The translations under genes and the position numbers were made by a program. Below are positions 1-64,000 of a stretch of DNA of 64,000 nt, one piece after another. The notes beneath the pieces were generated by a model that saw only the letters and a program-made list of their open reading frames with translations, had not been told where the DNA came from and made no database searches. How positions within the stretch are numbered: position 1 is the first letter of the stretch; the number at the start of each line of letters is the position of its first letter. Origin of the DNA: an uncultured Verrucomicrobiae bacterium (GTDB lineage: Bacteria > Verrucomicrobiota > Verrucomicrobiia > Limisphaerales > Palsa-1400); assembly GCA_963764165.1 (NCBI GenBank), contig CAVXRD010000001.1, positions 544,001 to 608,000 of the forward strand. Reading direction: 5' to 3'.

Positions 1-8
1 GCGCCACG

Positions 9-1340
9 GTGCAAATGGATCGCGAGGAGCGCGGGCCCATCGAATTCGAGTGGAGCGCGACGTCGGATAACGACGGGCGGTTCAGTTGGGATTCGGCGCC
101 GGAGGGCCCTCATCCCTATTTGTTCATGGCGGGCGGATATCATCCTCGCTCTGAGCCGAGCATCATGGCGGATGGAAAGGAGCAGGTCTTTGTCATGCGC
201 CGGGCATTGGATGGCGACCAAACGATCGTTGATGGCTTTGTCACGGACGCGGATACGAAGAAGCCGCTGACGGACTTCACCGTTTATGTGAAAAACTACA
301 GCGGGCGCGCCATTTCGCATTCGCGGCAGTCGTCCACCACCACGGACGGGCATTATTCGGTTGGGGTTCCGTCGATGTCTGGCGGTTACGTCGTCACCAT
401 TGGCGCGCCGGGTTACGCGGTGAAGGCGTCGCGGCTCAAGGACGTCGGCGACGGCGATCTGCGCATGGACTTTGCCATGAAGCCGGATCCCAGCGCGTCC
501 GGCCGCTTATACACGCTGGCGGGACAATTTGTTCTCAACGATTACAAGGGCAGCGTTACCTGGACAAATCAGGCGTTCACCCTTGCCAACGTCGTGCCGG
601 ATCCGCCTCTCAAGTCCGTGGATGAGGATGCAAGGCGTGAGGAATTGCAGGCTTTTTTGATGACCGATGAAGGGCGCGCCTGGCAGGATTCGCACCGCAC
701 TTATGACGTGGAGGTGGACGCCACTGGCGCATTCAAAGTCGATGAATTGCCGGAAGGCCCGTATCACCTTGATGCGAATCTTCGCGACGGCCCGGCCGGC
801 AAGAGCGAACCGATCGCCGGGCTATCGCTGGATCTTGATGTGCCAGGAAGCGCCCCGAAGACAAATGCAGTTGTTGACATTGGCACTATTCCGCTCGCTC
901 CGAAAAAAGTGCTCCACCTTGGCGACGCCGCGCCGCTTTTTGAAGTGAAGACCGTCGATGGGACACCGCTTCGCCTGGCGGATTACCGCGGCAAGGTTGT
1001 GCTGCTGGATTTCTGGGCCACCTGGTGCGGGCCGTGCGTGGCGGAGACTCCTTACTTGAAGGCGACTTACAAAAAATTCGGCGGCCTCGATCGTTTCGCC
1101 ATCATCGGCCTGAGCCTCGATAACGACCCGTCCGCGCCGAAGGCATTCGCGGCCAAAGAAGGCGTAAAGTGGATTCAAGGCTTTCTCGGCCAATGGTCGA
1201 AGTCTGATGTTGCGCCGAAATATGGCGTAGAAGGCATTCCAGCGATTTTTCTGATCGACGCGGATGGAAGAATTCTGGCCAAAGATTTGCGCGGCGAAGC
1301 CATCAAGGAAGCTGTCGGCGCAGCGCTGGGGAATGACTGA
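9..1340 (+). CDS. Carboxypeptidase-regulatory-like beta domains plus C-terminal TlpA/redoxin domain; probably 5'-truncated by the window edge
   Basis: C-terminal GKVVLLDFWATWCGPC...YGVEGIPAIFLID thioredoxin fold; the frame is open back to the window start. Confidence 0.85.
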   Translation: MQMDREERGPIEFEWSATSDNDGRFSWDSAPEGPHPYLFMAGGYHPRSEPSIMADGKEQVFVMRRALDGDQTIVDGFVTDADTKKPLTDFTVYVKNYSGRAISHSRQSSTTTDGHYSVGVPSMSGGYVVTIGAPGYAVKASRLKDVGDGDLRMDFAMKPDPSASGRLYTLAGQFVLNDYKGSVTWTNQAFTLANVVPDPPLKSVDEDARREELQAFLMTDEGRAWQDSHRTYDVEVDATGAFKVDELPEGPYHLDANLRDGPAGKSEPIAGLSLDLDVPGSAPKTNAVVDIGTIPLAPKKVLHLGDAAPLFEVKTVDGTPLRLADYRGKVVLLDFWATWCGPCVAETPYLKATYKKFGGLDRFAIIGLSLDNDPSAPKAFAAKEGVKWIQGFLGQWSKSDVAPKYGVEGIPAIFLIDADGRILAKDLRGEAIKEAVGAALGND

Positions 1341-1347
1341 TTCCGGA

Positions 1348-1506
1348 GGTAGAGACGTCTCGCCGAGAGGTCCGGGGACGTGGAATTTTGCGGGCGTTGA
1401 ATTCGCGCAGAGCTAGGCCGGCCAAGAAGCTTTAGCGCGGAGTCTTAAAAAAAACGCGCCGGGAAACTGGCACAGCTTCGGACGCCCCGGCGAGGCGTTC
1501 CGGCCT
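1348..1506. repeat. Degenerate REP doublet, family A (consensus GGTAGGGACGCCTCGCCGAGGCGTCC)
   Basis: GGTAGAGACGTCTCGCCGAGAGGTCC at 1348 and inverted partner GGACGCCCCGGCGAGGCGTTCC near 1480. Confidence 0.7.
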
Positions 1507-1556
1507 TTTTTCGAGGTGGATGCGGGGATAAAAAGCGTGTAGGATATTCGCATAGG

Positions 1557-3494
1557 ATGCGTCATTGCGAATTCATACAATCACTCATGATTGCGGCTGT
1601 GGCTCTCGGCGGCATTGTCGGTGTCGCGCAAGCGCAGCCATCTGGCTTGGGCGTCAAAAATCTCGAACCGGCCGGCGAACAAAAGCGTCTGGTCAAAGTG
1701 AACGTCGTCGGCGATGTGGTCGACGACGCCACCGGTGAGCCGCTGGTGGGATTTTACCTGACGCAAGGGGAGCTCGATCGCGATCACGTTCATTTTGACT
1801 GGACTGAAAAAACCCGGCAACTCCTGACGCGCGGCCATTTCGTGGTCGAGATGGTCAAAGGCAAAACGCCGCCCGCCGTCCTCGTCGAGGCGGACGGCTA
1901 TCTTCCGCAATGCTCAGGACCCGTTCGCTCGCTGGACGCAAAGATGACTTTTCGCATGAAAAAAGGAAGCGGCGCGCATGGCGTCCTGCTGACTTCGGAC
2001 GGAAAGCCGGCGGCTGGGCGCGCTGTTTTTCTTGCGCGGGACCGGGAGCGTGATTTGGTGGCGCTGGAAGGCGCATCTTTGGCGCCGTCTCCGGCGTCGG
2101 CGCGGGTCCGCAACACTTTAACCGACAAAGACGGCAATTTTTCCTTCCCTCCGGATTTGGATGATTACGCCGTGGTCGTTTCGGACGAGGCTGGTTTTGC
2201 GATGGTGAAAATTGAGGCGCTGTCAACAAACGCTGAAGTTCGCTTGCAGCCATGGGCGCGCATCGAGGGCACTCTCATGATCGGGGCGAAGGCCGCCGCG
2301 AATGAAACCATCCGGCTGGCCGACGCCTTCAATTCCTACGCTTGGCATCCGCGCCTTCTTCCCCCCTACTCCATCGTCACCGATGCCAGGACGGACGGCT
2401 CGGGCCATTTTGTTTTCCCGCGTGTTCCTCCGGTGGATGTGAAAGTGTTCTATTCGCCGAGTGTTCGCCACTCCGGCGAGTCGGTGAACGCCATCACGGA
2501 AATTACGAATATCACGCTGGCGCCAGGCGAAAGCCGCGCGGTAACGATCGGCGGCCAGGGCCGTCCTGTCATTGGCAAAATGGAACTGAAGAATTACCCA
2601 AAGCCGATTCACTGGGAGGAACAGGTATTCTGGATTGAGTCCGTCGCGCCAGAACCGCCGGGAATTCCCACCTTCGACGACGCCAACAGAGAATTTCGCG
2701 CCGCACGCAGCCAGTCGCGGACTCCGGACCAAATGGAAGCCGCTGAAGCGCGCTTTTTGAAGAAGCGCGAGCAAATTTCCCTCGCCCTGCGCGATTACTA
2801 TTCAACGCCGGCGGGGCGTCAATACTGGTTTTCCAAGCGCAGCTATCTCCTGCGCTTTTCGCCGGACGGCTCTTTCCGCATCGACGATGTCCCTGGCGGG
2901 AAATACGAGCTTACAGTGGATCTTCGCGAAACGGTGGCAATCAAGGACCAGATTCACACGCCGCTGATCGACCTGCACAAACAGGAAGTCGACGTCCCCG
3001 CCTCGCCGGAGGGCAGAAGCGATGCGCCGCTGGATCTGGGCACCATCCGGCTGGTCGCACAATTGCACCCCGGCCAGCGCGCGGAGGATTTTGCGGTCAC
3101 AAATTCCGACGGCAGGAAAATCACGCTGGCCGAATACAAGGGCAAATGTCTGCTGCTGAATTTCTGGGCCAGTTGGAACGCGGCGTCGATGCAGGCATTG
3201 CCGGACTTGAAGGAGGCATTTGTCAAATATGGCAAAGAGCCGCGCTTCGCGATGCTGGGCATGTGCCTCGACACCAACTTCAGCGCGGCGGCGACCTTCG
3301 CCGCAGCCAACCACCTGGATTGGCCGCAGGCGAATTTGGGCGCGTGGTCGTCCACGGACCTGCCGGACCGCTACGGCGTCGAGAAGCTTCCCACCACGGT
3401 GCTGATTGATCCCAATGGCTTCGTCATCGCCAGCGACCTCCAGGGCGGTTACATTGAAGCCGCCATCGACTCAGCCCTTAACGCCCATGAATAA
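1557..3494 (+). CDS. Secreted protein with carboxypeptidase-like domains and a C-terminal redoxin fold lacking CxxC
   Basis: Signal peptide; GKCLLLNFWASWNAAS replaces FWATWCGPC; YGVEKLPTTVLIDP retained. Confidence 0.8.
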   Translation: MRHCEFIQSLMIAAVALGGIVGVAQAQPSGLGVKNLEPAGEQKRLVKVNVVGDVVDDATGEPLVGFYLTQGELDRDHVHFDWTEKTRQLLTRGHFVVEMVKGKTPPAVLVEADGYLPQCSGPVRSLDAKMTFRMKKGSGAHGVLLTSDGKPAAGRAVFLARDRERDLVALEGASLAPSPASARVRNTLTDKDGNFSFPPDLDDYAVVVSDEAGFAMVKIEALSTNAEVRLQPWARIEGTLMIGAKAAANETIRLADAFNSYAWHPRLLPPYSIVTDARTDGSGHFVFPRVPPVDVKVFYSPSVRHSGESVNAITEITNITLAPGESRAVTIGGQGRPVIGKMELKNYPKPIHWEEQVFWIESVAPEPPGIPTFDDANREFRAARSQSRTPDQMEAAEARFLKKREQISLALRDYYSTPAGRQYWFSKRSYLLRFSPDGSFRIDDVPGGKYELTVDLRETVAIKDQIHTPLIDLHKQEVDVPASPEGRSDAPLDLGTIRLVAQLHPGQRAEDFAVTNSDGRKITLAEYKGKCLLLNFWASWNAASMQALPDLKEAFVKYGKEPRFAMLGMCLDTNFSAAATFAAANHLDWPQANLGAWSSTDLPDRYGVEKLPTTVLIDPNGFVIASDLQGGYIEAAIDSALNAHE

Positions 3495-4218
3495 ATGCGC
3501 ATTACGCTCGCTCGCGGCGGCACTCGCTTTCGCCGCAGCCTGGGCAAGCGCGCGCGACGCGCAGACGCTGGCGCTGATCGAGCAGACGTATCTTGAGGCC
3601 AAGGCGGAATACAAAACCAATTCGTTGAGCGACGCCGCGGATCGCAAATTCGCCAGCGCCTGTTTCGACAAGGCCGACAACGCGCCGGATGACAAGGTCA
3701 GAGAAGCATTCGCGCAGGAGGGAATCGATGCCTGCCAGGCCTGGCTGGCCCGCGATCCGAAGAAAGGCGCTGCGCATTATTACCTCGGCATGAACCTCGC
3801 GCAGCTGGCGCGAACGAAAACGCTCGGGGCGCTTTCCGTTGTCAAACAGATGGAAAAGGAATGGCTGGCCACGCTGAACCTGGATCCGAATTGCGACTAC
3901 GCCGGGGCGGATCGCAATTTGGGTTTGTTGTATCGCGACGCGCCCGGCTTTCCGTTGAGCGTTGGCAGCAAGAGCAAGGCGGAGGCGTGCTTGCGGCACG
4001 CGATTCAACTTTCTCCCGAGTATCCGGAAAATTGGCTTAACCTGATCGAAACCCATTTGAAGCACAAACCGTCCTCCGTGCCGGACGAATTCGCGAAATT
4101 GAAAGCTTTGCTGCCCGCCGCGCGCAGACAATTTTCCGGGCTCGAGTGGCAAAGTTCCTGGCAGGATTGGGATCCGCGCATAAAAAAGATCGAGAGCAAA
4201 TTGGCCGAGTCGCAGTGA
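3487..4218 (+). CDS. Secreted TPR-like helical repeat protein
   Basis: ATG at 3487 overlaps the end of the upstream gene; signal peptide; AHYYLG and AIQLSPEYPENWLNL TPR-like motifs. Confidence 0.7.
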   Translation: MNKCALRSLAAALAFAAAWASARDAQTLALIEQTYLEAKAEYKTNSLSDAADRKFASACFDKADNAPDDKVREAFAQEGIDACQAWLARDPKKGAAHYYLGMNLAQLARTKTLGALSVVKQMEKEWLATLNLDPNCDYAGADRNLGLLYRDAPGFPLSVGSKSKAEACLRHAIQLSPEYPENWLNLIETHLKHKPSSVPDEFAKLKALLPAARRQFSGLEWQSSWQDWDPRIKKIESKLAESQ

Positions 4219-4219
4219 A

Positions 4220-4320
4220 GGTAGGGACGCCTCGCCAAGGCGTCCGGTTGCGTGTGGATATGCTAATGGGGCGCGGCGTGAATAGCGCCTCACCCCGGAC
4301 GCCTCGGCGAGGCGCTACCT
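4220..4320. repeat. REP doublet, family A
   Basis: GGTAGGGACGCCTCGCCAAGGCGTCC ... GGACGCCTCGGCGAGGCGCTACC. Confidence 0.85.
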
Positions 4321-4365
4321 TACCTGCCGCTTGACGATTTCTGCACGCCGGATTTTACTTGTGCC

Positions 4366-4713
4366 ATGCGAATTGTTTTTGGCTCGATGTGCGCGATAGT
4401 TTTATTGGTGGGATGCAGGCATCCCGCTCCGAGTCTTCAGGTGAACACGCCGCCGCCCGTTTCGCCCAAAACGTATGTCACGCCACACCTCGGCATCTCG
4501 GGCAGGGTGGAAATGGTCAATGACCAGGGGCGATTTGTCGTGCTGAGTTTTCCGCTCGGAAAAGTGCCGCTGCCGGGACAGCATTGGAGCATCCGCCACG
4601 CCGGATTGAAGATCGGCCGTGTCAAAATCACAGGCCCGCAGCGGGACGTCGATACGGTCGCCGATATTGTGGAAGGCCAGGCCAACGTCGGCGACGAAGC
4701 GGCGCCGGAATAA
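4366..4713 (+). CDS. Hypothetical lipoprotein
   Basis: N-terminal hydrophobic stretch ending in the lipobox LVGC. Confidence 0.7.
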   Translation: MRIVFGSMCAIVLLVGCRHPAPSLQVNTPPPVSPKTYVTPHLGISGRVEMVNDQGRFVVLSFPLGKVPLPGQHWSIRHAGLKIGRVKITGPQRDVDTVADIVEGQANVGDEAAPE

Positions 4714-4714
4714 T

Positions 4715-6439
4715 CTAAATATCGCGCGCCGGGGCAGTCGTGGGCGAGCCATCGACGGCCGGCAATTCCAGCCAGAAGCGGCTGCCGACGCCCACTTTCG
4801 ATTCAACTCCGCAAGCCCCGCCCATTCGCTGCAAGGCGCGGTCAACAATCGCCAGGCCAATGCCGCTTCCCGGGTAGTTTGCCGCGCGGAGACCTCGCTC
4901 AAAAATCCCGAAGATTTTTCGCTGGGCCTCTGGCGCGATGCCGATGCCGTTATCCTCCACCATGATGCGCACTTTGGAGCCGCTGGCCGCCTCGGTCCAA
5001 ATGGCGACGCGCGGAGTGGCCTCTGGCGGGATGAATTTCAGGGCGTTGTCAACAAGATTGGTGATGCATTGCTGCAGCAGGGTTCGCTGCGCCACGACTC
5101 CAAGCAGCGGCCGCTTCACCTCGATGAACTGGGATTTGGCGTCGCACATCAGGAGCGCGTCTGAAACAACCCCGTCCAGGTCAACGGGCGCAAGATGGAT
5201 TTCCTCGCGCGAGACTCGGCTCAATTCCAAAATGTCGCGTGTCAGCACGTCCAGCCGCTGGCAGGCGTGATTGAGCCGGGTGACAATGTCCTGGGCGCGT
5301 TCGGGCAGCGCGCTGGAGTAATCCTCCCTCAGCGCCTGGCAGTAGCCAATCAAGGCCCGGATGGGAGCGCGCAAGTCGTGCGCAAGCGTGTGGGAAAAGG
5401 TCTCAAGTTCGCGGATGATTTCGCGGAGCTTGGCCGTGCGATCCTCGACTTGACGCTCAAGCTCGCGGGCGTGCTGGCTCAATTGAACCTGGGCCGCGTG
5501 CAGTTGCCCGGCGGTCGCCTCCTTGGCCATGGCCACCGCCAGGTACTGGCTGATGGTGGAGAGAAGTTCCATTTCATCGGGTGGCAGCAGGACCCGGGTG
5601 CGGGTGGCAAGACACAGCAATCCAACGCGGTCCGCGCCGCTGAAAATCGGGAGGATCGCGCACGCCTGGAACCCGAGAAGTTGATAGAGGACCGCGTTGC
5701 CCGTGCGATCCTCCTTCAGATGATTCAACGCACAGGAGGAATTCGCCGCCAGCAGTGCCTGGCCGACCGGGGAATCTGCCGCCAGGATGCCAAACTGGCT
5801 TTCCTCCTTGGGGCTAATGCCGCCTTTGGCCGCCAGCCGGTATGTGGCCGCCCCTGCCGGGCGCAGGTAGAACATGTAGGTGTCAAAATCAAACTCCCCG
5901 GCGATTTTGCAAAACAGGTCGCGGATGGAATTGCGCGGCGCGGTCGACTCCAGAAGGTGCGCCAGCGCCCAGGCCAGGATGTTGTCGCGCTGGTGGCGGC
6001 GGCGCAGCGCCAAAGACTGCGATTCGCGCTGGCTGACGTCGTCAATAACAATAATCGTCCCGACAATTTCGCCAGCGTGCTGGAGCGGAGCGATGCGGGC
6101 GGTTTGCTGCATCTGCTTGAACCCGCTGTCGCCGGGGGAAAGCGGCAGGTCGATCAGATAGCCATGAAGGGCGGTGGAGAGCACGCTGACCTGCCCTTCC
6201 AGCGCGCGGGAGAGCCGGCCCTCCATCCCCCTGGCCGAAAGCTCGGGAAAAAGTTGGAAAACATTGGCGCCGACCACAGCCGCCGCCGACTTGCCGCTAT
6301 GGACTTCCATCCAGCGGTTCCAGCTCTGGATGACAAATTCCCGATCCGTGGTGATCACACCATACGGAGCGGAATTGTCGATCCAGGCCAGCATGGCCGC
6401 TTCCCTTGTGTTCGGGCTGGCGGCGCTCTCTTGAGACAT
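4715..6439 (-). CDS. PAS-GAF sensor histidine kinase
   Basis: H-box FSHTLAHDLRAPIR, N-box NLVDNALKF, DNGIG and GSGIGL; start placed at MSQES. Confidence 0.9.
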   Translation of the reverse strand: MSQESAASPNTREAAMLAWIDNSAPYGVITTDREFVIQSWNRWMEVHSGKSAAAVVGANVFQLFPELSARGMEGRLSRALEGQVSVLSTALHGYLIDLPLSPGDSGFKQMQQTARIAPLQHAGEIVGTIIVIDDVSQRESQSLALRRRHQRDNILAWALAHLLESTAPRNSIRDLFCKIAGEFDFDTYMFYLRPAGAATYRLAAKGGISPKEESQFGILAADSPVGQALLAANSSCALNHLKEDRTGNAVLYQLLGFQACAILPIFSGADRVGLLCLATRTRVLLPPDEMELLSTISQYLAVAMAKEATAGQLHAAQVQLSQHARELERQVEDRTAKLREIIRELETFSHTLAHDLRAPIRALIGYCQALREDYSSALPERAQDIVTRLNHACQRLDVLTRDILELSRVSREEIHLAPVDLDGVVSDALLMCDAKSQFIEVKRPLLGVVAQRTLLQQCITNLVDNALKFIPPEATPRVAIWTEAASGSKVRIMVEDNGIGIAPEAQRKIFGIFERGLRAANYPGSGIGLAIVDRALQRMGGACGVESKVGVGSRFWLELPAVDGSPTTAPARDI

Positions 6440-6477
6440 AGGTTTCAGCTTTGCAGAGGGACTCCGGCTTTCGCAAA

Positions 6478-7092
6478 TCAGGAAAGCTGGCGTTCCTCCC
6501 ATTTCTTCAATTCAATCATTAACCGCTCCAGCGATGTCACACTCAAAATGACGACCAGATAGCCAGAGACATCGCTCGTCTTGAGATGAAAGCGCGTGTG
6601 AATCATCAAGGCGAACTGGAGTTCGCGCTGCTCGATGGTGATGGACTCAATGACGTGCTGCACGTGTTCGATATGCAAATCCGGCACCGCAAAAGTGACC
6701 TGCACTTGCAGCAAATTGCCGAAGATTCCCAAACAGGCGTTCAGGACAATGTTGCCAACTTCCGTGATGACCTCGCGGGCGGCGCCGTCCAGTTCTGTCG
6801 CCCCCGGGCGTTTTGTCAACAATTGGTTCAACAGGAGGGCGGCGGATTTGTCGAGCAGCAGAATGGCGTCGCCCGCGATCGGCCCGCCAAAAACCTGATG
6901 CACGCTGGCCACTTCACCAGCGACGACCCCTTGCAGCAGCGGCGTGATTTCGGCAATCGGATGAATCGCCACGTGCGGCACCTCCAGGCTGATCTGGTGG
7001 CCGGAGAGTTCGGACAGGACACCGGCGGCGCGGGCGTAACCGATGTTGATCAGTTCCGTCAGCGCGTCCTTCTGGCTGGCTGTTAAGTCCAC
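6478..7092 (-). CDS. cheC: Chemotaxis phosphatase CheC
   Basis: Two ExxN motifs (DALTELINIG, EVITEVGNIV); position in the che cluster. Confidence 0.85.
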   Translation of the reverse strand: MDLTASQKDALTELINIGYARAAGVLSELSGHQISLEVPHVAIHPIAEITPLLQGVVAGEVASVHQVFGGPIAGDAILLLDKSAALLLNQLLTKRPGATELDGAAREVITEVGNIVLNACLGIFGNLLQVQVTFAVPDLHIEHVQHVIESITIEQRELQFALMIHTRFHLKTSDVSGYLVVILSVTSLERLMIELKKWEERQLS

Positions 7093-7460
7093 GCCACCTC
7101 CCCGGCAAGGATTTTGTTCACGACGGAGATAAATTCCTCTTTGTTGAGCGGCTTGTTCAAAATGGCCGCCGCGCCCGATTCCTTGACTTGTTCGCGCGTC
7201 GATTTCTGAATGTCAGCCGTCACGATAATGACGGGAAGGGCCGGGTTGATCTGATGCAGTGTGGCCAGGACATCCTGCCCGCGCATGCCGTGCATCACCA
7301 TATCGAGGACGACTAAATCGTGCCGGTTGAGCGTGTAGCGCTCGAGGGCCGTGCTGCCGTTGTCCACATCTTCCACCGTGTGCCCGGCTTCTTCGAGCAT
7401 CTGACGCGTGAGCCGCCGTGCCAGGCCCGAATCATCCACGATCAATATTTTTGCGCTCAT
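7083..7460 (-). CDS. cheY: Single-domain response regulator, CheY-like
   Basis: ILIVDDS, LVVLDMVM, TA and KP motifs; 125 aa. Confidence 0.85.
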   Translation of the reverse strand: MSAKILIVDDSGLARRLTRQMLEEAGHTVEDVDNGSTALERYTLNRHDLVVLDMVMHGMRGQDVLATLHQINPALPVIIVTADIQKSTREQVKESGAAAILNKPLNKEEFISVVNKILAGEVAWT

Positions 7461-8491
7461 AAATGTCTGCTAATACTCTCGGCCATCGCGGTGAGCGGAT
7501 ACGCCCCGTCGCTCAGGCCCGACTCCGCTACCGCGCGGGGCATGCCGAACACAATGCAGGATTCCTCCGCCTCGGTCAAGACGATGCCTCCCCGGGATTT
7601 TACCCATGCCGCGCCTTCGCGGCCGTCGTCGCCCATGCCCGTCATGACAATCGCCAGCACCCGCGAGCCGAAACTTTCGGCGGCCGATTGAAACAGCACA
7701 TCCACCGACGGGCGATGCGGTTTGTTGCTGGGATTTAAAGTCAAATCCATCACCGGCGCGCCGTCCAGACCTTTTTTCAACCGGAGGTGCATTCCCGCCT
7801 TCGCAATGGCCACCGTGCCCGCTCGCAGAGGTTGGTTCTGAGACGCCTCAATGACGTTTAGCTTTGATATGGCGTTCAGCTTCTCGGCAAATAATGCGGT
7901 GTAACCTTCCGGCATGTGGAGCACCACCGCGACCGGAGCCGGAAAATCTTCCGGGAACTGCGGGATAAGATACCGCAGCGCCTGCGGGCCGCCCGTGGAA
8001 ATTCCCAGGACCACCACATCCACGCCGCTGGCCTGCCGGATGCACAATGGCGGCACGGCGGATTGGGCGAGCGGATGGATGGATCGCTTGGGCGCGCGCG
8101 CCGCTTCCTTCACCTTCTCCTTCAATTCCTCGCGCACTTTCCGCAAATCATCGCTCGCGCTGGCCGTCGGCTTTTGCACGAAATCGACCGCGCCGGCCTC
8201 AATCGCGGCGAGCGCGGGCGCGCAATCCTCGGGCGCGGAAGTCAGCATGAGAATCGGCACCGGGCAGACTTCCATTTGCCGGCGCACGAATTCCACGCCA
8301 TCCATGCGCGGCATGGTGAGGTCGCATGTGATGACATCCGGCTTCAGCGCCGCCGCCATCGCCAAGCCATCTTCCCCATCCCGCGCCGCGCCCACGACTT
8401 CGATGAACGGGCTGCCAGAAAGCATTTCCATGACGACCTTCCGCACGAACGCGGAATCGTCAATAATTAAAACTCGAACCAGAGCGGGCAT
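7457..8491 (-). CDS. cheB: Chemotaxis methylesterase CheB
   Basis: REC domain plus GISTGGP, VLHMP and MTGMGDDG. Confidence 0.95.
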   Translation of the reverse strand: MPALVRVLIIDDSAFVRKVVMEMLSGSPFIEVVGAARDGEDGLAMAAALKPDVITCDLTMPRMDGVEFVRRQMEVCPVPILMLTSAPEDCAPALAAIEAGAVDFVQKPTASASDDLRKVREELKEKVKEAARAPKRSIHPLAQSAVPPLCIRQASGVDVVVLGISTGGPQALRYLIPQFPEDFPAPVAVVLHMPEGYTALFAEKLNAISKLNVIEASQNQPLRAGTVAIAKAGMHLRLKKGLDGAPVMDLTLNPSNKPHRPSVDVLFQSAAESFGSRVLAIVMTGMGDDGREGAAWVKSRGGIVLTEAEESCIVFGMPRAVAESGLSDGAYPLTAMAESISRHL

Positions 8492-8503
8492 AACTCAAAA
8501 AAG

Positions 8504-9343
8504 CTAGATGCGGCGGTAAACGAAGACTTCCCCCATCTCGCACAATTCATACTCCACTGTCAGCCGCAACAGGGATTCCGCTGCTCCAACAAATAAATAA
8601 CCACCGGGCGCCATGCGGGCCGCAAATGAGGCCAGCGCCAGGCGAATGGAGTGGCGGGAAAAATAAATGAAAACGTTGCGGCAAAAGACGGCATGGGAGC
8701 GCGCCAGTGGCGCAATTTCGCTCGCCGCCATCAAATTTGCCTGCTGAAAAATCACGCGCCTCGTCACTTCCGGCGCAAGCTGCCAGCCGCCTTCCACAGC
8801 CTTGAAGTATTTATAACGGAGTTCCGGCGGCATCGAGCGAAAGGATTTCTCCCGGTAAACCGCCCTCTTGGCCATCTCCAGCGCGGCGATGCTGGCGTCG
8901 CTGGCATTTATCTCAATCGGATGGCCGCCCCACCCGGCCTCCATCAGGGCGATGGCGATGGTGTAGGGTTCCTCGCCGGACGCGCAGGCGGCGCACCACA
9001 CGCGCAGCGGAGCGCTGGTCTTCTGGAACCATGCCGGAACGATCTTCTTGACGAACACGTCGATCTGCCCAAATTCCCGCCAGAAATAAGTCTCCAAAAC
9101 GGACAGCGCGTCCATGACCCGCCCCCAATCCGCATTGCCGTTTTCGCGATATTTCAGCAGGTAATAGTAATCGAGAAATGAAGCGCAGCCGCGCTCCGCC
9201 GCCAGCGGGCGAATTTTGTCCAGGAGCACGTCGAAACGATCCGGCTCAAACAAAATGCCGGTGTTCTCGTGGACAAGCGAACTCAAAAGTTCGGCTGTCC
9301 CCGGCGGCGCGGACAGGGGCAAGTGCTCAATTTCCTCTCGCAT
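8504..9343 (-). CDS. cheR: Chemotaxis methyltransferase CheR
   Basis: ETYFWRE, WCAACASGEEPY, FCRNVFIYF. Confidence 0.95.
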   Translation of the reverse strand: MREEIEHLPLSAPPGTAELLSSLVHENTGILFEPDRFDVLLDKIRPLAAERGCASFLDYYYLLKYRENGNADWGRVMDALSVLETYFWREFGQIDVFVKKIVPAWFQKTSAPLRVWCAACASGEEPYTIAIALMEAGWGGHPIEINASDASIAALEMAKRAVYREKSFRSMPPELRYKYFKAVEGGWQLAPEVTRRVIFQQANLMAASEIAPLARSHAVFCRNVFIYFSRHSIRLALASFAARMAPGGYLFVGAAESLLRLTVEYELCEMGEVFVYRRI

Positions 9344-9352
9344 TGAATTTGG

Positions 9353-11347
9353 TTAAGCGGATTTTGGCGGGGCGGACCGGGCCGGGGCAGGCGCTCCCGG
9401 GGAAGCAGCACTTTTGGCGGCGGGCTTCGACTCGGCTGCCATTTCCGCGGCAGCGATTTCGCACATCCGCTGAATCTCGGCGGCGCGGCCTGTCACGGCG
9501 CCAGCGCGGGCAGACTGTGTTTTGTTGCCGTGCGAAATGCCTTTGATCTGCTTCGACACATTGCCCGTCGAGGTCGAAATATTCTTGACGGCCTTGGCCT
9601 GCTCCTCCAGGGCCCGGGCGGCTTGCGCGCTTTGCAAACGGATGCTGTCGGCGGCGGTCGTGATCTCCCGGGCGTCAGCCGCCTGGCCGGAGATCGATTT
9701 GCTGACGCGCACGATCAGGTTGACAAGCTTGTCTGTTTCGCGGGAAACCTGCTCCGCCGCCTTGGATTGCTCGGCCAGGGATCGTGCTGTTGACACGGAG
9801 CTTTGCCGCATCGACGAAATGGATTGGGCAATTTGCTGGGTGCCCGCGGATTGCTCCTTCATCGCCTTGCGCAATTGCTCGGCGATGCTGGAAGTCGATT
9901 GGGCGGCCTTGATGATTTCGCGGCCGGCCCGGCCCTGCTCATTCATGGCCTGGGCCACCTCGCGGGAGGCCTTGCGCATGTGAGCCGTGGCCTGGACAAT
10001 CTGGGTGGCGCCCTTGGCTTGCTCGGCCGTTCCCAAGGCGATCTGCCTCGACTGGGTGGAGGTGGCCGAAATAGCCTCGGTGACGCGTTTGGCCGCGAGG
10101 ATTTGCTCCTGCGTGGCGCGGTTGATTTGTGAAATGAGGGTGGCGCTTTCATCCACGCCTGACAAAATGATTTTCAACCCACCCAGGCCGCTTTCCGACT
10201 GCCGGGTGCTTTCCTCCGCAATCCGCATGCCCTGGCTGGCGCTTTCGGTGGCTTCGCGGGTGGCATCCTCAAGGCCGCGCACAATTTCCGAAATGTCCGC
10301 TGTGGCCTTGGCGCAGCGGTCGGCGAGATTGCGGATTTCCTCGGCCACCACGGCGAATCCGCGCCCGGCGTCCCCGGCCCGGGCGGCTTCGATTGATGCA
10401 TTCAACGAAAGCAAGTTCGTGCGCTCGGCAATTAAATTGATCGTGGCCACAATCCCGGAAATATCGCGGGTGCGCTTGTTCAGTTCCCGCATGACGCCGG
10501 CGCTTTGGGTCATGGCGGCGGAAACGCGGCCAATGCCCTTGATGGATTCCTGGATCACTTGCCCGCCTTCGTTGGCCTGCCGCGCGACGCGCGTGCTGAT
10601 TTCTTCTGTCCTCTTGACAAGCTCCGCCACTGACGCGCTCGATCTCTCCATTTGGGTGGAGGTCGTGGCGGATTCGCCCGCCAGTTGCGTGATGCGCTCG
10701 CTGTTTTGCGCGACGCCCTGGATTGAACGGGCCATTTCTTCAATCGAGGTCGATGTTTCCTCAATGGACGACGTCAGGCTCTCGGACATTCCAGCGACTT
10801 CCTCAATCGAAGTGGCCAGTTCATTGATCGAAGTGGAAGTTTCCTCGGCAGCCACGCTCAAGTCGTCCGCGTTCTTGGCCACTCCCGCGCTCGAACGGCT
10901 CAATTCCTCCACGGAAGTTCCCGCTTCCGCCAGCGCCGAAGCCACGTCCTCGCCATCTTCGCTGATGCGTTTAATGGAGGCGGTCGTTTCGGTCATAGCC
11001 GAACTGATCGATTGCGCCCCAACGGACATCTCCTGAGTCTCCGCCGAGACGGATTGGAGCGATTGCGTCATCTGCTTGATCGAAACGGTCGTCTGCGCCG
11101 CCGCGCCCGCCAATTGCGCCGTGTTGGCGGTGACCTGCTCAATCGAGGCCGCTAATTCATTGATGCTCGAGCTGGTCGACTCGGCTGAAGATGCGAGTGA
11201 CTCGGCTTGGGTCGCGGTTTCGGCCAGGGACGAGGCCAATTCCGCTGTTTGCTTGGTGATTTCGGAGACGGATTCCGACATCTTGGCAAAGCTATGGTCT
11301 CGGCCCGTGCCAGCCGCTCCGTTCATGGTTGGTTTTTGCTTTGGCAT
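9353..11347 (-). CDS. Soluble methyl-accepting chemotaxis protein with no TM or sensor domain
   Basis: Hairpin tip [34 protein letters not shown] with long heptad arms on both sides. Confidence 0.9.
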
Positions 11348-11355
11348 AATTAAAG

Positions 11356-11841
11356 TTAAGCTGTTGTTTGCGCTTCGACGGCAACCGGCCCAACCGCGTC
11401 AGGCATTGGAGCGGGCTCCATGGAATCGACGTCCAGTATGGCGTCCAATTCCACCAGGAGAATAAGGCGGTCACCTACCTTGGCAACGGCCTTCAAATAA
11501 TTGCCGCTGATGCCGGTCAAGGTCTGTTCGATGGGGCGAATCGATTTTTCCGTGAGGGAAATAAATTCGCGGGCGGAATCCGCAATCAATCCCACCACGC
11601 GGTCTCGCACTTGCACAAATACAAGGCGGGTGCGGGCGTCGAACGGCGCGCGCGGCAATCCAAAGCGGGTGCGCAAATTCAACGCGGGAATCACCTGGCC
11701 GCGGGAAAAAACCACGCCGTCGATGGCCGGATTGGCGTTCGGCACGACGGTGACGTGCTCCATCATTTCGATGTGGCGCACGTCCGCGCTGTCCACGCCG
11801 TAGGTGGATCCGCCCACTTCAAATAAGATAAATTTTTTCAT
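11356..11841 (-). CDS. cheW: CheW
   Basis: VTVVP...[16 protein letters not shown]...VGLIAD. Confidence 0.9.
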
Positions 11842-13796
11842 TCGACCAAATTCGCGCCTGATTCCGCATCGGTTTCGGCGTCGGCAATTTGCGGGCGCAC
11901 CGCGCCGCGCGTCAGATGCTCGCCGTCCAAAATTAAAACAGGCTTGCCGTCGCCCAGCTCCGTCGCGCCAATGATCCCCGGCGCCTGGCCGAGCGGATCA
12001 CGAATGGCGCGCACCACCACTTCCTTCTGGCCGTGGATTTTGTCAACAATTAAACCGTTGCGCCCCCGATCCGAGCGCAGCACCAGCAGGCAGAGCCGGG
12101 GCAGCGTTGAGGGCGGCAAACGAAACATTGACGATAAGCGCGTTACTGGCAAGGCGCTGTTTCGATAAGGAATCATCTCCACCCGGTTGATCATGCGAAT
12201 ATCCTCAGGCTGCACGTGCATGACTTCGCTGACAAAACTCTGCGGAATCGCGCACGTCTGGCTTGCGGCCGAAACAATCAGGGCCTCGGCAATGGCCAGC
12301 GTCAGGGGCAGCCGCAGGATGAATCGCGTCCCCTTCCCCAGTTCCGATTCCAGGCTGAAGCGGCCACCCAAATCGCGCAGCGTCTCCGCCACCACGCCCA
12401 TGCCCACGCCCCGGCCGGCGGCGCGATCCGCGTCGTCGCGCGTGGAAAAGCCCTGCATGCAAAGAATGTTCAGCAGCGCCGTTGAATCGATGGCCTGGGG
12501 AACTTGCAATCCTTGCGAGCGGGCGCGATTGACCACGGCCTCCGCATCAACACCGCGGCCGTCGTCGAAAACTTCGATCAACGCGGAATCGCCGCTGCTG
12601 GAAGCGCGAAGGGTGATGGTCGCTTCCGGCGATTTTCCGGCGGCGGTGCGTTCCTCCGGTGTTTCCACGCCGTGGCTGAAGGCGTTGCGGACCAAATGCA
12701 GCAAAGGATCTTTCAACCGCTCAAGGACATATTTGTCCATTTCGGTGTTCTGCCCTTCCAAAACGAGCCGCGCCTTTTTGTTCGATTCGCGCGCCAGATC
12801 GCGCACCACGAACGGCATGCGCGCAAAAATTTCCGACACTGGCACCATCCGCACCCGCATGATCGACTCACGCAATTCCCGCAGCGATTGCCCGAGCGAT
12901 TGGTTGAATTCCTGCAAGATGCCGACGTCGATGCTTCCGCCGGTCCGCTTGGCCTGGTTCAACTTTTCTTCAAAACGAGACCGGCAAATGACGAGTTCGC
13001 CGTTGATGCGCATCAATTCGTCGAGCCGGTTCAAGTCCACCCGCATGACGTGCGACGGGGAAAGAAATGGCGTGGCGGCCGCGCTTTTGCCGGCGGGAGC
13101 GGGCTCCTCTTTTTCCACCGCTGCAGGGGCGGCGGGCGCCGACGAGCTTCGGCCCATTTCTTGCGCGGCAATTCCGTCCGCTTCCCATGCTGCCACGTCG
13201 CCGATGGGGTGGCGCGCGTGAACGACAAATTCAAAACTCAATTCACCGCCGCCCGTGACTTTCGGCGCTGCCTCGACAATGTCGCCGATGGCCGCGATGC
13301 GCGCCCGCACGGTATTAATATTGACGCCGCGATCGTCCAATTCGCGCTTCGGGCGAAAGGCAAATTTCCAAACTGGCAGCGTGGCGGAGGCCGAATGCGC
13401 CGCCATTTCACGGAGCGAGGCGAGGAGAAAATCGATGTTGGGAATGGGAGCTTCGTTGCGCACCGCGAGGACCATTTCCTCGAGCTTTTGCGCGGAGTCC
13501 ATCAGGACATCGAGGACGCGGTTATTGATCGTCGAATCACCGCGCTTGAACCCGAGAAAAAATTCCTCGGCCGCATGGGCCAATTCTTCCGCCGCCCTCA
13601 GCCCAACGATGGCGGAGATTCCTTTGAAGGAATGGAAATTGCGGAAAAGATCGTCGATCACCGCAGGGTCAAATTGCCCGGTGGAATGCTCGAGGCTGGC
13701 CAGAGCTTCGCGAATGGCCCTCAAATGCTCGTCGCCCTCGGCGCAAAAATCGTCGACAAGCTCCCGCTGGATAGTTGGTTTTGAGTCCGAGCTCAA
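11838..13796 (-). CDS. cheA: CheA histidine kinase
   Basis: Hpt FRNFHSFKG, HLVRNAFSHG, GRGVGM and a C-terminal CheW domain; TTG start at 13796 overlaps the upstream TGA. Confidence 0.95.
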   Translation of the reverse strand: MSSDSKPTIQRELVDDFCAEGDEHLRAIREALASLEHSTGQFDPAVIDDLFRNFHSFKGISAIVGLRAAEELAHAAEEFFLGFKRGDSTINNRVLDVLMDSAQKLEEMVLAVRNEAPIPNIDFLLASLREMAAHSASATLPVWKFAFRPKRELDDRGVNINTVRARIAAIGDIVEAAPKVTGGGELSFEFVVHARHPIGDVAAWEADGIAAQEMGRSSSAPAAPAAVEKEEPAPAGKSAAATPFLSPSHVMRVDLNRLDELMRINGELVICRSRFEEKLNQAKRTGGSIDVGILQEFNQSLGQSLRELRESIMRVRMVPVSEIFARMPFVVRDLARESNKKARLVLEGQNTEMDKYVLERLKDPLLHLVRNAFSHGVETPEERTAAGKSPEATITLRASSSGDSALIEVFDDGRGVDAEAVVNRARSQGLQVPQAIDSTALLNILCMQGFSTRDDADRAAGRGVGMGVVAETLRDLGGRFSLESELGKGTRFILRLPLTLAIAEALIVSAASQTCAIPQSFVSEVMHVQPEDIRMINRVEMIPYRNSALPVTRLSSMFRLPPSTLPRLCLLVLRSDRGRNGLIVDKIHGQKEVVVRAIRDPLGQAPGIIGATELGDGKPVLILDGEHLTRGAVRPQIADAETDAESGANLVE

Positions 13797-14215
13797 ATCG
13801 TTCCTTGGCCGTGCTGTCGTGCAACCGGATCCTGAACCCTCCCGAGCCACAATAATATCCGCTCGGGGGTAATAGGTTTGACGAGATAATCGGAAGCGCC
13901 AAGGTCGCGGGCGCGCCTTTTGTCCGATTCCTGGTTTGATCCGCTGAGCACTACAACCGGAATCGATTGCATGAGCGGCTGGGATCGAAGCCATTCCAGC
14001 ACTTCAAACCCGTCGACCACCGGCATCTTGAGATCAAGAAAAATGAGGGAGGGGAGCATGCTGCTTTCGCATTGCCCCAAATATTCGACGGCAGTCTGGC
14101 CATCCATGACATGCTTCACTTCGCACGGGATGGTGGCTTTCTCAACTGCCCGTTGGAAAAAAAAGGAGTCATCCTCCGAGTCTTCCACAAGCAGCACCAT
14201 TTGGGCAGAATTCAT
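13793..14215 (-). CDS. Single-domain response regulator
   Basis: LLVEDSEDD, IFLDLKMP, YLVKP. Confidence 0.9.
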   Translation of the reverse strand: MNSAQMVLLVEDSEDDSFFFQRAVEKATIPCEVKHVMDGQTAVEYLGQCESSMLPSLIFLDLKMPVVDGFEVLEWLRSQPLMQSIPVVVLSGSNQESDKRRARDLGASDYLVKPITPERILLWLGRVQDPVARQHGQGTI

Positions 14216-14384
14216 TTTTGATCAATCTCTTCGCCTGCGCGCACCTCCTGCGGGGGACAGGCCGTGCAAATCGCGATGCAGCTCGCGCCAGTATCGCGGT
14301 GCGACGGTACATACAGTGCATTTTTCCCGCGATTTTGCAAGAAGTATTCCCGCGGCAGGGACGCCGGGGCGCAAATCAAGTTTT

Positions 14385-14493
14385 GGCAGGGACGCCTCGC
14401 CGAGCGCCGAGGCGTCCGGGGCAAGGCATTATTCATACGCATACCGCAGCATTAATCCCGCGCAACCGGACGCCTCGGAGAGGCGCCCCTGCC
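14385..14493. repeat. Degenerate REP doublet, family A
   Basis: GGCAGGGACGCCTCGCCGAG...GAGGCGTCC and GGACGCCTCGGAGAGGCGCCCCTGCC. Confidence 0.75.
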
Positions 14494-14653
14494 TTTCAGA
14501 GGGCTTGTCAAAATTTGATTTGCGCTCGGAAGCCTCTCCTGCATTCGTAGGTTTAGGGCAGGAAGGCCAAGACATCTGCTTTGAGGCGTTATTCATGCCA
14601 TCTCCGTTTTTTCGCGCAAAATACAGTGCTGGAAGTGAAGGCGGTTGGAGCGC

Positions 14654-14959
14654 ATGATTTCGTCGATGATTCGCAGGTTCTGGCCAAAATTTTTCTTGTA
14701 TGCCGCGGCGCTTTCGGTGCCTCCCGTTTGCGTTGCCGTCTTTTCCAGGCTCGATGCCCTCAGCGCGGTTCTGCTCGGGGGATGGGCCGGCATTGCGGCG
14801 GCGGTCGCATGCACCATTTGGATGGTGCGCGATTCGAAGGCCAGGGGCTGGCGCGCCGCGTTATTGTATGTGGGCGTTGGAATGGCGCTTTGCGCCCTGA
14901 GTCTTGCCTCGACGTTCATCAGCTATTTCCTGGGGCCGGGCGCCTCGATTCCAAATTGA
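14654..14959 (+). CDS. Small 3-TM membrane protein; first gene of the radical SAM operon
   Basis: Three hydrophobic segments; GGAG upstream of the ATG; ends 3 bp before the radical SAM ATG. Confidence 0.65.
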   Translation: MISSMIRRFWPKFFLYAAALSVPPVCVAVFSRLDALSAVLLGGWAGIAAAVACTIWMVRDSKARGWRAALLYVGVGMALCALSLASTFISYFLGPGASIPN

Positions 14960-14962
14960 AGC

Positions 14963-16339
14963 ATGAGCGCGCCGAAATCCAGTTTCCCGCCGCGATTGGA
15001 ACTCGTGGACAAGATACTGAAGCGCACCATGTCCCGCTGCCCGATTTGTCACGCGCGCTGCTCCGCTGAAGTGTGGCGCACCGGCGGCATTCCCTCCAAA
15101 ATCCTGCTCACGCGCCTGTGTGCCACCCACGGTCCCGCAACGGTTTGCATCGCTTCCGACGCCCGATTCTACTGGCTCTCGCGCGGCAAAGACGCGAATT
15201 CGCGCTGCCCCGCCCAGGCCTGCCGCGCGTCCGACGAAGCCCCGGCGGGAACGCTCGGGCGAAACGCGGAACCGGGCGATGCGCTCGGCGTGCAGGAAAA
15301 ACTTTCTACTTGTCTTGCGCTGATCGAGATAGTGAACTCGTGCAACCTCGCCTGCCCAACTTGTTACGCCGATTCGCCCGTCGGCGCGGGCGCAGAAGTG
15401 GACGCGGTTCCGGTGGAGGATTTGAAACGCCGCATCCAAGGCGTGGTGGATCGCAAAGGAAACATCGAAATCCTCCAGCTTTCCGGCGGCGAACCGACGC
15501 TGCATCCGCAATTCTTCGAGATGCTGCGCTGGCTGCAGGATCATCCGAGCATTGATTACGTTCTGTTGAATACCAATGGCGTCCGCATTGCCAACGACGA
15601 AGAGTTCACGCGCGAACTTGCCTCAGCCTTTCACTACGGAGCGTTCCAACTCTATTTGCAATTCGACGGCCCGCAGGAGGAAGGCCAGCGGTTCCTGCGC
15701 GGCGGAGATTTCCGGCGCGTGCGCGAACAATGCCTCGAACGCTGCCGGGAAATGAACATTCCCGTGACGCTCGCCATGACGGTCACGCGCGAAAATCTTC
15801 CCTTCCTTTGGGCGTCCATCGAGTTCGGCCTGCAATATCCGAATGTTCGCGGCATCAGCTTCCAGCCCGTCTTTGGCAGCGGACGCATCCCAAAACTCGA
15901 CGAGGCGCCGCTGAACACGGCGGACATCATTCTGGGCGCGGTCGGGCAGTCGGGCGGCGGCCTTCGTTTCGACGACTTCACGCCGCTGCCGTGCGGCGAT
16001 CCAAATTGCGCTACCATCGGCTACCTTCTGAAAGTGGACGGCAAAGTGCGCTCGGTCAGCGACTTCATCGATTTCACCGCGGTGCAGGGATTTCTTCATG
16101 ACAAGGTTCGATACAAGCTGGAGGATTTGATGAAATGCGGCTGCGAATCTGAGCCGCTGGGCGACCTCCTCAAGAAATTCGAACTCGATGAAACACATAC
16201 CTTTCGTTTGTTCATCAAACCATTCATGGACGCCTCGACCTGGGACGAGGATAGGATTGACCGTTGCTGCACGCATGTGATTCGGCCGGATGGAAAGCTG
16301 GATTCGTTTTGCAGGTATTATTCGGGGTTTAAAGCATGA
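14963..16339 (+). CDS. Radical SAM enzyme, Tes/GDGT-MAS (MJ0619)-like family
   Basis: N-terminal CPIC...CATHG, CNLACPTC, SGGEPT, TNG, YLQFDG, RGISFQPV, and C-terminal FMD...RCCTH..PDGKLDSFC. Confidence 0.85.
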   Translation: MSAPKSSFPPRLELVDKILKRTMSRCPICHARCSAEVWRTGGIPSKILLTRLCATHGPATVCIASDARFYWLSRGKDANSRCPAQACRASDEAPAGTLGRNAEPGDALGVQEKLSTCLALIEIVNSCNLACPTCYADSPVGAGAEVDAVPVEDLKRRIQGVVDRKGNIEILQLSGGEPTLHPQFFEMLRWLQDHPSIDYVLLNTNGVRIANDEEFTRELASAFHYGAFQLYLQFDGPQEEGQRFLRGGDFRRVREQCLERCREMNIPVTLAMTVTRENLPFLWASIEFGLQYPNVRGISFQPVFGSGRIPKLDEAPLNTADIILGAVGQSGGGLRFDDFTPLPCGDPNCATIGYLLKVDGKVRSVSDFIDFTAVQGFLHDKVRYKLEDLMKCGCESEPLGDLLKKFELDETHTFRLFIKPFMDASTWDEDRIDRCCTHVIRPDGKLDSFCRYYSGFKA

Positions 16340-16653
16340 GTGATGAGAATCCAGAGAATTCGATTCAGCGAGAAATCGCGTATGTGCTGTTGGCTTTGTC
16401 GCCTATTCCGATCTTTCTGATTGAGGCGCATTTTGCCGCCCGTCACGCAACGCAATTCATGGAGTCGCTTGTTAAAGGCACGTGTTTTCTCTACGCGCCA
16501 CTCGTTTCATTTGGAGGCGCTCATGGCATCGCTCGAAATTTGAAACCGGACGGACAGCCAAGTGGGCTCGTGACTTTCTTTGGCGGGTTGGCTTTTCTAT
16601 TTGTGAATGCCGTAGTTACCGTGGCAATCGGGTGTTCAGGCGCCCGGCTATGA
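16336..16653 (+). CDS. Small 3-TM protein, paralog A, C-terminal AIGC
   Basis: ATGA overlap with the radical SAM gene; VLLALSP and N-x7-GC. Confidence 0.75.
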   Translation: MSDENPENSIQREIAYVLLALSPIPIFLIEAHFAARHATQFMESLVKGTCFLYAPLVSFGGAHGIARNLKPDGQPSGLVTFFGGLAFLFVNAVVTVAIGCSGARL

Positions 16654-16691
16654 TGGGCGGCGTATTTCGTTGATGATTCAACTTTGCAAAG

Positions 16692-17021
16692 ATGGACAAC
16701 CAACCGATGAAGCCAAAGGGACGCTCGAAAATGGTTTGGGTGCTGGTGGCGCTTTCGCCGATCCCAATCGTGCTGATGGAATCCGGTCTCGTCTCCGCCC
16801 ATCGGATCGGTCTGCCCGTCGTAATTTTCACCTGCCTATATTTCAATGCGGCCCCCTCTCTGATCGGAGCTTTTAAACTCATTAGCGCCCGGAAGATTGA
16901 CTTGGCGGGCAGCATCTTCCTGAGTCTCCTGCTCGCGGCAGGCTTCTATGTGATTAACCTCGTCGGTGGAATTGCCGGATGCAGCATGATTACCAGCGAA
17001 GATATCTTCAAAGGGCGCTGA
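16692..17021 (+). CDS. Small 3-TM protein, paralog B, C-terminal IAGC
   Basis: VLVALSP and N-x6-GC. Confidence 0.75.
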   Translation: MDNQPMKPKGRSKMVWVLVALSPIPIVLMESGLVSAHRIGLPVVIFTCLYFNAAPSLIGAFKLISARKIDLAGSIFLSLLLAAGFYVINLVGGIAGCSMITSEDIFKGR

Positions 17022-17034
17022 ATTAACTCCTTTC

Positions 17035-17352
17035 ATGAACGACACCAATGCCAAAGGGAATATGAAGCCAGTGCTCATCGCGCTGTCGCCGACGCTTCTG
17101 ATCCTGTTTGCGATTGGCATGGCGGCCTTTGATTATAACGATTCGTTCTTTGTTCTTTTCATGATGTTTACCTATCTCATTTACTGCCCGTTCGTGTCGC
17201 TGCTGGGCGGGTTTCAGATAACGCGCAATCCCGTTATTGGAAGGGCCGCCCGAATTACTAGGGGATTCGGAATGGCCCTATGTTTCGTTATTTTGAATTA
17301 CATCATTGGCTTTATCGGCTGCGCAGCAGTTGACAAGGTCGCTCACCATTAA
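17035..17352 (+). CDS. Small 3-TM protein, paralog C, C-terminal FIGC
   Basis: VLIALSP and N-x6-GC. Confidence 0.75.
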   Translation: MNDTNAKGNMKPVLIALSPTLLILFAIGMAAFDYNDSFFVLFMMFTYLIYCPFVSLLGGFQITRNPVIGRAARITRGFGMALCFVILNYIIGFIGCAAVDKVAHH

Positions 17353-17357
17353 GACCT

Positions 17358-18098
17358 ATGCGCCCCGATCTTCATGAGACCGGTTACGGCTGGCTGATGT
17401 TTGCGGGCATCGTGGTTAGCATTCTGATGTGGTCGCGGGTCGCCCGGCGCGATGGGCGGCTGCCGCTGATTTACGTGGCCGCGCTGTTCGGCGCGTTCGC
17501 GGGGGCGAAGATTGTTTACCTTGCGGCGGAGGGCTGGCTTTACTGGAATGATCCAAATCGCTGGATCATTCTGGCCACGGGAAAATCCATCACTGGCGCG
17601 TTTCTCGGCGGATATGCGGCGGTCGAGATCGCCAAGCGCGCGCTTGGATACAAGACCGCCACGGGTGATTGGTTCGCTGTCATTGCGCCGCTGGGGATCA
17701 TGTTCGGGCGCGTCGGCTGCATGGTGCATGGCTGCTGCCTTGGCGAAGTATGCGCGCCAAGCTGGTATACCATGAACGACAGCCACGGCGTCGCGCGCTG
17801 GCCGGCGGCGGCGGTGGAATTGATCTTCAACGCCATCATGCTCGGCGTGGCCTTGCTGCTGAAACGATTCAAGATTTTGCCCGGCCAGCATTTTCATATT
17901 TACTTGATGGCTTACGGAACATTTCGATTCGTCCACGAATTTCTTCGTGACACGCCGCGCATCGTCGGCCCGTTTTCCGGCTACCAAATCGCCGCGCTGG
18001 CGGTGGCAGCGCTGGGAGCAGTGGGATTTATTTTACGTCGGCGAAAAGCTATGCCCGAAAGCGCGTCAACTGTGGCGGATCCTCGAACAGCTACGTAA
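17358..18098 (+). CDS. Divergent prolipoprotein diacylglyceryl transferase (Lgt) family protein
   Basis: GAKI, GRVGCMVHGCCLG, YGTFRFVHEFLRD; multiple TM segments. Confidence 0.85.
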   Translation: MRPDLHETGYGWLMFAGIVVSILMWSRVARRDGRLPLIYVAALFGAFAGAKIVYLAAEGWLYWNDPNRWIILATGKSITGAFLGGYAAVEIAKRALGYKTATGDWFAVIAPLGIMFGRVGCMVHGCCLGEVCAPSWYTMNDSHGVARWPAAAVELIFNAIMLGVALLLKRFKILPGQHFHIYLMAYGTFRFVHEFLRDTPRIVGPFSGYQIAALAVAALGAVGFILRRRKAMPESASTVADPRTAT

Positions 18099-18137
18099 TT
18101 CGCCTGCGAATTCTGCTGTTAGCTTCTTCATCCCAAA

Positions 18138-18240
18138 GGTAGGGACGCCTCGCCGAGGCGTCCGGGGTGAGGCACTGTCTACGCGCGCCGCGTGGGCATT
18201 TTTCACACGCAACCGGACGCCTCGGCGAGGCGTCCCTACC
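18138..18240. repeat. Intact REP doublet, family A
   Basis: GGTAGGGACGCCTCGCCGAGGCGTCC ... GGACGCCTCGGCGAGGCGTCCCTACC. Confidence 0.9.
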
Positions 18241-18278
18241 TTTAACAGGCCCCGCCAAGTGAAGACTCGAGTGAATGT

Positions 18279-19670
18279 TTAATTCTTTACGGGCCCTGTT
18301 TCCTTGCTCACCCATTCCATTGCGCCTTCTAGCGTTCCAAAGGTTCCTTCCAGTTGCGCTTCGTAGGCCTTCTCCAAAATCTCACCAAGGTGCTTGCCGG
18401 GTTTCAGGCCTATGGCCAGGAGATGCCGGCCTTGCAGTATCGGCGGCGCAGGGCTTTGGCGGACTTCCAACTCGTAGGCCTTGGCCAGCAACGCTTTCAC
18501 ATTTTCGGGGATGACGGCGGGGCGCGGGGGGCGACCCATGCTATCGGCGGACATGACTACGCAAAGGCCTTCGATGTTCTCCGGAGACAGACGGCGGGCG
18601 AGGCGGCGGACGGCGCGGTCGGAAATTGTCTCAAGGTGGAATAAGTGGTTTTGCACCAGTGGGAGGACGCGCTGGACGATTGACACCGGAGTGCGGATGC
18701 GTTCGAGAAACGCGCGGGCGGGTTCGACCCCGGCGCTTTCGTGGCCGGGTGACACGATGCGTTCGCGGCCATCCTTCACGGCACGGTGGGTGCAGCCCGG
18801 TTTTCCGAAATCGTGGGCCAGCACGGCGAGCATGTAGACGGCTTTGGATTCGGGATCGGCAGCTTGCCAGGCGGGGAGCGCCACCATCGCATCGCAGCAA
18901 TGGCAGGTGTGGACGAAAACGTCGCCTTCGGGGTGCCATTCGGGCTCCTGCGGGACGCCCATAAGCGCTTTGATTTCAGGGAAGTGATCGATCCATTCCG
19001 TCTCCGCCAGGAAGCGCAAGCCGGCCGAGGGGCGGCGGCTGCGCTGGGCCCATTTGAACCATTCGTCGCGCACGCGTTCGACGGCCAGTTCGCCAAAACT
19101 GCATTTCATGCGCCGCGAAATCTCGAGCGTCTCGGGCGCGCCGGTGAGATCGAATCGCCCGGCGAATTGCATGCCGCGCAGCACGCGCAACGGGTCTTCG
19201 CCGAACGCCGCGCTCTTGTGGCGAAGAACGCGATTTTGCAAATCTTCCTGCCCGCCGAAAAAATCGAGCGCCTCGCGTTTGCGGGGGTCGTACATGATCG
19301 AGTTGATGGTGAAATCTCGCCGCGCGGCTGCCTCCCGAAGCCCTATGCCGGGCTCGAACGCGACTTCAAATCCCTTGTGGCCGGGAGCGATTTTGGAATC
19401 TTTGCGCGGAAGGGTGAAATCGTATTCGTGCCCGCTTTGGGTGGTGAGCTTGACGACGCCAAAGGAGCGCCCGACCAAATCGGGGCGGCCCCAGCGCGAA
19501 AGGGCGGCGACGAGCTGGTCGCAATCGACGCCGAAGACTTCCACATCGAAGTCTTTCTGATGCGGATGACCAGCCAGGGCGTCGCGAACGCAACCGCCGA
19601 CCAAATAGGCCTGCTGCAATTCCGGTGTTTCTTGGAGGATTTGCTCCAATTCAGCCGGGACGAAATTCAT
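18279..19670 (-). CDS. cca: CCA-adding/poly(A) polymerase family nucleotidyltransferase with HD domain
   Basis: VGGCVRD..DFDVE, RRDFTIN, EDPLRVLR, HPEGDVFVHT, LAHDFGK; start placed at MNFVP. Confidence 0.85.
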   Translation of the reverse strand: MNFVPAELEQILQETPELQQAYLVGGCVRDALAGHPHQKDFDVEVFGVDCDQLVAALSRWGRPDLVGRSFGVVKLTTQSGHEYDFTLPRKDSKIAPGHKGFEVAFEPGIGLREAAARRDFTINSIMYDPRKREALDFFGGQEDLQNRVLRHKSAAFGEDPLRVLRGMQFAGRFDLTGAPETLEISRRMKCSFGELAVERVRDEWFKWAQRSRRPSAGLRFLAETEWIDHFPEIKALMGVPQEPEWHPEGDVFVHTCHCCDAMVALPAWQAADPESKAVYMLAVLAHDFGKPGCTHRAVKDGRERIVSPGHESAGVEPARAFLERIRTPVSIVQRVLPLVQNHLFHLETISDRAVRRLARRLSPENIEGLCVVMSADSMGRPPRPAVIPENVKALLAKAYELEVRQSPAPPILQGRHLLAIGLKPGKHLGEILEKAYEAQLEGTFGTLEGAMEWVSKETGPVKN

Positions 19671-19739
19671 GGGAGGAATGTGACTTATGGAAGCGGTCGA
19701 GGCGAGAAGTATTCGGGCGGTTCGCGGCTCGGAAGATGG

Positions 19740-19875
19740 CGCGGCGGGAATCGCGAAGGGAGCGGTCGGAGAGGGCGCCGACCGCGACACGCGAGGCGCG
19801 TGTGCTCCCCAGGCCTTTAATTCCAGGGAGCGCACGCGCCCCCGCGTGCAGCGGGACGCGCCTCGCGTCGCGCAT
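19740..19875. repeat. GC-rich palindromic intergenic repeats (GGGAGCGCACGCGCC type)
   Basis: GAGGCGCGTGTGCTCCCC and inverted GGGAGCGCACGCGCCCCCGCGTGC. Confidence 0.55.
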
Positions 19876-19947
19876 CCCATTTTAACACCAAAACGGTTCC
19901 TTGGCAGCCTCGCCCTGCCACGCGTTGTTCTCTTTTCCCCTCTTGGG

Positions 19948-20901
19948 CTACCGCATTGGTGGGGGCATCGTGCCGGACGAGTTGGCGGAGGTGCGGTCGC
20001 GCATCCAAAGCCAGTCGCGGAAGTCTGCCTCGTTCTTGATCGGGCCGCCTTTGCCGGTTTTGGGCTGCACGCTTAACCATTGGTGCGACTCCGAATGGCC
20101 GTCGGCAAAAGCAAAGCCACAGCCGCCGTTATGGTATGTTCCTGGCGCATCCCTCCATTGCGCCAACTCCATTCCAAAGGCGAAGGCGGCGTCGTTGAGA
20201 TTCTTGACATCTTCGTCCACCAGCACCCACAGCCCCGATGGGCCCGGCGCGCGAATGCCGGACATTTTCCCGTACGTATACCAAGGCTGGTCGCGCTTGT
20301 GCGTTCGCTGGTTATTGAGCCACGGTCCGTTCACCGGCAGCGTCGGAGCGCCGACGTGCAACGGCGTGCCTCCCCCGATCCCATTCTCATATTGATCGTA
20401 GCCCGCGCAAATGGTTCCAACGGCCTGGCTCATGGAAAATGTTCGCGCGGCGGGAACGGTCTTTCCGATCATCGAGGGGTCGCTTCCTTGATAAGGGCCC
20501 AGCCGCAAATCCGCCGGGCAATGAAACACGCTGACGCTGCCGTGCAAATACGAAGCAAGCAGGCTGCGCGACTGGTCGCGGAGAATGTCGGGATTGAACT
20601 CCGCGCTTTGACCAATGCCCGCGCTCCCGCTGCACCAATTGTGGCCGGGGATGGTGTTGCCGTCGTCCGGGTTTGGAGGAAAGAGATCGTGAAAATCAGA
20701 GGTATACATGGTCATCGCCGTCATCATCTGCTTTCCGTTGCCGAGGCAATAAGTTTGCTGCGCCTTTTGCTTGCCCTTGGAGAGCGCCGGCAAGACCAAT
20801 GCGGCCAGAATTCCAATGATCGCGATCACCACGAGCATTTCAGTGAGCGTGAAGGCTTCATCATTGGTGGCGGTGCGCGCCCGCGCATTTCGAATCTTCA
20901 T
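19948..20901 (-). CDS. Prepilin-type N-terminal cleavage/methylation protein with H-X9-DG motif
   Basis: AFTLTEMLVVIAIIGILAA; YHNGGCGFAFADGHSE; start placed at MKIRN. Confidence 0.9.
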   Translation of the reverse strand: MKIRNARARTATNDEAFTLTEMLVVIAIIGILAALVLPALSKGKQKAQQTYCLGNGKQMMTAMTMYTSDFHDLFPPNPDDGNTIPGHNWCSGSAGIGQSAEFNPDILRDQSRSLLASYLHGSVSVFHCPADLRLGPYQGSDPSMIGKTVPAARTFSMSQAVGTICAGYDQYENGIGGGTPLHVGAPTLPVNGPWLNNQRTHKRDQPWYTYGKMSGIRAPGPSGLWVLVDEDVKNLNDAAFAFGMELAQWRDAPGTYHNGGCGFAFADGHSESHQWLSVQPKTGKGGPIKNEADFRDWLWMRDRTSANSSGTMPPPMR

Positions 20902-20903
20902 AT

Positions 20904-21962
20904 TCAATTCGGCTTCGGTTGGCGGTTCAAACTTGCTTCCAATGCCAGCGTAGCGGCGTTCCAAATTTTGATCGTGTAGTCGTCCCTGCACGCCGTGGCA
21001 ATGCGCGAGCCGTCTGGTGAATAGGCCAAACCAAAACATTCTCCTGTGTGTGCGGTGACCGAGTTTATCATTTTGCCGGTCTGCGGATCCCACAGCACCA
21101 AGGTGCCGTCGGCATAGAGAGTGGCGAGCGTTTTGTCGTCCGGCGAAAACGCGATGTTGTTGACTTCCCCGGCGCAGGCAATGTCCTCTTTGACGGTTTT
21201 GGCGGCGGTTTTCCACAGGCGAAGAGTTGTGCGCGATCCCGAGGCAAACATGGAACCGTCGTGCGAAAATGTGACATACTCCGCCCTTTGGCTGCCGGGT
21301 TTCCCATTGAACGGCTCCAGCGCCACCGGCTCGCCGGAACTGGCCATCGTGAAAAAGTAAAGTTTCCCGCTGCGCGTGGCGCCAACGACGAAGGCGCCAT
21401 CCGGTGAAATGGCCACGCTGAGAAATTTCTCGCCCTGGACCAAAAGCAGACGCTGTTCCTTCCCGTCTGCGTTCCAAGTGTCGATCGTGCCGTCAAATGT
21501 GGCGCTGGCAACAAGCTGGCAATCGTCCGAGATGGCAACCGCGTTCACCTGGCTGGCTGGCGGAGAGAATATTCGCAGAGGTTTTCCGTCTATGGGATCA
21601 ACTAGTTTAGTCATCCCGGCAAAATCTCCGATGGCGATGAATTTCCCATTTTTTGCCCATGCAACACTGCGGATGCTGCCAATCTGCCGAACGACTTTCG
21701 CCCGGCGATCACCGATTTTCCAGAACACCAGCTCGCCAGGCTTCGGAGGGCGCTGCGGACCGGTCTGGCCTGTGGAGGCCACCACAGTATTGCCATCGGG
21801 AGAAAAACAGGTGGCCCAATATTTTTCCGGCGGAGGTTCTGGTGCTGAAGACTTGATAAGCCACCAGACGACACCGCCGATGACGGCAAGAAACGCCAAT
21901 GCAAGCCCCAATGCCATTGGCCCAATTCTTCGGCGTGAACTGCCTGGTATCATGCCACTCAT
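20904..21962 (-). CDS. Membrane-anchored WD40 repeat protein
   Basis: N-terminal TM; repeated FSPDG...W[DN] blades. Confidence 0.9.
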   Translation of the reverse strand: MSGMIPGSSRRRIGPMALGLALAFLAVIGGVVWWLIKSSAPEPPPEKYWATCFSPDGNTVVASTGQTGPQRPPKPGELVFWKIGDRRAKVVRQIGSIRSVAWAKNGKFIAIGDFAGMTKLVDPIDGKPLRIFSPPASQVNAVAISDDCQLVASATFDGTIDTWNADGKEQRLLLVQGEKFLSVAISPDGAFVVGATRSGKLYFFTMASSGEPVALEPFNGKPGSQRAEYVTFSHDGSMFASGSRTTLRLWKTAAKTVKEDIACAGEVNNIAFSPDDKTLATLYADGTLVLWDPQTGKMINSVTAHTGECFGLAYSPDGSRIATACRDDYTIKIWNAATLALEASLNRQPKPN

Positions 21963-22147
21963 GCAGATGCAAAAGGTTCGCTGCGCGCAAAGGTCTCGTT
22001 GCAGTCAAACAAATCTGGAATTGCTTCGGTCGATGATGGGGCGGCGGCGGATGAGAGTCAAGCGGTGGATCAATGCAACAAGGCGTCGAAGGCATCATGG
22101 AAATTTGGGCTGGCTCCCATGTCCGTTTCCGTTCTCAATGAACGCGC

Positions 22148-22963
22148 ATGCGTTTCGCCATCTGCAACGAGATTTTCCAAGGCTGGCCGCACGAGGACGT
22201 GATTGGTTACTGCGCCCGGCTCGGCTACAGCGGAATTGAGATTGCCCCGTTCACGCTTGGAAAAACGGTGAACGACTTTTCCGCGGCGCAACGGCGTGGC
22301 TTGCGCGATTCGGCTCAGCGCGCTGGAATCGCCCTCTGCGGATTGCATTGGCTGCTGGCCAAAACGGAAGGGCTTTATCTGAATCACCCGGACGAACAAA
22401 TCCGCTCGCGCACCGACCAGTATTTGTGCGATTTGGTCGATTGCTGCGCCGATCTCGGCGGCAAAACGCTTGTGCTGGGCTCTCCGCAGCAGCGCAATGT
22501 CCTGCCCGGAGTCACGCCGGAGCAGGCGCTGGAATTAGCGGAGAAAACGCTCCAGGCAGCCGTGCGGCGGGCGGAGGAATTGAATGTCGTCATTTGCTTC
22601 GAGCCACTTTCGCCAGCGGAAACGAATTTCATCAACACAGCGGCGGAAGCCATCGACTTCGCGAACCGATTTTCCAGCGCCGCGATGAAAATCATTCTGG
22701 ACGTCAAGGCGATGTGTTCCGAAACGGCGCCGATTCCGCGGATCATTCACGATTCGTGGCCGCACTTCGCCCATTTCCACGCCAACGACAAGAACCTCAA
22801 GGGACCGGGCTTTGGCGAAGTCGATTTTGTCCCCATCGCGGCGGCATTGCAGGAGGTGGCGTATGACGGATTTGTCTCTGTCGAGGTGTTTAAGTTTGAT
22901 GAAGGGCCGCAGGTGATTGCCGAGCGCAGCCTCGAATATCTCCAGCAAACGTTCAGCCTCTAA
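22148..22963 (+). CDS. Sugar phosphate isomerase/epimerase (tagatose 3-epimerase-like TIM barrel)
   Basis: FEPL..ETNFIN, HFHAND..GPG.G, VSVEVF. Confidence 0.85.
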   Translation: MRFAICNEIFQGWPHEDVIGYCARLGYSGIEIAPFTLGKTVNDFSAAQRRGLRDSAQRAGIALCGLHWLLAKTEGLYLNHPDEQIRSRTDQYLCDLVDCCADLGGKTLVLGSPQQRNVLPGVTPEQALELAEKTLQAAVRRAEELNVVICFEPLSPAETNFINTAAEAIDFANRFSSAAMKIILDVKAMCSETAPIPRIIHDSWPHFAHFHANDKNLKGPGFGEVDFVPIAAALQEVAYDGFVSVEVFKFDEGPQVIAERSLEYLQQTFSL

Positions 22964-22966
22964 TTT

Positions 22967-23100
22967 TAGAGGGACGCCTCGGCGAGGTGTTGGGGGCAAC
23001 ACAAGAATGCCACAGAACTCGGATCTTTCGCCCAGCCATTGCAAAGATGGTTGCGTCCGAATATGCCGCATCCTCGGACGCCTCCGCGAGGCGTCCCTGC
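22967..23100. repeat. Degenerate REP doublet, family A
   Basis: TAGAGGGACGCCTCGGCGAGGTGT and GGACGCCTCCGCGAGGCGTCCCTGC. Confidence 0.7.
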
Positions 23101-23185
23101 TCAGACCCTAATCGCGACGCCAAGACGTCCGCGCTCCGACGTGCGCCTTGTTGACCCTAGTTCTTAATGTGCCTAGTTTGCTTCC

Positions 23186-24052
23186 ATGAAATCTCTTTAT
23201 GGTGCTGTCTTTGGTGTTTTTCTGTCATGGAACCTTTTTGCGGCGGGAGCGGATGCCGGGGTCGGGCCGAGTTTCAAGGGGCCATTGGGGTTGCAAATGT
23301 ATTCCCTGCGATTTTATTCGCCCACGAACCTCCTATCGCAAATCGACAAAGTTCACGAATACGGCTTCAAAACTATTGAAGGCGGCGCGCCGGGACGCGG
23401 AATGTCACAAGACGAATTCTTCCACGAACTCGATAAACGCGGAATCAAATTGGTGAGCACTGGCGTGGATTACGGGCGGTTGAAATCCAACCCGGACGCT
23501 GTGGTTGAGCAGGTCAAAAAGCTGGGTGTCAAATATGTGATGTGTTCCTGGATTCCACATGACAAGGGGGTGTTCACAGAGAAAAATGCGCGGGAAGCCA
23601 TTGAGGTTTTCAATGCTGCCGGCCCGAAATTCAAGGATGCGGGGATCGTCTTTACGTATCACTGCCACGGTTATGAATTTCAACCTTTTGGTAACGGGAC
23701 GCTGTTTGATCTGATTGTCAGGGAAACGAAACCTGACTCCGTTTTCTTTGAACTGGATGTGTTTTGGGCCCAGCAAGGAGGAGCCGATCCGGCGAAACTG
23801 CTCGCCCAATATGGCTCGCGCTTCAAGCTGATGCATGTGAAGGACCTTCGAAAAGGCGCGGCCAAGAATTTCACCGGTGGCGCGCCTGATCAAGATAGTG
23901 TTCCTGTGGGCCAAGGCGAAGTGGATTGGAAAGCTGTGCTGAGAGCTGCCGAACAAGCGCACGTTGAACATTACTTCATCGAAGACGAGGCCAAGGACGC
24001 CGCCGATCAAATCCCAAAATCATTGCGCTATTTGGAGACGCTGCAGTGGTGA
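23186..24052 (+). CDS. Exported sugar phosphate isomerase/epimerase family protein
   Basis: Signal peptide; GLQMYSLR, YHCHGYEF, ELDVFW, HVKD, IEDE. Confidence 0.85.
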   Translation: MKSLYGAVFGVFLSWNLFAAGADAGVGPSFKGPLGLQMYSLRFYSPTNLLSQIDKVHEYGFKTIEGGAPGRGMSQDEFFHELDKRGIKLVSTGVDYGRLKSNPDAVVEQVKKLGVKYVMCSWIPHDKGVFTEKNAREAIEVFNAAGPKFKDAGIVFTYHCHGYEFQPFGNGTLFDLIVRETKPDSVFFELDVFWAQQGGADPAKLLAQYGSRFKLMHVKDLRKGAAKNFTGGAPDQDSVPVGQGEVDWKAVLRAAEQAHVEHYFIEDEAKDAADQIPKSLRYLETLQW

Positions 24053-24080
24053 GGATCGGAAGGGAATTAGCCGCAGATTC

Positions 24081-24096
24081 ACACAGATCAACACAG
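24081..24096 (+). repeat. Left 16-bp direct repeat (att core) ACACAGATCAACACAG
   Basis: Identical copy at 40767-40782. Confidence 0.85.
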
Positions 24097-24330
24097 TCTG
24101 TATATCGAATTCAGGCACGAGGAGAATACGGGTTTTCCCTCTGAAAATCAATGAAAATTCGCCGCAACTCGCCACTATTTTCGTTAATTTTCCGGTGCTT
24201 TTACTTGCAGTTTTACTGACAGTGACACGATGGCAAACTGAATGTTGAACGGCTCACGCAACCGCGCGGGCGCACTTCGCCCAGCATATGAGTTTGACCC
24301 ACGTCGCGTTCTGTCTACTATCACGCCAGC

Positions 24331-24672
24331 GTGAATGACGACACGTTTCGGTTTCGCTTCTGCAAGTTGATCGGCTGTCCCGCTGAAGAATATAAAGAGA
24401 GGGCGCTGAAAGAGTGCCTTTATCTCCACGCGCGACGCGTGGCCCCGCTCTTGCGTCTGGTGGTTCCCGCTCTTTTCGCAAAAGATCACGATTTCATACG
24501 CTACCTTGGCGACAAAACAACACGGTGGGACGCACGCGTTGAAATCATCTCTTTTCAGGAATCGAATCGCGAAGCAGGTTTCCTTCGCCGCGTGCTCTGG
24601 ATTCGGATATCGGGTCGTAAAGCCAGTTTTTTGGCATCGCGGATTCTAGGACGGGAAGAAGATCAACAGTAA
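24331..24672 (+). CDS. Hypothetical protein
   Basis: 113-aa ORF with GTG start. Confidence 0.55.
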   Translation: MNDDTFRFRFCKLIGCPAEEYKERALKECLYLHARRVAPLLRLVVPALFAKDHDFIRYLGDKTTRWDARVEIISFQESNREAGFLRRVLWIRISGRKASFLASRILGREEDQQ

Positions 24673-24694
24673 CAATTCTTCGCAGTCGCCTCGA

Positions 24695-25030
24695 CTAAAG
24701 CGTCGTCTTGCCTGCGGCCCTCACCTTCGCCCATCGGGCGCGGGCGGCTGCGGCAATCTTGGCCCTGGCTTCCGGGCTGCTACGACCGTCTTTCTTTTTG
24801 GTGGCTTTAGCGGAAGCGTTGCCTTTCATTTTCGCCCAGCGGGCACGCTGCGCGGCTGCAATCCGTGCTTTGCCTCCAGCACTCATCCCGCCCGACTTTG
24901 CCTTGGTAGGAGATGGTAATTCGGCACCACCGGCTATCAAAGCCAGTTCGCTGTTCAATCGTTCAATTTGTTCTTTAATCGCCAGCACGCGGCGAAGCTG
25001 GTCTGTCGTCAAACTCGAAATAGTCGTCAT
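24695..25030 (-). CDS. Small basic putative DNA-binding protein
   Basis: N-terminal coiled coil and two repeats, KARIAAAQRARWAK and RAKIAAAARARWAK. Confidence 0.75.
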   Translation of the reverse strand: MTTISSLTTDQLRRVLAIKEQIERLNSELALIAGGAELPSPTKAKSGGMSAGGKARIAAAQRARWAKMKGNASAKATKKKDGRSSPEARAKIAAAARARWAKVRAAGKTTL

Positions 25031-25105
25031 TATGTCACATTTAAGTTTCAATGCCGCTATCAGTCAAAGCGAAACGCGGATTTTATTACGATAACTGGGC
25101 CGTGT

Positions 25106-25144
25106 TAAAAAAAACAAAACCGAGCACGCCACTCAGCGTGCCCG
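25106..25144 (-). terminator. Intrinsic terminator-like hairpin
   Basis: On the minus strand CCGGGCACGC-loop-GCGTGCTCGG is followed by a T tract. Confidence 0.5.
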
Positions 25145-25454
25145 GGTGAAAACTAACTTACTGCGCCGCAAACCGTATTGAAAATGACACGTATTGTCTG
25201 CAAGGGAACCCTGCTTTTTCTTGTACTGAAGCCCCTCGCATCCTCAATTGCGTTTAAGTCGGATGCGAACAAACCGAGTCCCAGAGGTCAAAGACCTTTG
25301 GCGGGCAAGGTTTGGGAAGGAAGCCACCTTCCCAATAAAACGAAAATGCCCCGCGTAAGAGCGGGGCGCGATTTTTTTTCGATGGTCAATCCTCCCCCGG
25401 CATCATTATCCCATTGCCGCAATCATTGAAGCTTCCGTTTCGACTGCAGTTATC

Positions 25455-25688
25455 ATGATTTACACCTTTGTTCCACGACCGGTGATTACGGCAACGGCGT
25501 TGGAGAGTGGATTTCTTAGCATTAACGTAGGAGCGATAACGGCAAACTCACGCGTTGTGCTTCAAAGCAGTTCGGACTTAGTCAACTGGATTTGCATTGG
25601 GACAAATACGCCAAGCGGACCCGACACAACGTTCAATTTATCGCCCACAAATGCCGGGAGTTACTTTAGGGTTTTCGTGCCAAACTAA
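25455..25688 (+). pseudogene. C-terminal remnant of a secreted protein
   Basis: LQSSSDLVNW...YFRV resembles internal modules of 30802-34119 (YSSTNLSNW); no signal peptide or upstream domain. Confidence 0.5.
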
Positions 25689-25704
25689 TCGACCCAGTAA
25701 TTGT

Positions 25705-27804
25705 ATGCCCTCAATCGCCAAAGAATTATTAGAGAGTTTAGTTCCTGCTCCCTATCTCGTGATCGTAATTGGAACGCTGCTCGCCATTCTACTAGTTGTA
25801 GAGTTTGTGCTTAATCCCGACCTTTGGGGCAGGCTGCGAAAGGCATGGAAGCCTCTTGGTATAATTGCTATTTGCGCCGCCGCGTCGGTGTGTTTGACAT
25901 GGTATTTCCGTGGCGTATTTATGCGGTCACCGGCGGCCCGAACTGTGATCGTTGTTCCAAAATTCCCGGGCGATACAGGCGCGGTTCAACGGGACATCGT
26001 GAACAGCCTTTTAATTGAGTCTCTCAAACTGCAGATCACCAATCTAACCGTCCTCGCGGTTGACGATGTGCTCGATGGCGCTCCTGACTTCGGGGAAGCG
26101 GCGGACGAGAAAGCTCGCAGCATCGGAAGGAAATATAGGGCGTCTTTAGTCCTTTGGGGGGGAGGAATTGGCAGCAGCGGGAAACTGTGGGGGAGAATCA
26201 CAATTACCGACGCGACGGAATTCTTCATGAACAATTATCAACTGGGGCCACAAGCCGTAAATGTGATCCCGCTTCCGGACATTTTGATCCATAAGCCGAT
26301 CCGCCTGGCTCTCATCGCAAGCGGGCTGGCCGCCATTGGGCAAGGGCACTGCGATCTGGCTTTATCGAAGTTTCAACAAGCAACAAACGAACAAGGCTTA
26401 GAATCAAACGAGCTTGCCGCGTGTGCGTTCTACGCCGCAACTTGTCATCTTCGACTGGCCGAACTTACGAACAAGCCTGAGGATGAAGTGATTTATGCCG
26501 CGGATGATTTTCACCTTGCAGCAAAACTCTTTGGCGTCGCAAAAATGACAGAGGGAGAGGTGACCGCTGCCAACAATGAGGCGTATGCCTTGTGGCTTGA
26601 GATTAACCACGCAAAGCCTGAGAAAATTCCTACCCTGCTCAGCAATGCTGTTGATGTCTATAAAGATGCTGAGGGTAAGGTGGACAGGGTGAAGAGCATT
26701 AGGACTTACGGAGTTATTTTGGGTAATAAAGGCGCTGCATTACGCGACTTATCGCTTTTTAGCGGAACGAATTGCCCGGTTATTCTCGCGGACGCAATTC
26801 GGACGTATACGAACGCACTCGCGATTCTTGACGACGGAAGCAATCCTGCTGAGTGCGCGGCGATCCGAAACAACCTTGCAGTGGCGATGCAAGATTTGGC
26901 GGATTACAGCCTGGGAACAAACGTGGCTCTATGCCTTGCCGAATCGACGAAATCGATTGATCTTGCTTTGCGCGAGCGCAATAGTGGTAAGGAACTCGCA
27001 GAGAAGGCTTGTTCGTCGGCAACAATGGCGGCAAACCGATACAAGGTTGCGGCGCATCTTGGGGAATCCGAGGCATGGAGTGAGCTTGCGCTGGCAAGAG
27101 CCGATTGCCGCGAGGCACTTAGGTTCTATGGGCCCGGCAGGATGCCGGATCAATGGATAATCACTTTGAGTTTAAGTGCGGATATTTCGATAGCGCAGGC
27201 GTTAAGGCGACCGCCAACAGAACGACTTTCTTTGCTTAATGAGGCAGTGACGAATTATGCTAAAATACTGGCATTTACGGAGTCCGAAAAGTCGAAGCTA
27301 CAGCACGCTTACGCTCTTAATAACTTCGCAACTGCGCTGAGATATTTATCGATCTCCAGCCCGAGTGATGCCGTCGCGCTATTAAAGGCATCGGCGAAGA
27401 ATTTCGAGGCAGCCGTATCTATCTACGATGTCAAAGGACTCGTTTTGCAGTCCGTGAGAGTCAAGGACAATTTGGGCGTGGTCTGGTCTGATTTGGCGAA
27501 GCTTTCTAGCGGATCAGCGAAAGTCGCGTATTTGACGAACGCAATTGCTACACACGAGGATGTGCTGCGTTTTGTTAGCAAGGATAATTTTGCTCAAGAT
27601 TGGGCGTACGTCGAGTGTAACTACGGCAGCGATCTGTGTGCGATGGCTTCACTCATGAATGGCAAGCAGGCAAAGTCTTTCCGTGATCGCGGGATTATTG
27701 CGTATCAAAGAGCCTTAACTGTATTCGATCCGAGACATTTTCCTTATGAGTTCGACATAGTTATAAAGAAGCTACATCATGAGCAATCGGCTCCGAATAT
27801 CTGA
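25705..27804 (+). CDS. Membrane-anchored TPR repeat protein
   Basis: Two N-terminal TMs; repeated NNL[AG]..L..L helical repeats; start placed at MPSIA. Confidence 0.75.
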   Translation: MPSIAKELLESLVPAPYLVIVIGTLLAILLVVEFVLNPDLWGRLRKAWKPLGIIAICAAASVCLTWYFRGVFMRSPAARTVIVVPKFPGDTGAVQRDIVNSLLIESLKLQITNLTVLAVDDVLDGAPDFGEAADEKARSIGRKYRASLVLWGGGIGSSGKLWGRITITDATEFFMNNYQLGPQAVNVIPLPDILIHKPIRLALIASGLAAIGQGHCDLALSKFQQATNEQGLESNELAACAFYAATCHLRLAELTNKPEDEVIYAADDFHLAAKLFGVAKMTEGEVTAANNEAYALWLEINHAKPEKIPTLLSNAVDVYKDAEGKVDRVKSIRTYGVILGNKGAALRDLSLFSGTNCPVILADAIRTYTNALAILDDGSNPAECAAIRNNLAVAMQDLADYSLGTNVALCLAESTKSIDLALRERNSGKELAEKACSSATMAANRYKVAAHLGESEAWSELALARADCREALRFYGPGRMPDQWIITLSLSADISIAQALRRPPTERLSLLNEAVTNYAKILAFTESEKSKLQHAYALNNFATALRYLSISSPSDAVALLKASAKNFEAAVSIYDVKGLVLQSVRVKDNLGVVWSDLAKLSSGSAKVAYLTNAIATHEDVLRFVSKDNFAQDWAYVECNYGSDLCAMASLMNGKQAKSFRDRGIIAYQRALTVFDPRHFPYEFDIVIKKLHHEQSAPNI

Positions 27805-27899
27805 CACGAGTTTCTGGGAAGCCGTGTTGCGGAAAATGATTTGCGTAAAAGAGAGCGATCGGAGTTGAGGTTAATAGGCAGTCAGTATTTCCAATTGAA

Positions 27900-27927
27900 T
27901 GAACCGAAATGCGCGGATTTTGATTCA
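27900..27927 (+). other. Tyrosine recombinase site: TGAACCGAAAT-GCGCGG-ATTTTGATTCA
   Basis: 11-bp inverted arms (9/11 match) around a 6-bp asymmetric spacer. Confidence 0.75.
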
Positions 27928-27937
27928 CAAGAAAAAA

Positions 27938-28558
27938 CTACGCCTGCCCAGAATTTTGACAAGGCTTTTTCTTCGATTTTGTCATGGCCGCCCAAACCCT
28001 TCTGGCCAAGTCCCGTTCCTCGTCGCCGCTTGCATGTAGGTAAATTTCCGTTGTTTCGAGACGCGCGTGACCGAGCCATTTTTTGATAGTGGTCAAAGGC
28101 ACATCTTGCGAAACGCAGGTGATGGCGAAACCGTGGCGCAACCCTTTGGGCGAGGCCATTGCGCCGTTAATGCCTACTTCTGCCATCCGAATTTTAATGA
28201 GACGGTACGCCGTAGGCCGAGACACATTCCAAACGCGGGCTGAAGGTTGCAGCCGCGCTACGAGTTGCCGCAGTAACGTCACAAGGCTGTCAGGGACGGG
28301 CACCGCCCGGAAGCAACCCGGCTTGCGCCGCTTCATTGTCTCAAAGACCAAGGATTTTGCACGAATGTCAACGCGCCCAGCCGTCATATTCAGCGCTTCC
28401 GAGATTCGACAGCCGGTGTAAAGCAGCGTAAGACAAAAGGCCCGGGCGGAACTGTCAGGATCATCGTCAACCGCTCGCAAAAAGGCCTTTTGCTCAGCGC
28501 CATTTAGATACTTCCGAGTGCCCTGCCGGTCGAACAAGTCTGTCTGCTGCGCACTCAC
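27938..28558 (-). CDS. Small FimB/FimE-sized tyrosine recombinase (catalytic domain only)
   Basis: TGCRISEAL, KGLRHGFA, WLGHARLETTEIY; probable GTG start at 28558. Confidence 0.9.
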   Translation of the reverse strand: MSAQQTDLFDRQGTRKYLNGAEQKAFLRAVDDDPDSSARAFCLTLLYTGCRISEALNMTAGRVDIRAKSLVFETMKRRKPGCFRAVPVPDSLVTLLRQLVARLQPSARVWNVSRPTAYRLIKIRMAEVGINGAMASPKGLRHGFAITCVSQDVPLTTIKKWLGHARLETTEIYLHASGDEERDLARRVWAAMTKSKKKPCQNSGQA

Positions 28559-28561
28559 GGG

Positions 28562-28589
28562 TGAACCAGAATCCGCGCATTTTGATTCA
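28562..28589 (-). other. Second recombinase site with inverted spacer: TGAACCAGAAT-CCGCGC-ATTTTGATTCA
   Basis: Near-identical arms; the spacer is the exact reverse complement of the spacer at 27911-27916. Confidence 0.75.
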
Positions 28590-28620
28590 CGGAAAGATAA
28601 CAAAAATAAGAAGAAAAAAT

Positions 28621-28845
28621 ATGACTATCCAAAAAATCATTGGGGAGAATGGCACGATGCCAGCGCTCTGTGGCCGGGGTTCCTGCCCGGCGGCAATTCT
28701 GGCGGAAAACGGGGATGTGTTTGTGCAGGGCTACGTACCTGCGCCCGACGAGGGCGCGGTGTTGACTGCGCCGACCGGCGAAAGTTTCGTGCGCATGCCG
28801 CGTGCGACGTTTGAGAAAATTGCCCGCCAGGTGCTGGCGGCGTGA
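28621..28845 (+). CDS. Small hypothetical protein with C-x4-CP and VQGY motifs
   Basis: 74-aa ORF from ATG after a purine-rich leader; overlaps the end of nothing coding. Confidence 0.6.
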   Translation: MTIQKIIGENGTMPALCGRGSCPAAILAENGDVFVQGYVPAPDEGAVLTAPTGESFVRMPRATFEKIARQVLAA

Positions 28846-28847
28846 AC

Positions 28848-29318
28848 TCATTCGATCTCCATTTGAGCCGCCGGTTGCGGCGGCTCAATTTTTCTCAACA
28901 ACTCATTTACGTGCTTTTGGAAAGACAGCGGATAAAAATGGCCTTTCTCGTGCCAATGCCGCCGCATGTTCTTCATGGTCATGAAGTCAACGAGATTGCG
29001 CTCAATGCTCTCTTTGAGTTCGGGCTGGGCCACTGTGCGCTGCATGTAGGTGAAACTGAGAGACAGTTGATTAAGCCAGAGTTGGAGATAGCGGGTTTGC
29101 CAAAGCGGATCAACATCGTCGTGGTCGTCAAGAATCTTGAACAGAACCGGGTGCGAAAATCCCAAGGCCATCAGTTCGCGATTGATGTCATAAAGTTTGA
29201 CGAGCGAGTCGGACTCGCGCTGACGATTGCCAACATGCAGTTGGAGCGCGACGAAAAACAAACCAACAAGCGATATGATGGTGGAAGCCAGCGAAATAAC
29301 ATGATCCCAAGGCAGCAT
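28848..29318 (-). CDS. Hypothetical protein with a single N-terminal TM
   Basis: Hydrophobic N-terminus followed by a helical domain; GGAGAGG upstream of MLPWD. Confidence 0.65.
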   Translation of the reverse strand: MLPWDHVISLASTIISLVGLFFVALQLHVGNRQRESDSLVKLYDINRELMALGFSHPVLFKILDDHDDVDPLWQTRYLQLWLNQLSLSFTYMQRTVAQPELKESIERNLVDFMTMKNMRRHWHEKGHFYPLSFQKHVNELLRKIEPPQPAAQMEIE

Positions 29319-29402
29319 GTGACCTCTCCCTTTGACAGGCAATTAAGCGGAAAGCGATTAATCCCATTTGGACTAATCGAATTTGGTTGTCAAGGTCGCG
29401 GG

Positions 29403-29702
29403 ATGGATTACTCACCTCGATACGGACAATTTCGGGCGACGCTGCGGCGCATTCGTGTCGAAGCAGGACTGAGCCAAACGGGACTTGCCGCGAAGCTCGG
29501 CAAATCGCAGACATTCGTTTCACGCTCGGAGCTTGGCGAGCGCCGGATTGATTTCATTTAGACGGTGGATTTTTGCGCAGGCTGCGGCGTTACGGTCGGC
29601 GATTTCATGACGCACCTGGCGAACGCCGCACCTCATTCACGGGGGCTGAAACGCAAAAGCCCGCGCCGCATGGACGCAATGGGAAGACTCACTGGCTTGT
29701 AA
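29403..29702 (+). pseudogene. XRE-family HTH regulator interrupted by an in-frame TAG at 29559
   Basis: LRRIRVEAGLSQTGLAAKLGKSQTFVSRSELGERRIDFI*TVDFCAGCGV continues in frame after the stop. Confidence 0.7.
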
Positions 29703-29879
29703 CCTGTGAATTTGACACTTAAACACGACATTCTTGCGGAGTGTGCTTCTGACAGCACAGCCATTTCCGGCTTGCGTTTTTTAGCATTGACATGCAGTCT
29801 TTTGAGTGTCGCAGCAGCCAGACGGTCCGCTGACAGTGTTTTAGCGACACGCGAATTTGTTTCGGCAATTGCCGTGAAT

Positions 29880-30722
29880 ATGAACATGGGAGGACGCCAA
29901 AGAGCTTTCACGCTCATTGAGTTGCTGGTGGTCATTACCATCATTGCAATACTGGCCGCGCTCCTGCTTCCGGTGCTTTCCAAGGCCAAACACAACGGTC
30001 AAGACGTCAAGTGTATCAATAATCTCAAGCAAATTTCGACGGGCGGGCTGATGTATCTTGACGAGTGTGGCCCTACGATTCTGGAAAGTGACACAAACGA
30101 AACCACTTACTGGCCGGAACGGTTGGCTCCATACGGAGTAACTACCAATCTGTTGCTTTGTCCGGTGACGCAGATCGTCCCCGTTACCGGGAATGGCGGT
30201 TACAATATAGGCACGGCTTCAGTGAGTTGGTCGTTTTGGCCTCCCCCATTTTCCACCCCGCTGAATGGCTCTTACAGCATGAACGGATGGTTTTTCTCCT
30301 ATGATACAGGCCCGGATAACGGTTGGGATTCACCCGCGCCGCCACCGGTGACCAGTAATCCGAGTTTTTCATTTCGCAATACTTCCGCAATCCAACGCCC
30401 GGCAGTAACACCGTTCTTTAACGATGCAATTGTCTGGGACGAGTGGCCCCTCGAAGTCGATGGGTCTGCGGCGGATTTGTCAACCGGGGCGGGGTTTAGC
30501 ATCTGGGGGATGCAACGCTGCACCATCTGGCGTCACGGCGGTAAAACCGCCACAACAATGACTCCCGTTACGGATTCCATGATACCGCCGATTTATCGGT
30601 TTCCTTCCTCGTCTGCGATAAACATTGGTTTCGCGGATGGGCATGCTCAGGCGGTGAGACTGAAAGACCTTTGGAACCAATATTGGCATTATAATTGGAA
30701 GCCGCCGGTCAATATGCAATAG
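29880..30722 (+). CDS. Prepilin-type N-terminal cleavage/methylation protein
   Basis: [33 protein letters not shown]. Confidence 0.9.
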
Positions 30723-30801
30723 CGCACGTTTTCCCCATGCAACAACCAACCACAAAAACCACCTGAATCTTCAACCAGGCATCAGGGCCTATCCCAGAAA
30801 G

Positions 30802-33800
30802 ATGCAGCCTATGCACAAGACACGTACATTGCTCGTTTTGACGTTCATATTCAGCGTTCTGCTTGCAGCGCGGAGTGCCCACGCTCAAACCCCGGATTGG
30901 GCTGACATGATTGAGGTGTCCGAACTTCCCACCAACGGGGTATTCTTTTCGATTCAGCTATATCCGTCGCCTCCGTGGCCCGCCGACCCATATCCTGATT
31001 TACCGCTCTACACCGACACCAATGTTTCAGGCGTTTACTGGTTTGATGATCGCACCGTCGATTACGGCGAGGCCCGCCATCGCCACCATCACCGGAGCAG
31101 TTCCGGCGGCGGCGTAATTATCGCGGACGATGAGGAGGGGCCGCCAGCCCCCGGTGGAACGAATACAGGCAGCGGCGGCGGCTCGCTTTATGTCCCGACG
31201 TTCACGCCGCCCGGCTTCGGATTTACAAACTGTGATACGTGGACGAATTTCTGGCTCGTGATGAGCCAGACCAACTCGACCACCAATCTTGCCATCGGTG
31301 CCATCTCCAATACGCTGCCCGGCTTGCAATACTGGTTGCTCGCGACAACCAATCTTGCCGATCCCCACTGGACGGTCATCCAGATGTTGACGGCGTCGAA
31401 TTCCTACACGCCGTTCTCGGTGACGACTGGCGGCAGCAATTGCCTGTTCTTGTGGGCGGTCTTAAACACGAACACTTCACCGCCCATCATTACCGTGCCC
31501 CCAACGAATCTCGTGGTTGCCGCAGGGAGTTCGGCCACATTCTCGGTGACGGCCACAGGCGTTCCCTCGGTGGGTTACCAGTGGTATTTCGACGGGACAA
31601 ACTTGCCCGGTGCGACCAGCAGCACGTTTACGATTCCCAGCGTTAGCGCTACGAATCTCGGCATTTACACCGTTTTCGTCACCAATGTGCTGTGTGAGGC
31701 AAGCGCCAGCGCCGGACTCGGCATGATTTGGTCCAATTACCTGGGCCCGATTGACGCCTCTGCGGCCATTGACCCCAAAGGAAACATTTACATCGCAAAC
31801 ATGAATAGCCAATTTTTCTCGCTGACTGCTGCGGGCGCCACCAACTGGACAGCGACTGTCATTACCGGGGCTAACTACAACGACCTGACTCCGTCGGCGA
31901 CATTTTCGCCGGACGGCAGCGCCATATACATCGGGACCCAGGATTCCTCGGGAGGTTATCTCGATGCGTTCAATCCGTCCACAGGTTCTCTGTTGTGGCA
32001 AGTGCCGCTGGGTGGCTGGGTTAGCTCAACCCCAGCCGTTGCGACAAATGGCTCTGTGTACGTGGTGGCCGAAAACAACACCACCAACGGGCTTTTTTCC
32101 ATCAACCCGCACACGACCAACATAAACTGGATCTTTTATACGGATTGGGGCGTGGAAGAAGGTATCGGTTCGGCTTCGTCCCCCGCCATTGGGCAGGACG
32201 GCACAGTTTATTTTACCGCGGCGTATAACGGGGGAGGACGGCTTTACGCTGTTAATCCAAGCGGGGGGCTTTCGTGGTTTTTCCCTTTCCCAGAAGGAGG
32301 CGCACCAGCCACATCCCCCGCCATCGACGCCGCCGGTAATATCGTTTTTGGCTCTGGCGATGGCTACGTTTACAACATCAGCCCCACGGGAACATTGCAG
32401 TGGCTATTTGACACAGGCTCGGCGCAGACTATCGCCTCATCTCCGGCGATTGGGCCAAACGGCTTAGTCGTGGTGGCGACGGAAGGAAATATGGTTTACG
32501 GGATCACGAATGGTGCCCAGGCTTGGGCATATACCGGTGACCAAGCTTTCATCTCGTCGCCTGCTATCGCAGCAGACGGAACTGTGGTTATTGGATGTGC
32601 CGATAACACCCTTTATGCAATCACCAATGGGGCCGTGAAATGGTCGTATACGACCGGGGGCTACATATTCTCCTCACCCGCCATCAGCCCGGTTTCGGGA
32701 GCAGTAGTGTTCGGTTCGGATGACGGTTATGTGTATTCGCTGTCCGGGGTGCCGGCGCTTGCAGACTCGGCGTGGCCCATGTTTCACAAAGCCCCAAATC
32801 ACAGCGGGGCGGCCCCGGCTACGTCGGAAGCGACGGGCGATTACCTTGCCGCGTTCCTCAACAGTCCGCAGATCAACACGAGCGCCTCACCGCCGTATTT
32901 TAGTTTCGATGTGAGCGGAACCCCAAACAGCGGATGGGAAATCTATTCCTCGACAAACTTAAGCAACTGGACCTCAATCGGCTCGGTCGTGCTTGATTCC
33001 TATGGCCTGTACTCTGGATTCCAAACCACAAATATTTCGGGCTTGACCAACTGTTATTTTGAGGCGCACGCCGGGGCCTTTTGTTCACCGATTGTGGGTT
33101 TTGCAAATGTCACCATTCCGGCGGGATCGAGTCTGATTGCAAATCCGTTTCAACAGGCGGATGATTCGCAGAACCCGCAAAATTCGGCTGCAGGCTGGTT
33201 CAAATTCTTACAGCAGAACTTAACCAATACTCCCGTTCTGCCGTATGGGTCAATCTTGACCGAATGGAACGGAGTAAATTTTGTCGGTGAAACGAACCTT
33301 GCGACTCAAGTCGGATGGTTTCCGAACGGGGACAACCTAATGGTACCCGGCCGCTCGGCGTTCTTCATAAATCCCACGAATTCGTTCAGCGTTCCTTTTG
33401 CGGGCTGGATGCCGCAGCAAACAATATCAAAATCCATCGTTGCCGGGGAAAATTACGTAAGCTCGCTGGTTGCGATTGCCGGGCATGTACAGACTGACCT
33501 GGGTTACAACCCGAACAGTGGCGACAAAGTGCTTTTGTGGAACGGAACCAACTTTACCACTAATACTTATACATATCCGACCGGCTGGTCGCCCTCTGAA
33601 CCGTACATCAAAATAGGCGAGGGTTTTGTAATCCTTGCCGTGCAGAGCAACATCTGGACAAAAACGCTCTCAACGTGCCCCGATACTTTCGTAGTCCCTG
33701 CAAATCCTCTTTGGACAGATTCAGGGGCCACGGTTGTGAGCAACAACCTCGTTATATTTGTTTCGACCAACACCTGGTCGGGCGAGAACGGGCAGTACTG

Positions 33801-34119
33801 GAATGCGAACGGCATTCCAGGCGGGGGAGACGGTACGGATGTATTTCTCACTGACACCATTGCCAATCAGTTCGCCTTAATCGCTTTTGTGGGGCCGAAT
33901 CCCTATTACGATACCAACGGCGTCAATCGCTGGGGTGACAACACCTATTTTCCGCGACCGGCAGGACAAGGCTATTTTCTTGTGGGAACCAATGGACAGT
34001 TTACGAGCGACCGCGCGGGAGAATTATGGTTTGGGATTAATGACGATGCCACTAGCAAAGCCATTGAGGATAATTTTGGTGCGCAATCCGGGCACCTCGT
34101 TATTACGAATGCGCCGTAG
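30802..34119 (+). CDS. Large secreted protein with Ig domain, PQQ-like beta-propeller and lectin-like C-terminus
   Basis: Signal peptide; ATFSVTATG..YQWY Ig motif; repeated SSPAI..DG.V motifs; terminal VPAN..WTDSG...GELWFGIND..DN.G. Confidence 0.8.
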   Translation: MQPMHKTRTLLVLTFIFSVLLAARSAHAQTPDWADMIEVSELPTNGVFFSIQLYPSPPWPADPYPDLPLYTDTNVSGVYWFDDRTVDYGEARHRHHHRSSSGGGVIIADDEEGPPAPGGTNTGSGGGSLYVPTFTPPGFGFTNCDTWTNFWLVMSQTNSTTNLAIGAISNTLPGLQYWLLATTNLADPHWTVIQMLTASNSYTPFSVTTGGSNCLFLWAVLNTNTSPPIITVPPTNLVVAAGSSATFSVTATGVPSVGYQWYFDGTNLPGATSSTFTIPSVSATNLGIYTVFVTNVLCEASASAGLGMIWSNYLGPIDASAAIDPKGNIYIANMNSQFFSLTAAGATNWTATVITGANYNDLTPSATFSPDGSAIYIGTQDSSGGYLDAFNPSTGSLLWQVPLGGWVSSTPAVATNGSVYVVAENNTTNGLFSINPHTTNINWIFYTDWGVEEGIGSASSPAIGQDGTVYFTAAYNGGGRLYAVNPSGGLSWFFPFPEGGAPATSPAIDAAGNIVFGSGDGYVYNISPTGTLQWLFDTGSAQTIASSPAIGPNGLVVVATEGNMVYGITNGAQAWAYTGDQAFISSPAIAADGTVVIGCADNTLYAITNGAVKWSYTTGGYIFSSPAISPVSGAVVFGSDDGYVYSLSGVPALADSAWPMFHKAPNHSGAAPATSEATGDYLAAFLNSPQINTSASPPYFSFDVSGTPNSGWEIYSSTNLSNWTSIGSVVLDSYGLYSGFQTTNISGLTNCYFEAHAGAFCSPIVGFANVTIPAGSSLIANPFQQADDSQNPQNSAAGWFKFLQQNLTNTPVLPYGSILTEWNGVNFVGETNLATQVGWFPNGDNLMVPGRSAFFINPTNSFSVPFAGWMPQQTISKSIVAGENYVSSLVAIAGHVQTDLGYNPNSGDKVLLWNGTNFTTNTYTYPTGWSPSEPYIKIGEGFVILAVQSNIWTKTLSTCPDTFVVPANPLWTDSGATVVSNNLVIFVSTNTWSGENGQYWNANGIPGGGDGTDVFLTDTIANQFALIAFVGPNPYYDTNGVNRWGDNTYFPRPAGQGYFLVGTNGQFTSDRAGELWFGINDDATSKAIEDNFGAQSGHLVITNAP

Positions 34120-34188
34120 TAAGGCGGTCGCTATTTCTTAAAATTACGGATCAACAGTTCAAAAGATTTAAGGCGTAAACGGTCAGAA

Positions 34189-35139
34189 CTATAATCCTTT
34201 TGCGCAGCGGAAGCCAAACCAGCCGCACTCGCCTTCGGGACCGGCGCAAGTGCGAGCTGCGCACCGCGCGGCATCGGCGTTGTTGCCCCAACCGCCGCCG
34301 CGTCTGACGCGTCCGAACTGGGGATTTAGCGCTCCGTGCGGATCGGTGCCTCCCAAATAAGGGCTGCCTTTCCCATACGGCGGCGGCGTAAGCCAATCCC
34401 AACACCACTCGGTAACATTCCCGGCCATGTCATAAAGCCCATAACCATTCGGCGCAAACGACCCCACCGGACTTGTATGGGGATTAAAATTCGACTGAGG
34501 CCCTTTCGTATACTTTGGGTCGAGGCCCCCGGGTCCCACGTCGTAGTTACTGAAGCCGCTGGGGTCCGATACGTAGTTAGCCTGTTTTCGCGAAATCTTG
34601 TCGCCCCACGGAAACCGCTTGCCGACCAAGCCGCCCCGTGCCGACTTTTCCCACTCCGCTTCGGTAGGCAACCTATACCCATTGGCCTCCCACTTCACAA
34701 ATGGCTTCCGCACTTCCCCATTCGTGTAAACCTTAGTCAAACCCGCGTCCGTGTAATATACCGGAACCAGACCTGCCTGTTGCGACCGCGCATTGCACCA
34801 CTTCACAGCGTCGAACCAATTAATTCTGCACACCGGATCTTTTGCCGTCTTGCCCAGACCGGCATTCACGAAACCGTATCCGTGGTTCGTCGCCCAATTA
34901 TAGACGGCCTGCCATTGACTGTAGCACACCAAGTTCACGTCCATGTAAAATGCCGACACGTTCACGCTAACGGGGATGGTGCGTGCTTCGTGATCCACAG
35001 TGTCTCCCATTGTAAATGTTCCCGCCGGAATTAGCGCCATGCCAGCGGGAACAACACCGGAAGCCGGTTGGGCTGAAGCGCGATGAACGACGGCAGTTAG
35101 CGCAAGCGCGATTAAGACATTGCATAATTTTGTTTTCAT
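34189..35139 (-). CDS. FGE-sulfatase/SUMF1 family protein
   Basis: IPAGTFTMG, YRLPTEAEWE, GLYDMAGNVTEWCWD, GFRC; signal peptide from MKTKL. Confidence 0.9.
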   Translation of the reverse strand: MKTKLCNVLIALALTAVVHRASAQPASGVVPAGMALIPAGTFTMGDTVDHEARTIPVSVNVSAFYMDVNLVCYSQWQAVYNWATNHGYGFVNAGLGKTAKDPVCRINWFDAVKWCNARSQQAGLVPVYYTDAGLTKVYTNGEVRKPFVKWEANGYRLPTEAEWEKSARGGLVGKRFPWGDKISRKQANYVSDPSGFSNYDVGPGGLDPKYTKGPQSNFNPHTSPVGSFAPNGYGLYDMAGNVTEWCWDWLTPPPYGKGSPYLGGTDPHGALNPQFGRVRRGGGWGNNADAARCAARTCAGPEGECGWFGFRCAKGL

Positions 35140-35205
35140 AATTTTGGTAAAAACCGATTCTTTCCACATCATGATTTGTCCCGTACGAATTTAATGACAA
35201 TCCGC

Positions 35206-36060
35206 TCAAGCCGGGTTATTCGGCTCATCCTTCGCCATATTGTCCGGTGGTGCCAGCGCAGCAGGCTTCTCTGGCGCAGGCGTCAGGTTCACTTGCACAA
35301 ACGGCTTTACTGGCTGCGGCTCTTTTGAAAGCCGTTCCGCCTCTTTGATGGCTGCACGGCGAATTTCGATCTGCCTGTGGATATCAAAAGCGACGCCGGT
35401 TGGTATGCCTGCTGTGTCCTGCAAGGTGCGCTCCTGCTGGGCTGGCTGCGACCCCGCAAAATGCTCGACTGTTTCACTCTGCACCTCGGCGGCGACCAGC
35501 CCGTCCAGAATATCAAGATCGCGGTCAAGCTGCTTCTCGTAAAGCGTCTGCTCGAAAATGAAAAGACAGAGCGCAGAGAATGCGAACCATCGCGCCAGAT
35601 ACATCGAAACGAACGAGCCAAAAAACATGGCAAAGATGAACACGGCAATGGGATCAAGAAAGCGGTAGATTCGGCGATGGGATTTCAGGATCGCGGGCAG
35701 CGGCAGGAGTTCCAGGTAAGACACGCCGGTTGAAAGCGTGTGCCAGCGTTCGCCCCGGCAAAGCTCCTTCCAGCGCAGGTAACGCTGGGAGAAGCCTGCT
35801 ATCATCAAAACCATCGGGAATTCCGTGAAGACAACCCCGGTCGATTTGACCAGCGGCAACATATTTACCATGTCATCGACGACCGAAAGAAAAAACGCCA
35901 TGCCAATGATGCGTGTTGGTTTGAGCATTCGGAAGCCGACTTTGCGTCGCATGAACACCATGATGGTGAGCGCCGGAAAAATCGCCAGATACTGGACGAT
36001 TTTCATTTTGTCGGCGATGGTGAGGTCTTCGTTGCGTTGGGATTGGGTTTGGGAGGGCAT
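35206..36060 (-). CDS. Hypothetical multi-TM protein
   Basis: 284-aa ORF with several hydrophobic segments. Confidence 0.7.
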   Translation of the reverse strand: MPSQTQSQRNEDLTIADKMKIVQYLAIFPALTIMVFMRRKVGFRMLKPTRIIGMAFFLSVVDDMVNMLPLVKSTGVVFTEFPMVLMIAGFSQRYLRWKELCRGERWHTLSTGVSYLELLPLPAILKSHRRIYRFLDPIAVFIFAMFFGSFVSMYLARWFAFSALCLFIFEQTLYEKQLDRDLDILDGLVAAEVQSETVEHFAGSQPAQQERTLQDTAGIPTGVAFDIHRQIEIRRAAIKEAERLSKEPQPVKPFVQVNLTPAPEKPAALAPPDNMAKDEPNNPA

Positions 36061-36067
36061 GGTTTAT

Positions 36068-36260
36068 TTACTTTTGGTTAAACGTGATGAGTTTATAGGG
36101 GAGCATTTCTTCCTTACCTGGGCTGCCTGTCGGAAACTGGTGGCCGCCATTGTAGACAATGGCCTGCACCTGAAATTTATGCGCTGCGCCTCCGCGTTTC
36201 AAAGTCGTGAACCGGGCCGGTTCGACAAAATACCGCCTTTGCTCACTGCGCGTAACGCCG
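36068..36260 (-). pseudogene. C-terminal gene remnant, possibly of a conjugative coupling protein
   Basis: Coding-like YFVEPARFTTLKRGG...VQAIVYNGG..F ends 7 bp before the next gene and has no credible start; the family call is from recall only. Confidence 0.4.
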
Positions 36261-36449
36261 GATGACTGGTTGCTTCCCTGCGGGTTGCTAGGGCAAGAGG
36301 GAGTGACGATGACCAAGCCGATCTATGGAGTTTACCACGGCAGATTTATTGAAATGCTGTTGACGCATTTTGATGACTCTTTCGCTTCTGTGGCGGCTAC
36401 TGCCCAGAAAGAAACCGCTGTCGACAGTTTTAAAGCTCGTGGGGACTGA
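36246..36449 (+). pseudogene. C-terminal remnant of a hypothetical gene
   Basis: VTPDDWLLPCGLLG...YHGRFIEMLLTHFD abuts the opposite-strand remnant. Confidence 0.4.
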
Positions 36450-36510
36450 CGGCTGAAACCATTTTCCTAGATCGGATTTTCACGGTTCGTCAGGATTCTA
36501 TGAAAGAAAA

Positions 36511-36909
36511 ATGGCAACGGAAATGATGGCAGCCCTCATCCACTGGCGCATTAAGCCAGATGAGAGCAGTAACGCAGCATTCCTTAAACACTGGAAGGCA
36601 AACAATGCAATTGGTGATCGAAGTGGCCTTATTGCAGAGTTCCTGAGCGACTCCCTTCCAATAGCTGATTTTCCGTATATCACTTGGCATTTGGACGGCG
36701 AATCTCTAGGGGATTTCAAATCGTATGTCACCATAGGTCTTTGGGCAGATGCCGAGGATTTTAAGGATGAAATTGCAAAATACTTTAACGATGGTAAGCC
36801 AATGCTCAAGTTTGAGAAATATCGGCGACGGCGCGTCGTGTTCAAGCCAATAGGGTGGAGAATTGGAAAGACATCGTTACCCAAAGGCGACTCCACGGGT
36901 GTAAAATAG
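36511..36909 (+). CDS. Hypothetical protein, possibly an ABM-like alpha/beta barrel
   Basis: 132-aa ORF with pattern WRIKP...FLKHWK...YVTIGLW. Confidence 0.6.
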   Translation: MATEMMAALIHWRIKPDESSNAAFLKHWKANNAIGDRSGLIAEFLSDSLPIADFPYITWHLDGESLGDFKSYVTIGLWADAEDFKDEIAKYFNDGKPMLKFEKYRRRRVVFKPIGWRIGKTSLPKGDSTGVK

Positions 36910-36989
36910 TCGGCGGAGAGTCTCAATTTATTGAGGTCGGCAAATCCGGGATACGTCAGTTAATTCGCTCGATCTTGTGCGATAAACAA

Positions 36990-37294
36990 GGGGTATAATT
37001 GGGGGTATATCCGTTCTCAAAGTTTAAAAATATCGTGGCATTTCAGTTTGATATACCGTTTTCGTGGTTACCGTAGGGGTCACCAAAACTTAATAAATTC
37101 TTGGTGATTGGAAGGTGCAAATAGGGCCAGCATCGTCCCAAAAGCGGCGTCAAAATTCTGTGTCACAGCCAATCTTGCGAATATCGGTCGGGTGTGTTTT
37201 CTCCAGTTTCATCCAAATTGCAATTATTGACAATCGGCCCGATTTTGGGGTATAATTTCTGTGTTTATACCCCACCGCAGGAGATTTATACCCC
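36990..37294. other. attP-like region: five GGGGTATA arm sites around the core CCGTAGGGGTCACCA
   Basis: Arm copies at 36990, 37002 and 37247 (direct) and 37266, 37287 (inverted); core at 37071-37085 ends in CCA. Confidence 0.7.
37227..37256 (+). promoter_or_regulatory. Sigma70 promoter of the integrase, TTGACA-18-TATAAT
   Basis: Perfect hexamers; the -10 overlaps the arm site at 37247. Confidence 0.75.
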
Positions 37295-37296
37295 TT

Positions 37297-38505
37297 ATGG
37301 CTCTCTCGGACGCAAAGGTGCGCAATGCCAAGGTCGGCCCCAAAAACTACAAGATCGCCGATGGCGAAGGGCTGTTCCTGCTCGTCCATACGAACGGCGG
37401 CAAATACTGGCGGATGAAGTATGTCTTTGCGGGCCGCGAAAAGACGCTCTCCCTTGGCGTTTACCCGGATGTGGGTTTGGGAGACGCCCGCGATAAGCGG
37501 GCCGCCGCCCGAAAGGCTCTTGCCGCTGGAATAGATCCTGGCGTGGCAAAGAAGGAAGCCAAGCGCGAAACCGTCTTAAAGGCGGCGAACTCGTTTGAAA
37601 CCGTGGCCCGCGAGTGGCTTGAAAAACAAAAGGGGCGATGGTCGGACGTCACGCAGACGATTCATCTCAACCGGTTGACAGCACACGCATTTCCGACGCT
37701 GGGGAGCCGCCCCATTGCAGACCTCAAAGCCAGCGAAGTGTTGACGATGCTGCGCGGTATCGAAACCCGGCAAACCTTGGAAACGGCGCACCGGGTCAAA
37801 CAGGATTGCAGCAAGATATTTAATTATGCCATCGCCACGACTCGGGCCGAGCACAATCCAGTGCCCACTTTGGAGGGAGCTTTGGCTGTGCCGGTCACTC
37901 AACACCACAAATACCTGAAAGAGGACGGGCTGCCGGACTTTTTCCAGCGGCTGGAAGCCGGTGATTTGGACGACCTGACCAAGCTGGCATTGCGCCTGAT
38001 TGTGCTGACTTTCGTGCGCAGCATCGAATTGCGCGGTGCCAAGTGGTCTGAATTTGACCTGGGTAAAGCCGCGCAATGGGTGATTCCGGCGGAACGCATG
38101 AAGATGAAAGAGGCGCATATTGTTCCTTTGGCGAGCCAGGCAGTCGCCATACTGCACGAATTGAAGGAATTGACCGGGGACGGGGCGTATGTGTTCCCCA
38201 ACCAGCACAACCCCGAATCCTTCATGAGCGACAATACTCTAATTTACGCCCTTTATCGCCTCGGCTACCGCTCACGGATAACCGTCCACGGTTTCCGTTC
38301 CACGGCGTCAACGATTCTCAATGAGAACGGCTTTATGCCGGATGTGATTGAAAGGCAACTCGCGCACAGCGAGCGCAACGAGGTGCGGGCCGCTTACAAT
38401 CACGCGCAATACCTGCCGGAGCGGCGCAAGATGATGCAGTGGTGGGCGGATTACCTTGACAAGGTTGCGGGCAAGAAAAAAGCGACGTGGCGGAGCAGGT
38501 CGTAG
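37297..38505 (+). CDS. P4-like integrase (arm-binding domain tyrosine recombinase), intact
   Basis: MALSDAKVRNAK..YKIADGEGL, TFVRSIELR, HGFRST, ERQLAH, AYNHAQYL. Confidence 0.95.
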   Translation: MALSDAKVRNAKVGPKNYKIADGEGLFLLVHTNGGKYWRMKYVFAGREKTLSLGVYPDVGLGDARDKRAAARKALAAGIDPGVAKKEAKRETVLKAANSFETVAREWLEKQKGRWSDVTQTIHLNRLTAHAFPTLGSRPIADLKASEVLTMLRGIETRQTLETAHRVKQDCSKIFNYAIATTRAEHNPVPTLEGALAVPVTQHHKYLKEDGLPDFFQRLEAGDLDDLTKLALRLIVLTFVRSIELRGAKWSEFDLGKAAQWVIPAERMKMKEAHIVPLASQAVAILHELKELTGDGAYVFPNQHNPESFMSDNTLIYALYRLGYRSRITVHGFRSTASTILNENGFMPDVIERQLAHSERNEVRAAYNHAQYLPERRKMMQWWADYLDKVAGKKKATWRSRS

Positions 38506-38746
38506 CGGCTTCATTCACTGCCAGGATTCTTCCATTCTTTGCTCGGGCGGCTTATTGGCCATGACCGTGACTAAGTCGTGGCTGGTGGCGTCCGTTCTTA
38601 AAAGGCGTGTCGCTTCCGCGCTGGCGCTTGTGCAGCTTCGCCCGCTGTTGCGGCGCTGGCGCGGCCTTTCCGAGCGGCTCTTGACCACCAGCCCTTTCCT
38701 CGTCACGTCTGGCCAATGAAGGCCGACGATTACGAAAGGAAGAACC

Positions 38747-38848
38747 ATGACCGTATTTGAATTCGCTCTCCTGCTGAACGCCACAGCTAATCTTGCATCC
38801 GCACTCCTAAAGGCAATCGACCTCTACCGCGAGGGCCGCCGCCGATGA
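38747..38848 (+). CDS. 33-aa peptide MTVFEFALLLNATANLASALLKAIDLYREGRRR
   Basis: AAAGGAAG RBS; stop codon lies inside a terminator hairpin; below the ORF-track length cutoff. Confidence 0.5.
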   Translation: MTVFEFALLLNATANLASALLKAIDLYREGRRR

Positions 38849-38860
38849 GGCGGCGGTTTT
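38836..38860 (+). terminator. Intrinsic terminator
   Basis: CCGCCGCC-GATGA-GGCGGCGG-TTTT. Confidence 0.65.
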
Positions 38861-38871
38861 CGAGATGGCGG

Positions 38872-39633
38872 TTAGATGCGTGGCTTCTGAAACACCATGC
38901 ACACATCGTGCAGGCCGGGAATGAAGCTGCTGCGGTAGACCTTCTTGCTGCTCGATGCCCCGTGACTGAACCGGATAATGTCGGTGCAGCATTGGCGAAG
39001 GCCGGCAGCGAAAGCGAGTTGCTTCGTGTGATAGGTGAGTGAAACGAATCCGGCCTCACGGTCGCAGTAGTCTCCCATGAGGATTGCGAATTTCCCACCT
39101 GGTGCCAGAACTGCCATGCAGTTGGAGATGAATACTGCGTAGCGTTCAAGGAATACCGCCAGTGTCGGCGTGCGCGATAGGTCGCCCGGATTGTTGGTGT
39201 AAAGCTTCTGCCGCCAGTAGGGCGGATGCGCCCATACGAAGTCGAATGTTGCGCATTCCGGCAGACTGCGGAAGCAATCGGCGTCGGTGGCGTCAAACCC
39301 GTTGCGGATGTCACGCGACAGGCACGGCGTGCCAAGCTCGCGGCATACGTCCGCGCATGTTCCGCTGCCAGTCATCGGGTCAAATACGCTTTGCGCTCCG
39401 AAAAACACGAGCAAGTCACGGATGAGCTTGCCACCGCAATTACCTGGGTATTTGCGGTCGCCATATTCCCCGGCACGGTGAAAATGATAAAGGCTCGTTA
39501 GGTGCGGCACGGGACTGGCGTTCACGGGTGCCAGCGGCAACCGGGCATAAACCGGCGTGGCGCGTGGTGAAACTGCAACGTCACGTTGTTGCGCCGCGTA
39601 ATCCGAAGTGGTTGACTGAATGAAATTGATCAT
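38872..39633 (-). CDS. Orphan amino (N4-C/N6-A) DNA methyltransferase
   Basis: Motif I FDPMTGSGT precedes motif IV HPPY. Confidence 0.8.
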   Translation of the reverse strand: MINFIQSTTSDYAAQQRDVAVSPRATPVYARLPLAPVNASPVPHLTSLYHFHRAGEYGDRKYPGNCGGKLIRDLLVFFGAQSVFDPMTGSGTCADVCRELGTPCLSRDIRNGFDATDADCFRSLPECATFDFVWAHPPYWRQKLYTNNPGDLSRTPTLAVFLERYAVFISNCMAVLAPGGKFAILMGDYCDREAGFVSLTYHTKQLAFAAGLRQCCTDIIRFSHGASSSKKVYRSSFIPGLHDVCMVFQKPRI

Positions 39634-39855
39634 GGCTGAACTCCATCGGTATAGGTGCATCCAGTGATGTGGGCATAGATTTCTTCGGCATGTTCACGGC
39701 TCTTGAAGTCGCCGATGCAGGACAGGCCCTCGCTGGGGATGTGACCGAAGAGACTCCAGAAATCGGCGTCGTCATCGGCTACCTGCTCGCACCATCTATC
39801 GCCAGAGGTTGCGAATTCCTTGACGCCGTGGATTTCGTAGCCGTCGAAGCGGGTG
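39630..39855 (-). pseudogene. 5'-truncated hypothetical gene coupled to the methyltransferase
   Basis: FDGYEIHGVKEF...CEQV..FWSLFGH..CIGDF; its TGA overlaps the MTase ATG and its 5' end is replaced by integrase sequence. Confidence 0.55.
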
Positions 39856-40569
39856 GCGCAATACCGTTTCCAGTTTCTGACTGATTGAGAACTGCGCCCG
39901 TGCGCCGGTCTTTTGTCGAAAATACGTGATCGTCCGGCTGTTCCAATCCACATCCTCGGCGGTCATGTTCGCGGCGTCGGCCTGCGCCGCGCCTGTCTCC
40001 CACAAAAGTTCCAAATACAGCTTCCACTCCGTTTTATCTTCGTGTGCAATGATGCGCTGTTGTTCGTCAGACGTGAGGCCGCGCCGGTCTTTGGCGTGAT
40101 ATTTCGGCCAGAGATAAGGAGCCACTACCGGAAGCGCAATCCAGCCCATGCTCAAGGCGAAGTTGTGCAGCCGTTTCAAAAAGCGGACGATGGACACTTT
40201 GCCGTCTTTGAGCGCGGCAATGAAATCGTCGGCGGTGGTTTCCAGCAATTTCTTTCGGCGCAAGGCATCATAAGACGGTGATTTGAACACGCTCGCGTAA
40301 CGGTCTTTGCTGCTGTCCTTGCCTCGGCTTTGCAACTGATCCATGACGGTCTGCCATGTGCGCTCCACATAGGCGGGATCACTGGCCGTGAGATAAGCGC
40401 GGGCAAGGTGCAGATTGAGCGTTGGTTGCTGCTGCGCCTCATTGCGGGCATTCAGAAGCCTTCGGGCTTCGGATTCGTCTTTGGTGCGCAAGCTGGTCTG
40501 TTTGCCGGTTACGCTGTCCTGCGCGTAATACATTTCTCCGCGCCGGAACATGGTGTATTTTGTTTTCAT
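39855..40569 (-). pseudogene. 3'-truncated tyrosine recombinase/integrase
   Basis: MKTKYTMFRRG..TGKQTSLRTKD; LLWETGA...DVDW...YFRQKTG, then no HxxR, H or Y. Confidence 0.75.
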
Positions 40570-40766
40570 AACTGGACACCCTGATTTTCGATATACCAGT
40601 CCTGCACGCGCCGCGTTTGTGAACGCCAGCGGTGGCAGAGTTTCAGCGAGTTTTGAACAGTGGCGGCGAATTGTTCTGGCAATCGCCGATTTACTGTCCG
40701 TTTCGCTGACAGTGGCCGTTGATCCGTTCAAGAAACCGCTAATTGGCAACGGTTTACATATCTTGA

Positions 40767-40893
40767 ACACAGATCAACACAGATTTTTAAGAACGAACGT
40801 CAGTCGCATTATTTTGCGGCGGCGTTTCCATTTGGTCTTTTTGTTCATTGGCTTCACCGGTTTTATCTGTGTTGATCTGTGCAAATCTGTGGC
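40767..40893. repeat. Right 16-bp direct repeat plus the remainder of the split palindromic element
   Basis: ACACAGATCAACACAGAT ... ATCTGTGTTGATCTGTGCAAATCTGTGGC. Confidence 0.85.
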
Positions 40894-40952
40894 CAAGCTT
40901 TCCGCAGCAGAGCGGGCTTGAACTGTGTGTTTGGCAGGATACAGTGGCGGCG

Positions 40953-43133
40953 ATGAATCGCATGAAAGGCACCTCCGCCCTCACCGCGCCGTTCGCATTG
41001 GCCGCGCTGCTTCTCCAACTCCCCTCAACGCAAGCCTGGGCCGAGCCGCTCAAGTATCCCGAGGCGCACCGGGGCGAGACGGTGGATGATTACAATGGCA
41101 TCAAGGTGGCCGATCCCTATCAATGGATGGAAAAACTGGACGCGCCCGACACACACGATTGGATCAGGGCGGAGGCGAAACTGGCGGATTCGTATCTGGC
41201 CAAAATTCCCGTGCGCCACGAATTGGAGGCGCGGCTGACGGAATTACTGAATTTCGAGAAATTCGGCATGCCGTTTCATCGCGGCGATCGTTATTTTTAC
41301 AGCCACAACAGCGGGTTGCAGCCGCAAAGTGTTTTGTTTGACAGCGATGGATTGAACGGCGAGCCAAAGATGGCGTTTGATCCAAACACTCTGTCGACCA
41401 ATGGCTCCATCTCCGCCTCCGGTTACGCAGCCAGCCCGGATGGATCGCTGCTTTGCTACGGCGTCACGCATGGCGGTTCGGATTGGATGGAATGGCATTT
41501 CCGAAATCTCGCCACCGGCGCAGATTTGCCGGACGTCATCAAGTGGACAAAATATTATCATCCCGTTTTCGCAAAAGACGGAAAGGGCGTGTATTACAGC
41601 GCCTTCCCCGCGCCGTCGCCCGGTGAGGAATTGCGCGTTCGCGATTTGAATGACGCGGTTTTTTATCACGCGCTCGGCACCACTCAGGCGGCCGACCACA
41701 AGCTTTACGAGCGGCCCGATCATGTTGATTGGCAATTCGATCCGCACTTGACCAAGGACGGCCATTGGCTCGTCATCCGCGCTGGTGAGGGAGAAGTGGG
41801 AGACAAGGGATTGGAAAATCTTTACGTCATTGATTTGACATCGTCGAAACGCGAAGTCATTCCGATTACGGAAGGCTTTAAGGCTGATTATATTTTTGCC
41901 GGGGCCGATGGCGGCAATCTCTTTTTCCAGACCACATTGGCAGCTCCTCGCGGCCAGGTGATTTCCATCGATCCAACTTCGCCCGCCGCAGGGAATTGGA
42001 AAGTAATTATTCCGCAAGGTTCCGACGCGATGGACGTGGCGGGCGGAAGCGTCACGCTGGTCGACCATCAGTTGATCGTGCGAACGATGCATGACGCGTG
42101 CAGCAAAGTGACAATATACGGGCTCGATGGCACGCTGAAACGCGAACTGGCGCTGCCCGGGCATGGAACGGCCGCTGGATTTGGCGGCGATCCCGATGAT
42201 CGCGAGACCTTTTACGATTACGTCGATCCAATCACCCCGCCGACGGTCTACCGCCTTGATCTGGAAACGGGAGCAAGCACGCTTTACCGCAAACCGAAAA
42301 TTGCATTTGACACGGGCCAGCTTGAAACGAAACAGGTTTTTTATCCCAGCAAAGACGGGACGCGTATTCCAATGACGCTCGTTTACAAAAAGGGCATCAA
42401 GCTGGATGGCAAGAACCCCACCCTGCTCTACGGCTATGGCGGCTTCGGAATTTCAATGCTGCCACGCTTTGATGTTACACGCCTCGTTTGGCTTGAGCGC
42501 GGCGGCATTTTTGCGGTGGCGAATATTCGCGGCGGCGGAGAATACGGCGACGAGTGGCATCGCCAGGCCATTCGCGCGCATAAGCAAATTGTATTTGACG
42601 ATTTCATCGCGGCGGCGGAATGGCTGATCGCGCAAGGATACACATCGACGCCGAAGCTCGCGATTGAAGGCGGGTCCAACGGCGGGCTGCTGGTGGGCGC
42701 GTGCGTGACGCAGCGCCCCGATCTTTACGGCGCGGCGCTCGCGTATGTCGGCGTGATGGATATGCTGCGCTTTGACCAATTTGGCCAGGGCGCGGGCTGG
42801 GCCGGCGATTACGGGCTGCCGCACAACGCGGAGGACTTCAAATATCTCCGCGCCTATTCCCCATACCATAACGTCAAGCCCGGCACGCATTATCCCGCGA
42901 TCATGGTGATCACAGGCGACCACGATGCGCGTGTCATGCCGGCGCACTCCTTCAAGTTCGCCGCGGCGTTGCAAGCGGCGCAGGCCGGTCCAGAGCCTGT
43001 TCTGCTGCGCGTGCGATTGAACACCGGCCACGGTTCCGGCGCGACCAGCCGCCAGCTCGTGCAGGAGCGCGCCGATGCCTACGCGTTTCTGATGCAGAAT
43101 TTAGGGATGGCGGACACGGCGGGGAGCAGATGA
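40953..43133 (+). CDS. Prolyl oligopeptidase (S9A), secreted
   Basis: DPYQWME, YGYGGF, GGSNGG, DHDARV, TGHG. Confidence 0.95.
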   Translation: MNRMKGTSALTAPFALAALLLQLPSTQAWAEPLKYPEAHRGETVDDYNGIKVADPYQWMEKLDAPDTHDWIRAEAKLADSYLAKIPVRHELEARLTELLNFEKFGMPFHRGDRYFYSHNSGLQPQSVLFDSDGLNGEPKMAFDPNTLSTNGSISASGYAASPDGSLLCYGVTHGGSDWMEWHFRNLATGADLPDVIKWTKYYHPVFAKDGKGVYYSAFPAPSPGEELRVRDLNDAVFYHALGTTQAADHKLYERPDHVDWQFDPHLTKDGHWLVIRAGEGEVGDKGLENLYVIDLTSSKREVIPITEGFKADYIFAGADGGNLFFQTTLAAPRGQVISIDPTSPAAGNWKVIIPQGSDAMDVAGGSVTLVDHQLIVRTMHDACSKVTIYGLDGTLKRELALPGHGTAAGFGGDPDDRETFYDYVDPITPPTVYRLDLETGASTLYRKPKIAFDTGQLETKQVFYPSKDGTRIPMTLVYKKGIKLDGKNPTLLYGYGGFGISMLPRFDVTRLVWLERGGIFAVANIRGGGEYGDEWHRQAIRAHKQIVFDDFIAAAEWLIAQGYTSTPKLAIEGGSNGGLLVGACVTQRPDLYGAALAYVGVMDMLRFDQFGQGAGWAGDYGLPHNAEDFKYLRAYSPYHNVKPGTHYPAIMVITGDHDARVMPAHSFKFAAALQAAQAGPEPVLLRVRLNTGHGSGATSRQLVQERADAYAFLMQNLGMADTAGSR

Positions 43134-43150
43134 ATTGAGCCGGTCTTTTC

Positions 43151-43236
43151 GTAGCGCAGGTTTCCAAACCTGCTGTATCGCGGATTTCCAAATCCGCTTG
43201 CCGTATATAGGCACGCAGGCTTGGAAGCCTGCGCTA
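43151..43236. repeat. GTAG-type REP cluster, family C
   Basis: GTAGCGCAGGTTTCCAAACCTGC ... GCAGGCTTGGAAGCCTGCGCTAC. Confidence 0.75.
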
Positions 43237-43485
43237 CCCCTGAGGGCATTCTGGTTCTCTGCGGTCGGTGCGAATGGCTGAGCGGATGGACTCCCGTTTG
43301 ACTTTGACGGGAAGCATTAAGAACCCCTCCCGTGTGCGAACGGGTTTTACCGTCGGAACTTCCTTTTCCACCAATTGCAAGATTTGCACGCTTCCGTCCG
43401 GCTGGCGGCTGGCATCAAAGGCTGTGTGCGGGGGGAACAGCTTAGCGGAACAGCTTCGCCCGTCCTTATCGGATACCAATTTCAT
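43234..43485 (-). CDS. Small hypothetical protein, possibly AbrB/VapB antitoxin-like
   Basis: MKLVSDKDGR...AFDASRQPDGSVQI; 83 aa running into a REP. Confidence 0.4.
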   Translation of the reverse strand: MKLVSDKDGRSCSAKLFPPHTAFDASRQPDGSVQILQLVEKEVPTVKPVRTREGFLMLPVKVKRESIRSAIRTDRREPECPQG

Positions 43486-43684
43486 GACGGGATTATCCCA
43501 TAAGCAACGGCCGCCGCAATCGTAATGGATGATGCTGTCGAGTTTTTCCCAACGGTAAACGTCGTCACGTATAACAAAAGAAGCCAGTTCCATGCCAAAA
43601 CGTGGGGTTTCCGTGAGTAAGCCGTGCATAAGTAATAACAATTTTTTGTCGCTGTGTCTCGCCTCTAGAATATCTTTTTCTCCC

Positions 43685-44563
43685 ATGATTGATTCCGTAA
43701 ATTCGGAGTCGAGCTCAACCTCGGCAGATCTGAAGAGACCCGGCTCCTCGACCCCGTCGGCGAACACCAGTGCCCACTTCCAAGTTACCGGAAGATTCAA
43801 CCCGCGCGACTTGCGATATGATGAGTTTGGCGTGCCTGTTCTTAGTACGGCCGAAATTGAATCCATTGCCGAGCAGGTACTAGCGAAACATTGCCAGTCG
43901 GTTCTGACAAAGCCGAAACATACTCCAGTGGTCGAGATAATCGATCGACTTTGTGAGTCAACAAGGCTTATTTGCAAAATTACGGACCTTGGCAACCGGG
44001 GCGATTCGAAGATCCTCGGCAAAGTCAATTTCTCAGAAAGAACGCTTTACCTCGATCCGTCGTTGACTTACGAGCGCGAAATTCAAATGCGATTTACGGC
44101 AGGACACGAGATCGGGCACTGGGTAATTCACCGGTGGAACTTTTTAAATTGGAAGATCACGGGTAGCAGGTCCGAATGGGTGGAAATCGAAGGCACAAGG
44201 CTTGGCGCAGCACCCGTGCGCACACCACGCGAATGGATCGAATGGCAGGCGAATATGTTCTCTGCCGCATTGATCATGCCTCGCCGCACCATCTTACGGG
44301 CGCTTATTGAAGCCCAATTTTCAATCGGAACGCTAAAGAACTTCGGACACATCTGGTTGTCCGATACTCCCCAAAGCAAACAAGATTACGAGGCACTGAT
44401 AACTTTGATTTCAAAAACTTACGGCGTGTCGAAAAAATCTGCGGAAATTCGTCTGCGTTCGCTCGATATGATTAGCGAAGATTCGAGCTATAGGTCGCGG
44501 AAGCGAGACGCCTCCGATGCGCTTTCAAATATGAACCTCAATCGTGAAAAATCTGTGCATTGA
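43685..44563 (+). CDS. ImmA/IrrE family metallo-endopeptidase
   Basis: RFTAGHEIGHW, EWQANMFSAALIMP, YGVSKKSAEIRL. Confidence 0.85.
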   Translation: MIDSVNSESSSTSADLKRPGSSTPSANTSAHFQVTGRFNPRDLRYDEFGVPVLSTAEIESIAEQVLAKHCQSVLTKPKHTPVVEIIDRLCESTRLICKITDLGNRGDSKILGKVNFSERTLYLDPSLTYEREIQMRFTAGHEIGHWVIHRWNFLNWKITGSRSEWVEIEGTRLGAAPVRTPREWIEWQANMFSAALIMPRRTILRALIEAQFSIGTLKNFGHIWLSDTPQSKQDYEALITLISKTYGVSKKSAEIRLRSLDMISEDSSYRSRKRDASDALSNMNLNREKSVH

Positions 44564-44580
44564 TTCTCGTCGGATAAGAG

Positions 44581-44643
44581 TTATTAACACTATTCACAAC
44601 CAGGATCGCGATAGCGTGTAAACCATTAATAATCAATATATTA
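44581..44643. promoter_or_regulatory. DnaA-box-like pair and IHF-consensus match upstream of dnaB
   Basis: TTATTAACA at 44581, CTATTCACA at 44590; AATCAATATATTA at 44631 fits WATCAANNNNTTR. Confidence 0.4.
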
Positions 44644-44706
44644 TATCATTGCTTTTGGGAGTATGTTTTGATTTACTTCGCTTTAAAAACGGGCTTAATA
44701 TTTTTG

Positions 44707-46176
44707 ATGATTGATTCCGTGAATGAGGCAGGTTCAACGTCGGCGGATTTGAAGAAAACCCGCCGCAAGACTGCGTCCTCGAACGCAGCCGCCTCAAAAG
44801 TCGACCGCCTGCCGCCGCATTCCATTGACGCTGAACAAGGTGTGCTTGGTTGCGTGTTGCTTTCTCCCAATGACTGCCTCGGCGAATGCATCGAAAAACT
44901 TAAGTCCGGCCCGCTCGTTTTTTACGATCTTCGGCACCAGTTGCTTTTCCAAACGATGGTGGAAATGTTCGACGAAAAAGTCCCCATCGACGTTATCACG
45001 CTCAATCAGCGGCTGAAAAACAAAGGGCAATTGGAAGGCGTCGGCGGCACGGCCTATCTCGCGACCTTGCCGAATCTGGCGCCCTCGGCGGCCAACCTCC
45101 CCTACTACCTCGAAATCGTCCTGGAGAAGTTCCTGCTGCGAAAAATGATGCAGACATGCACCGGCATCATCAGCCGCGTTTACGATTATGAGGGCGAGGT
45201 CGATTCGCTGCTGGACGAAGTCGAGCGCGACGTCCTGCAAATCGCCCAGGACCGCATTTCCGGCGGCACGGTGACGATCAAGGAGCTTGTCAACCGCGCC
45301 ATTACAAAGATTGAGGAATTCCACACCAACCAGGGAATGCTGACCGGCGTTTCGACCGGCTTTACGGATTTCGACAAAATGACCACCGGCCTGCACGAAG
45401 GCGAAATGATCGTCATCGCGGCGCGGCCGTCCGTCGGAAAAACATCGCTGGCGATGAACATTGCGGAGCATGTGGCGCTGGAATTGAAAGTGCCGGTCGG
45501 AGTGTTCAGCCTGGAAATGACGGCGGATCAACTGGTGCTGCGCATGATCTGCTCGAGGTCGCGCGTGAACCTGCGGAATGTCACGGCGGGCTTCCTGGCC
45601 GAGCGGGATTTTCCGCGCCTGACCGACGCCGCCGGGCGCATGGCAGGGGCGCCTTTGTTTATAGATGACAGCTCCGGTCTGTCCGTCCTGCAATTGCGGG
45701 CCAAGGCGAGGCGCATGTGGCAGCAGTACGGCATCAAATTGTTTGTCATTGACTACTTGCAACTGCTCCATTCTACTTCGCGTCGAGCAGAGAACCGGCA
45801 GCAGGAAATCTCGGAAATTTCCGGCGGCATCAAGGCCCTGGCCAAAGAGCTGAGCGTGCCGGTGATCGTGCTCAGCCAGCTCAACCGGGATCTGGAAAAG
45901 CGCGGCCCGGGCGAGCGCCCGCGGCTCTCGGACTTGCGCGAATCAGGCTCCATTGAGCAAGACGCGGACTTAGTTGGTCTATTGTATCGTGAATCAAAAA
46001 GCAAAGACGGGGAAGAAGAACCGGAACTGGATCAAGACGCCATTCCTGTGAAGCTCTATATTGCCAAACAACGCAACGGCCCGACCGGAGATGTCGATTT
46101 GACATTCCTCAAGGGATACACCCGTTTTGAAAGCGCGGCCAAAGTAAGCTCGGAAGACATGCCGGCCGACGCCTGA
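44707..46176 (+). CDS. dnaB: Replicative DNA helicase DnaB
   Basis: PPHSIDAEQ, AARPSVGKT, IDYLQL, SDLRESGSIEQDAD, KQRNGP. Confidence 0.97.
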   Translation: MIDSVNEAGSTSADLKKTRRKTASSNAAASKVDRLPPHSIDAEQGVLGCVLLSPNDCLGECIEKLKSGPLVFYDLRHQLLFQTMVEMFDEKVPIDVITLNQRLKNKGQLEGVGGTAYLATLPNLAPSAANLPYYLEIVLEKFLLRKMMQTCTGIISRVYDYEGEVDSLLDEVERDVLQIAQDRISGGTVTIKELVNRAITKIEEFHTNQGMLTGVSTGFTDFDKMTTGLHEGEMIVIAARPSVGKTSLAMNIAEHVALELKVPVGVFSLEMTADQLVLRMICSRSRVNLRNVTAGFLAERDFPRLTDAAGRMAGAPLFIDDSSGLSVLQLRAKARRMWQQYGIKLFVIDYLQLLHSTSRRAENRQQEISEISGGIKALAKELSVPVIVLSQLNRDLEKRGPGERPRLSDLRESGSIEQDADLVGLLYRESKSKDGEEEPELDQDAIPVKLYIAKQRNGPTGDVDLTFLKGYTRFESAAKVSSEDMPADA

Positions 46177-46178
46177 AA

Positions 46179-48635
46179 ATGAAAATATTCCCCCGTCTGG
46201 CGCTTATCATCTGGGTGTGGATGGTCTGGTGGGTTCCATCGGCATCCGCCCAGCTTATTGGGCCGACCATCACCCAGATTTCCATCCGTTTCGTTGGGCC
46301 GCCCAACGTCAGCGAGGATTTCATCCGGGCCAATATTCGCTTGAAAGCCGGCGAACCGTTCACCCGCCCGGCGGCTGACCAGGATACGGTCACGCTTTAT
46401 CAAACCGGCTATTTCTTCAAGATCCAGATTCTGGCCGACGACCACGCGGGAGGCGTTTCATTGACATATGTCGTGCAGGGAAAGCCCATTTTGGCGGACC
46501 TGAAGATCATCGGCAACGTCCACATGAGCCTGAAGAAGGTCAAAAAGAAAGTGACCTCGAAGGTCAACCAAACGCTCGACGAGCGCAAGCTGTTCGATGA
46601 CGCGCTTTCCATCAAGGAGCTTTATGAGAAGGCAGGCTATGAAAAGACAACGGTTGAAGTGCTGCCGCCAGTGGTCGACGAGGCGGCCGGCCGCGGTTCC
46701 GCCACGATCGTCATCCACGAATCAGCCAAGGTCAAAATCAAGAACGTCGTCTTTGAAAACGTCGGCACCAATTTCACCCAGCATGCGCTGCGCAAGGTTC
46801 TTAAGAACACACGCCGCCGCTGGATGTTTTCATGGCTGACGGGCTCGGGCGTCTTGAAGGAAGACGGCTTCGACGAGGACAAGGACACGCTGGTGGATTT
46901 CTACCAGAACAACGGCTTCATTGATTTCGCCATCATGGATGTCAACAAGGAGTACATCAATCCGAAGTGGATGGTGCTGCACATCAAGGTTTCCGAAGGC
47001 AAGCAATACAAGGTCGGAACCGTCGACATCAAAGGGAACACCATCTTCACCACGAACGATTTTTTCCACGGCACTAATATTAACAAGATCATGATGAAGT
47101 TGAAGGAGCAGCCTGGAGCGATCTTCAAGCCGACCGATTTCAGCGCCGACGAGCAGACCATGCGCGATATGTACGGCTCCAAGGGCTATTTGGATTCGCA
47201 GCAGCGGGGCACCACTTTGATCGAGGCGACTCATTCGGCCAACCCCATCACCGGCACCATGGATCTCGCCTACGACATTCACGAAGGCGACAAGAATTAC
47301 ATCGAGAGAGTCATCATCAAGGGCAACGTCAAGACGAAAGACCGCGTTCTGCGCCGCGAGTTGGCTGTGTTTCCGGGCGAGGTTTACGACATGGTGCGCG
47401 TGAAGATCAGCAAGCAGCGCCTCGAAGGGATGGATTATTTCAGCAAGGTCGATGCCCAAGCGCAGGATTCCGACGTGCCGAATGCGAAGGATTTGGTGGT
47501 CGGCGTGGAAGAGAAGAGCACCGGCAGCTTCACTCTCGGCGCGGGCTTCAGCACCGTGGAAAGCATTGTCGGCACGGTGGAGGTCCGGCAGGGGAATTTC
47601 GATTTGTTCAATTCGCCAACGTTCACCGGCGCGGGACAAAAATTGCAGTTGCGCCTTTCCATCGGGACGCTGTTGCAGGATTACGATTTGAATTTCATCG
47701 AGCCTTGGTTTTTGGGAAAGAGGTTGATTTTCAGTGTCGATCTGTTCCATCGCGAGGTTTACTACAACGCGCTGCACGATGACTACGTCGAGACATTCGA
47801 CGGCGGCACGGTCAGCCTGACGAAAGCGCTGTTCGGCCTCCAGGCGCTGAAGGGCACCGTAAGTTACACGCTGCAAAATGTGCATGTCTCGATTCCATCG
47901 GGTTACGAGACTTTCCCCACCACCGACTATTCCACCGGGGTGCCTGTAGTGACACCGCCACAAGTATCAACCAACATTATGGCGGAGCGCGGAACCTATT
48001 TTGAATCGATTCCGGCGGTTGCGCTGGAGTATGACACGCGCAACAACTTGCGGATGGCGGACTCCGGCCAGGATTCTTCCATCAAGATCTCCGCGGCGAC
48101 TCCGCCGGGGGACGTGGAATTCTACAAGGTCGAAATGCGGACGGATTGGTATTTCAAGGGTTTCGGCAAGGGCCACATTTTTGAAGTGGTCGGCAAAGCG
48201 GGCTGGGTTACGCCTTGGGGCAACACGACTCACATCCCCATATTCGACCGCTACTTCCTCGGCGGCATGTATTCTTTGCGCGGCTACCGCTACGAGACGG
48301 TCGGCCCCCTCGATGACATGGGCGAAGCGCTGGGCGGCGACACGGATTGGTTTGCGTCGGCGGAATACAGCATCCCGCTGCTGCGCAACAGCAATATGAT
48401 CCGCTACGCATTCTTCTACGATATCGGCAACGTGTATCCCGGCTCGCTCAGCTTCAAGCCCGCTCCCGGCGACCAGTTCTATAATGACGACGTCGGGATA
48501 GGTTTGCGGATCGTCCTGCCCATCGGCGGCGGCACGCCGCTGCGGTTGGATTACGGCGTGCCAATTGAGCACGGGCCAACGGCCAGCCGGTTCGGAAAAT
48601 TCCAGTTTGGCATCGGATACTCACGCCAATTTTAG
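46179..48635 (+). CDS. bamA: Outer membrane protein assembly factor BamA
   Basis: POTRA domains (GNVKTKDRVLRREL), LRGY, terminal Phe. Confidence 0.95.
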   Translation: MKIFPRLALIIWVWMVWWVPSASAQLIGPTITQISIRFVGPPNVSEDFIRANIRLKAGEPFTRPAADQDTVTLYQTGYFFKIQILADDHAGGVSLTYVVQGKPILADLKIIGNVHMSLKKVKKKVTSKVNQTLDERKLFDDALSIKELYEKAGYEKTTVEVLPPVVDEAAGRGSATIVIHESAKVKIKNVVFENVGTNFTQHALRKVLKNTRRRWMFSWLTGSGVLKEDGFDEDKDTLVDFYQNNGFIDFAIMDVNKEYINPKWMVLHIKVSEGKQYKVGTVDIKGNTIFTTNDFFHGTNINKIMMKLKEQPGAIFKPTDFSADEQTMRDMYGSKGYLDSQQRGTTLIEATHSANPITGTMDLAYDIHEGDKNYIERVIIKGNVKTKDRVLRRELAVFPGEVYDMVRVKISKQRLEGMDYFSKVDAQAQDSDVPNAKDLVVGVEEKSTGSFTLGAGFSTVESIVGTVEVRQGNFDLFNSPTFTGAGQKLQLRLSIGTLLQDYDLNFIEPWFLGKRLIFSVDLFHREVYYNALHDDYVETFDGGTVSLTKALFGLQALKGTVSYTLQNVHVSIPSGYETFPTTDYSTGVPVVTPPQVSTNIMAERGTYFESIPAVALEYDTRNNLRMADSGQDSSIKISAATPPGDVEFYKVEMRTDWYFKGFGKGHIFEVVGKAGWVTPWGNTTHIPIFDRYFLGGMYSLRGYRYETVGPLDDMGEALGGDTDWFASAEYSIPLLRNSNMIRYAFFYDIGNVYPGSLSFKPAPGDQFYNDDVGIGLRIVLPIGGGTPLRLDYGVPIEHGPTASRFGKFQFGIGYSRQF

Positions 48636-48647
48636 AACTTAGGAGTT

Positions 48648-49292
48648 ATGAAAAAATTAATTAAAATTTGCCTCTGCTCAGCAGGCATCGCGGCCTTGGC
48701 GATGAATTCGCATGCCGAACAGAAAATCGCGACGTTTAACCTGCACAAGGCCTTCGACAGTTATTACAAGACCATACAATCCACCGCTGCCATGAAACAG
48801 GATGGGGAGGAAGTGGCCAAGGAGCACCAGGCGATGATGGATAATTTGCGGAAGCACAATGACGAACGCCTGAAGCTCGTCGACAAGGCAAACGACCAGG
48901 CCGTCTCCGCTGAAGAGCGCCAGAAAAGCAAACGCGAGCTCGACGACAAAATCGCCGAGATGGAGACCGAAAAACAATATCTGGCGGAATTCGAGCAGCG
49001 CGCCAATGTGCGCCTCCGCGAAAAGGAGCAGCAGCGGGTCACGGACATCGTGAAGGAAATTCAGGGCGTTGTCGCGGCCCACGCGAAGGCCGCAGGCTAT
49101 TCCATGGTGGTTGATTCATCCGCCAACAGCATCGTCAGCACGCCCATTTTCCTTTACACCAGCGGCCAGGATGACATGACCGATTCGATCATCAAGGAAC
49201 TCAATGCCGCCGCCCCTCCGGGCTCGTTGAATACAAATGCCGCGGCGGGCTTCATGACGAACTCGCTGCCGTTTACCCCGCCGATCAAATAG
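48648..49292 (+). CDS. skp: Skp/OmpH chaperone
   Basis: Signal peptide, coiled coil, GYSMVVD...DMTDSIIKELN; follows bamA. Confidence 0.9.
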   Translation: MKKLIKICLCSAGIAALAMNSHAEQKIATFNLHKAFDSYYKTIQSTAAMKQDGEEVAKEHQAMMDNLRKHNDERLKLVDKANDQAVSAEERQKSKRELDDKIAEMETEKQYLAEFEQRANVRLREKEQQRVTDIVKEIQGVVAAHAKAAGYSMVVDSSANSIVSTPIFLYTSGQDDMTDSIIKELNAAAPPGSLNTNAAAGFMTNSLPFTPPIK

Positions 49293-49312
49293 TTGCGGCC
49301 TGCATTTCTCAG

Positions 49313-49424
49313 GCCGGGCGAACCTCTGTCGAGCCCTGACTAATAAAGCAATTTGGCGGGCGAGGAAAGCCATCCTTCCCAAAAACTAAAAATCCAATCA
49401 TGGCTCGACAGAGCCTCGCCCCAC
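49313..49424. repeat. REP doublet, family B
   Basis: GGGCGAACCTCTGTCGAGCC ... GGCTCGACAGAGCCTCGCCC. Confidence 0.75.
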
Positions 49425-49434
49425 CGCGAATAAA

Positions 49435-49902
49435 TTACTCCGCCCTAAATCGGTTCGTTCCCTGAATTGCATCTGCCTTGCGGCCCTTCCGGATCATTTC
49501 GAGGAATTTCCGGCGCTGATCGGGAGTGAGCACCTCGCGAATATCCTCCCGGACGCGCTTCAGCTCTTCGGTCATTTGCGGCGAGATTTGACTCCACAGC
49601 GGCTGGGTCCGCTCCTGGCTCGTCCTCATGATTTTGGCGATTTCGTCGTGCTGGGCCGGAGTCAAATCCAAGGACTTGTCCATTTTCTTTAGAAATTCAA
49701 TCCGCTGCATTTGCAGAATGGGGCCCACCATCGAGGGGCGGTTGGTTGCTCCACTGGAATTAGTCGCAACGGCAAAAGAATTCGTAGCGCTGACCAGCGG
49801 CGCATCGGCGCGGGTCGCCATCGTTCGGGTCATCAGGCCGCCGGTGACGACACCGCAGGCAAAGATGACCATGGTGGCCAGAATGACCTTCCACGGACTC
49901 AC
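49435..49902 (-). CDS. Spy/CpxP-like periplasmic protein
   Basis: N-terminal TM; LDLTPAQ and VLTPDQ motifs. Confidence 0.7.
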   Translation of the reverse strand: MSPWKVILATMVIFACGVVTGGLMTRTMATRADAPLVSATNSFAVATNSSGATNRPSMVGPILQMQRIEFLKKMDKSLDLTPAQHDEIAKIMRTSQERTQPLWSQISPQMTEELKRVREDIREVLTPDQRRKFLEMIRKGRKADAIQGTNRFRAE

Positions 49903-50204
49903 CAGGCATCCTCGATGTGTTCACCGATCGGGGCGAAAACAGCGGCTTCAAAATCCTGGGAAAAATCTGCGGTCTCAACTGGCTTCTCATTGTGATAAGC
50001 CCAAACTCCACAAGCTGCGGTGATGGCGATGCAGGCGATGGCAGCCTGCCAAAGCGGGCGTCCCCATTGCGACCAGACATCCGGCGTGGCCGGACCCGAA
50101 AGGCGGCTCAAAATCCGCTTCTCAAATGCATACGGAACCTTGTCGCTGGGCGGATTGTTCCGCGCCGCGGCCATCAGTTTGTCGTGCAGCTCATTTACAT
50201 TCAT
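49899..50204 (-). CDS. Putative anti-sigma factor
   Basis: Single TM; directly downstream of an ECF sigma. Confidence 0.65.
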   Translation of the reverse strand: MNVNELHDKLMAAARNNPPSDKVPYAFEKRILSRLSGPATPDVWSQWGRPLWQAAIACIAITAACGVWAYHNEKPVETADFSQDFEAAVFAPIGEHIEDAW

Positions 50205-50243
50205 ACTGTGTCCATTTCTCAGACGTTTTGGGGAGCCAGTGGG

Positions 50244-50819
50244 TTACATGTACTTTTCTTTGGCCATTTTGGCCAAGATTTTTTTCATCTCGGCCCGCGC
50301 CCGGAAGGCGCGCACCTTGACCAAAGGCGTCGACCATCCTGTTATTTCCGCAATTTCCTTCACCGACTTTTCCTCAATCTCCAGCAGTGTTATCACCATC
50401 CGCGCCGGCGGCGAGAGGCGCGACATCACGTTCTCAATCAGCAGCTTCGCCGCATCCGCGTCAGAACTGGCGGATTCAGGGGCTTGCACAAATCGTTCCA
50501 GCCAGTCGGTTTCCGGCTGGGAAAGTTCTGTGAATGACGTCTCCCGATTTCGCTGGTGACTGCGAAGAAAATCGTAGCAAGTCCGCACCGTCAGCCGCAT
50601 CAGCCAATGCTCAAAAGGCGCCTCTCCGCGAAAACTGTCCAGCTTCTGGTATGCTTTGATGAAGACTTCCTGGACGATGTCCTCGATTTCGCTCTCCCGC
50701 CGGGCGTAGCGGCGGGCCGTCGCGAAAACCCGGGGCTGATATTTAATGACCAGCGGTTCGAAGCTGGCCGGATCGCCCCTTCGCGCAGCAGAAATCAGAT
50801 CCGCTTCCGTCGGCTCCAT
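50244..50819 (-). CDS. ECF sigma factor
   Basis: EDIVQEVFIKAY, SVKEIAEITG..VKVRAFRAR. Confidence 0.9.
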   Translation of the reverse strand: MEPTEADLISAARRGDPASFEPLVIKYQPRVFATARRYARRESEIEDIVQEVFIKAYQKLDSFRGEAPFEHWLMRLTVRTCYDFLRSHQRNRETSFTELSQPETDWLERFVQAPESASSDADAAKLLIENVMSRLSPPARMVITLLEIEEKSVKEIAEITGWSTPLVKVRAFRARAEMKKILAKMAKEKYM

Positions 50820-50878
50820 CCGCTTATTCTGCCACAAAGCGACGTCAAACAAAGCAGAACATTTTTCACGTTGTTCCA

Positions 50879-50973
50879 GGTAGCGCCTCGCCGAGGCGTC
50901 CGAGGACTCTCGCGAGTCCGTACGCGTTCGAAAAATGCCGCAGGCCCGGACGCCTCGGCGAGGCGTCCCTACC
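50879..50973. repeat. REP doublet, family A
   Basis: GGTAGCGCCTCGCCGAGGCGTCC ... GGACGCCTCGGCGAGGCGTCCCTACC. Confidence 0.85.
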
Positions 50974-51146
50974 TTTCAATTGCATAAAATCCGCCCCCTC
51001 TCCTCCACCGCGACGGGGAGAGGGGTGGGCGAAAAAGGAACTCATCTTTTTCCCTTTTCGTCCCGGCTGCGCGAGGCGTCGGCAGTAGAATCAACGCCAT
51101 CGGCAGGTTGCCAAAATTCAATTTCAACACCAAAACGCGCTGCGGA

Positions 51147-51515
51147 CTAAGTCGTTTTCGCCGTCTTCTTCTCCTGGTGCTGCTGAAGCTTCTTGAGCTT
51201 GTCCAGGTTCGTCTGTTCCTCTGTGGTAAGTGAACCTGTGGACTGCTTTTGTTCCAGAGCGGTGATCTTTGCATCGACCGCCGCTTTGACCTTTGCCTTC
51301 TTATCTTCGGGAGACAGCCCCTTCAAGTCCGCCTGCGTCAACCCCACGAAAGCCAGCAATTTGCGGCGCTCCTCGGCCCTTTTGGCGGGATCGGCATTTT
51401 TCTTCACCGGTCGATCTGCGCTGGGCACGGAATTCGTTGGTTCGTAAGCGAAGAGCGAAGTCGAAGAAATTGCCATGAACCCGGCAGCCACTGTAAGCAT
51501 GAGTAACTTTTTCAT
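51147..51515 (-). CDS. Secreted Lys-rich hypothetical protein
   Basis: Signal peptide MKKLLML...SLFA. Confidence 0.7.
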   Translation of the reverse strand: MKKLLMLTVAAGFMAISSTSLFAYEPTNSVPSADRPVKKNADPAKRAEERRKLLAFVGLTQADLKGLSPEDKKAKVKAAVDAKITALEQKQSTGSLTTEEQTNLDKLKKLQQHQEKKTAKTT

Positions 51516-51736
51516 TGTATTATTGCAGACGTTCACGCCATGGCGGAGGTTACAAGCCACAATCACAAGCGAAACCCGGTGGAGTGAAGCTCTCCAATGA
51601 ATCTGTGCAATGAGCGCACCCGGAAGTTTAAATAGTTCATCAGCGCTTCTCACTTATCGTTTGGCCGGGGCCTCCTGCCGAGCCGCGCGCCCGCTATTGA
51701 TTTGCTCCATTTGGCGTGAGCGATTAAAGTCCACCA

Positions 51737-52849
51737 ATGCAATTGACCGCAAAATTTCAGCCGCCCACGCGCCTCCTTTTGGGGCCGGGGCCGAGCAATG
51801 CCGCGCCCTCCGTTCTCCAAGCCATGTCGCTGCCCCTGGTGGGGCATCTTGATCCGGTTTTTGTGCAATTGATGGAGGAAATCAAGCGGATGCTGCGCAC
51901 CGTGTTTCAAACTTCCAACGACATGACATTTCCCGTCAGCGGCACCGGCAGCGCGGGGATGGAATTTTGCTTTGCCAATCTCATCGAGCCGGGCGACGAG
52001 GTGGTCATCGGCGTCAACGGAGTTTTTGGCGGACGGATGGTGGATGTGGCGGAGCGCTGCGGGGCGCGCGTCACGAAAGTCGAGGCGCCGTGGGGAAATA
52101 TAATTGACCCGGCGGCGGTCGCGGATGCTCTCAATAAAGTGCGTCCTAAATTGGTGGCCGTTGTTCACGCGGAAACCTCGACAGGCGCATTGACTCCGGT
52201 GGAAGAAATTTCAAAATTGGCGCACGACGCCGGCGCGCTTTTTGTGCTCGATGCCGTGACATCCCTTGCCGGGCATCCCGTTCTTATTGACAAGTGGGGA
52301 GTCGACGCCGTTTACAGCGGCACGCAAAAATGCCTGAGCTGCCCGCCGGGCTTAAGCCCCGTTTCGTTCGGCGCGCGCGCGATGGCGGCCGCAACGCAGC
52401 GCAAGCGCAAAGTGCAAAGCTGGTATCTTGACGTGAACATGCTCGCGTCCTACTGGGGCCAGGATCGCGTTTACCATCACACCGCGCCGATCTCGATGAA
52501 TTACGCGCTGCACGAAGCGCTGCGGCTTATTCTCGAGGAAGGTTTGGAAAACCGCTGGCATCGCCATGAGCAAACGCACCTCGCGTTGAAACACGGCTTG
52601 GCCGAAATGGGATTGGAATTCTCCGCGCAAGCCGGCCATCAATTGTGGTCGCTCAACGCGGTCCGTGTTCCCGAAGGCGTCGATGAAGCCGCCATTCGCA
52701 AAGCCTTGCTGAACGATTTCAATATCGAAATTGGCGCGGGGCTTGGACCATTGAAGGGTAAAATCTGGCGCATCGGATTGATGGGCGAGAATTCGCGTGT
52801 CGAAAACGTGGAGAAAGTGCTCTCTGCTCTAAAGACTTTGCTGCACTGA
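51737..52849 (+). CDS. Alanine-glyoxylate/serine-pyruvate aminotransferase (class V)
   Basis: LLLGPGPS, VHAETSTG, DAVTS, SGTQKCL. Confidence 0.9.
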   Translation: MQLTAKFQPPTRLLLGPGPSNAAPSVLQAMSLPLVGHLDPVFVQLMEEIKRMLRTVFQTSNDMTFPVSGTGSAGMEFCFANLIEPGDEVVIGVNGVFGGRMVDVAERCGARVTKVEAPWGNIIDPAAVADALNKVRPKLVAVVHAETSTGALTPVEEISKLAHDAGALFVLDAVTSLAGHPVLIDKWGVDAVYSGTQKCLSCPPGLSPVSFGARAMAAATQRKRKVQSWYLDVNMLASYWGQDRVYHHTAPISMNYALHEALRLILEEGLENRWHRHEQTHLALKHGLAEMGLEFSAQAGHQLWSLNAVRVPEGVDEAAIRKALLNDFNIEIGAGLGPLKGKIWRIGLMGENSRVENVEKVLSALKTLLH

Positions 52850-53512
52850 CGCGCCGCGGCTCTGCAATTCCCGCAACCCCTCCTCCGCCTCGGCGCGCGG
52901 GAGGTTTCCGGCTTCCAAGACGGAATCGCGCTGGCCGAGAACGCGTTCGTAAAACGATTCACCCAGCTCCAGGCTGGCCGGATGGTTGGCTGTTTCGTCA
53001 AGTATAAGAAAAAGCTGGTCTTCCGCTTTGTCCCATTGGCCGGTGCTTTCATAATGGCGCATGAGCAGCGCCCGCGTCCGGATTGGCAGCGGCTCGCCCG
53101 CCAGTGACAAGGTCAATTCCTCAGCGCGTGGAACGTAGGCAGGATGCCCGTCCGGCCCTTCATCCGCGGAGACATTCAGCAAAAGCTGCAGCGCTTTGAG
53201 CCGGATTCCGCGCGCGTCACCCGCGCGATTTTCCGCCGCGGCGATTTCTCCCGCTTCGCTCAGCAATGCGATGACCATGAACACGCGGTCATGGACGGCT
53301 TGGGTCGGCTGGTCTTGCATGAGGCGCGCGAGCAACTCTGTTTCGGAAAGGGCGGCAATGCCCTTGGGGCCGAGCGCCGCCAGTTTTTGAAATTCCTCGT
53401 CCAGCGCGGATTGGGCGTCCTGCCAGCGGCCATCCTTGCGGAATTGGCGAATGCGCATGAGTGCCTGCATGCACTCCTCAATCATTCTGATCACGTAATC
53501 GCGGCGAAACAT
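52829..53512 (-). CDS. DUF6483-like helical protein
   Basis: RRDYVIRMIE...KAEDQLF...GNLPRAE. Confidence 0.65.
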   Translation of the reverse strand: MFRRDYVIRMIEECMQALMRIRQFRKDGRWQDAQSALDEEFQKLAALGPKGIAALSETELLARLMQDQPTQAVHDRVFMVIALLSEAGEIAAAENRAGDARGIRLKALQLLLNVSADEGPDGHPAYVPRAEELTLSLAGEPLPIRTRALLMRHYESTGQWDKAEDQLFLILDETANHPASLELGESFYERVLGQRDSVLEAGNLPRAEAEEGLRELQSRGASVQQSL

Positions 53513-53574
53513 CTGTTGTCTATTCTACAATATTGGAAGCTGCGTCGCCACCGGGAAAGGTAGGGACGCCTCGC

Positions 53575-53716
53575 GGAGTCTGTCTCAAAACTCAAAAACG
53601 GCTTTAAAAAGCACCACCAAAACACCCTCACCGAAAATAAAAATGCGCCATATCGAAAATGAGAGATTGGTAGTATTGACACACTTTGAGGATTTTGTAG
53701 TTTTGAGACAATCTCC
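53575..53716. mobile_element. 142-bp MITE sharing ends with the adjacent IS
   Basis: GGAGTCTGTCTCAAAACT ... AGTTTTGAGACAATCTCC, flanked by a GC duplication. Confidence 0.85.
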
Positions 53717-53790
53717 GCCGAGGCGTCCGGGGTGAGGCGTTCTCCATGCGCATGCCGCGGCATTCATCCCGCGCAACCGGACGCCTCGGC

Positions 53791-55475
53791 GGAGACTGTC
53801 TCAAAACGTTTTAGTCTGGCCGATCTGGTTATATGGGCACCAATAGGGGCTGTGGAAACGGGTGTCAACTTTTAGTTGTCAGAGCGTGGCTGGCGTCAGC
53901 GATGACGCCAAGCTTCCCTTTCCCTCCTTTTTTAGGCCGCCATCGCCAAATTTCCTTCAACCGCGGCGGTTTTGACTTCCATTTTCGGCGTCTGGACCCG
54001 GGCCTGCCACTTTTTATAGAGGATTCGCAGGTTCAAGGTGGCGCATAACAAGGCCCATTGGGCTTGCACGGCTTCCAGACCCCAAACTGTCCAACGCCGA
54101 AAGCCGTCGTGTTGCTTGAGCTGCCCAAACCGGCGTTCGATGATCTCTTTGCGCTTTCCATAAAGCGCGGCGGGTCCTGGCTCTTGCAGCCGGGCCCGCA
54201 TGGCTTGCACCAGCGTGGTGTGCGGCCACACTTCGACTTGCCGCCCTTTGGGATCGCGGCTGCAGAGGGCGCGCACGGGACAGTCTCGGTGATGGCAGCG
54301 GAAGCGCTCAACGGTCTGGCCTTTCTTGGTGGTCTGGCCTTCGTGGTCCAGAAGGCGCTCTTGCGGGCAGGTGACGGTGTGGGCCGCCTCGTCATAATGA
54401 AAATGCTGCGTCGCGTAGGCGTTGTCGTGGGCTGGCTTGCCCTCCGCCGGCGGGGCCAGCACATTCATCTGCTGTTCCACGGCCGCTTTCAAGTCGGCCC
54501 CGCCCCCATAGCCGGCGTCGGCGGCGGTGAGGGTTGGAATGGCCGCCGGACCGAGGTTTTGCCTCGCTTCTTCAATCATGGGGACCAGCTGGCCGGCGTC
54601 GGTTTCCTGGCGGGTGGCTTGACAGGCGACCATGATGCCCTCCTGGCTGTCGGCCACCGCCTGGGCGTTGTAGGCAAAGCGGTTGGTGTCGCCGACTTTC
54701 ATCCGGCGCGCCTCCGGTTCGGCTGGATGGTAATGGTGGCGCCCGTCGGCCTGCAGCTGGGCCAGGCCTTTTTTGATTTCCTCGCGCAGGGCCTGGCGCT
54801 GGGCCAACCCGGCGGGCAGCCGGCAGCCCGGTGCGCTGGAATCCTGGTTCTCCGCCACGACTTTGAGCTCGATTTCCTCCAAGGCGCCATCCAGCTGGGC
54901 CAGGAGCTTCTCCATGTAAACCTTGCTCCAGCCCTGCGGCCCGCTGCAGGCGGCTTGAATCTTGGTGCCGTCCAACGCTTGCAAGGCAAATCCCACCGCC
55001 CCGGTGCGGAGGGCCAGCTGCACGGTTTGCTTGAAAACCTGGCGCAGGGCCTTTTTGTTTCCGTCCCAGAACCGCCAGAGGCTGTTGTGGTCGGGGGCGT
55101 TGAGCCCCGTCAGCCACAGCAGCGAGACATGCTCCGTGCAGGCGGTTTCCAGCTTGCGGGTGGAGCGAATGCGGTGGAAATAACCGTAAAGCCAAATCTT
55201 GAGCAGGAGGCTGGGGGCATAGGGCGGACGGCCTTCGGCGGCGGCGGGAATGACAAACCCAAGCTGGGGCAGATCCAACTGGTCGACAAATTCGCGCAGG
55301 AAGCGGGCGGGATGGTCGGCGGACACCCAGTCCTCCAGGGCGGGCGGGAGGAGGAACTGCTGTCCGTAATCAGGGGCAATCGGTTGAGCCATATTTGTTG
55401 AACGGCATTGTCAACTAAAGGCTCACATATTGTCAAATACATTCCTCAAAAAACAGAAGTTTTGAGACAATCTCC
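53791..55475 (-). mobile_element. IS1182-family insertion sequence, 1685 bp
   Basis: Inverted repeats GGAGACTGTCTCAAAAC and GTTTTGAGACAATCTCC; GC duplication. Confidence 0.92.
53932..55392 (-). CDS. IS1182-family DDE transposase
   Basis: GRPPYAPSLLLKIWLYGY, LDGTKIQA, YNAQ, ADAGY, RKEIIERRFG.LK. Confidence 0.92.
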   Translation of the reverse strand: MAQPIAPDYGQQFLLPPALEDWVSADHPARFLREFVDQLDLPQLGFVIPAAAEGRPPYAPSLLLKIWLYGYFHRIRSTRKLETACTEHVSLLWLTGLNAPDHNSLWRFWDGNKKALRQVFKQTVQLALRTGAVGFALQALDGTKIQAACSGPQGWSKVYMEKLLAQLDGALEEIELKVVAENQDSSAPGCRLPAGLAQRQALREEIKKGLAQLQADGRHHYHPAEPEARRMKVGDTNRFAYNAQAVADSQEGIMVACQATRQETDAGQLVPMIEEARQNLGPAAIPTLTAADAGYGGGADLKAAVEQQMNVLAPPAEGKPAHDNAYATQHFHYDEAAHTVTCPQERLLDHEGQTTKKGQTVERFRCHHRDCPVRALCSRDPKGRQVEVWPHTTLVQAMRARLQEPGPAALYGKRKEIIERRFGQLKQHDGFRRWTVWGLEAVQAQWALLCATLNLRILYKKWQARVQTPKMEVKTAAVEGNLAMAA

Positions 55476-55529
55476 GCGAGGCGTCCCTACCTCCTTGCCT
55501 CTTGGCGCTTTCTACGCGATAATCCCAGC

Positions 55530-56738
55530 GTGACTGCTACAGAGACCATGTCCCCTGCGGTGCCGGATGCGCAGGGCCGTTTTGGCCCTTACGGGGGACG
55601 TTTTGTGCCGGAAACCTTGATGCATCCTCTCCAGCAACTGGAGGAGGAATATTTTCGCGCCCAGCAAGACCCGGCTTTTCAGGAGGAACTCTCCTATTAC
55701 CTTCGCAATTTCGTGGGCCGCCCCACTCCGCTCTATTTCGCCGAGCGTTTGACCCGCGAACTTGGCGGCGCGAAGATTTATTTGAAGCGCGAAGATTTGA
55801 ACCACACCGGCGCGCACAAAATCAACAACGCGATGGGCCAGATTCTATTGGCGCGGCGGATGGGGAAAACGCGCATCATTGCCGAAACCGGCGCGGGCCA
55901 GCATGGTGTTGCCACGGCCACAGTGGCGGCGATGTTTGGTTTGAAGTGCGTCATTTACATGGGCGAGGTCGATTGCCGGCGGCAGGAGTTGAATGTCATC
56001 CGCATGCAGATGCTCGGCGCGGAAGTTGTTTCTGTCACCGCCGGCCAAAAGACTTTGAAGGAAGCAGTCAACGAAGCGATGCGCGATTGGGTCACGAATG
56101 TTCGCTCCACGCATTACATTTTGGGCACCGCTTACGGCGCGCATCCCTACCCGGTGATGGTTCGCAATTTTCAGCGCATCATTGGCGATGAGGCGCGGCG
56201 GCAAATCCTTGAACAGGAAGAGCGCCTGCCCAACTTGCTGATCGCCTGCGTCGGCGGCGGCTCCAATGCGATTGGGCTTTTCTACCCGTTCCTGGAGGAC
56301 GAATCCGTCCGCATGCTCGGCATCGAGGCCGGTGGGGAAGGCATTATTCCCGAGCGCCACGCCGCGCGTTTTCAAGGCGGTTCGCTGGGCGTTTTGCAGG
56401 GGACGCGTTCTTTCATCTTGCAGGACGAGCATGGCCAGATTCAGTTGACACACAGCGTTTCGGCTGGCCTCGATTACGCGGCGGTCGGACCGGAACACGC
56501 CTGGCTGCGCGACAAGGGCCGGGTCGAATACGGCTACGCGACCGATGACAAAGCGATCGAAGCGTTTAACAAATTGGCGCGATTGGAAGGAATTATCCCG
56601 GCGCTGGAATCTTCCCATGCGGTGGCCGCCGTGATCGAACGCGCGCCGAAAATGGCGAAGGATCAACTCGTCATCGTCAACCTTTCGGGGCGTGGCGATA
56701 AGGATGTCGCGCAAGTCGCGGCGCGCATGAAATTGTAA
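55530..56738 (+). CDS. trpB: Tryptophan synthase beta subunit
   Basis: [39 protein letters not shown]. Confidence 0.97.
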
Positions 56739-56742
56739 AGCC

Positions 56743-56817
56743 GGCAGGGCGAGACTCCGTCGAGCCCTGATTAAGTCCCTAAAATCCAATCAGGGCTCGA
56801 CGGAGTCTCGCCCTGCC
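56743..56817. repeat. REP doublet, family B
   Basis: GGCAGGGCGAGACTCCGTCGAGCCCTGATT and its perfect inverse. Confidence 0.85.
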
Positions 56818-56830
56818 GAAATATTTGCCC

Positions 56831-57676
56831 ATGAATTTTGCTGAGAAAATTCTGACTCCCGCATCGCTTGCGGCTTGGCGCGAGAATTTGCGCCGCGCTG
56901 GCAGGCAGTTGGTCGTGACAAATGGCTGCTTTGATATTCTTCACCTCGGCCATGTGACTTATCTCCAGCAAGCGCGCGACCAGGGCGACGCCTTGCTCGT
57001 CGGAGTCACTGGAGACGCGGGCGTTCGCGCGCTCAAAGGACCGGGACGCCCGTTGAACGGCGAGTATGATCGCGCCGCCGTGCTGGCCGCGCTGGAATCG
57101 GTGGACGGCGTGATGGTTTTCCACGAAGGCGATGCGCGCGTGTTCGTGCAAACCGTGCAGCCTGATATTTACGTTAAAGGCGGCGATTATACGGTCGATA
57201 CCATCAACCAAGACGAACGCCGCCTGCTTGACAAAATGGGCGTCAAAATCGTCATTCTTGGCGGCGTGCCAGGCAAATCGACCACCGCGCTCGTGCAAAG
57301 AATGCAGGTGGACACTGAGCCCGCAAATAGCTTGCCTTCCTCCAAAAGCGGGCTTTCCATTGAACCCATGCCGTCTGAAATTTTCGTGGCCAGCCGTTGG
57401 ACCAAGGGGAATCATCTATTCCCGACTCACATTGAAATTACCGACCGCGCCGTGGTCCGCCACAAGCGATCCTGGTTTTCCAAGGACGAGATGAGCGTCG
57501 GCATTCAGAAGGTCGCGTCGGTTCATATCAAGACGGGCTTTTGCTGGTCGGAGATTTTAATCGAGACGACCGGCGGGACAGACCCGATCACGAGCCACGG
57601 CCACCGGAAGTCGGACGCATTGCGGATCAAGGAGTTGATTGAGACCTACCAGCAAGGCCGCCCGGCCTCGGCCTGA
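56831..57676 (+). CDS. rfaE2: RfaE2-type heptose-1-phosphate adenylyltransferase in frame with a C-terminal PH-like domain
   Basis: TNGCFDILHLGH, YVKGGDY, STT, then a ~100-aa extra domain starting at MPSEIF. Confidence 0.8.
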   Translation: MNFAEKILTPASLAAWRENLRRAGRQLVVTNGCFDILHLGHVTYLQQARDQGDALLVGVTGDAGVRALKGPGRPLNGEYDRAAVLAALESVDGVMVFHEGDARVFVQTVQPDIYVKGGDYTVDTINQDERRLLDKMGVKIVILGGVPGKSTTALVQRMQVDTEPANSLPSSKSGLSIEPMPSEIFVASRWTKGNHLFPTHIEITDRAVVRHKRSWFSKDEMSVGIQKVASVHIKTGFCWSEILIETTGGTDPITSHGHRKSDALRIKELIETYQQGRPASA

Positions 57677-57683
57677 CGCAGAA

Positions 57684-57701
57684 CTGTCACACAATCGTTA
57701 C
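57684..57701 (+). promoter_or_regulatory. Pho-box-like direct repeat
   Basis: CTGTCAC-ACAA-TCGTTAC with 11-bp period, upstream of the phoB-like gene. Confidence 0.5.
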
Positions 57702-57746
57702 CCCCGCGCCGTTGCCTGCCTGTGACATTCCCGGCAAGGTAGCAGC

Positions 57747-58433
57747 ATGAAAAGCAGGATACTGGTAGTGGACGATGAGCCGGATGTTCTTGATCTTGTC
57801 ACATATAATCTCGGACAGGCGGGCTTCCAGACCGACACAGCCGCCGACGGCGCCGAGGCTTTGCGCAAGGCGCGCTCCAGCGCTCCCGACTTAATCCTGC
57901 TCGACCTGATGCTTCCGGAAATGGACGGGCTTGAAGTCTGCAAATTGCTCCGCCGCGACGCCAAGACGAGCGGCATTCCCATCATCATGCTGACAGCCCG
58001 CGCCAGCGAAATCGACCGCATTGTCGGCCTGGAATTGGGCGCGGCCGATTACGTCCCGAAGCCGTTCAGCCCGCGCGAATTGATTTTGCGCGTCAAGAAA
58101 CGCCTCGAACAAAGCAGCGGCGTTCCAGCCAAAACCACGTTCACACTCGGCCCGCTGGAAGTGGATGTCTCGCGCCATCTCGTAACGGTTCGCAATCGGC
58201 GCGTTGAATTGACCGCGACCGAATTTAAGCTGCTAGTGTTGCTGCTCCAGCGCCTCGGCCATGTGCAGTCGCGCGATCAATTGCTGCGCGACGTGTGGGA
58301 ATATGAAACTCATATTGACACCCGCACGGTGGACACGCACATCCGCCGACTGCGCGAGAAACTCGGCCCCGCTTCAAGATATTTGGATACGGTCCGCGGA
58401 GTGGGTTATCGCTTTTCGCCTGAGATGAATTAG
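57747..58433 (+). CDS. OmpR/PhoB-family response regulator, PhoB-like
   Basis: REC domain plus winged helix LTATEF...TRTVDTHIRRLREKL..TVRGVGY. Confidence 0.9.
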   Translation: MKSRILVVDDEPDVLDLVTYNLGQAGFQTDTAADGAEALRKARSSAPDLILLDLMLPEMDGLEVCKLLRRDAKTSGIPIIMLTARASEIDRIVGLELGAADYVPKPFSPRELILRVKKRLEQSSGVPAKTTFTLGPLEVDVSRHLVTVRNRRVELTATEFKLLVLLLQRLGHVQSRDQLLRDVWEYETHIDTRTVDTHIRRLREKLGPASRYLDTVRGVGYRFSPEMN

Positions 58434-58462
58434 AGCAGCGGCTAATCGGATTTGCGAAGCGA

Positions 58463-58560
58463 GGTAGGGACGCCTCGCCGAGGCGTCCGAGGCTGTGGCA
58501 TTTTTCGAACGCGCTCGGACTTGTGAGAGTCCCCGGACGCCTCGGCGAGGCGTCCCTACC
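58463..58560. repeat. Intact REP doublet, family A
   Basis: Both arms match the consensus. Confidence 0.9.
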
Positions 58561-58572
58561 TTTACGAAAATG

Positions 58573-58603
58573 AAAAAGGCGCGTTCGTGGGAACGCGCCT
58601 TTT
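58573..58603. terminator. Bidirectional intrinsic terminator
   Basis: AAAAAGGCGCGTTC-GTGG-GAACGCGCCTTTT between convergent genes. Confidence 0.8.
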
Positions 58604-58621
58604 GCTTGTGTGTAGAAAAAT

Positions 58622-59341
58622 TTATGGCTTTATCGGGCGGAGTTTAATGTTCTTAAACGCCACCGTTCCCGGATGATCGCCCTGCAAGCCGATGTGACCA
58701 ATATCGGATTCGGCAAAACCGTTAAACCTGCTGAACTTGCTCTTGGCGACCCGGTCTTTGAAATCCGCGCTGTGCAAATCGTATTCAAGATACTTCGTGC
58801 CGTTCATGAAATGCTCGCATTTCGTCGGGCCGACAATCAAACGCACATGGTTCCATTGATCCGCAGGCTTGGTCGTATCGAGCGGCTTGCCCGTGGCTGG
58901 ATCGATCGGTGGCTGGTAGAGACCGTAGAGCCAGCCGCAGAGCGAGCCAGGGTCTTCGGGAGGATAATCATCTTCCAATTGGAATTCAGGCCCGGTCCAC
59001 CAAATCGTCCGGCCTTTGTCGCTCACGTGATACATGATGCCGCTGTTGCCGCCCTTGGAAATTTTGTAATCGAGCTGCAATTCAAACCAATCGTATTCGG
59101 CGCTGGTCTCGATGTCCTTGCCGCCTTCTTTCTTGCTCATCGCGCCGTCCTCGACCACCCAGCCGGGGCCGATGGTTTGCGCATGAAATTGATGCCAGCC
59201 GTCGAAATTGGTGCCGTTGAAAAGCAATTGCCAGCCAGCGGCTTTTTCTTCCGCGGTCAGCGTATTGTCCTGCGCGAAGGCAGGCGCCGCCAAAAGCACC
59301 AGCGACGAGAGCGAAGCCAATCCTGCTTTGAGTAAGTTCAT
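58622..59341 (-). CDS. DUF1080 / 3-keto-disaccharide hydrolase family
   Basis: GWQLLFNG, GNSGIMY, GPEFQLED, WNHVR, IGLQGDH..FKNIK. Confidence 0.88.
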   Translation of the reverse strand: MNLLKAGLASLSSLVLLAAPAFAQDNTLTAEEKAAGWQLLFNGTNFDGWHQFHAQTIGPGWVVEDGAMSKKEGGKDIETSAEYDWFELQLDYKISKGGNSGIMYHVSDKGRTIWWTGPEFQLEDDYPPEDPGSLCGWLYGLYQPPIDPATGKPLDTTKPADQWNHVRLIVGPTKCEHFMNGTKYLEYDLHSADFKDRVAKSKFSRFNGFAESDIGHIGLQGDHPGTVAFKNIKLRPIKP

Positions 59342-59442
59342 GGCGTTTTTGATACGCCGCTCGCTGGCGGGAGTAAAGTGAAAAAACAACCGGCTTGAAT
59401 TTTCTGTCGGATTGTGGGGCGTGCGGTTGTTTAATAAGTGAG

Positions 59443-60870
59443 ATGCAAGCAAAGTCCGATGCCCAATTGTTGCAGGAGTACACGCGTTACGCGAGCGAAC
59501 CCGCCTTCAGCGAACTCGTCCAGCGCCATGCGGGCCTCGTTTATTCCGCGGCGCTGCGCCAGATTGGCTCGCCTGATCGCGCGCAGGAAATCGCGCAGTC
59601 AGTTTTCATAGACCTCGCCCGCAAGGCGCAATCGCTGGCGTCCGACCTTCGCGTTGATTCCACGCTCACCGGCTGGCTGTATCGCGCCACGCGATTCGCC
59701 GCGCTGAACATGCTGCGGAATGAGCGCCGCCAATCCGCCCTCCACTATGAGCTTATGCGCGAACTCCAACCCGGCTTCGAATCGCCCCTCGAATGGGAAA
59801 GAGTCGCGCCGCTTCTCGATGAAGCTCTCTCGACCTTGAGCGACCAAGAACGCGATGCCTTGCTTATGCGTTATTTCAAAAATCAGGATTTTCGCAGCGT
59901 CGGCGCCGCGCTGGGAGTCAGTGATGACACGGCGCAAAAGCGTGTTTCGCGGAGCCTGGAAAAATTGCGCGCCGCGCTGTTGAAACGCGGGATCACCACC
60001 ACCCCCGCCGCCCTTTCCGCCGCGCTCGCGGCCCACGCCGTGCAGGCCGTTCCCGCCGGACTTCCCGCAGCTTGGTCAGCTGCGGCGCTGGCCACCGCGC
60101 CTCTTGCCGCAAAAAGCGGCGCAACATTGAGCCTATTGAAAATTATGAGCATGACAAAAATTCAACTTGGAACCGGCGCGCTGATCGTCGCCGGCCTGGC
60201 CGCGACCGTCGGCGTCCAGTATCAATCGCAAAACCGGCTGCAGCAGGAAAATCAAGACCTGCACCAGCATATCACCAGATTGACCGCGGACTTTGAAACC
60301 CTTTCTAATCGCGTGGCCCAGGCTCCCGCCTCCGCGCCAGCAAGCGCGCCGAACGATCAGTTCCGCGAATTGTTGCGATTGCGCGGAGAAGTGGGGCGGC
60401 TGCGCGAATTGACAAACCAAATGGCCGCGGCGCGCGCGCAAAATCTGCGCGTTCAGGCGAGCATGGCAAACCAGGAGGCTGAAAACGCGAATTTTGTGGG
60501 TCATAGCGCATCGATCGTCAACGCGGCGAAACAAATCGGCGTGGCCTTTCGCATTTACTCCAATGACAACGAGCAGTTTCCGACAAATCTTGCGTCCATC
60601 CACAACGAGCTGGCAGGTGCGACTAATTTCAGCGGCAACGTCGCCTTGGACAGCTTCGAAATGGTCAATGTGGGCAAAGCCGGCGACCGCTATCCGCAAG
60701 CTGTCTGCATGCGAGAACGCGACGCGCGCCAGGCGCCCGACGGCAGTTGGGAGCGCATTTATCTTTACTGCGACGGCAGCGTCCAAGTCGTCCGACAGCC
60801 CGACGGCAATTTCGACCAATGGGAAGCCCAAACCTCCGCCAATGTGTTTCCCGATCCGCAGCAGCCATAA
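59443..60870 (+). CDS. ECF sigma factor with TM and C-terminal extension
   Basis: AFSELVQRH..VYSAALR, AQKRVSRSLEKLR, Ala-rich linker, TM, coiled coil. Confidence 0.88.
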   Translation: MQAKSDAQLLQEYTRYASEPAFSELVQRHAGLVYSAALRQIGSPDRAQEIAQSVFIDLARKAQSLASDLRVDSTLTGWLYRATRFAALNMLRNERRQSALHYELMRELQPGFESPLEWERVAPLLDEALSTLSDQERDALLMRYFKNQDFRSVGAALGVSDDTAQKRVSRSLEKLRAALLKRGITTTPAALSAALAAHAVQAVPAGLPAAWSAAALATAPLAAKSGATLSLLKIMSMTKIQLGTGALIVAGLAATVGVQYQSQNRLQQENQDLHQHITRLTADFETLSNRVAQAPASAPASAPNDQFRELLRLRGEVGRLRELTNQMAAARAQNLRVQASMANQEAENANFVGHSASIVNAAKQIGVAFRIYSNDNEQFPTNLASIHNELAGATNFSGNVALDSFEMVNVGKAGDRYPQAVCMRERDARQAPDGSWERIYLYCDGSVQVVRQPDGNFDQWEAQTSANVFPDPQQP

Positions 60871-61043
60871 ATTAAATTCGGGCCTTTTGGGGAAATTAGG
60901 GAAGTATTTAATCTGGAAATCAGGAAGCAAGGAAAAGAGGCTACGGAAAGAAACTCGGGGGCATTTGCCATGCGGGGGGCTGAGTTCAGATTTTTTCCTA
61001 ACGGTTTCTTTCCCGCGCGTGTGTTTTGTGATTCATTGGGAAG

Positions 61044-62147
61044 GTGCAATTCGGCTCGTTTCAGTTGAAGTCCAATCTCTTTTTGTCGCCGCTGGCAGGT
61101 TATACCAATCTGCCGTTCCGCCTTGTCGTGCGCGAAATTGGCGGGCTTGATCTCGCCACGACGGATCTCGTCAATGCCCGCTCTCTCCTCGAAAAGAAAA
61201 GCAAGGCGCTGAAGCTCATTGAAACCTGCCCAGCCGATCAACCGCTCGCGGTTCAGCTTTTCGGCGCGGTGCCGGAGGAAATGCGCGACGCGGCGGCTTA
61301 CTTGGAATCCATCGGTGTTGCATCCGTGGATATCAACATGGGCTGCCCAGTGCGGAAGGTCTGCCGCGTCGGCGGCGGCTCGGCCATGATGACAGAAATG
61401 GACAAGACGGCGCACCTCGTGCGAGGCATGGTCAGTGCCGTCAAAATTCCCGTGACCGCGAAAATGCGCCTGGGCTGGGACGACGACAATATCACCGCGC
61501 CGGACTTGGTGCGCGTCTTGGAAGATGCCGGCGTGTCCGCCATTTTTGTCCATGGCCGCACGCGCGAACAGGGTTTTGGCGGATCGGTGAATCTTAAGGG
61601 AATCGCGTCGGTTGTCAGCGCGGCGCGAAACATTCCAGTCATTGGCAACGGTGATGTTACCACTCCTGCGGCCGCGAAAATGATGTTCGACCAGACAGGT
61701 TGCGCGGGGGTGAGCATCGGGCGCGGCGCGCTTTATCATCCGTGGATTTTTCAGGACACGATTCATTTTCTGCGCACGGGCCAGATTCCGCCCGAGCCGA
61801 GTTTTGAGGAGCGCATCCGCATCATGCGCCGCCATCTGGATTTGATGATCGAAATTTTTGGCGAAGAGCACGGATGCCGGATGTTCCGAAAAATCGGCCC
61901 GTGGCACTCGAAGCGCTTCGGTCCGGCCAACGAATTCAACAAGCGCATCGTCAAAGTTGCGAACCTCGCGGAATTCAACACGATCCTCGAAGATTACCAA
62001 CGCTGGCGCGAGCAGTTCCTGGACGAGAACGGCGAGTTGAAACCCAATTATCGCCCTGCGCCAGTGGTTGCCTCATTCATGCGCGAGCCAGCCGTGGCGC
62101 AGCGGACGGAAATCCCCGTGCCAAAGGGGCCGGTTGAAGTCTGGTAA
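61044..62147 (+). CDS. dusB: tRNA-dihydrouridine synthase DusB
   Basis: DINMGCPVRKV, VTAKMRLG, VHGRT, IGNGDV, SIGRG. Confidence 0.92.
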   Translation: MQFGSFQLKSNLFLSPLAGYTNLPFRLVVREIGGLDLATTDLVNARSLLEKKSKALKLIETCPADQPLAVQLFGAVPEEMRDAAAYLESIGVASVDINMGCPVRKVCRVGGGSAMMTEMDKTAHLVRGMVSAVKIPVTAKMRLGWDDDNITAPDLVRVLEDAGVSAIFVHGRTREQGFGGSVNLKGIASVVSAARNIPVIGNGDVTTPAAAKMMFDQTGCAGVSIGRGALYHPWIFQDTIHFLRTGQIPPEPSFEERIRIMRRHLDLMIEIFGEEHGCRMFRKIGPWHSKRFGPANEFNKRIVKVANLAEFNTILEDYQRWREQFLDENGELKPNYRPAPVVASFMREPAVAQRTEIPVPKGPVEVW

Positions 62148-62151
62148 AACT

Positions 62152-62718
62152 TCAACTGGCCTCGCCTTTGCGAGGGTGGTGATGGTGGAACAGCGTGGCG
62201 CGATAGGCATAGAGGTACCAAACTATCAAAACATTGCCAATCATCACCAGCAGCATGTAGAGAGTGACCTGCTTGGCCAATTCGTATATTTCAATAGGAA
62301 TAAAAAATGCCGATTCGCCGATGGCCAGCCAGCCGGCCCATTCCGCCCGAAAAAGCATGCCGATTCCTTCCACCAGCGGAAAAAGCGAGAACAATACGAT
62401 GCCGAGCCCCCATATCCGCACCTGATTGGCGGTGACGTTTTCTATCTGGGACGCGATATGCTGAAAAAACTTGTTTTCGGGATGAATCCGAAGCCGTTCA
62501 AAAACATGCCTCACCACCGGCCGGTTCAGCAGGTCTGACCATTCGGCGGGAAGATCGTTATTCGCCTGGCAAAAGATGACGATGCCAAAGGCGATGAACG
62601 CGATGCCTTTGAGCACCTTGAAAAGAATGATGGCGTAAAGAGTGGGCGCGCGTCTGAGCGGGGGTTCCACCGCAGTGCTCGCGAGCGCACGCATCCGCGC
62701 CTCGGCTTCCATGGACAT
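62152..62718 (-). CDS. DUF2127-like membrane protein
   Basis: IILFKVLKG, VEGIG...WAGWL, PIEIYE, NVLIVWYL. Confidence 0.75.
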   Translation of the reverse strand: MSMEAEARMRALASTAVEPPLRRAPTLYAIILFKVLKGIAFIAFGIVIFCQANNDLPAEWSDLLNRPVVRHVFERLRIHPENKFFQHIASQIENVTANQVRIWGLGIVLFSLFPLVEGIGMLFRAEWAGWLAIGESAFFIPIEIYELAKQVTLYMLLVMIGNVLIVWYLYAYRATLFHHHHPRKGEAS

Positions 62719-63999
62719 TTATCGAATTTTCTCCTGCAGCAGAGCCGGCAATTCGTTAATTTTTACCCGAGTTTGTTTCATGGTGTCACGATCGCGCAGG
62801 GTGACAGTATCCTTCAATTCCTCTCCCTTTTCGCCCAATGTATCGAAATCGATGGTTACCCCAAACGGAGTGCCTGCCTCGTCCTGCCGGCGATAACGCC
62901 GTCCGATAGCTCCACTATCATCATAGTATACCGTCATTAAGGGCCGGAGCAAGTCTCTAACTTCCATTGCCTTTGCGACCAGCTCGGGACGGTTCTTTAG
63001 CAGCGGAAAAACGGCGACTTTCACCGGCGCAATGCGCGGGCTGAATCGCATGACGATGCGCTTCTCCATTTTGCCTTTGTCGTCTGGCGCTTCGTCTTCG
63101 CAGAAGGCGTTGCAGATAATGGCCAGCGCCAAACGATCCGCGCCTGCCGAAGGTTCAATCACGTGCGGAACGTAATTTCCCGCCGCTAAACCCGCCGCGT
63201 CTTCGCGCGCCTGCTTTTCGGCTTTCTCCTCAGTCTCGCCAGTTTTCAAAAGGTACTTCTTCCGATTTTCGCAATAGCGATCGGAAAGTTCCTTTTGCTT
63301 CGACGCATCCAATTTGGCCCACGCCAGCTTCAATTCGTCGTCAAAAATAGCCATCGTCTTGCCGGAGAAGCGCTGGTGCTGCGAAAGATCGAAATCGCTG
63401 CGCGCGGCCACGCCTTCCAATTCTTCTCCCGCGAGCTCGCCCTGCTCATTGCGCTTGCTGAACGGGAAGCGATACAAAATATCCACCGTGGCGCGGGCGT
63501 AGTGGGCGAGTTCCTCCGGCTTCTGCCAATACTCGACAAGGCTCGTGCGGGGCAGCCCGATTTGCTCGTAAAAGGCGAGGCGCTCCTCGACCCAATACTG
63601 ATGCCACATCTTCCATCCCCAATTCGCCTGCGGCTGGCCCGGGTGGCCGGCGCCCTTCGGCTGCGCCACGGAACCGGTAATGGCTTCAACGGCTTCGTCA
63701 GGGCGAATGAAAAACTCGAGTTCCATCTGCTCGAATTCGCGCGAGCGGAAGGTGAAGTTGCGCGGGTTGATTTCGTTGCGAAACGCTTTGCCAATCTGGC
63801 AAATGCCGAACGGAACTTTCTGCCGCGAAACTTCCGCGACGTTTTTGAATTGAGCAAAAATCGCCTGCGCCGTTTCTGGGCGGAGATACGCCACATTTTC
63901 CGCGCTCTCCACCGGGCCGACGTAGGTTTTGAACATCAAATTGAACAGGCGCGGCTCGGTCAGGAGGCTGCCGTTGTCGGGATTGTAGCGCGTGGAATT
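62719..63999 (-). CDS. glyQS: Glycine-tRNA ligase, alpha2 type; 5' part lies outside the window
   Basis: [48 protein letters not shown]. Confidence 0.95.
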
Positions 64000-64000
64000 T

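Follow-up and report, generated by a model that had tools for sequence, protein, structure and literature searches.

A bacterial gene module with a GDGT-MAS/Tes-superfamily radical SAM enzyme, an Lgt paralogue and cysteine-tailed membrane proteins: a candidate protein-lipidation system

Six Packed Genes Encode a Candidate Lipidation Module

Our analyses of a 64,000-nucleotide stretch of DNA from an uncultured Verrucomicrobiae bacterium (hereafter, the window) revealed a gene module with a core of a radical SAM enzyme, an Lgt paralogue, and small membrane proteins in which the last helix ends in Gly-Cys. The three gene types co-occur across phyla, and a housekeeping Lgt is present besides the module's copy. 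Lgt transfers diacylglyceryl to the Cys of a lipobox, and Tes (GDGT-MAS) joins lipid tails by C–C coupling in archaea. We infer, with good support, that the small proteins are the lipidation substrates of the paralogue. Our preferred reading, advanced tentatively and with clearly less than even confidence, is an accessory, self-contained protein-lipidation module in which a cytoplasmic radical enzyme joins the tails of phospholipids, after which the paralogue moves the lipid to a periplasm-facing Cys.

The initial annotation had described six tightly packed, co-oriented genes, and the six ORFs, all on the + strand with an ATG start and a stop codon at the end, bear this out. They encode a 101-aa membrane protein (gene 1; 14654 to 14959), the 458-aa radical SAM enzyme (14963 to 16339), the small membrane proteins p1 (105 aa, three helices; 16336 to 16653), p2 (109 aa; 16692 to 17021) and p3 (105 aa; 17035 to 17352), and the 246-aa Lgt paralogue (17358 to 18098). 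These coordinates reproduce the reported intergenic gaps of 3, −4, 38, 13 and 5 bp, with the start of p1 overlapping the stop of the enzyme gene. The operon had also been described as bracketed by REP doublets. Both doublets are real: a palindromic one lies upstream (14385 to 14496, no assigned strand, no Rfam match) and an inverted one downstream (18135 to 18243, no assigned strand), the latter with 31-nt arms that are 100% complementary. However, the unit is nothing special to the module, and since it recurs about 320 times across the genome (155 + 164 copies at ≤2 mismatches), the flanking is uninformative. A terminator-like hairpin (18176 to 18198) lies inside the downstream doublet, with the operon on one side and a convergent CCA-adding-enzyme gene on the other; the region holds eight terminator-like hairpins, within the shuffle range of 6.6 ± 2.3.

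Gene 1 is 37% identical over 95 aa (E = 2e-9) to the upstream, Gly-Cys–tailed gene of a same-genus genome (L038). It has Gly-Pro at the position of its relatives' Gly-Cys, lacks their N-terminal zinc ribbon, does not match the p1–p3 profile, and has no family in Pfam or NCBIfam. Judged by its sequence, gene 1 is a degenerate, Cys-less member of the upstream small-protein family and is probably not a lipidation substrate.

The Enzyme and the Lgt Paralogue Are Linked across Phyla

The linkage holds in other genomes: the Lgt paralogue adjoins the enzyme in 67 of 80 Verrucomicrobiota-type loci, the window's clade (clade 1), and in 63 of 80 loci of a second clade (clade 2). Ten of the 13 clade-1 misses have <900 bp of downstream sequence, and the other three genomes hold the paralogue on another contig; in clade 2, the paralogue is found in all 40 loci with >1.5 kb on both sides. 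The linkage extends over Verrucomicrobiota, Bacteroidota and Actinomycetota, and named records with the module include Chondrinema, Persicobacter, Mycobacterium branderi and Nonomuraea. In 40 of the 80 clade-2 loci, no tail-Cys ORF passed our filter (20 of these 40 were viewed by eye). The distances of enzymes and paralogues are correlated (Spearman 0.79 for 48 pairs; 0.60 and 0.74 within the clades), with the reservation that kin are not independent. In genome G262 the cluster is split, and the radical SAM gene and the Lgt gene each have a Cys-tailed ORF next to them.

Among the window's own genome and 60 relatives, 12 of 61 encode the enzyme, and all 12 also encode the paralogue. One genome of the 61 has the paralogue alone; there the gene is truncated and runs into the beginning of a zinc-ribbon ORF, an arrangement suggestive of a leftover from a deletion. 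This patchy distribution indicates that the module is not part of core lipid synthesis. Our literature search found no description of the module, the nearest idea being the DAG-RiPPs discussed below.

The Radical SAM Enzyme Has a GDGT-MAS/Tes Fold

Profiles and structure comparison place the radical SAM enzyme in the GDGT-MAS/Tes/TrsS superfamily. It matches Pfam Radical_SAM and Zn_ribbon_HMPTM as well as GDGT-MAS (7TOL; E = 1e-35), to which it is 24 to 28% identical. The enzyme model (pLDDT 81) aligned with 7TOM with a Z score of 39.2 (395 residues, rmsd of 2.6), the next family scoring 18.9 and peptide maturases 19 or less, and a Foldseek comparison with GDGT-MAS/Tes gave a TM score of 0.74 (E = 5e-31). 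The earlier label "Tes-like" is thus apt for the fold, but the enzyme is no Tes orthologue, as it reaches only 148.1 bits against the Tes model NF045702 (cut-off 450). Five relatives scored 137 to 324 bits against the same model. Among NCBIfam models, TrsS (NF045646) scores highest for both the window enzyme and these relatives; the window enzyme reaches 203 bits, which is above its Tes score and below the TrsS cut-off of 490. TrsS appears as a table row in PMC13188914, and no function is given there.

The window enzyme contains a rubredoxin-type site (C26/C29/C53/H56; C-X2-C-X20-C-X2-H), kept in 58/58 clade-1 and 60/60 clade-2 enzymes, and a CX3CX2C motif at C127/C131/C134. Its C-terminal domain is Cys-rich (C344, C435, C436, C450 and others), and three of these residues (C435, C436 and C450) line up with the CC and FC cysteines of 7TOL and may belong to a putative C-terminal auxiliary cluster; the CC and FC cysteines are mostly lost in clade 2. 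The N-terminal auxiliary-cluster motif (C73, C77, C80 and a His in GDGT-MAS) is present in 60/60 clade-2 enzymes and missing from the window enzyme and from all 58 clade-1 enzymes; in the window enzyme, C82, C87 and C117 might be stand-ins. In the 7TOL alignment, Met439 and Tyr459 of GDGT-MAS correspond to K419 and V439 (with an inferred 20-residue numbering offset), and the labile Met ligand is a Lys in 53 of 58 clade-1 enzymes. Both residues are reported to be conserved in 1,000 archaeal homologues, and GDGT-MAS variants of both stay active (PMC9433317). Two C-terminal segments align to 7TOL, and the stretch between them is ∼40 residues shorter in the window clade than in GDGT-MAS; this stretch is probably the helical part of the second lipid pocket of GDGT-MAS.

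The enzyme has no transmembrane segment (highest 19-residue hydropathy 1.32) and needs SAM and Fe–S clusters; thus, it should be cytoplasmic. GDGT-MAS itself is reported to bind E. coli phospholipids (PMC9433317). Some superfamily members have no Lgt in the stretches fetched, part of them adjoining methyltransferases (L091, L095, L100 to L102), and the Lgt-linked enzymes do not fall into one clade of a FastTree tree. The enzyme fold therefore leaves the reaction unfixed.

The Second Lgt Retains Key Catalytic Residues

The assignment of the last gene as an Lgt paralogue was confirmed by its match to Pfam LGT (PF01790; 88.6 bits, cut-off 24.9). Its model, with seven long helices, aligned with 5AZB with a Z score of 11.0 (210 residues, rmsd of 4.8; next 6.1), and Z scores below about 13 are weak for helical bundles. 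Against TIGR00544 it scored 39.9 bits, below the equivalog cut-off of 118.9, which is passed by a separate housekeeping Lgt on another contig (C4; 167.7 bits). The paralogue keeps Y10, R118, G129, Y186, R190, E194 and R197, equivalent to E. coli Y26, R143, G154, Y235, R239, E243 and R246, so that the essential residues Y26, R143, G154 and R239 are all matched.

At the position of E. coli N146, the paralogue has C121. Because Cys is found here in 18/18 housekeeping-type Lgts of related genomes, it is no marker of lost function. By analogy with the Leptospira interrogans Lgt, which has Cys at this position and is reported to complement E. coli partially (PMC13251419), this residue appears compatible with activity. 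MSMEG_5408 carries both Y26H and N146C (PMC13251419), changes that the M. branderi paralogue shares. The H103 site is different: the window paralogue has T79 and a new conserved K76, and K/R-S/T-I/V-x-G replaces the H103 motif in 126 of 130 paralogues. Housekeeping-type copies have Tyr, Phe or His at this position (18/18), and paralogues a small or aliphatic residue. H103 is described as essential in E. coli Lgt, with Tyr, Trp or Phe in other Lgts.

The Small Membrane Proteins Share a Tail Cysteine

The proteins p1, p2 and p3 are mutually paralogous (25 to 31% identity) and end in Gly-Cys100 plus five residues, Ile-Ala-Gly-Cys97 plus 12 residues, and Gly-Cys96 plus nine residues, respectively. 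An independent HMM, made from 27 ORFs of other genomes picked by length and hydropathy only, finds them with E values of 3.6e-13, 2.3e-14 and 6.9e-10 and has no other match in the 7-Mb genome. They had been termed lipobox-tailed. Gly-Cys is indeed present in all three, but it lies near the C terminus rather than at the end and outside any N-terminal signal peptide. Of two lipobox patterns, the strict one fits only p2 and the relaxed one all three; the relaxed one fits 86 of 123 clade-1 tails versus only 10 of 49 clade-2 tails, and the −1 residues of clade 2 are noncanonical.

The Cys is conserved among relatives. Of the 150 top-ranked relatives in the database, 147 have [GA]C within the last 22 residues, and the remaining three, viewed by eye, keep a Cys in the same region. 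In a screen that picked ORFs without using Cys as a criterion, a tail Cys was found in 129 of 152 small membrane ORFs adjoining the module compared to 36 of 369 genome-wide, and a [GA]C tail in 125 and 13, respectively. The small proteins average 21% identity in pairwise comparison, with a Cys column of 100% in a set that had been chosen for Cys, and 113 of 129 carry net positive charge ahead of the last helix. The proteins have in common a positively charged loop, a hydrophobic helix after it, a Cys at the helix end, and almost nothing else.

Elsewhere, the same gene slot is occupied by hairpin proteins, in which helix 1 precedes the Cys, or, by eye, by proteins with lipoprotein-like N termini and soluble domains (L098, L126, L177, L184 and L196), which argues that the Cys acts like a lipobox. 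The Cys is followed by 2 to 18 residues in some forms and, in others, by another helix or an entire folded domain. No residue in this part is common to all forms, so that the shared target would be either the Cys or a lipid. The genome encodes one LspA, away from the locus.

Discussion

In the mechanism that we propose, the soluble radical SAM enzyme would bind phospholipid from the cytoplasmic side of the membrane, abstract H from the acyl tails as in GDGT-MAS, and couple them via the C-terminal Fe–S cluster, giving a phosphatidylglycerol-type lipid that may be macrocyclic or membrane-spanning. The Lgt paralogue, with a cavity predicted to differ from that of housekeeping Lgt at the H103 site, would use this tail-coupled lipid as donor and transfer its diacylglyceryl part to the Cys. 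The periplasm-facing Cys is predicted to end an in-to-out helix and would thereby constitute an internal type II signal. LspA may then cleave before the Cys, producing lipopeptides with lengths of 6, 13 and 10 residues; alternatively, the proteins may remain uncut. We place just short of an even chance on the reading in which proteins or short peptides are anchored via a tail-coupled lipid, a Cys-bound diacylglyceryl that would be macrocyclic or span the membrane, by a radical enzyme derived from Tes together with a dedicated Lgt. This would be a new posttranslational modification, directed by internal lipoboxes that lie outside the reach of the housekeeping pathway. The literature search on this point gave no precedent for adding lipid to a Cys that follows several helices.

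The variability of the small proteins invites a different reading, unlikely in our view, in which the radical SAM enzyme acts in the cytoplasm on the small protein itself, at its tail or a helix. The paralogue would then add ordinary diacylglyceryl, and LspA would free a short, modified lipopeptide, the helix bundle being a leader. Such DAG-RiPP logic has precedent with another enzyme class (PMC13056109) and would suit hypervariable, multicopy precursors (one to four per locus; 904 clusters at 50% identity) of patchy distribution. A C-terminal [NSDTG]-hydrophobic-[HRK] also recurs in 22/123 and 10/49 tails (shuffle means 2.2 and 0.8), an excess overstated by a pattern drawn after viewing the tails. 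However, this ending is missing from all three window tails, the forms share no residue after the Cys, and the enzyme structure is far nearer to a lipid-binding enzyme than to peptide maturases. A shade less probable is that the Lgt-fold protein gives diacylglyceryl to a nonprotein acceptor, making a new free lipid, with the small proteins as accessory subunits, carriers or sensors and the Cys binding metal or forming a disulfide. The lost H103 residue, the clade-2 −1 residues, the N-terminal zinc ribbons of 44/123 clade-1 small proteins, and a PEMT/ICMT-family methyltransferase in the L099 operon (with a similar ORF in L098) are consistent with this idea. Against it, the sole invariant of the small proteins is Lgt's target group, in the position that it has in a signal peptide; lipoproteins of classical appearance occupy the same slot; and low identity with variable architecture suits substrates more than subunits.

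Topology bears on the two other readings. The initial annotation had the enzyme crosslink chains already on the protein; that is, ordinary lipidation would come first, and the radical enzyme would then cyclize the attached chains or join one to an inner-leaflet lipid as a bilayer-spanning tether. The linkage evidence applies equally to this order, the G262 small proteins adjoin the radical enzyme as well as Lgt, and the shorter C-terminal region might accommodate a protein substrate. But chains on a Cys predicted to be periplasmic lie in the outer leaflet, away from an enzyme that should be cytoplasmic, and we regard this order as improbable. The separation of enzyme and Cys also counts against radical C–S coupling, in which a lipid-tail radical is joined to sulfur (protein Cys or cluster sulfide) with no C–C bond, the role of the Lgt-fold protein being to present the product or pass it on. 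The GDGT-MAS route is reported to include a lipid S–C intermediate on the C-terminal cluster (PMC9433317), and the Lys in place of the labile Met ligand would fit such chemistry; nevertheless, the paralogue keeps the phosphate-binding arginines needed for diacylglyceryl transfer, and we consider C–S coupling very improbable.

Bacterial Tes homologues have been used as candidate markers of brGDGT producers, a link stated to be unconfirmed (PMC8941075, PMC11868695), and they are poor tracers of bacterial membrane-spanning lipids (3/14 iso-diabolic-acid acidobacteria; PMC13159169). If proteins are anchored via a tail-coupled lipid, many of these homologues would act in protein modification rather than bulk brGDGT synthesis, and a large Lgt-linked subset would have to leave the producer counts. 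Since the operon itself names the substrates, the role of bacterial Tes homologues becomes directly testable. The module would also account for one class of additional Lgt genes and widen the range of lipidation to cysteines that follow several membrane helices, and its two enzymes could serve as a compact pair for producing tail-coupled lipopeptides. The literature searched describes no dedicated Lgt with its own hypervariable substrates, a point that stands even if the radical step differs.

Among known systems, TrsS provides the best-scoring model, yet the score is well below its cut-off. Mss performs radical tail-to-tail coupling of ester lipids (PMC13159169, PMC13459092), so that chemistry of this kind does exist in bacteria; it is described there as a remote relative of Tes from anaerobes. 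GDGT-MAS/Tes (Methanocaldococcus jannaschii MJ0619; 7TOL, 7TOM; NF045702) shares the fold, the rubredoxin site, the SAM cluster and the C-terminal CC...FC cysteines. In contrast, the window enzyme has neither the N-terminal cluster motif nor Met439 and Tyr459, its C-terminal region is shorter, and it is patchily distributed instead of core, in the company of an Lgt paralogue and of membrane proteins that carry a Cys.

The Lgt–LspA–Lnt pathway (PF01790, TIGR00544, 5AZB) has the same seven-helix fold, equivalents of R143, G154, R239, E243 and R246, and presumed substrates in which a charged stretch and then a hydrophobic helix precede the Cys. Unlike housekeeping Lgt, the paralogue is a second copy tied to a radical SAM enzyme, with K[ST][IV]xG for the H103 motif, and unlike classical Sec/SPII lipoproteins, the module's target Cys lies ∼100 residues in, behind several helices. 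DAG-RiPPs, MNIO-modified lipoprotein–RiPP hybrids such as DybA/DybH (PMC13056109, in the text of which the word "radical" is absent), similarly combine a cytoplasmic modifying enzyme with a co-encoded precursor and a conserved lipidation Cys. As described there, they use an MNIO, an N-terminal canonical signal and the host Lgt, whereas the module described here has a radical SAM enzyme, an internal Cys and a cognate Lgt paralogue.

Genomic setting of the operon

Re-reading the locus at 14654-18098 (+) returned the same six open reading frames (ORFs) and intergenic gaps as the initial annotation. The operon lies between a divergent chemotaxis-type cluster (9353-14215, −) on one side and, on the other, the convergent gene for a CCA-adding/poly(A) polymerase with an HD domain (18279-19880, −). 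Within the chemotaxis-type cluster the response regulator was identified by Pfam, and the ORFs beyond it, judging by motifs, presumably encode CheA, CheW and a soluble chemoreceptor. The ORFs at 19948-21962 (−) we take to encode a WD40-repeat protein and a protein with a prepilin-type N-terminal cleavage site. The REP doublets said to bracket the operon are present, but with about 320 copies of this palindromic repeat in the genome they are uninformative on the module; the copy number likewise rules them out as a mobile-element or boundary signal. No Rfam match and no σ70-like promoter site were found at the locus.

The enzyme and the Lgt paralogue travel together

The module is real and widespread. 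Its closest relatives are Verrucomicrobiota records, mostly from Limisphaerales/Pedosphaera and Chthoniobacterales, a group to which the host presumably belongs as well. Named examples occur in Bacteroidota and Actinomycetota. The pairing of Lgt paralogue and radical SAM enzyme, on which the initial annotation depended, held up in other genomes. In the first clade of relatives, 67 of 80 loci have a paralogue close to the enzyme. Ten more loci break off less than 900 bp on, and in the last three genomes the paralogue is on another contig, with a Cys-tailed ORF adjoining it in two of them. A second clade, about 30% identical and comprising 80 metagenome loci with a GC content of 0.35-0.70, has the paralogue in 63 loci (40/40 where both sides have room) and a tail-Cys ORF in 40. 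Visual inspection of 20 loci showed hairpin proteins whose Cys follows helix 1 in nine, apparent ordinary N-terminal lipoproteins in the same gene slot in four, and neither in several.

All five paralogue records in a plasmid collection fall within its eight enzyme records. Among 61 genomes, 12 encode the enzyme and all 12 the paralogue; 11 of these also have a housekeeping-type Lgt and nine match the small-protein profile, which was partly built from genomes within this set. Two module-less genomes gave weak profile matches (E 8e-5 and 2e-4). No enzyme was found in the sole paralogue-only genome of the 61, a member of the same genus. Its paralogue (locus L293; G201:C24, about 73200-73950) lacks the first helix and runs into the beginning of a zinc-ribbon ORF; the arrangement is probably a deletion relic. 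Enzyme distances correlate with paralogue distances, kin not being independent; the tree covers 48 of 126 pairs (random draws of 18/58 and 22/60, plus the window and seven distant pairs) and has no Tes outgroup. A role in core lipid synthesis was ruled out by distribution, with a near orthologue in just one of 201 phylum genomes (the window's own) and 12 of the 61. A distant Lgt-linked type occurs in three further genomes of the 201. The 80 loci retained in the search for viral carriage show only weak, partial matches to radical SAM proteins, with 3e-10 as the best E.

Directly upstream of the module, 24 of 80 loci (L064:4926-5354 and 23 others) encode a four-helix membrane protein without a tail Cys, which matches no Pfam family and is absent from the window. 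A PEMT/ICMT-family methyltransferase, assigned by Pfam, sits within one operon (L099:6090-6746); by eye, similar ORFs occur at L098:5064-5798 and, beside an Lgt-less relative, at L101:10033-10707. An additional methylation step is possible in these cases.

Small membrane proteins with a C-terminal cysteine

When 27 ORFs of other genomes, chosen without regard to Cys, were made into a profile, its only matches in this genome were the three small membrane proteins p1-p3. We scored a tail Cys when it followed a hydrophobic stretch and lay at most 16 residues from the end of an ORF with at least two predicted helices, after removing 37 Lgt fragments from 189 ORFs near the enzyme. It is present in 129 of 152 co-oriented small ORFs near the enzyme (80 loci), versus 36 of 369 genome-wide; of those farther off in the same loci, 2 of 20 have one. 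At least one occurs in 75 of the 80 loci. The proteins occur in one to four copies, share a mean identity of only 21%, and form 904 clusters at 50% identity. [GA]C stands near the end in 147 of the best 150 relatives, the Cys column being part of the profile. Deduplication by the last 25 residues reduced 125 tails to 123, and 44 of these 123 proteins have an N-terminal zinc ribbon. Gene 1 (14654-14959) is a relative of the upstream small-protein type, without the Cys.

By the positive-inside rule a positively charged flank stays inside, and Lgt acts on the periplasmic side. Since 113 of 129 proteins carry a net positive charge in the stretch ahead of the last helix, the Cys is predicted to be periplasmic. 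Neither the small proteins of the window nor those of relatives matched a family above the cut-off; among the relatives only PEMT/ICMT and DUF4870 neighbours did. The ESM Atlas returned only unnamed clusters (0.91-0.92, low recognition).

Several variants were seen. The Bacteroidota versions are only 59-67 residues long. Tails ending in [NSDTG]-hydrophobic-[HRK] make up 22 of 123 in loci L001-L080 and 10 of 49 in L122-L201, and 16 of the 150 best database relatives end in Ile-Ala-Pro. Forms of about 280 residues with seven to eight helices (L001:7393-8235, L052, L055, L073, L078) have as their last three helices the small-protein domain, tail Cys included; one L052 copy lacks the Cys. In three others (L013:7814-8788, L021:2973-3986, L022:4218-5189) a soluble domain of more than 200 residues, with no Pfam family, follows the Gly-Cys.

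A radical SAM enzyme with a GDGT-MAS-like fold

The enzyme (14963-16339), single-copy in the genome, matches Radical_SAM and Zn_ribbon_HMPTM in Pfam and has no predicted membrane segment. Its match to GDGT-MAS among solved structures has a sequence E of 1e-35, and its model superposes on GDGT-MAS with a Z of 39.2 over 395 residues, versus 18.9 for the next family. Orthology to Tes was rejected: the Tes model scores 148/450 bits and TrsS higher, 203/490. Features of GDGT-MAS that remain are the rubredoxin site, the motif for the SAM cluster and, in the C-terminal part, cysteines aligning to those of 7TOL; the N-terminal cluster motif, Met439 and Tyr459 are absent. According to PMC9433317, Met439 and Tyr459 are dispensable in GDGT-MAS, so their loss is compatible with similar chemistry. 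The modelled fold suggests a lipid substrate. There are related enzymes with no Lgt nearby, some adjoining methyltransferases, and the fold alone is therefore no proof of tail coupling. Five Tes-like enzymes (L091, L095, L100, L101, L102), with no Lgt within the stretches fetched, have methyltransferases or another radical SAM gene as neighbours and are other uncharacterised systems within the superfamily.

The Lgt paralogue

The paralogue (17358-18098) passes Pfam LGT and fails the housekeeping model TIGR00544; the genome's other copy, on contig C4, satisfies both. Equivalents of Y26, R143, G154, Y235, R239, E243 and R246 (E. coli Lgt numbering) are retained, and the paralogue model matches E. 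coli Lgt with a Z of 11.0, the next match reaching 6.1. The mark of the paralogues is K/R-S/T-I/V-x-G, which replaces the H103 motif in 126 of 130. Cys at N146 was ruled out as a hallmark, as 18 of 18 housekeeping-type copies of related genomes carry it too. In the M. branderi paralogue (L093:3337-4122), Y26 is replaced by His and N146 by Cys; PMC13251419 describes the same changes in M. smegmatis MSMEG_5408, about which there has been speculation on a different lipid preference.

Searching 8,000 longer proteins for fusions gave two matches, one of them enzyme-Lgt, a yield that is weak as a negative. That candidate, P0121, was rejected as evidence of a complex: its C-terminal motifs are lost in an off-frame stretch, and it appears to be a frameshift read-through. 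P0122, on a single short contig, joins an Lgt paralogue to a PF00144 domain and may be a read-through artefact.

Possible mechanisms

The sole feature common to all co-encoded proteins is the group on which Lgt acts, placed as in a signal peptide. The most direct reading, which we consider probable, is that a private Lgt lipidates them. For the enzyme, we tentatively favor a scheme in which it would couple the tails of free phospholipid, the coupled lipid then being transferred by the Lgt paralogue to the small proteins. We infer this order because the enzyme is presumably cytoplasmic, because its architecture is that of an enzyme that binds lipid, and because the peptides have no common residue beyond the Cys. 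The last two observations also weigh against the enzyme modifying the peptide itself, as in DAG-RiPPs, which we consider unlikely. The initial annotation had the chains crosslinked after attachment to the protein; with a cytoplasmic enzyme, this order is less favored and rather improbable.

A free-lipid pathway with the small proteins as accessory subunits is doubtful, if a little less so than crosslinking after attachment, and radical C-S coupling seems very unlikely. Whatever the chemistry, a role at the cell surface or in signalling seems likelier than adaptation of the membrane as a whole, given the patchy presence, variable copy number and divergence of the tails.

Comparison with known systems

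The module is apparently undescribed so far. No description was found in the literature searched, whose scope excluded supplements and most subscription papers, and no paper was found for "Lgt-like" together with "radical SAM". The sources included PMC8941075, PMC8939145, PMC13251419, PMC13274423, PMC11741404, PMC13459092, PMC13159169, PMC11868695, PMC13188914, PMC9433317, PMC13056109, and bioRxiv 10.1101/2022.04.07.487437 and 10.1101/2022.07.06.499078. The supplements of PMC8941075 and PMC13251419 list bacterial Tes and Lgt homologues, and the pairing might be noted there. The module lacks defining features of Tes, TrsS, housekeeping Lgt, classical lipoproteins and DAG-RiPPs. In its inferred function, it would most resemble a lipoprotein pathway to which a step of the GDGT-MAS type has been added.

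Follow-up and report, generated by a model that had tools for sequence, protein, structure and literature searches.

The window (the whole stretch of DNA that was analysed, 64 kb from the genome of a soil bacterium) contains an island of 16,686 bp (16.7 kb), measured between two copies of a 16-bp sequence and lying between a xylose-isomerase-like gene and a prolyl oligopeptidase gene whose true start is probably near 40934-40950 (Table 1). GC content per kb within the island is 0.48-0.58, compared with 0.57 genome-wide. The 16-mer copies lie at 24081-24096 and 40767-40782, where a preliminary description had placed them, and the match extends on neither side. In the left copy the 3′ end of a repeat arm is missing and in the right copy the arm's 5′ unit, so that the two are complementary halves, each fused to an integrase-binding arm. 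The rebuilt arm matches its partner arm at 26 of 29 positions, as described earlier, but on neither strand do the remaining three pairs consist of G-T wobbles only (plus strand: one G-T, two C-A; minus strand: two G-T, one C-A). The island ends split one arm, no tRNA gene was found within the 64-kb window, and the earlier placement of the island in a palindromic repeat instead of a tRNA or tmRNA gene held up. The hybrid attL and attR rebuild both an attB and an attP, as in an integrative element of a tyrosine integrase. Two further left ends in this genome share 88% identity with that of the island.

Table 1. Features of the island and its neighbours, in window positions.
Feature	Position	Strand	Remarks
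Left host gene, xylose-isomerase-like TIM barrel	23186..24052	+	PF01261
attL, host part	24070..24088	+	First two repeat-arm units, the second a putative B core site
Putative 7-bp overlap at attL, CAACACA	24089..24095	+	Register from 17 attL/attR pairs and tRNA-type relatives
Element left end	24096..24229	+	P core site (GTCTGT), P arm, arm-type sites 24200-24224; repeat family D18
Cargo, 735-aa protein	25597..27804	+	No Pfam, NCBIfam or PADLOC match
Nested small tyrosine recombinase gene	27900..28590	-	ORF 27938-28603, between two palindromic ~29-bp sites
Cargo block with DUF6082 protein	28848..35172	.	
Cargo, prepilin-type N-methyl protein	29706-30722		
Cargo, Ig/beta-propeller protein	30802-34119		
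Cargo, FGE-sulfatase-domain protein	34189-35172		
Mobilization-module remnant	35206..36301	-	284-aa protein and last 77 codons of a coupling-ATPase-like gene
Second integration module, P4-type integrase	36990..38505	+	Arm-DNA-bind_3, ORF 37261-38505
Methyltransferase-like gene and 3′ part of a small ORF	38872..39855	-	The ORF part is fused to the broken integrase
Terminal tyrosine integrase	39856..40569	-	Truncated after about codon 237; frame runs on to stop 39796
Element right end	40690..40774	+	P′ arm-type sites 40690-40714, P′ core site ending ACAGAT
attR	40775..40784	+	Putative 7-bp overlap 40775-40781 (CAACACA) and last three host arm bases
Right host gene, prolyl oligopeptidase	40848..43133	+	PF02897, PF00326
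Host palindrome partner arm	40865..40893	-	80 bp from the split arm

The two ~29-bp sites around the nested recombinase have 6-bp spacers in inverted orientation, and the segment between them is predicted to be invertible. The coupling-ATPase-like remnant, which we take to be VirD4-like from its Walker motifs, is all that remains of the coupling protein, and no relaxase gene is left in the island. An attP-like region with repeated GGGGTATA motifs precedes the P4-type integrase, and the core of this second module found no tRNA target among the 56 tRNA and tmRNA genes. A PADLOC search with 10 cargo proteins gave weak methyltransferase matches only.

As the preliminary description had it, an integrase gene starts about 200 bp inside the right repeat (ATG at 40569, 198 bp inside the 16-mer copy); the gene is truncated, however, and has lost its catalytic C-terminus with HxxR, H and Y. 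It is 84% identical to an intact 345-aa copy on contig C2, at L016:1745-2782, which scored above the PF00589 cut-off, whereas the window fragment fell below it (E=1e-4). No NCBIfam model reached its cut-off with the terminal integrase, and a PDB search with the single protein gave 0 matches, whereas a search with the integrase profile retrieved 6 distant recombinases. Across the integrase family K, HxxR, H and Y are conserved, but the active site departs from the canonical RKHRH-Y in that the first catalytic Arg is replaced by Ala or Ser in 100 of 100 aligned rows. R218 is invariant in the same 100 rows and may substitute for the missing residue. Since the first Arg is missing family-wide, tRNA-type members included, its loss does not explain a switch of target.

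The split arm belongs to an abundant repeat. The 16-mer occurs in 60 exact copies in 7.0 Mb, compared with 0.002 expected under a 5th-order Markov model, and 56 of the 60 are whole arms; besides the complementary halves in the window, the other two (C2:1952631 and C4:234950) resemble ordinary diverged copies. The genome-wide count of the palindrome that had been called for gave 114 arm matches and 33 inverted pairs, so that the repeat consists of multicopy extragenic palindromic arms. Twenty-one of the 33 pairs have spacers of 61-92 bp, and the window's 80-bp spacer is typical. REP/REPIN elements with RAYT transposases have short dispersed arms, often in inverted pairs. The target repeat resembles them in its short arms between genes, often paired with 60-90 bp spacers, but differs in that no RAYT gene is flanked by it: of 10 Y1_Tnp matches the nearest to an arm is still 3.2 kb away, so that all lie beyond 3 kb, and we therefore rejected a RAYT link. 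Instead, the repeat flanks one PD-(D/E)XK_3 (GxxExxY-type) gene. An Rfam search of three PD-(D/E)XK_3 loci gave 0 matches.

Flanks of homologous integrases carry the same repeat, a check proposed at the outset. Of 35 homologous loci (at least 67% identity), 32 abut the repeat at a fixed offset and 3 were uninformative; the distance from overlap to arm site is 69 bp in 31 of the 32 repeat rows and 70 bp in one. In the tRNA-type rows with a scored arm site (n=10), the overlap lies at 68-69 bp in 7 and at 80-82 bp in 3. The 32 repeat rows fall on one side of a single branch of the tree (1 change, compared with a shuffled mean of 26.9) and form one clade amid tRNA-targeting relatives, with an SH-aLRT of 90 at the repeat-only node in a quick, midpoint-rooted tree; next to this node stand two long branches, of which one is Ser-type. 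A sister clade targets a repeat in which the motif comes as a pair in direct orientation. In the genome of the window itself, a complete sister element on C2 (L016; 17,003 bp, with the intact integrase) splits another arm, a third left end and an orphan right end also lie in repeat arms, and four family members lie beside tRNA-Thr, -Thr, -Cys and -Asn genes, the tRNA-Asn member at C3:620314.

Over all loci we counted 66 distinct left-type junctions, and a right-end search pattern matched 28 of 31. Seventeen elements, of 1.9-30 kb, could be delimited at both ends. Sixteen of them carry terminal integrase sequence at the right end, 8 share the 284-aa protein of the mobilization remnant, and genes that we take to be relaxase-like and coupling-ATPase-like occur in 6 and 5, respectively. 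An attP-type junction was present in a metagenome contig (L246), but no more than about 16 bp of its P arm remain, and the contig is no proof of a free circle. Viral contigs contained 0 matches to the junction motif.

One element of the clade has an empty counterpart: the two genes that flank the element on C3 of genome G063 enclose an empty intact arm in genome G079. For the window locus, where the preliminary description had predicted an empty site in relatives, no such site was found: the peptidase was matched in 36 of 41 genomes searched, the five relatives with the closest copies (71-78% identical) have other upstream genes, and the best matches to the left host gene in four congeners are only 40-44% identical. 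Similarly, for the C2 element, no uvrB-purS junction turned up in five relatives. One sequencing run that contained 6% of the words showed no joint across the island, which is no evidence either way.

The use of a multicopy palindromic repeat as attB by this integrase clade is supported by these junctions. Because the window integrase lacks its catalytic C-terminus, we consider the island a decayed element, likely once mobilizable, and hold it highly probable that its integrase clade inserts in one arm of a multicopy REP-like repeat, not in a tRNA gene. Targeting the repeat likely opens many intergenic insertion sites to the integrase. The element ends carry conserved arm-type sites together with two inverted core sites, ACAGAT and GTCTGT, 7 bp apart, and the crossover would fall in a 7-bp overlap and not span the 16-bp match. 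A circle with attP would recombine with a double-stranded arm, in which the host CACRGAT unit would be the strong core site and the 7 bp after it the overlap. The three-unit arm would offer two junctions, of which the window island appears to have taken the second, and the island would now be movable only with the intact C2 integrase in trans.

Whether all seven overlap bases must match bears on how many arms are usable. The overlap differs between the two ends in 7 of the 17 elements, only at positions 1-3 (matches at positions 1-7: 16, 13, 14, 17, 17, 17 and 17 of 17 pairs), which suggests an IntDOT-like tolerance of mismatch, with change after insertion also possible. The right end of the overlap would need identity, while positions 1-3, the repeat's variable letters, might mismatch. 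A rival account, which we consider unlikely but worth weighing, keeps the same target and requires homology over all 7 bases, so that only a subset of copies is usable and differences between ends arise later. Sources of such later differences are mutation, gene conversion among repeats and the pairing of ends from different insertions. This account accords with the 10 of 17 pairs that match fully, with the orphan ends in the genome, which show that rearrangement occurs, and with the GG start of 55 of 66 left-type junctions, whereas in this genome just 38 of the 114 arms have GG at their first junction; the copies are thus used unequally, and the bias is strong enough that homology still matters. 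Against it, every one of the 8 mismatches is at positions 1-3. Position 7 is just as polymorphic (A or G) but has no mismatch, the letter agreeing between the ends in 13 of 13 pairs drawn from ten genomes (P=0.005 with the A/G mix of each genome taken into account). The direct contrast between positions 1-3 (8 of 51) and position 7 (0 of 17) is not significant (p=0.19), and that with positions 4-7 (0 of 68; p=0.0008) is inflated because the search patterns constrained positions 4-6. Of the mismatched pairs, three have the consensus GGACAC at their left end and two at their right, a pattern expected if a heteroduplex segregates and one that speaks against the homology requirement, and the window overlap, with its CA start, is two changes from consensus at both ends. 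At tRNA-type ends, identity stops after position 7.

A folded palindrome, as hairpin or cruciform, could also be the attB, a reading that we judge very unlikely. Integron integrases recognise folded attC sites. Folding of the split arm with its partner is favourable (-25.1 kcal/mol, z=-4.8), and paired arms hold both complete elements of this genome. However, a partner arm lies within 140 bp of the right end in only 5 of the 17 delimited elements, so that the stem is probably not needed; the site geometry is the same as at the relatives' tRNA sites, and the sister clade's motif recurs as a direct pair. Thus, of the earlier proposal that a REP-like stem serves as attB, the multicopy repeat stands as the target, while attB is probably one arm read as sequence.

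It is scarcely credible that the internal P4-type integrase put the island here. No other large integrase in the island is intact, and relatives of the P4-type gene occur in 5 of the 17 elements, with a fragment in a sixth. But most elements lack it while nearly all end in the terminal integrase, and the motifs of its own attP-like region inside the island are different ones. Coincidence between two independent repeat copies flanking a variable region has a vanishing probability: 60 exact copies mean that the match by itself would prove nothing, and the worry that the 16-mer is abundant enough for chance copies was to that extent justified, but the two copies are complementary halves joined to element ends, and such ends are found again at further split arms, here and in other genomes; together with the empty arm in G079, this refutes coincidence.

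How the clade came to its target is a further matter, on which we see an even balance for and against the following history. The clade would have left a single-site tRNA niche by a re-tuned core site, its 7-bp overlap staying nearly the same, and become a parasite of selfish palindromic repeats probably spread by GxxExxY-type nucleases; one-sided tolerance would open the variable copies to it, and sister lineages would have gone on to other repeat families. If this is true, the clade is a natural integration system that has many sites, spares genes and shows by what steps its specificity changed. The clade overlap is in register with the tRNA-Asn site of the relatives and differs from it by one base; in our main reading, the site probably derives from a tRNA-Asn T-arm target, the overlap changing from GGACTCG to GGACACG and the left core site changing while the spacing was kept.

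REP13E12 is a long, low-copy repeat, not a short palindrome. Within it lies the attB of the site-specific integrase of phiRv1 of Mycobacterium tuberculosis (PMC9317374), but phiRv1 is a prophage-like element with a serine recombinase, unlike the tyrosine integrase here. ISPa11, ISPpu9, ISPpu10, ISPsy8, ISRm19 and ISRm22 target multicopy extragenic palindromes (PMC1525189); these are transposase-only, whereas the clade combines a tyrosine integrase, cargo islands of 2-30 kb and attP/attB logic. In the accessible passages on IntDOT of the Bacteroides element CTnDOT, a 7-bp overlap needs identity at one end only, several attB sites share one conserved core site (PMC2817482, PMC3809561), and the first catalytic Arg is absent, with a downstream Arg in its place (PMC8138268). 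Those passages give six known sites and no palindromic repeat family, whereas here the sites are repeat arms, and the tolerance we infer for the clade appears narrower (positions 1-3); the likeness is one of features.

Our literature search, which covered mostly open-access articles, brought up no account of a tyrosine integrase clade with REP-like repeats as its target, though supplementary island tables may list such elements. One current integrase-mining pipeline removes attB sites with a multi-copy crossover block (PMC12884075), and repeat-targeting systems may therefore be under-counted. The clade shows that dispersed palindromes are landing pads for whole cargo islands and not for IS elements only. 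With its short and tolerant target between genes, such an integrase could, moreover, become a multi-copy insertion tool for Verrucomicrobia. Target switching by integrases is usually inferred over distant families; here tRNA-targeting and repeat-targeting members share one genome at about 43% identity and the same site geometry, so that the residues and bases of the switch are directly testable.

The tRNA-targeting islands and integrative mobilizable elements among the relatives (tRNA-Asn, -Cys, -Thr and -Ser) are like the clade in having an integrase near one end, arm-type and core-type sites and, in most scored rows, the arm-to-overlap spacing. Unlike them, the clade targets a dispersed intergenic repeat of more than 100 arms, restores no gene on insertion and has several elements in different copies within one genome, with up to 6 left junctions in genome G048.

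The island (16,686 bp) is real and splits one arm of a palindromic REP-like host repeat. Both copies of the 16-mer named in the preliminary description were found, at 24081-24096 and 40767-40782, without extension on either side. Across the 7.0-Mb source genome (G000), the 16-mer occurs exactly 60 times, and a fuzzy search for arms gave 114 matches, of which 66 fall into 33 inverted pairs. Arms consist of three units of roughly 10 bp, with two variable letters separating the units. Coincidence of two independent repeat copies is contradicted by the form of the window copies, which are complementary halves (the left has the 5′ unit and lacks the 3′ end, the right the reverse), whereas 56 of the 60 exact copies are whole arms and two more are diverged. 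When rejoined, the halves rebuild, as proposed, a normal arm of three units, with its partner (40865-40893) lying 80 bp away; the earlier figure of 26 of 29 paired positions is correct, but the remaining three are not all G-T wobbles.

Other arms of G000 are also split. A 17,003-bp element on contig C2, with an intact 345-aa integrase 84% identical to the window copy, lies between uvrB and purS-purQ (named from translations) and has split a different arm at the first junction. Two more element ends occur in arms: at C1:64232 a left end, the third in this genome, and at C1:529716 a right end that has decayed. The former belongs to a stretch (C1:51800-64232) with RadC, coupling-ATPase-like and relaxase-fragment genes, in which no integrase was found; the latter is an orphan located apart from it on C1, and the relative order of the two precludes their pairing. 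Four distant family members in G000 (about 41-44%) adjoin tRNA-Thr, -Thr, -Cys and -Asn genes.

The survey of integrase loci took in 110, made up of the best 80 out of 105 from one search and 30 from a second, two of these 30 being G000's own pair; the close homologs of G000 were mostly from Verrucomicrobiota. The repeat adjoined 32 of the 35 loci with at least 67% identity, the others being two partial matches (L033, L068) and one without upstream DNA (L100). The right end of L068 was found within the repeat by the right-junction motif search, and L057, a split gene scored at 62%, likewise adjoins the repeat. Together with the split arms of G000, these flanks bear out the proposal that the integrase uses the repeat as attB. 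We are highly confident of repeat targeting by this integrase clade; the full proposed mechanism is, at most, likely.

In a quick, midpoint-rooted tree, from which 10 short rows were left out, rows were typed by motif (32 repeat, 62 tRNA, 6 other). A single branch separated the repeat rows from all others (SH-aLRT 90, or 99 including sister rows L052 and L053), although the two rows adjoining the clade are long branches. On the clade's side of the root, 12 of 13 tRNA rows were of tRNA-Asn type. At 61% identity, the sister clade (L052 and L053, in G075 and G076) has another dispersed repeat as its target, which it splits with the 7-bp geometry kept, and the L052 target has 34 motif matches in G075 vs 1 control match. 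Among the 8,000 proteins scored, 3,561 belonged to the integrase family at E≤1e-60, annotated only as integrases. Nested among tRNA-Thr types, L093 and L094 occupy separate loci but both adjoin the short palindrome GTCCCTTCGGGAC, possibly an independent switch to a repeat.

Among 31 genomes selected as integrase carriers, the junction motif search found left junctions in 22 and right junctions in 28, with no control matches, and a metagenome scan added 34 junctions, including one of attP type (L246) that keeps roughly 16 bp of the P arm. The empty site of the window locus was sought among relatives and not found, but for the G063:C3 element the two flanking genes were ≤112 bp apart at 17 of 19 congeneric loci, and in G079 an intact arm of the target repeat lies between them. 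In a single intergenic site bounded by the same gene pair (L283-L300), the palindromic repeat family varies by congeneric species, and in two species the site is almost empty. Left junctions at one host site (L226, L233, L253 and G069:C61) carry different overlap letters and element ends across samples, suggesting repeated use. At G061:C44 96132-99736, two opposite-facing right ends lie 1.3 kb apart, adjoining a 2.2-kb element.

The attP order is arm sites, ACAGAT, 7 bp, GTCTGT, arm sites. Of the 32 repeat-type loci, 31 place the block start 69 bp from the arm site; among the 10 tRNA-type loci that were scored, 7 place it at 68-69 bp. The right boundary of the block was fixed because identity between tRNA-type ends ceases directly past it; at the left edge, element-specific letters come within 3-4 bases. 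The 16-bp repeat first described comprises the 7-bp block and flanking core-site identity on both sides. The tRNA-Asn block (GGACTCG) and the commonest repeat block (GGACACG) differ at a single position.

Both ends could be delimited in 17 elements (2 in G000, 13 from ten other genomes and 2 from metagenome contigs). In these, attL and attR matched at block positions 1-7 in 16, 13, 14, 17, 17, 17 and 17 pairs; seven pairs differed. Position 7, A/G-polymorphic within genomes, matched in 13 of 13 pairs (expected 8.8, P=0.005). Three points weigh against mismatch tolerance: positions 1-3 do not differ significantly from position 7 taken by itself, the search patterns constrained positions 4-6, and GG began 55 of 66 left-type junctions, counting L246 and one likely chance match. 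On balance, the overlap probably tolerates mismatches. The first catalytic Arg is Ala or Ser in all 100 family rows, tRNA-type members included, with R218 invariant. IntDOT offers a precedent for both features: a 7-bp overlap in which only 2 bp, at one of its sides, must be identical (PMC2817482, PMC3809561), and an absent first Arg replaced downstream (PMC8138268).

The island works like a tRNA-type integrative element with probable IntDOT-like features, yet is not a tRNA island, its target being a repeat arm. Earlier papers describe REP targeting by IS elements (PMC1525189) and repeat targeting by the phiRv1 serine integrase (PMC9317374); our literature search found no paper on this tyrosine integrase clade with its REP-like target.

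Coordinates of features in the window and of nuclease genes in G000
Feature	Position	Remark
Arm-type sites CTGACAGTG	24200-24224; 40690-40714	inside each island end
Terminal integrase gene	start 40569	break near 39856
Putative second integration module	36990-38505	P4-type integrase, apparently intact attP-like region
Small tyrosine recombinase gene	27900-28590	between two palindromic ~29-bp sites, 6-bp spacers inverted
Unrelated palindromic intergenic repeats	22970-23098; 43151-43237	flank island on both sides; differ from target repeat
Full-length PD-(D/E)XK_3 genes (G000)	C2:709766; C2:1601711; C2:1025025	each with own flanking repeat family

The terminal integrase of the window has lost HxxR, H and Y; ~4.7 kb is missing at its break relative to the C2 element, and the fusion to a small ORF is out of frame. 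The island also encodes a mobilization module remnant, a methyltransferase-like gene, envelope-type cargo and a P4-type integrase accompanied by a separate attP-like region, which suggests a second, alternative integration module. Such a pair, apparently intact, occurs inside 5 of the 17 elements (window, G055, G063:C5, G069, G071), and by eye the module core in relatives resembles tRNA or tmRNA 3′ ends. The small recombinase segment looks like a putative self-inverting segment; a G053 homolog has a similar site ahead of its start.

Of the three full-length PD-(D/E)XK_3 genes in G000, which we take to be of GxxExxY type, one is flanked by the target repeat and the remaining two by other repeats, resembling a RAYT-REP pairing. 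A role of these nucleases in spreading the repeats is conjecture. An Rfam search of the three loci gave no match. A RAYT link of the target repeat was rejected, with no Y1_Tnp match within 3 kb of any arm.
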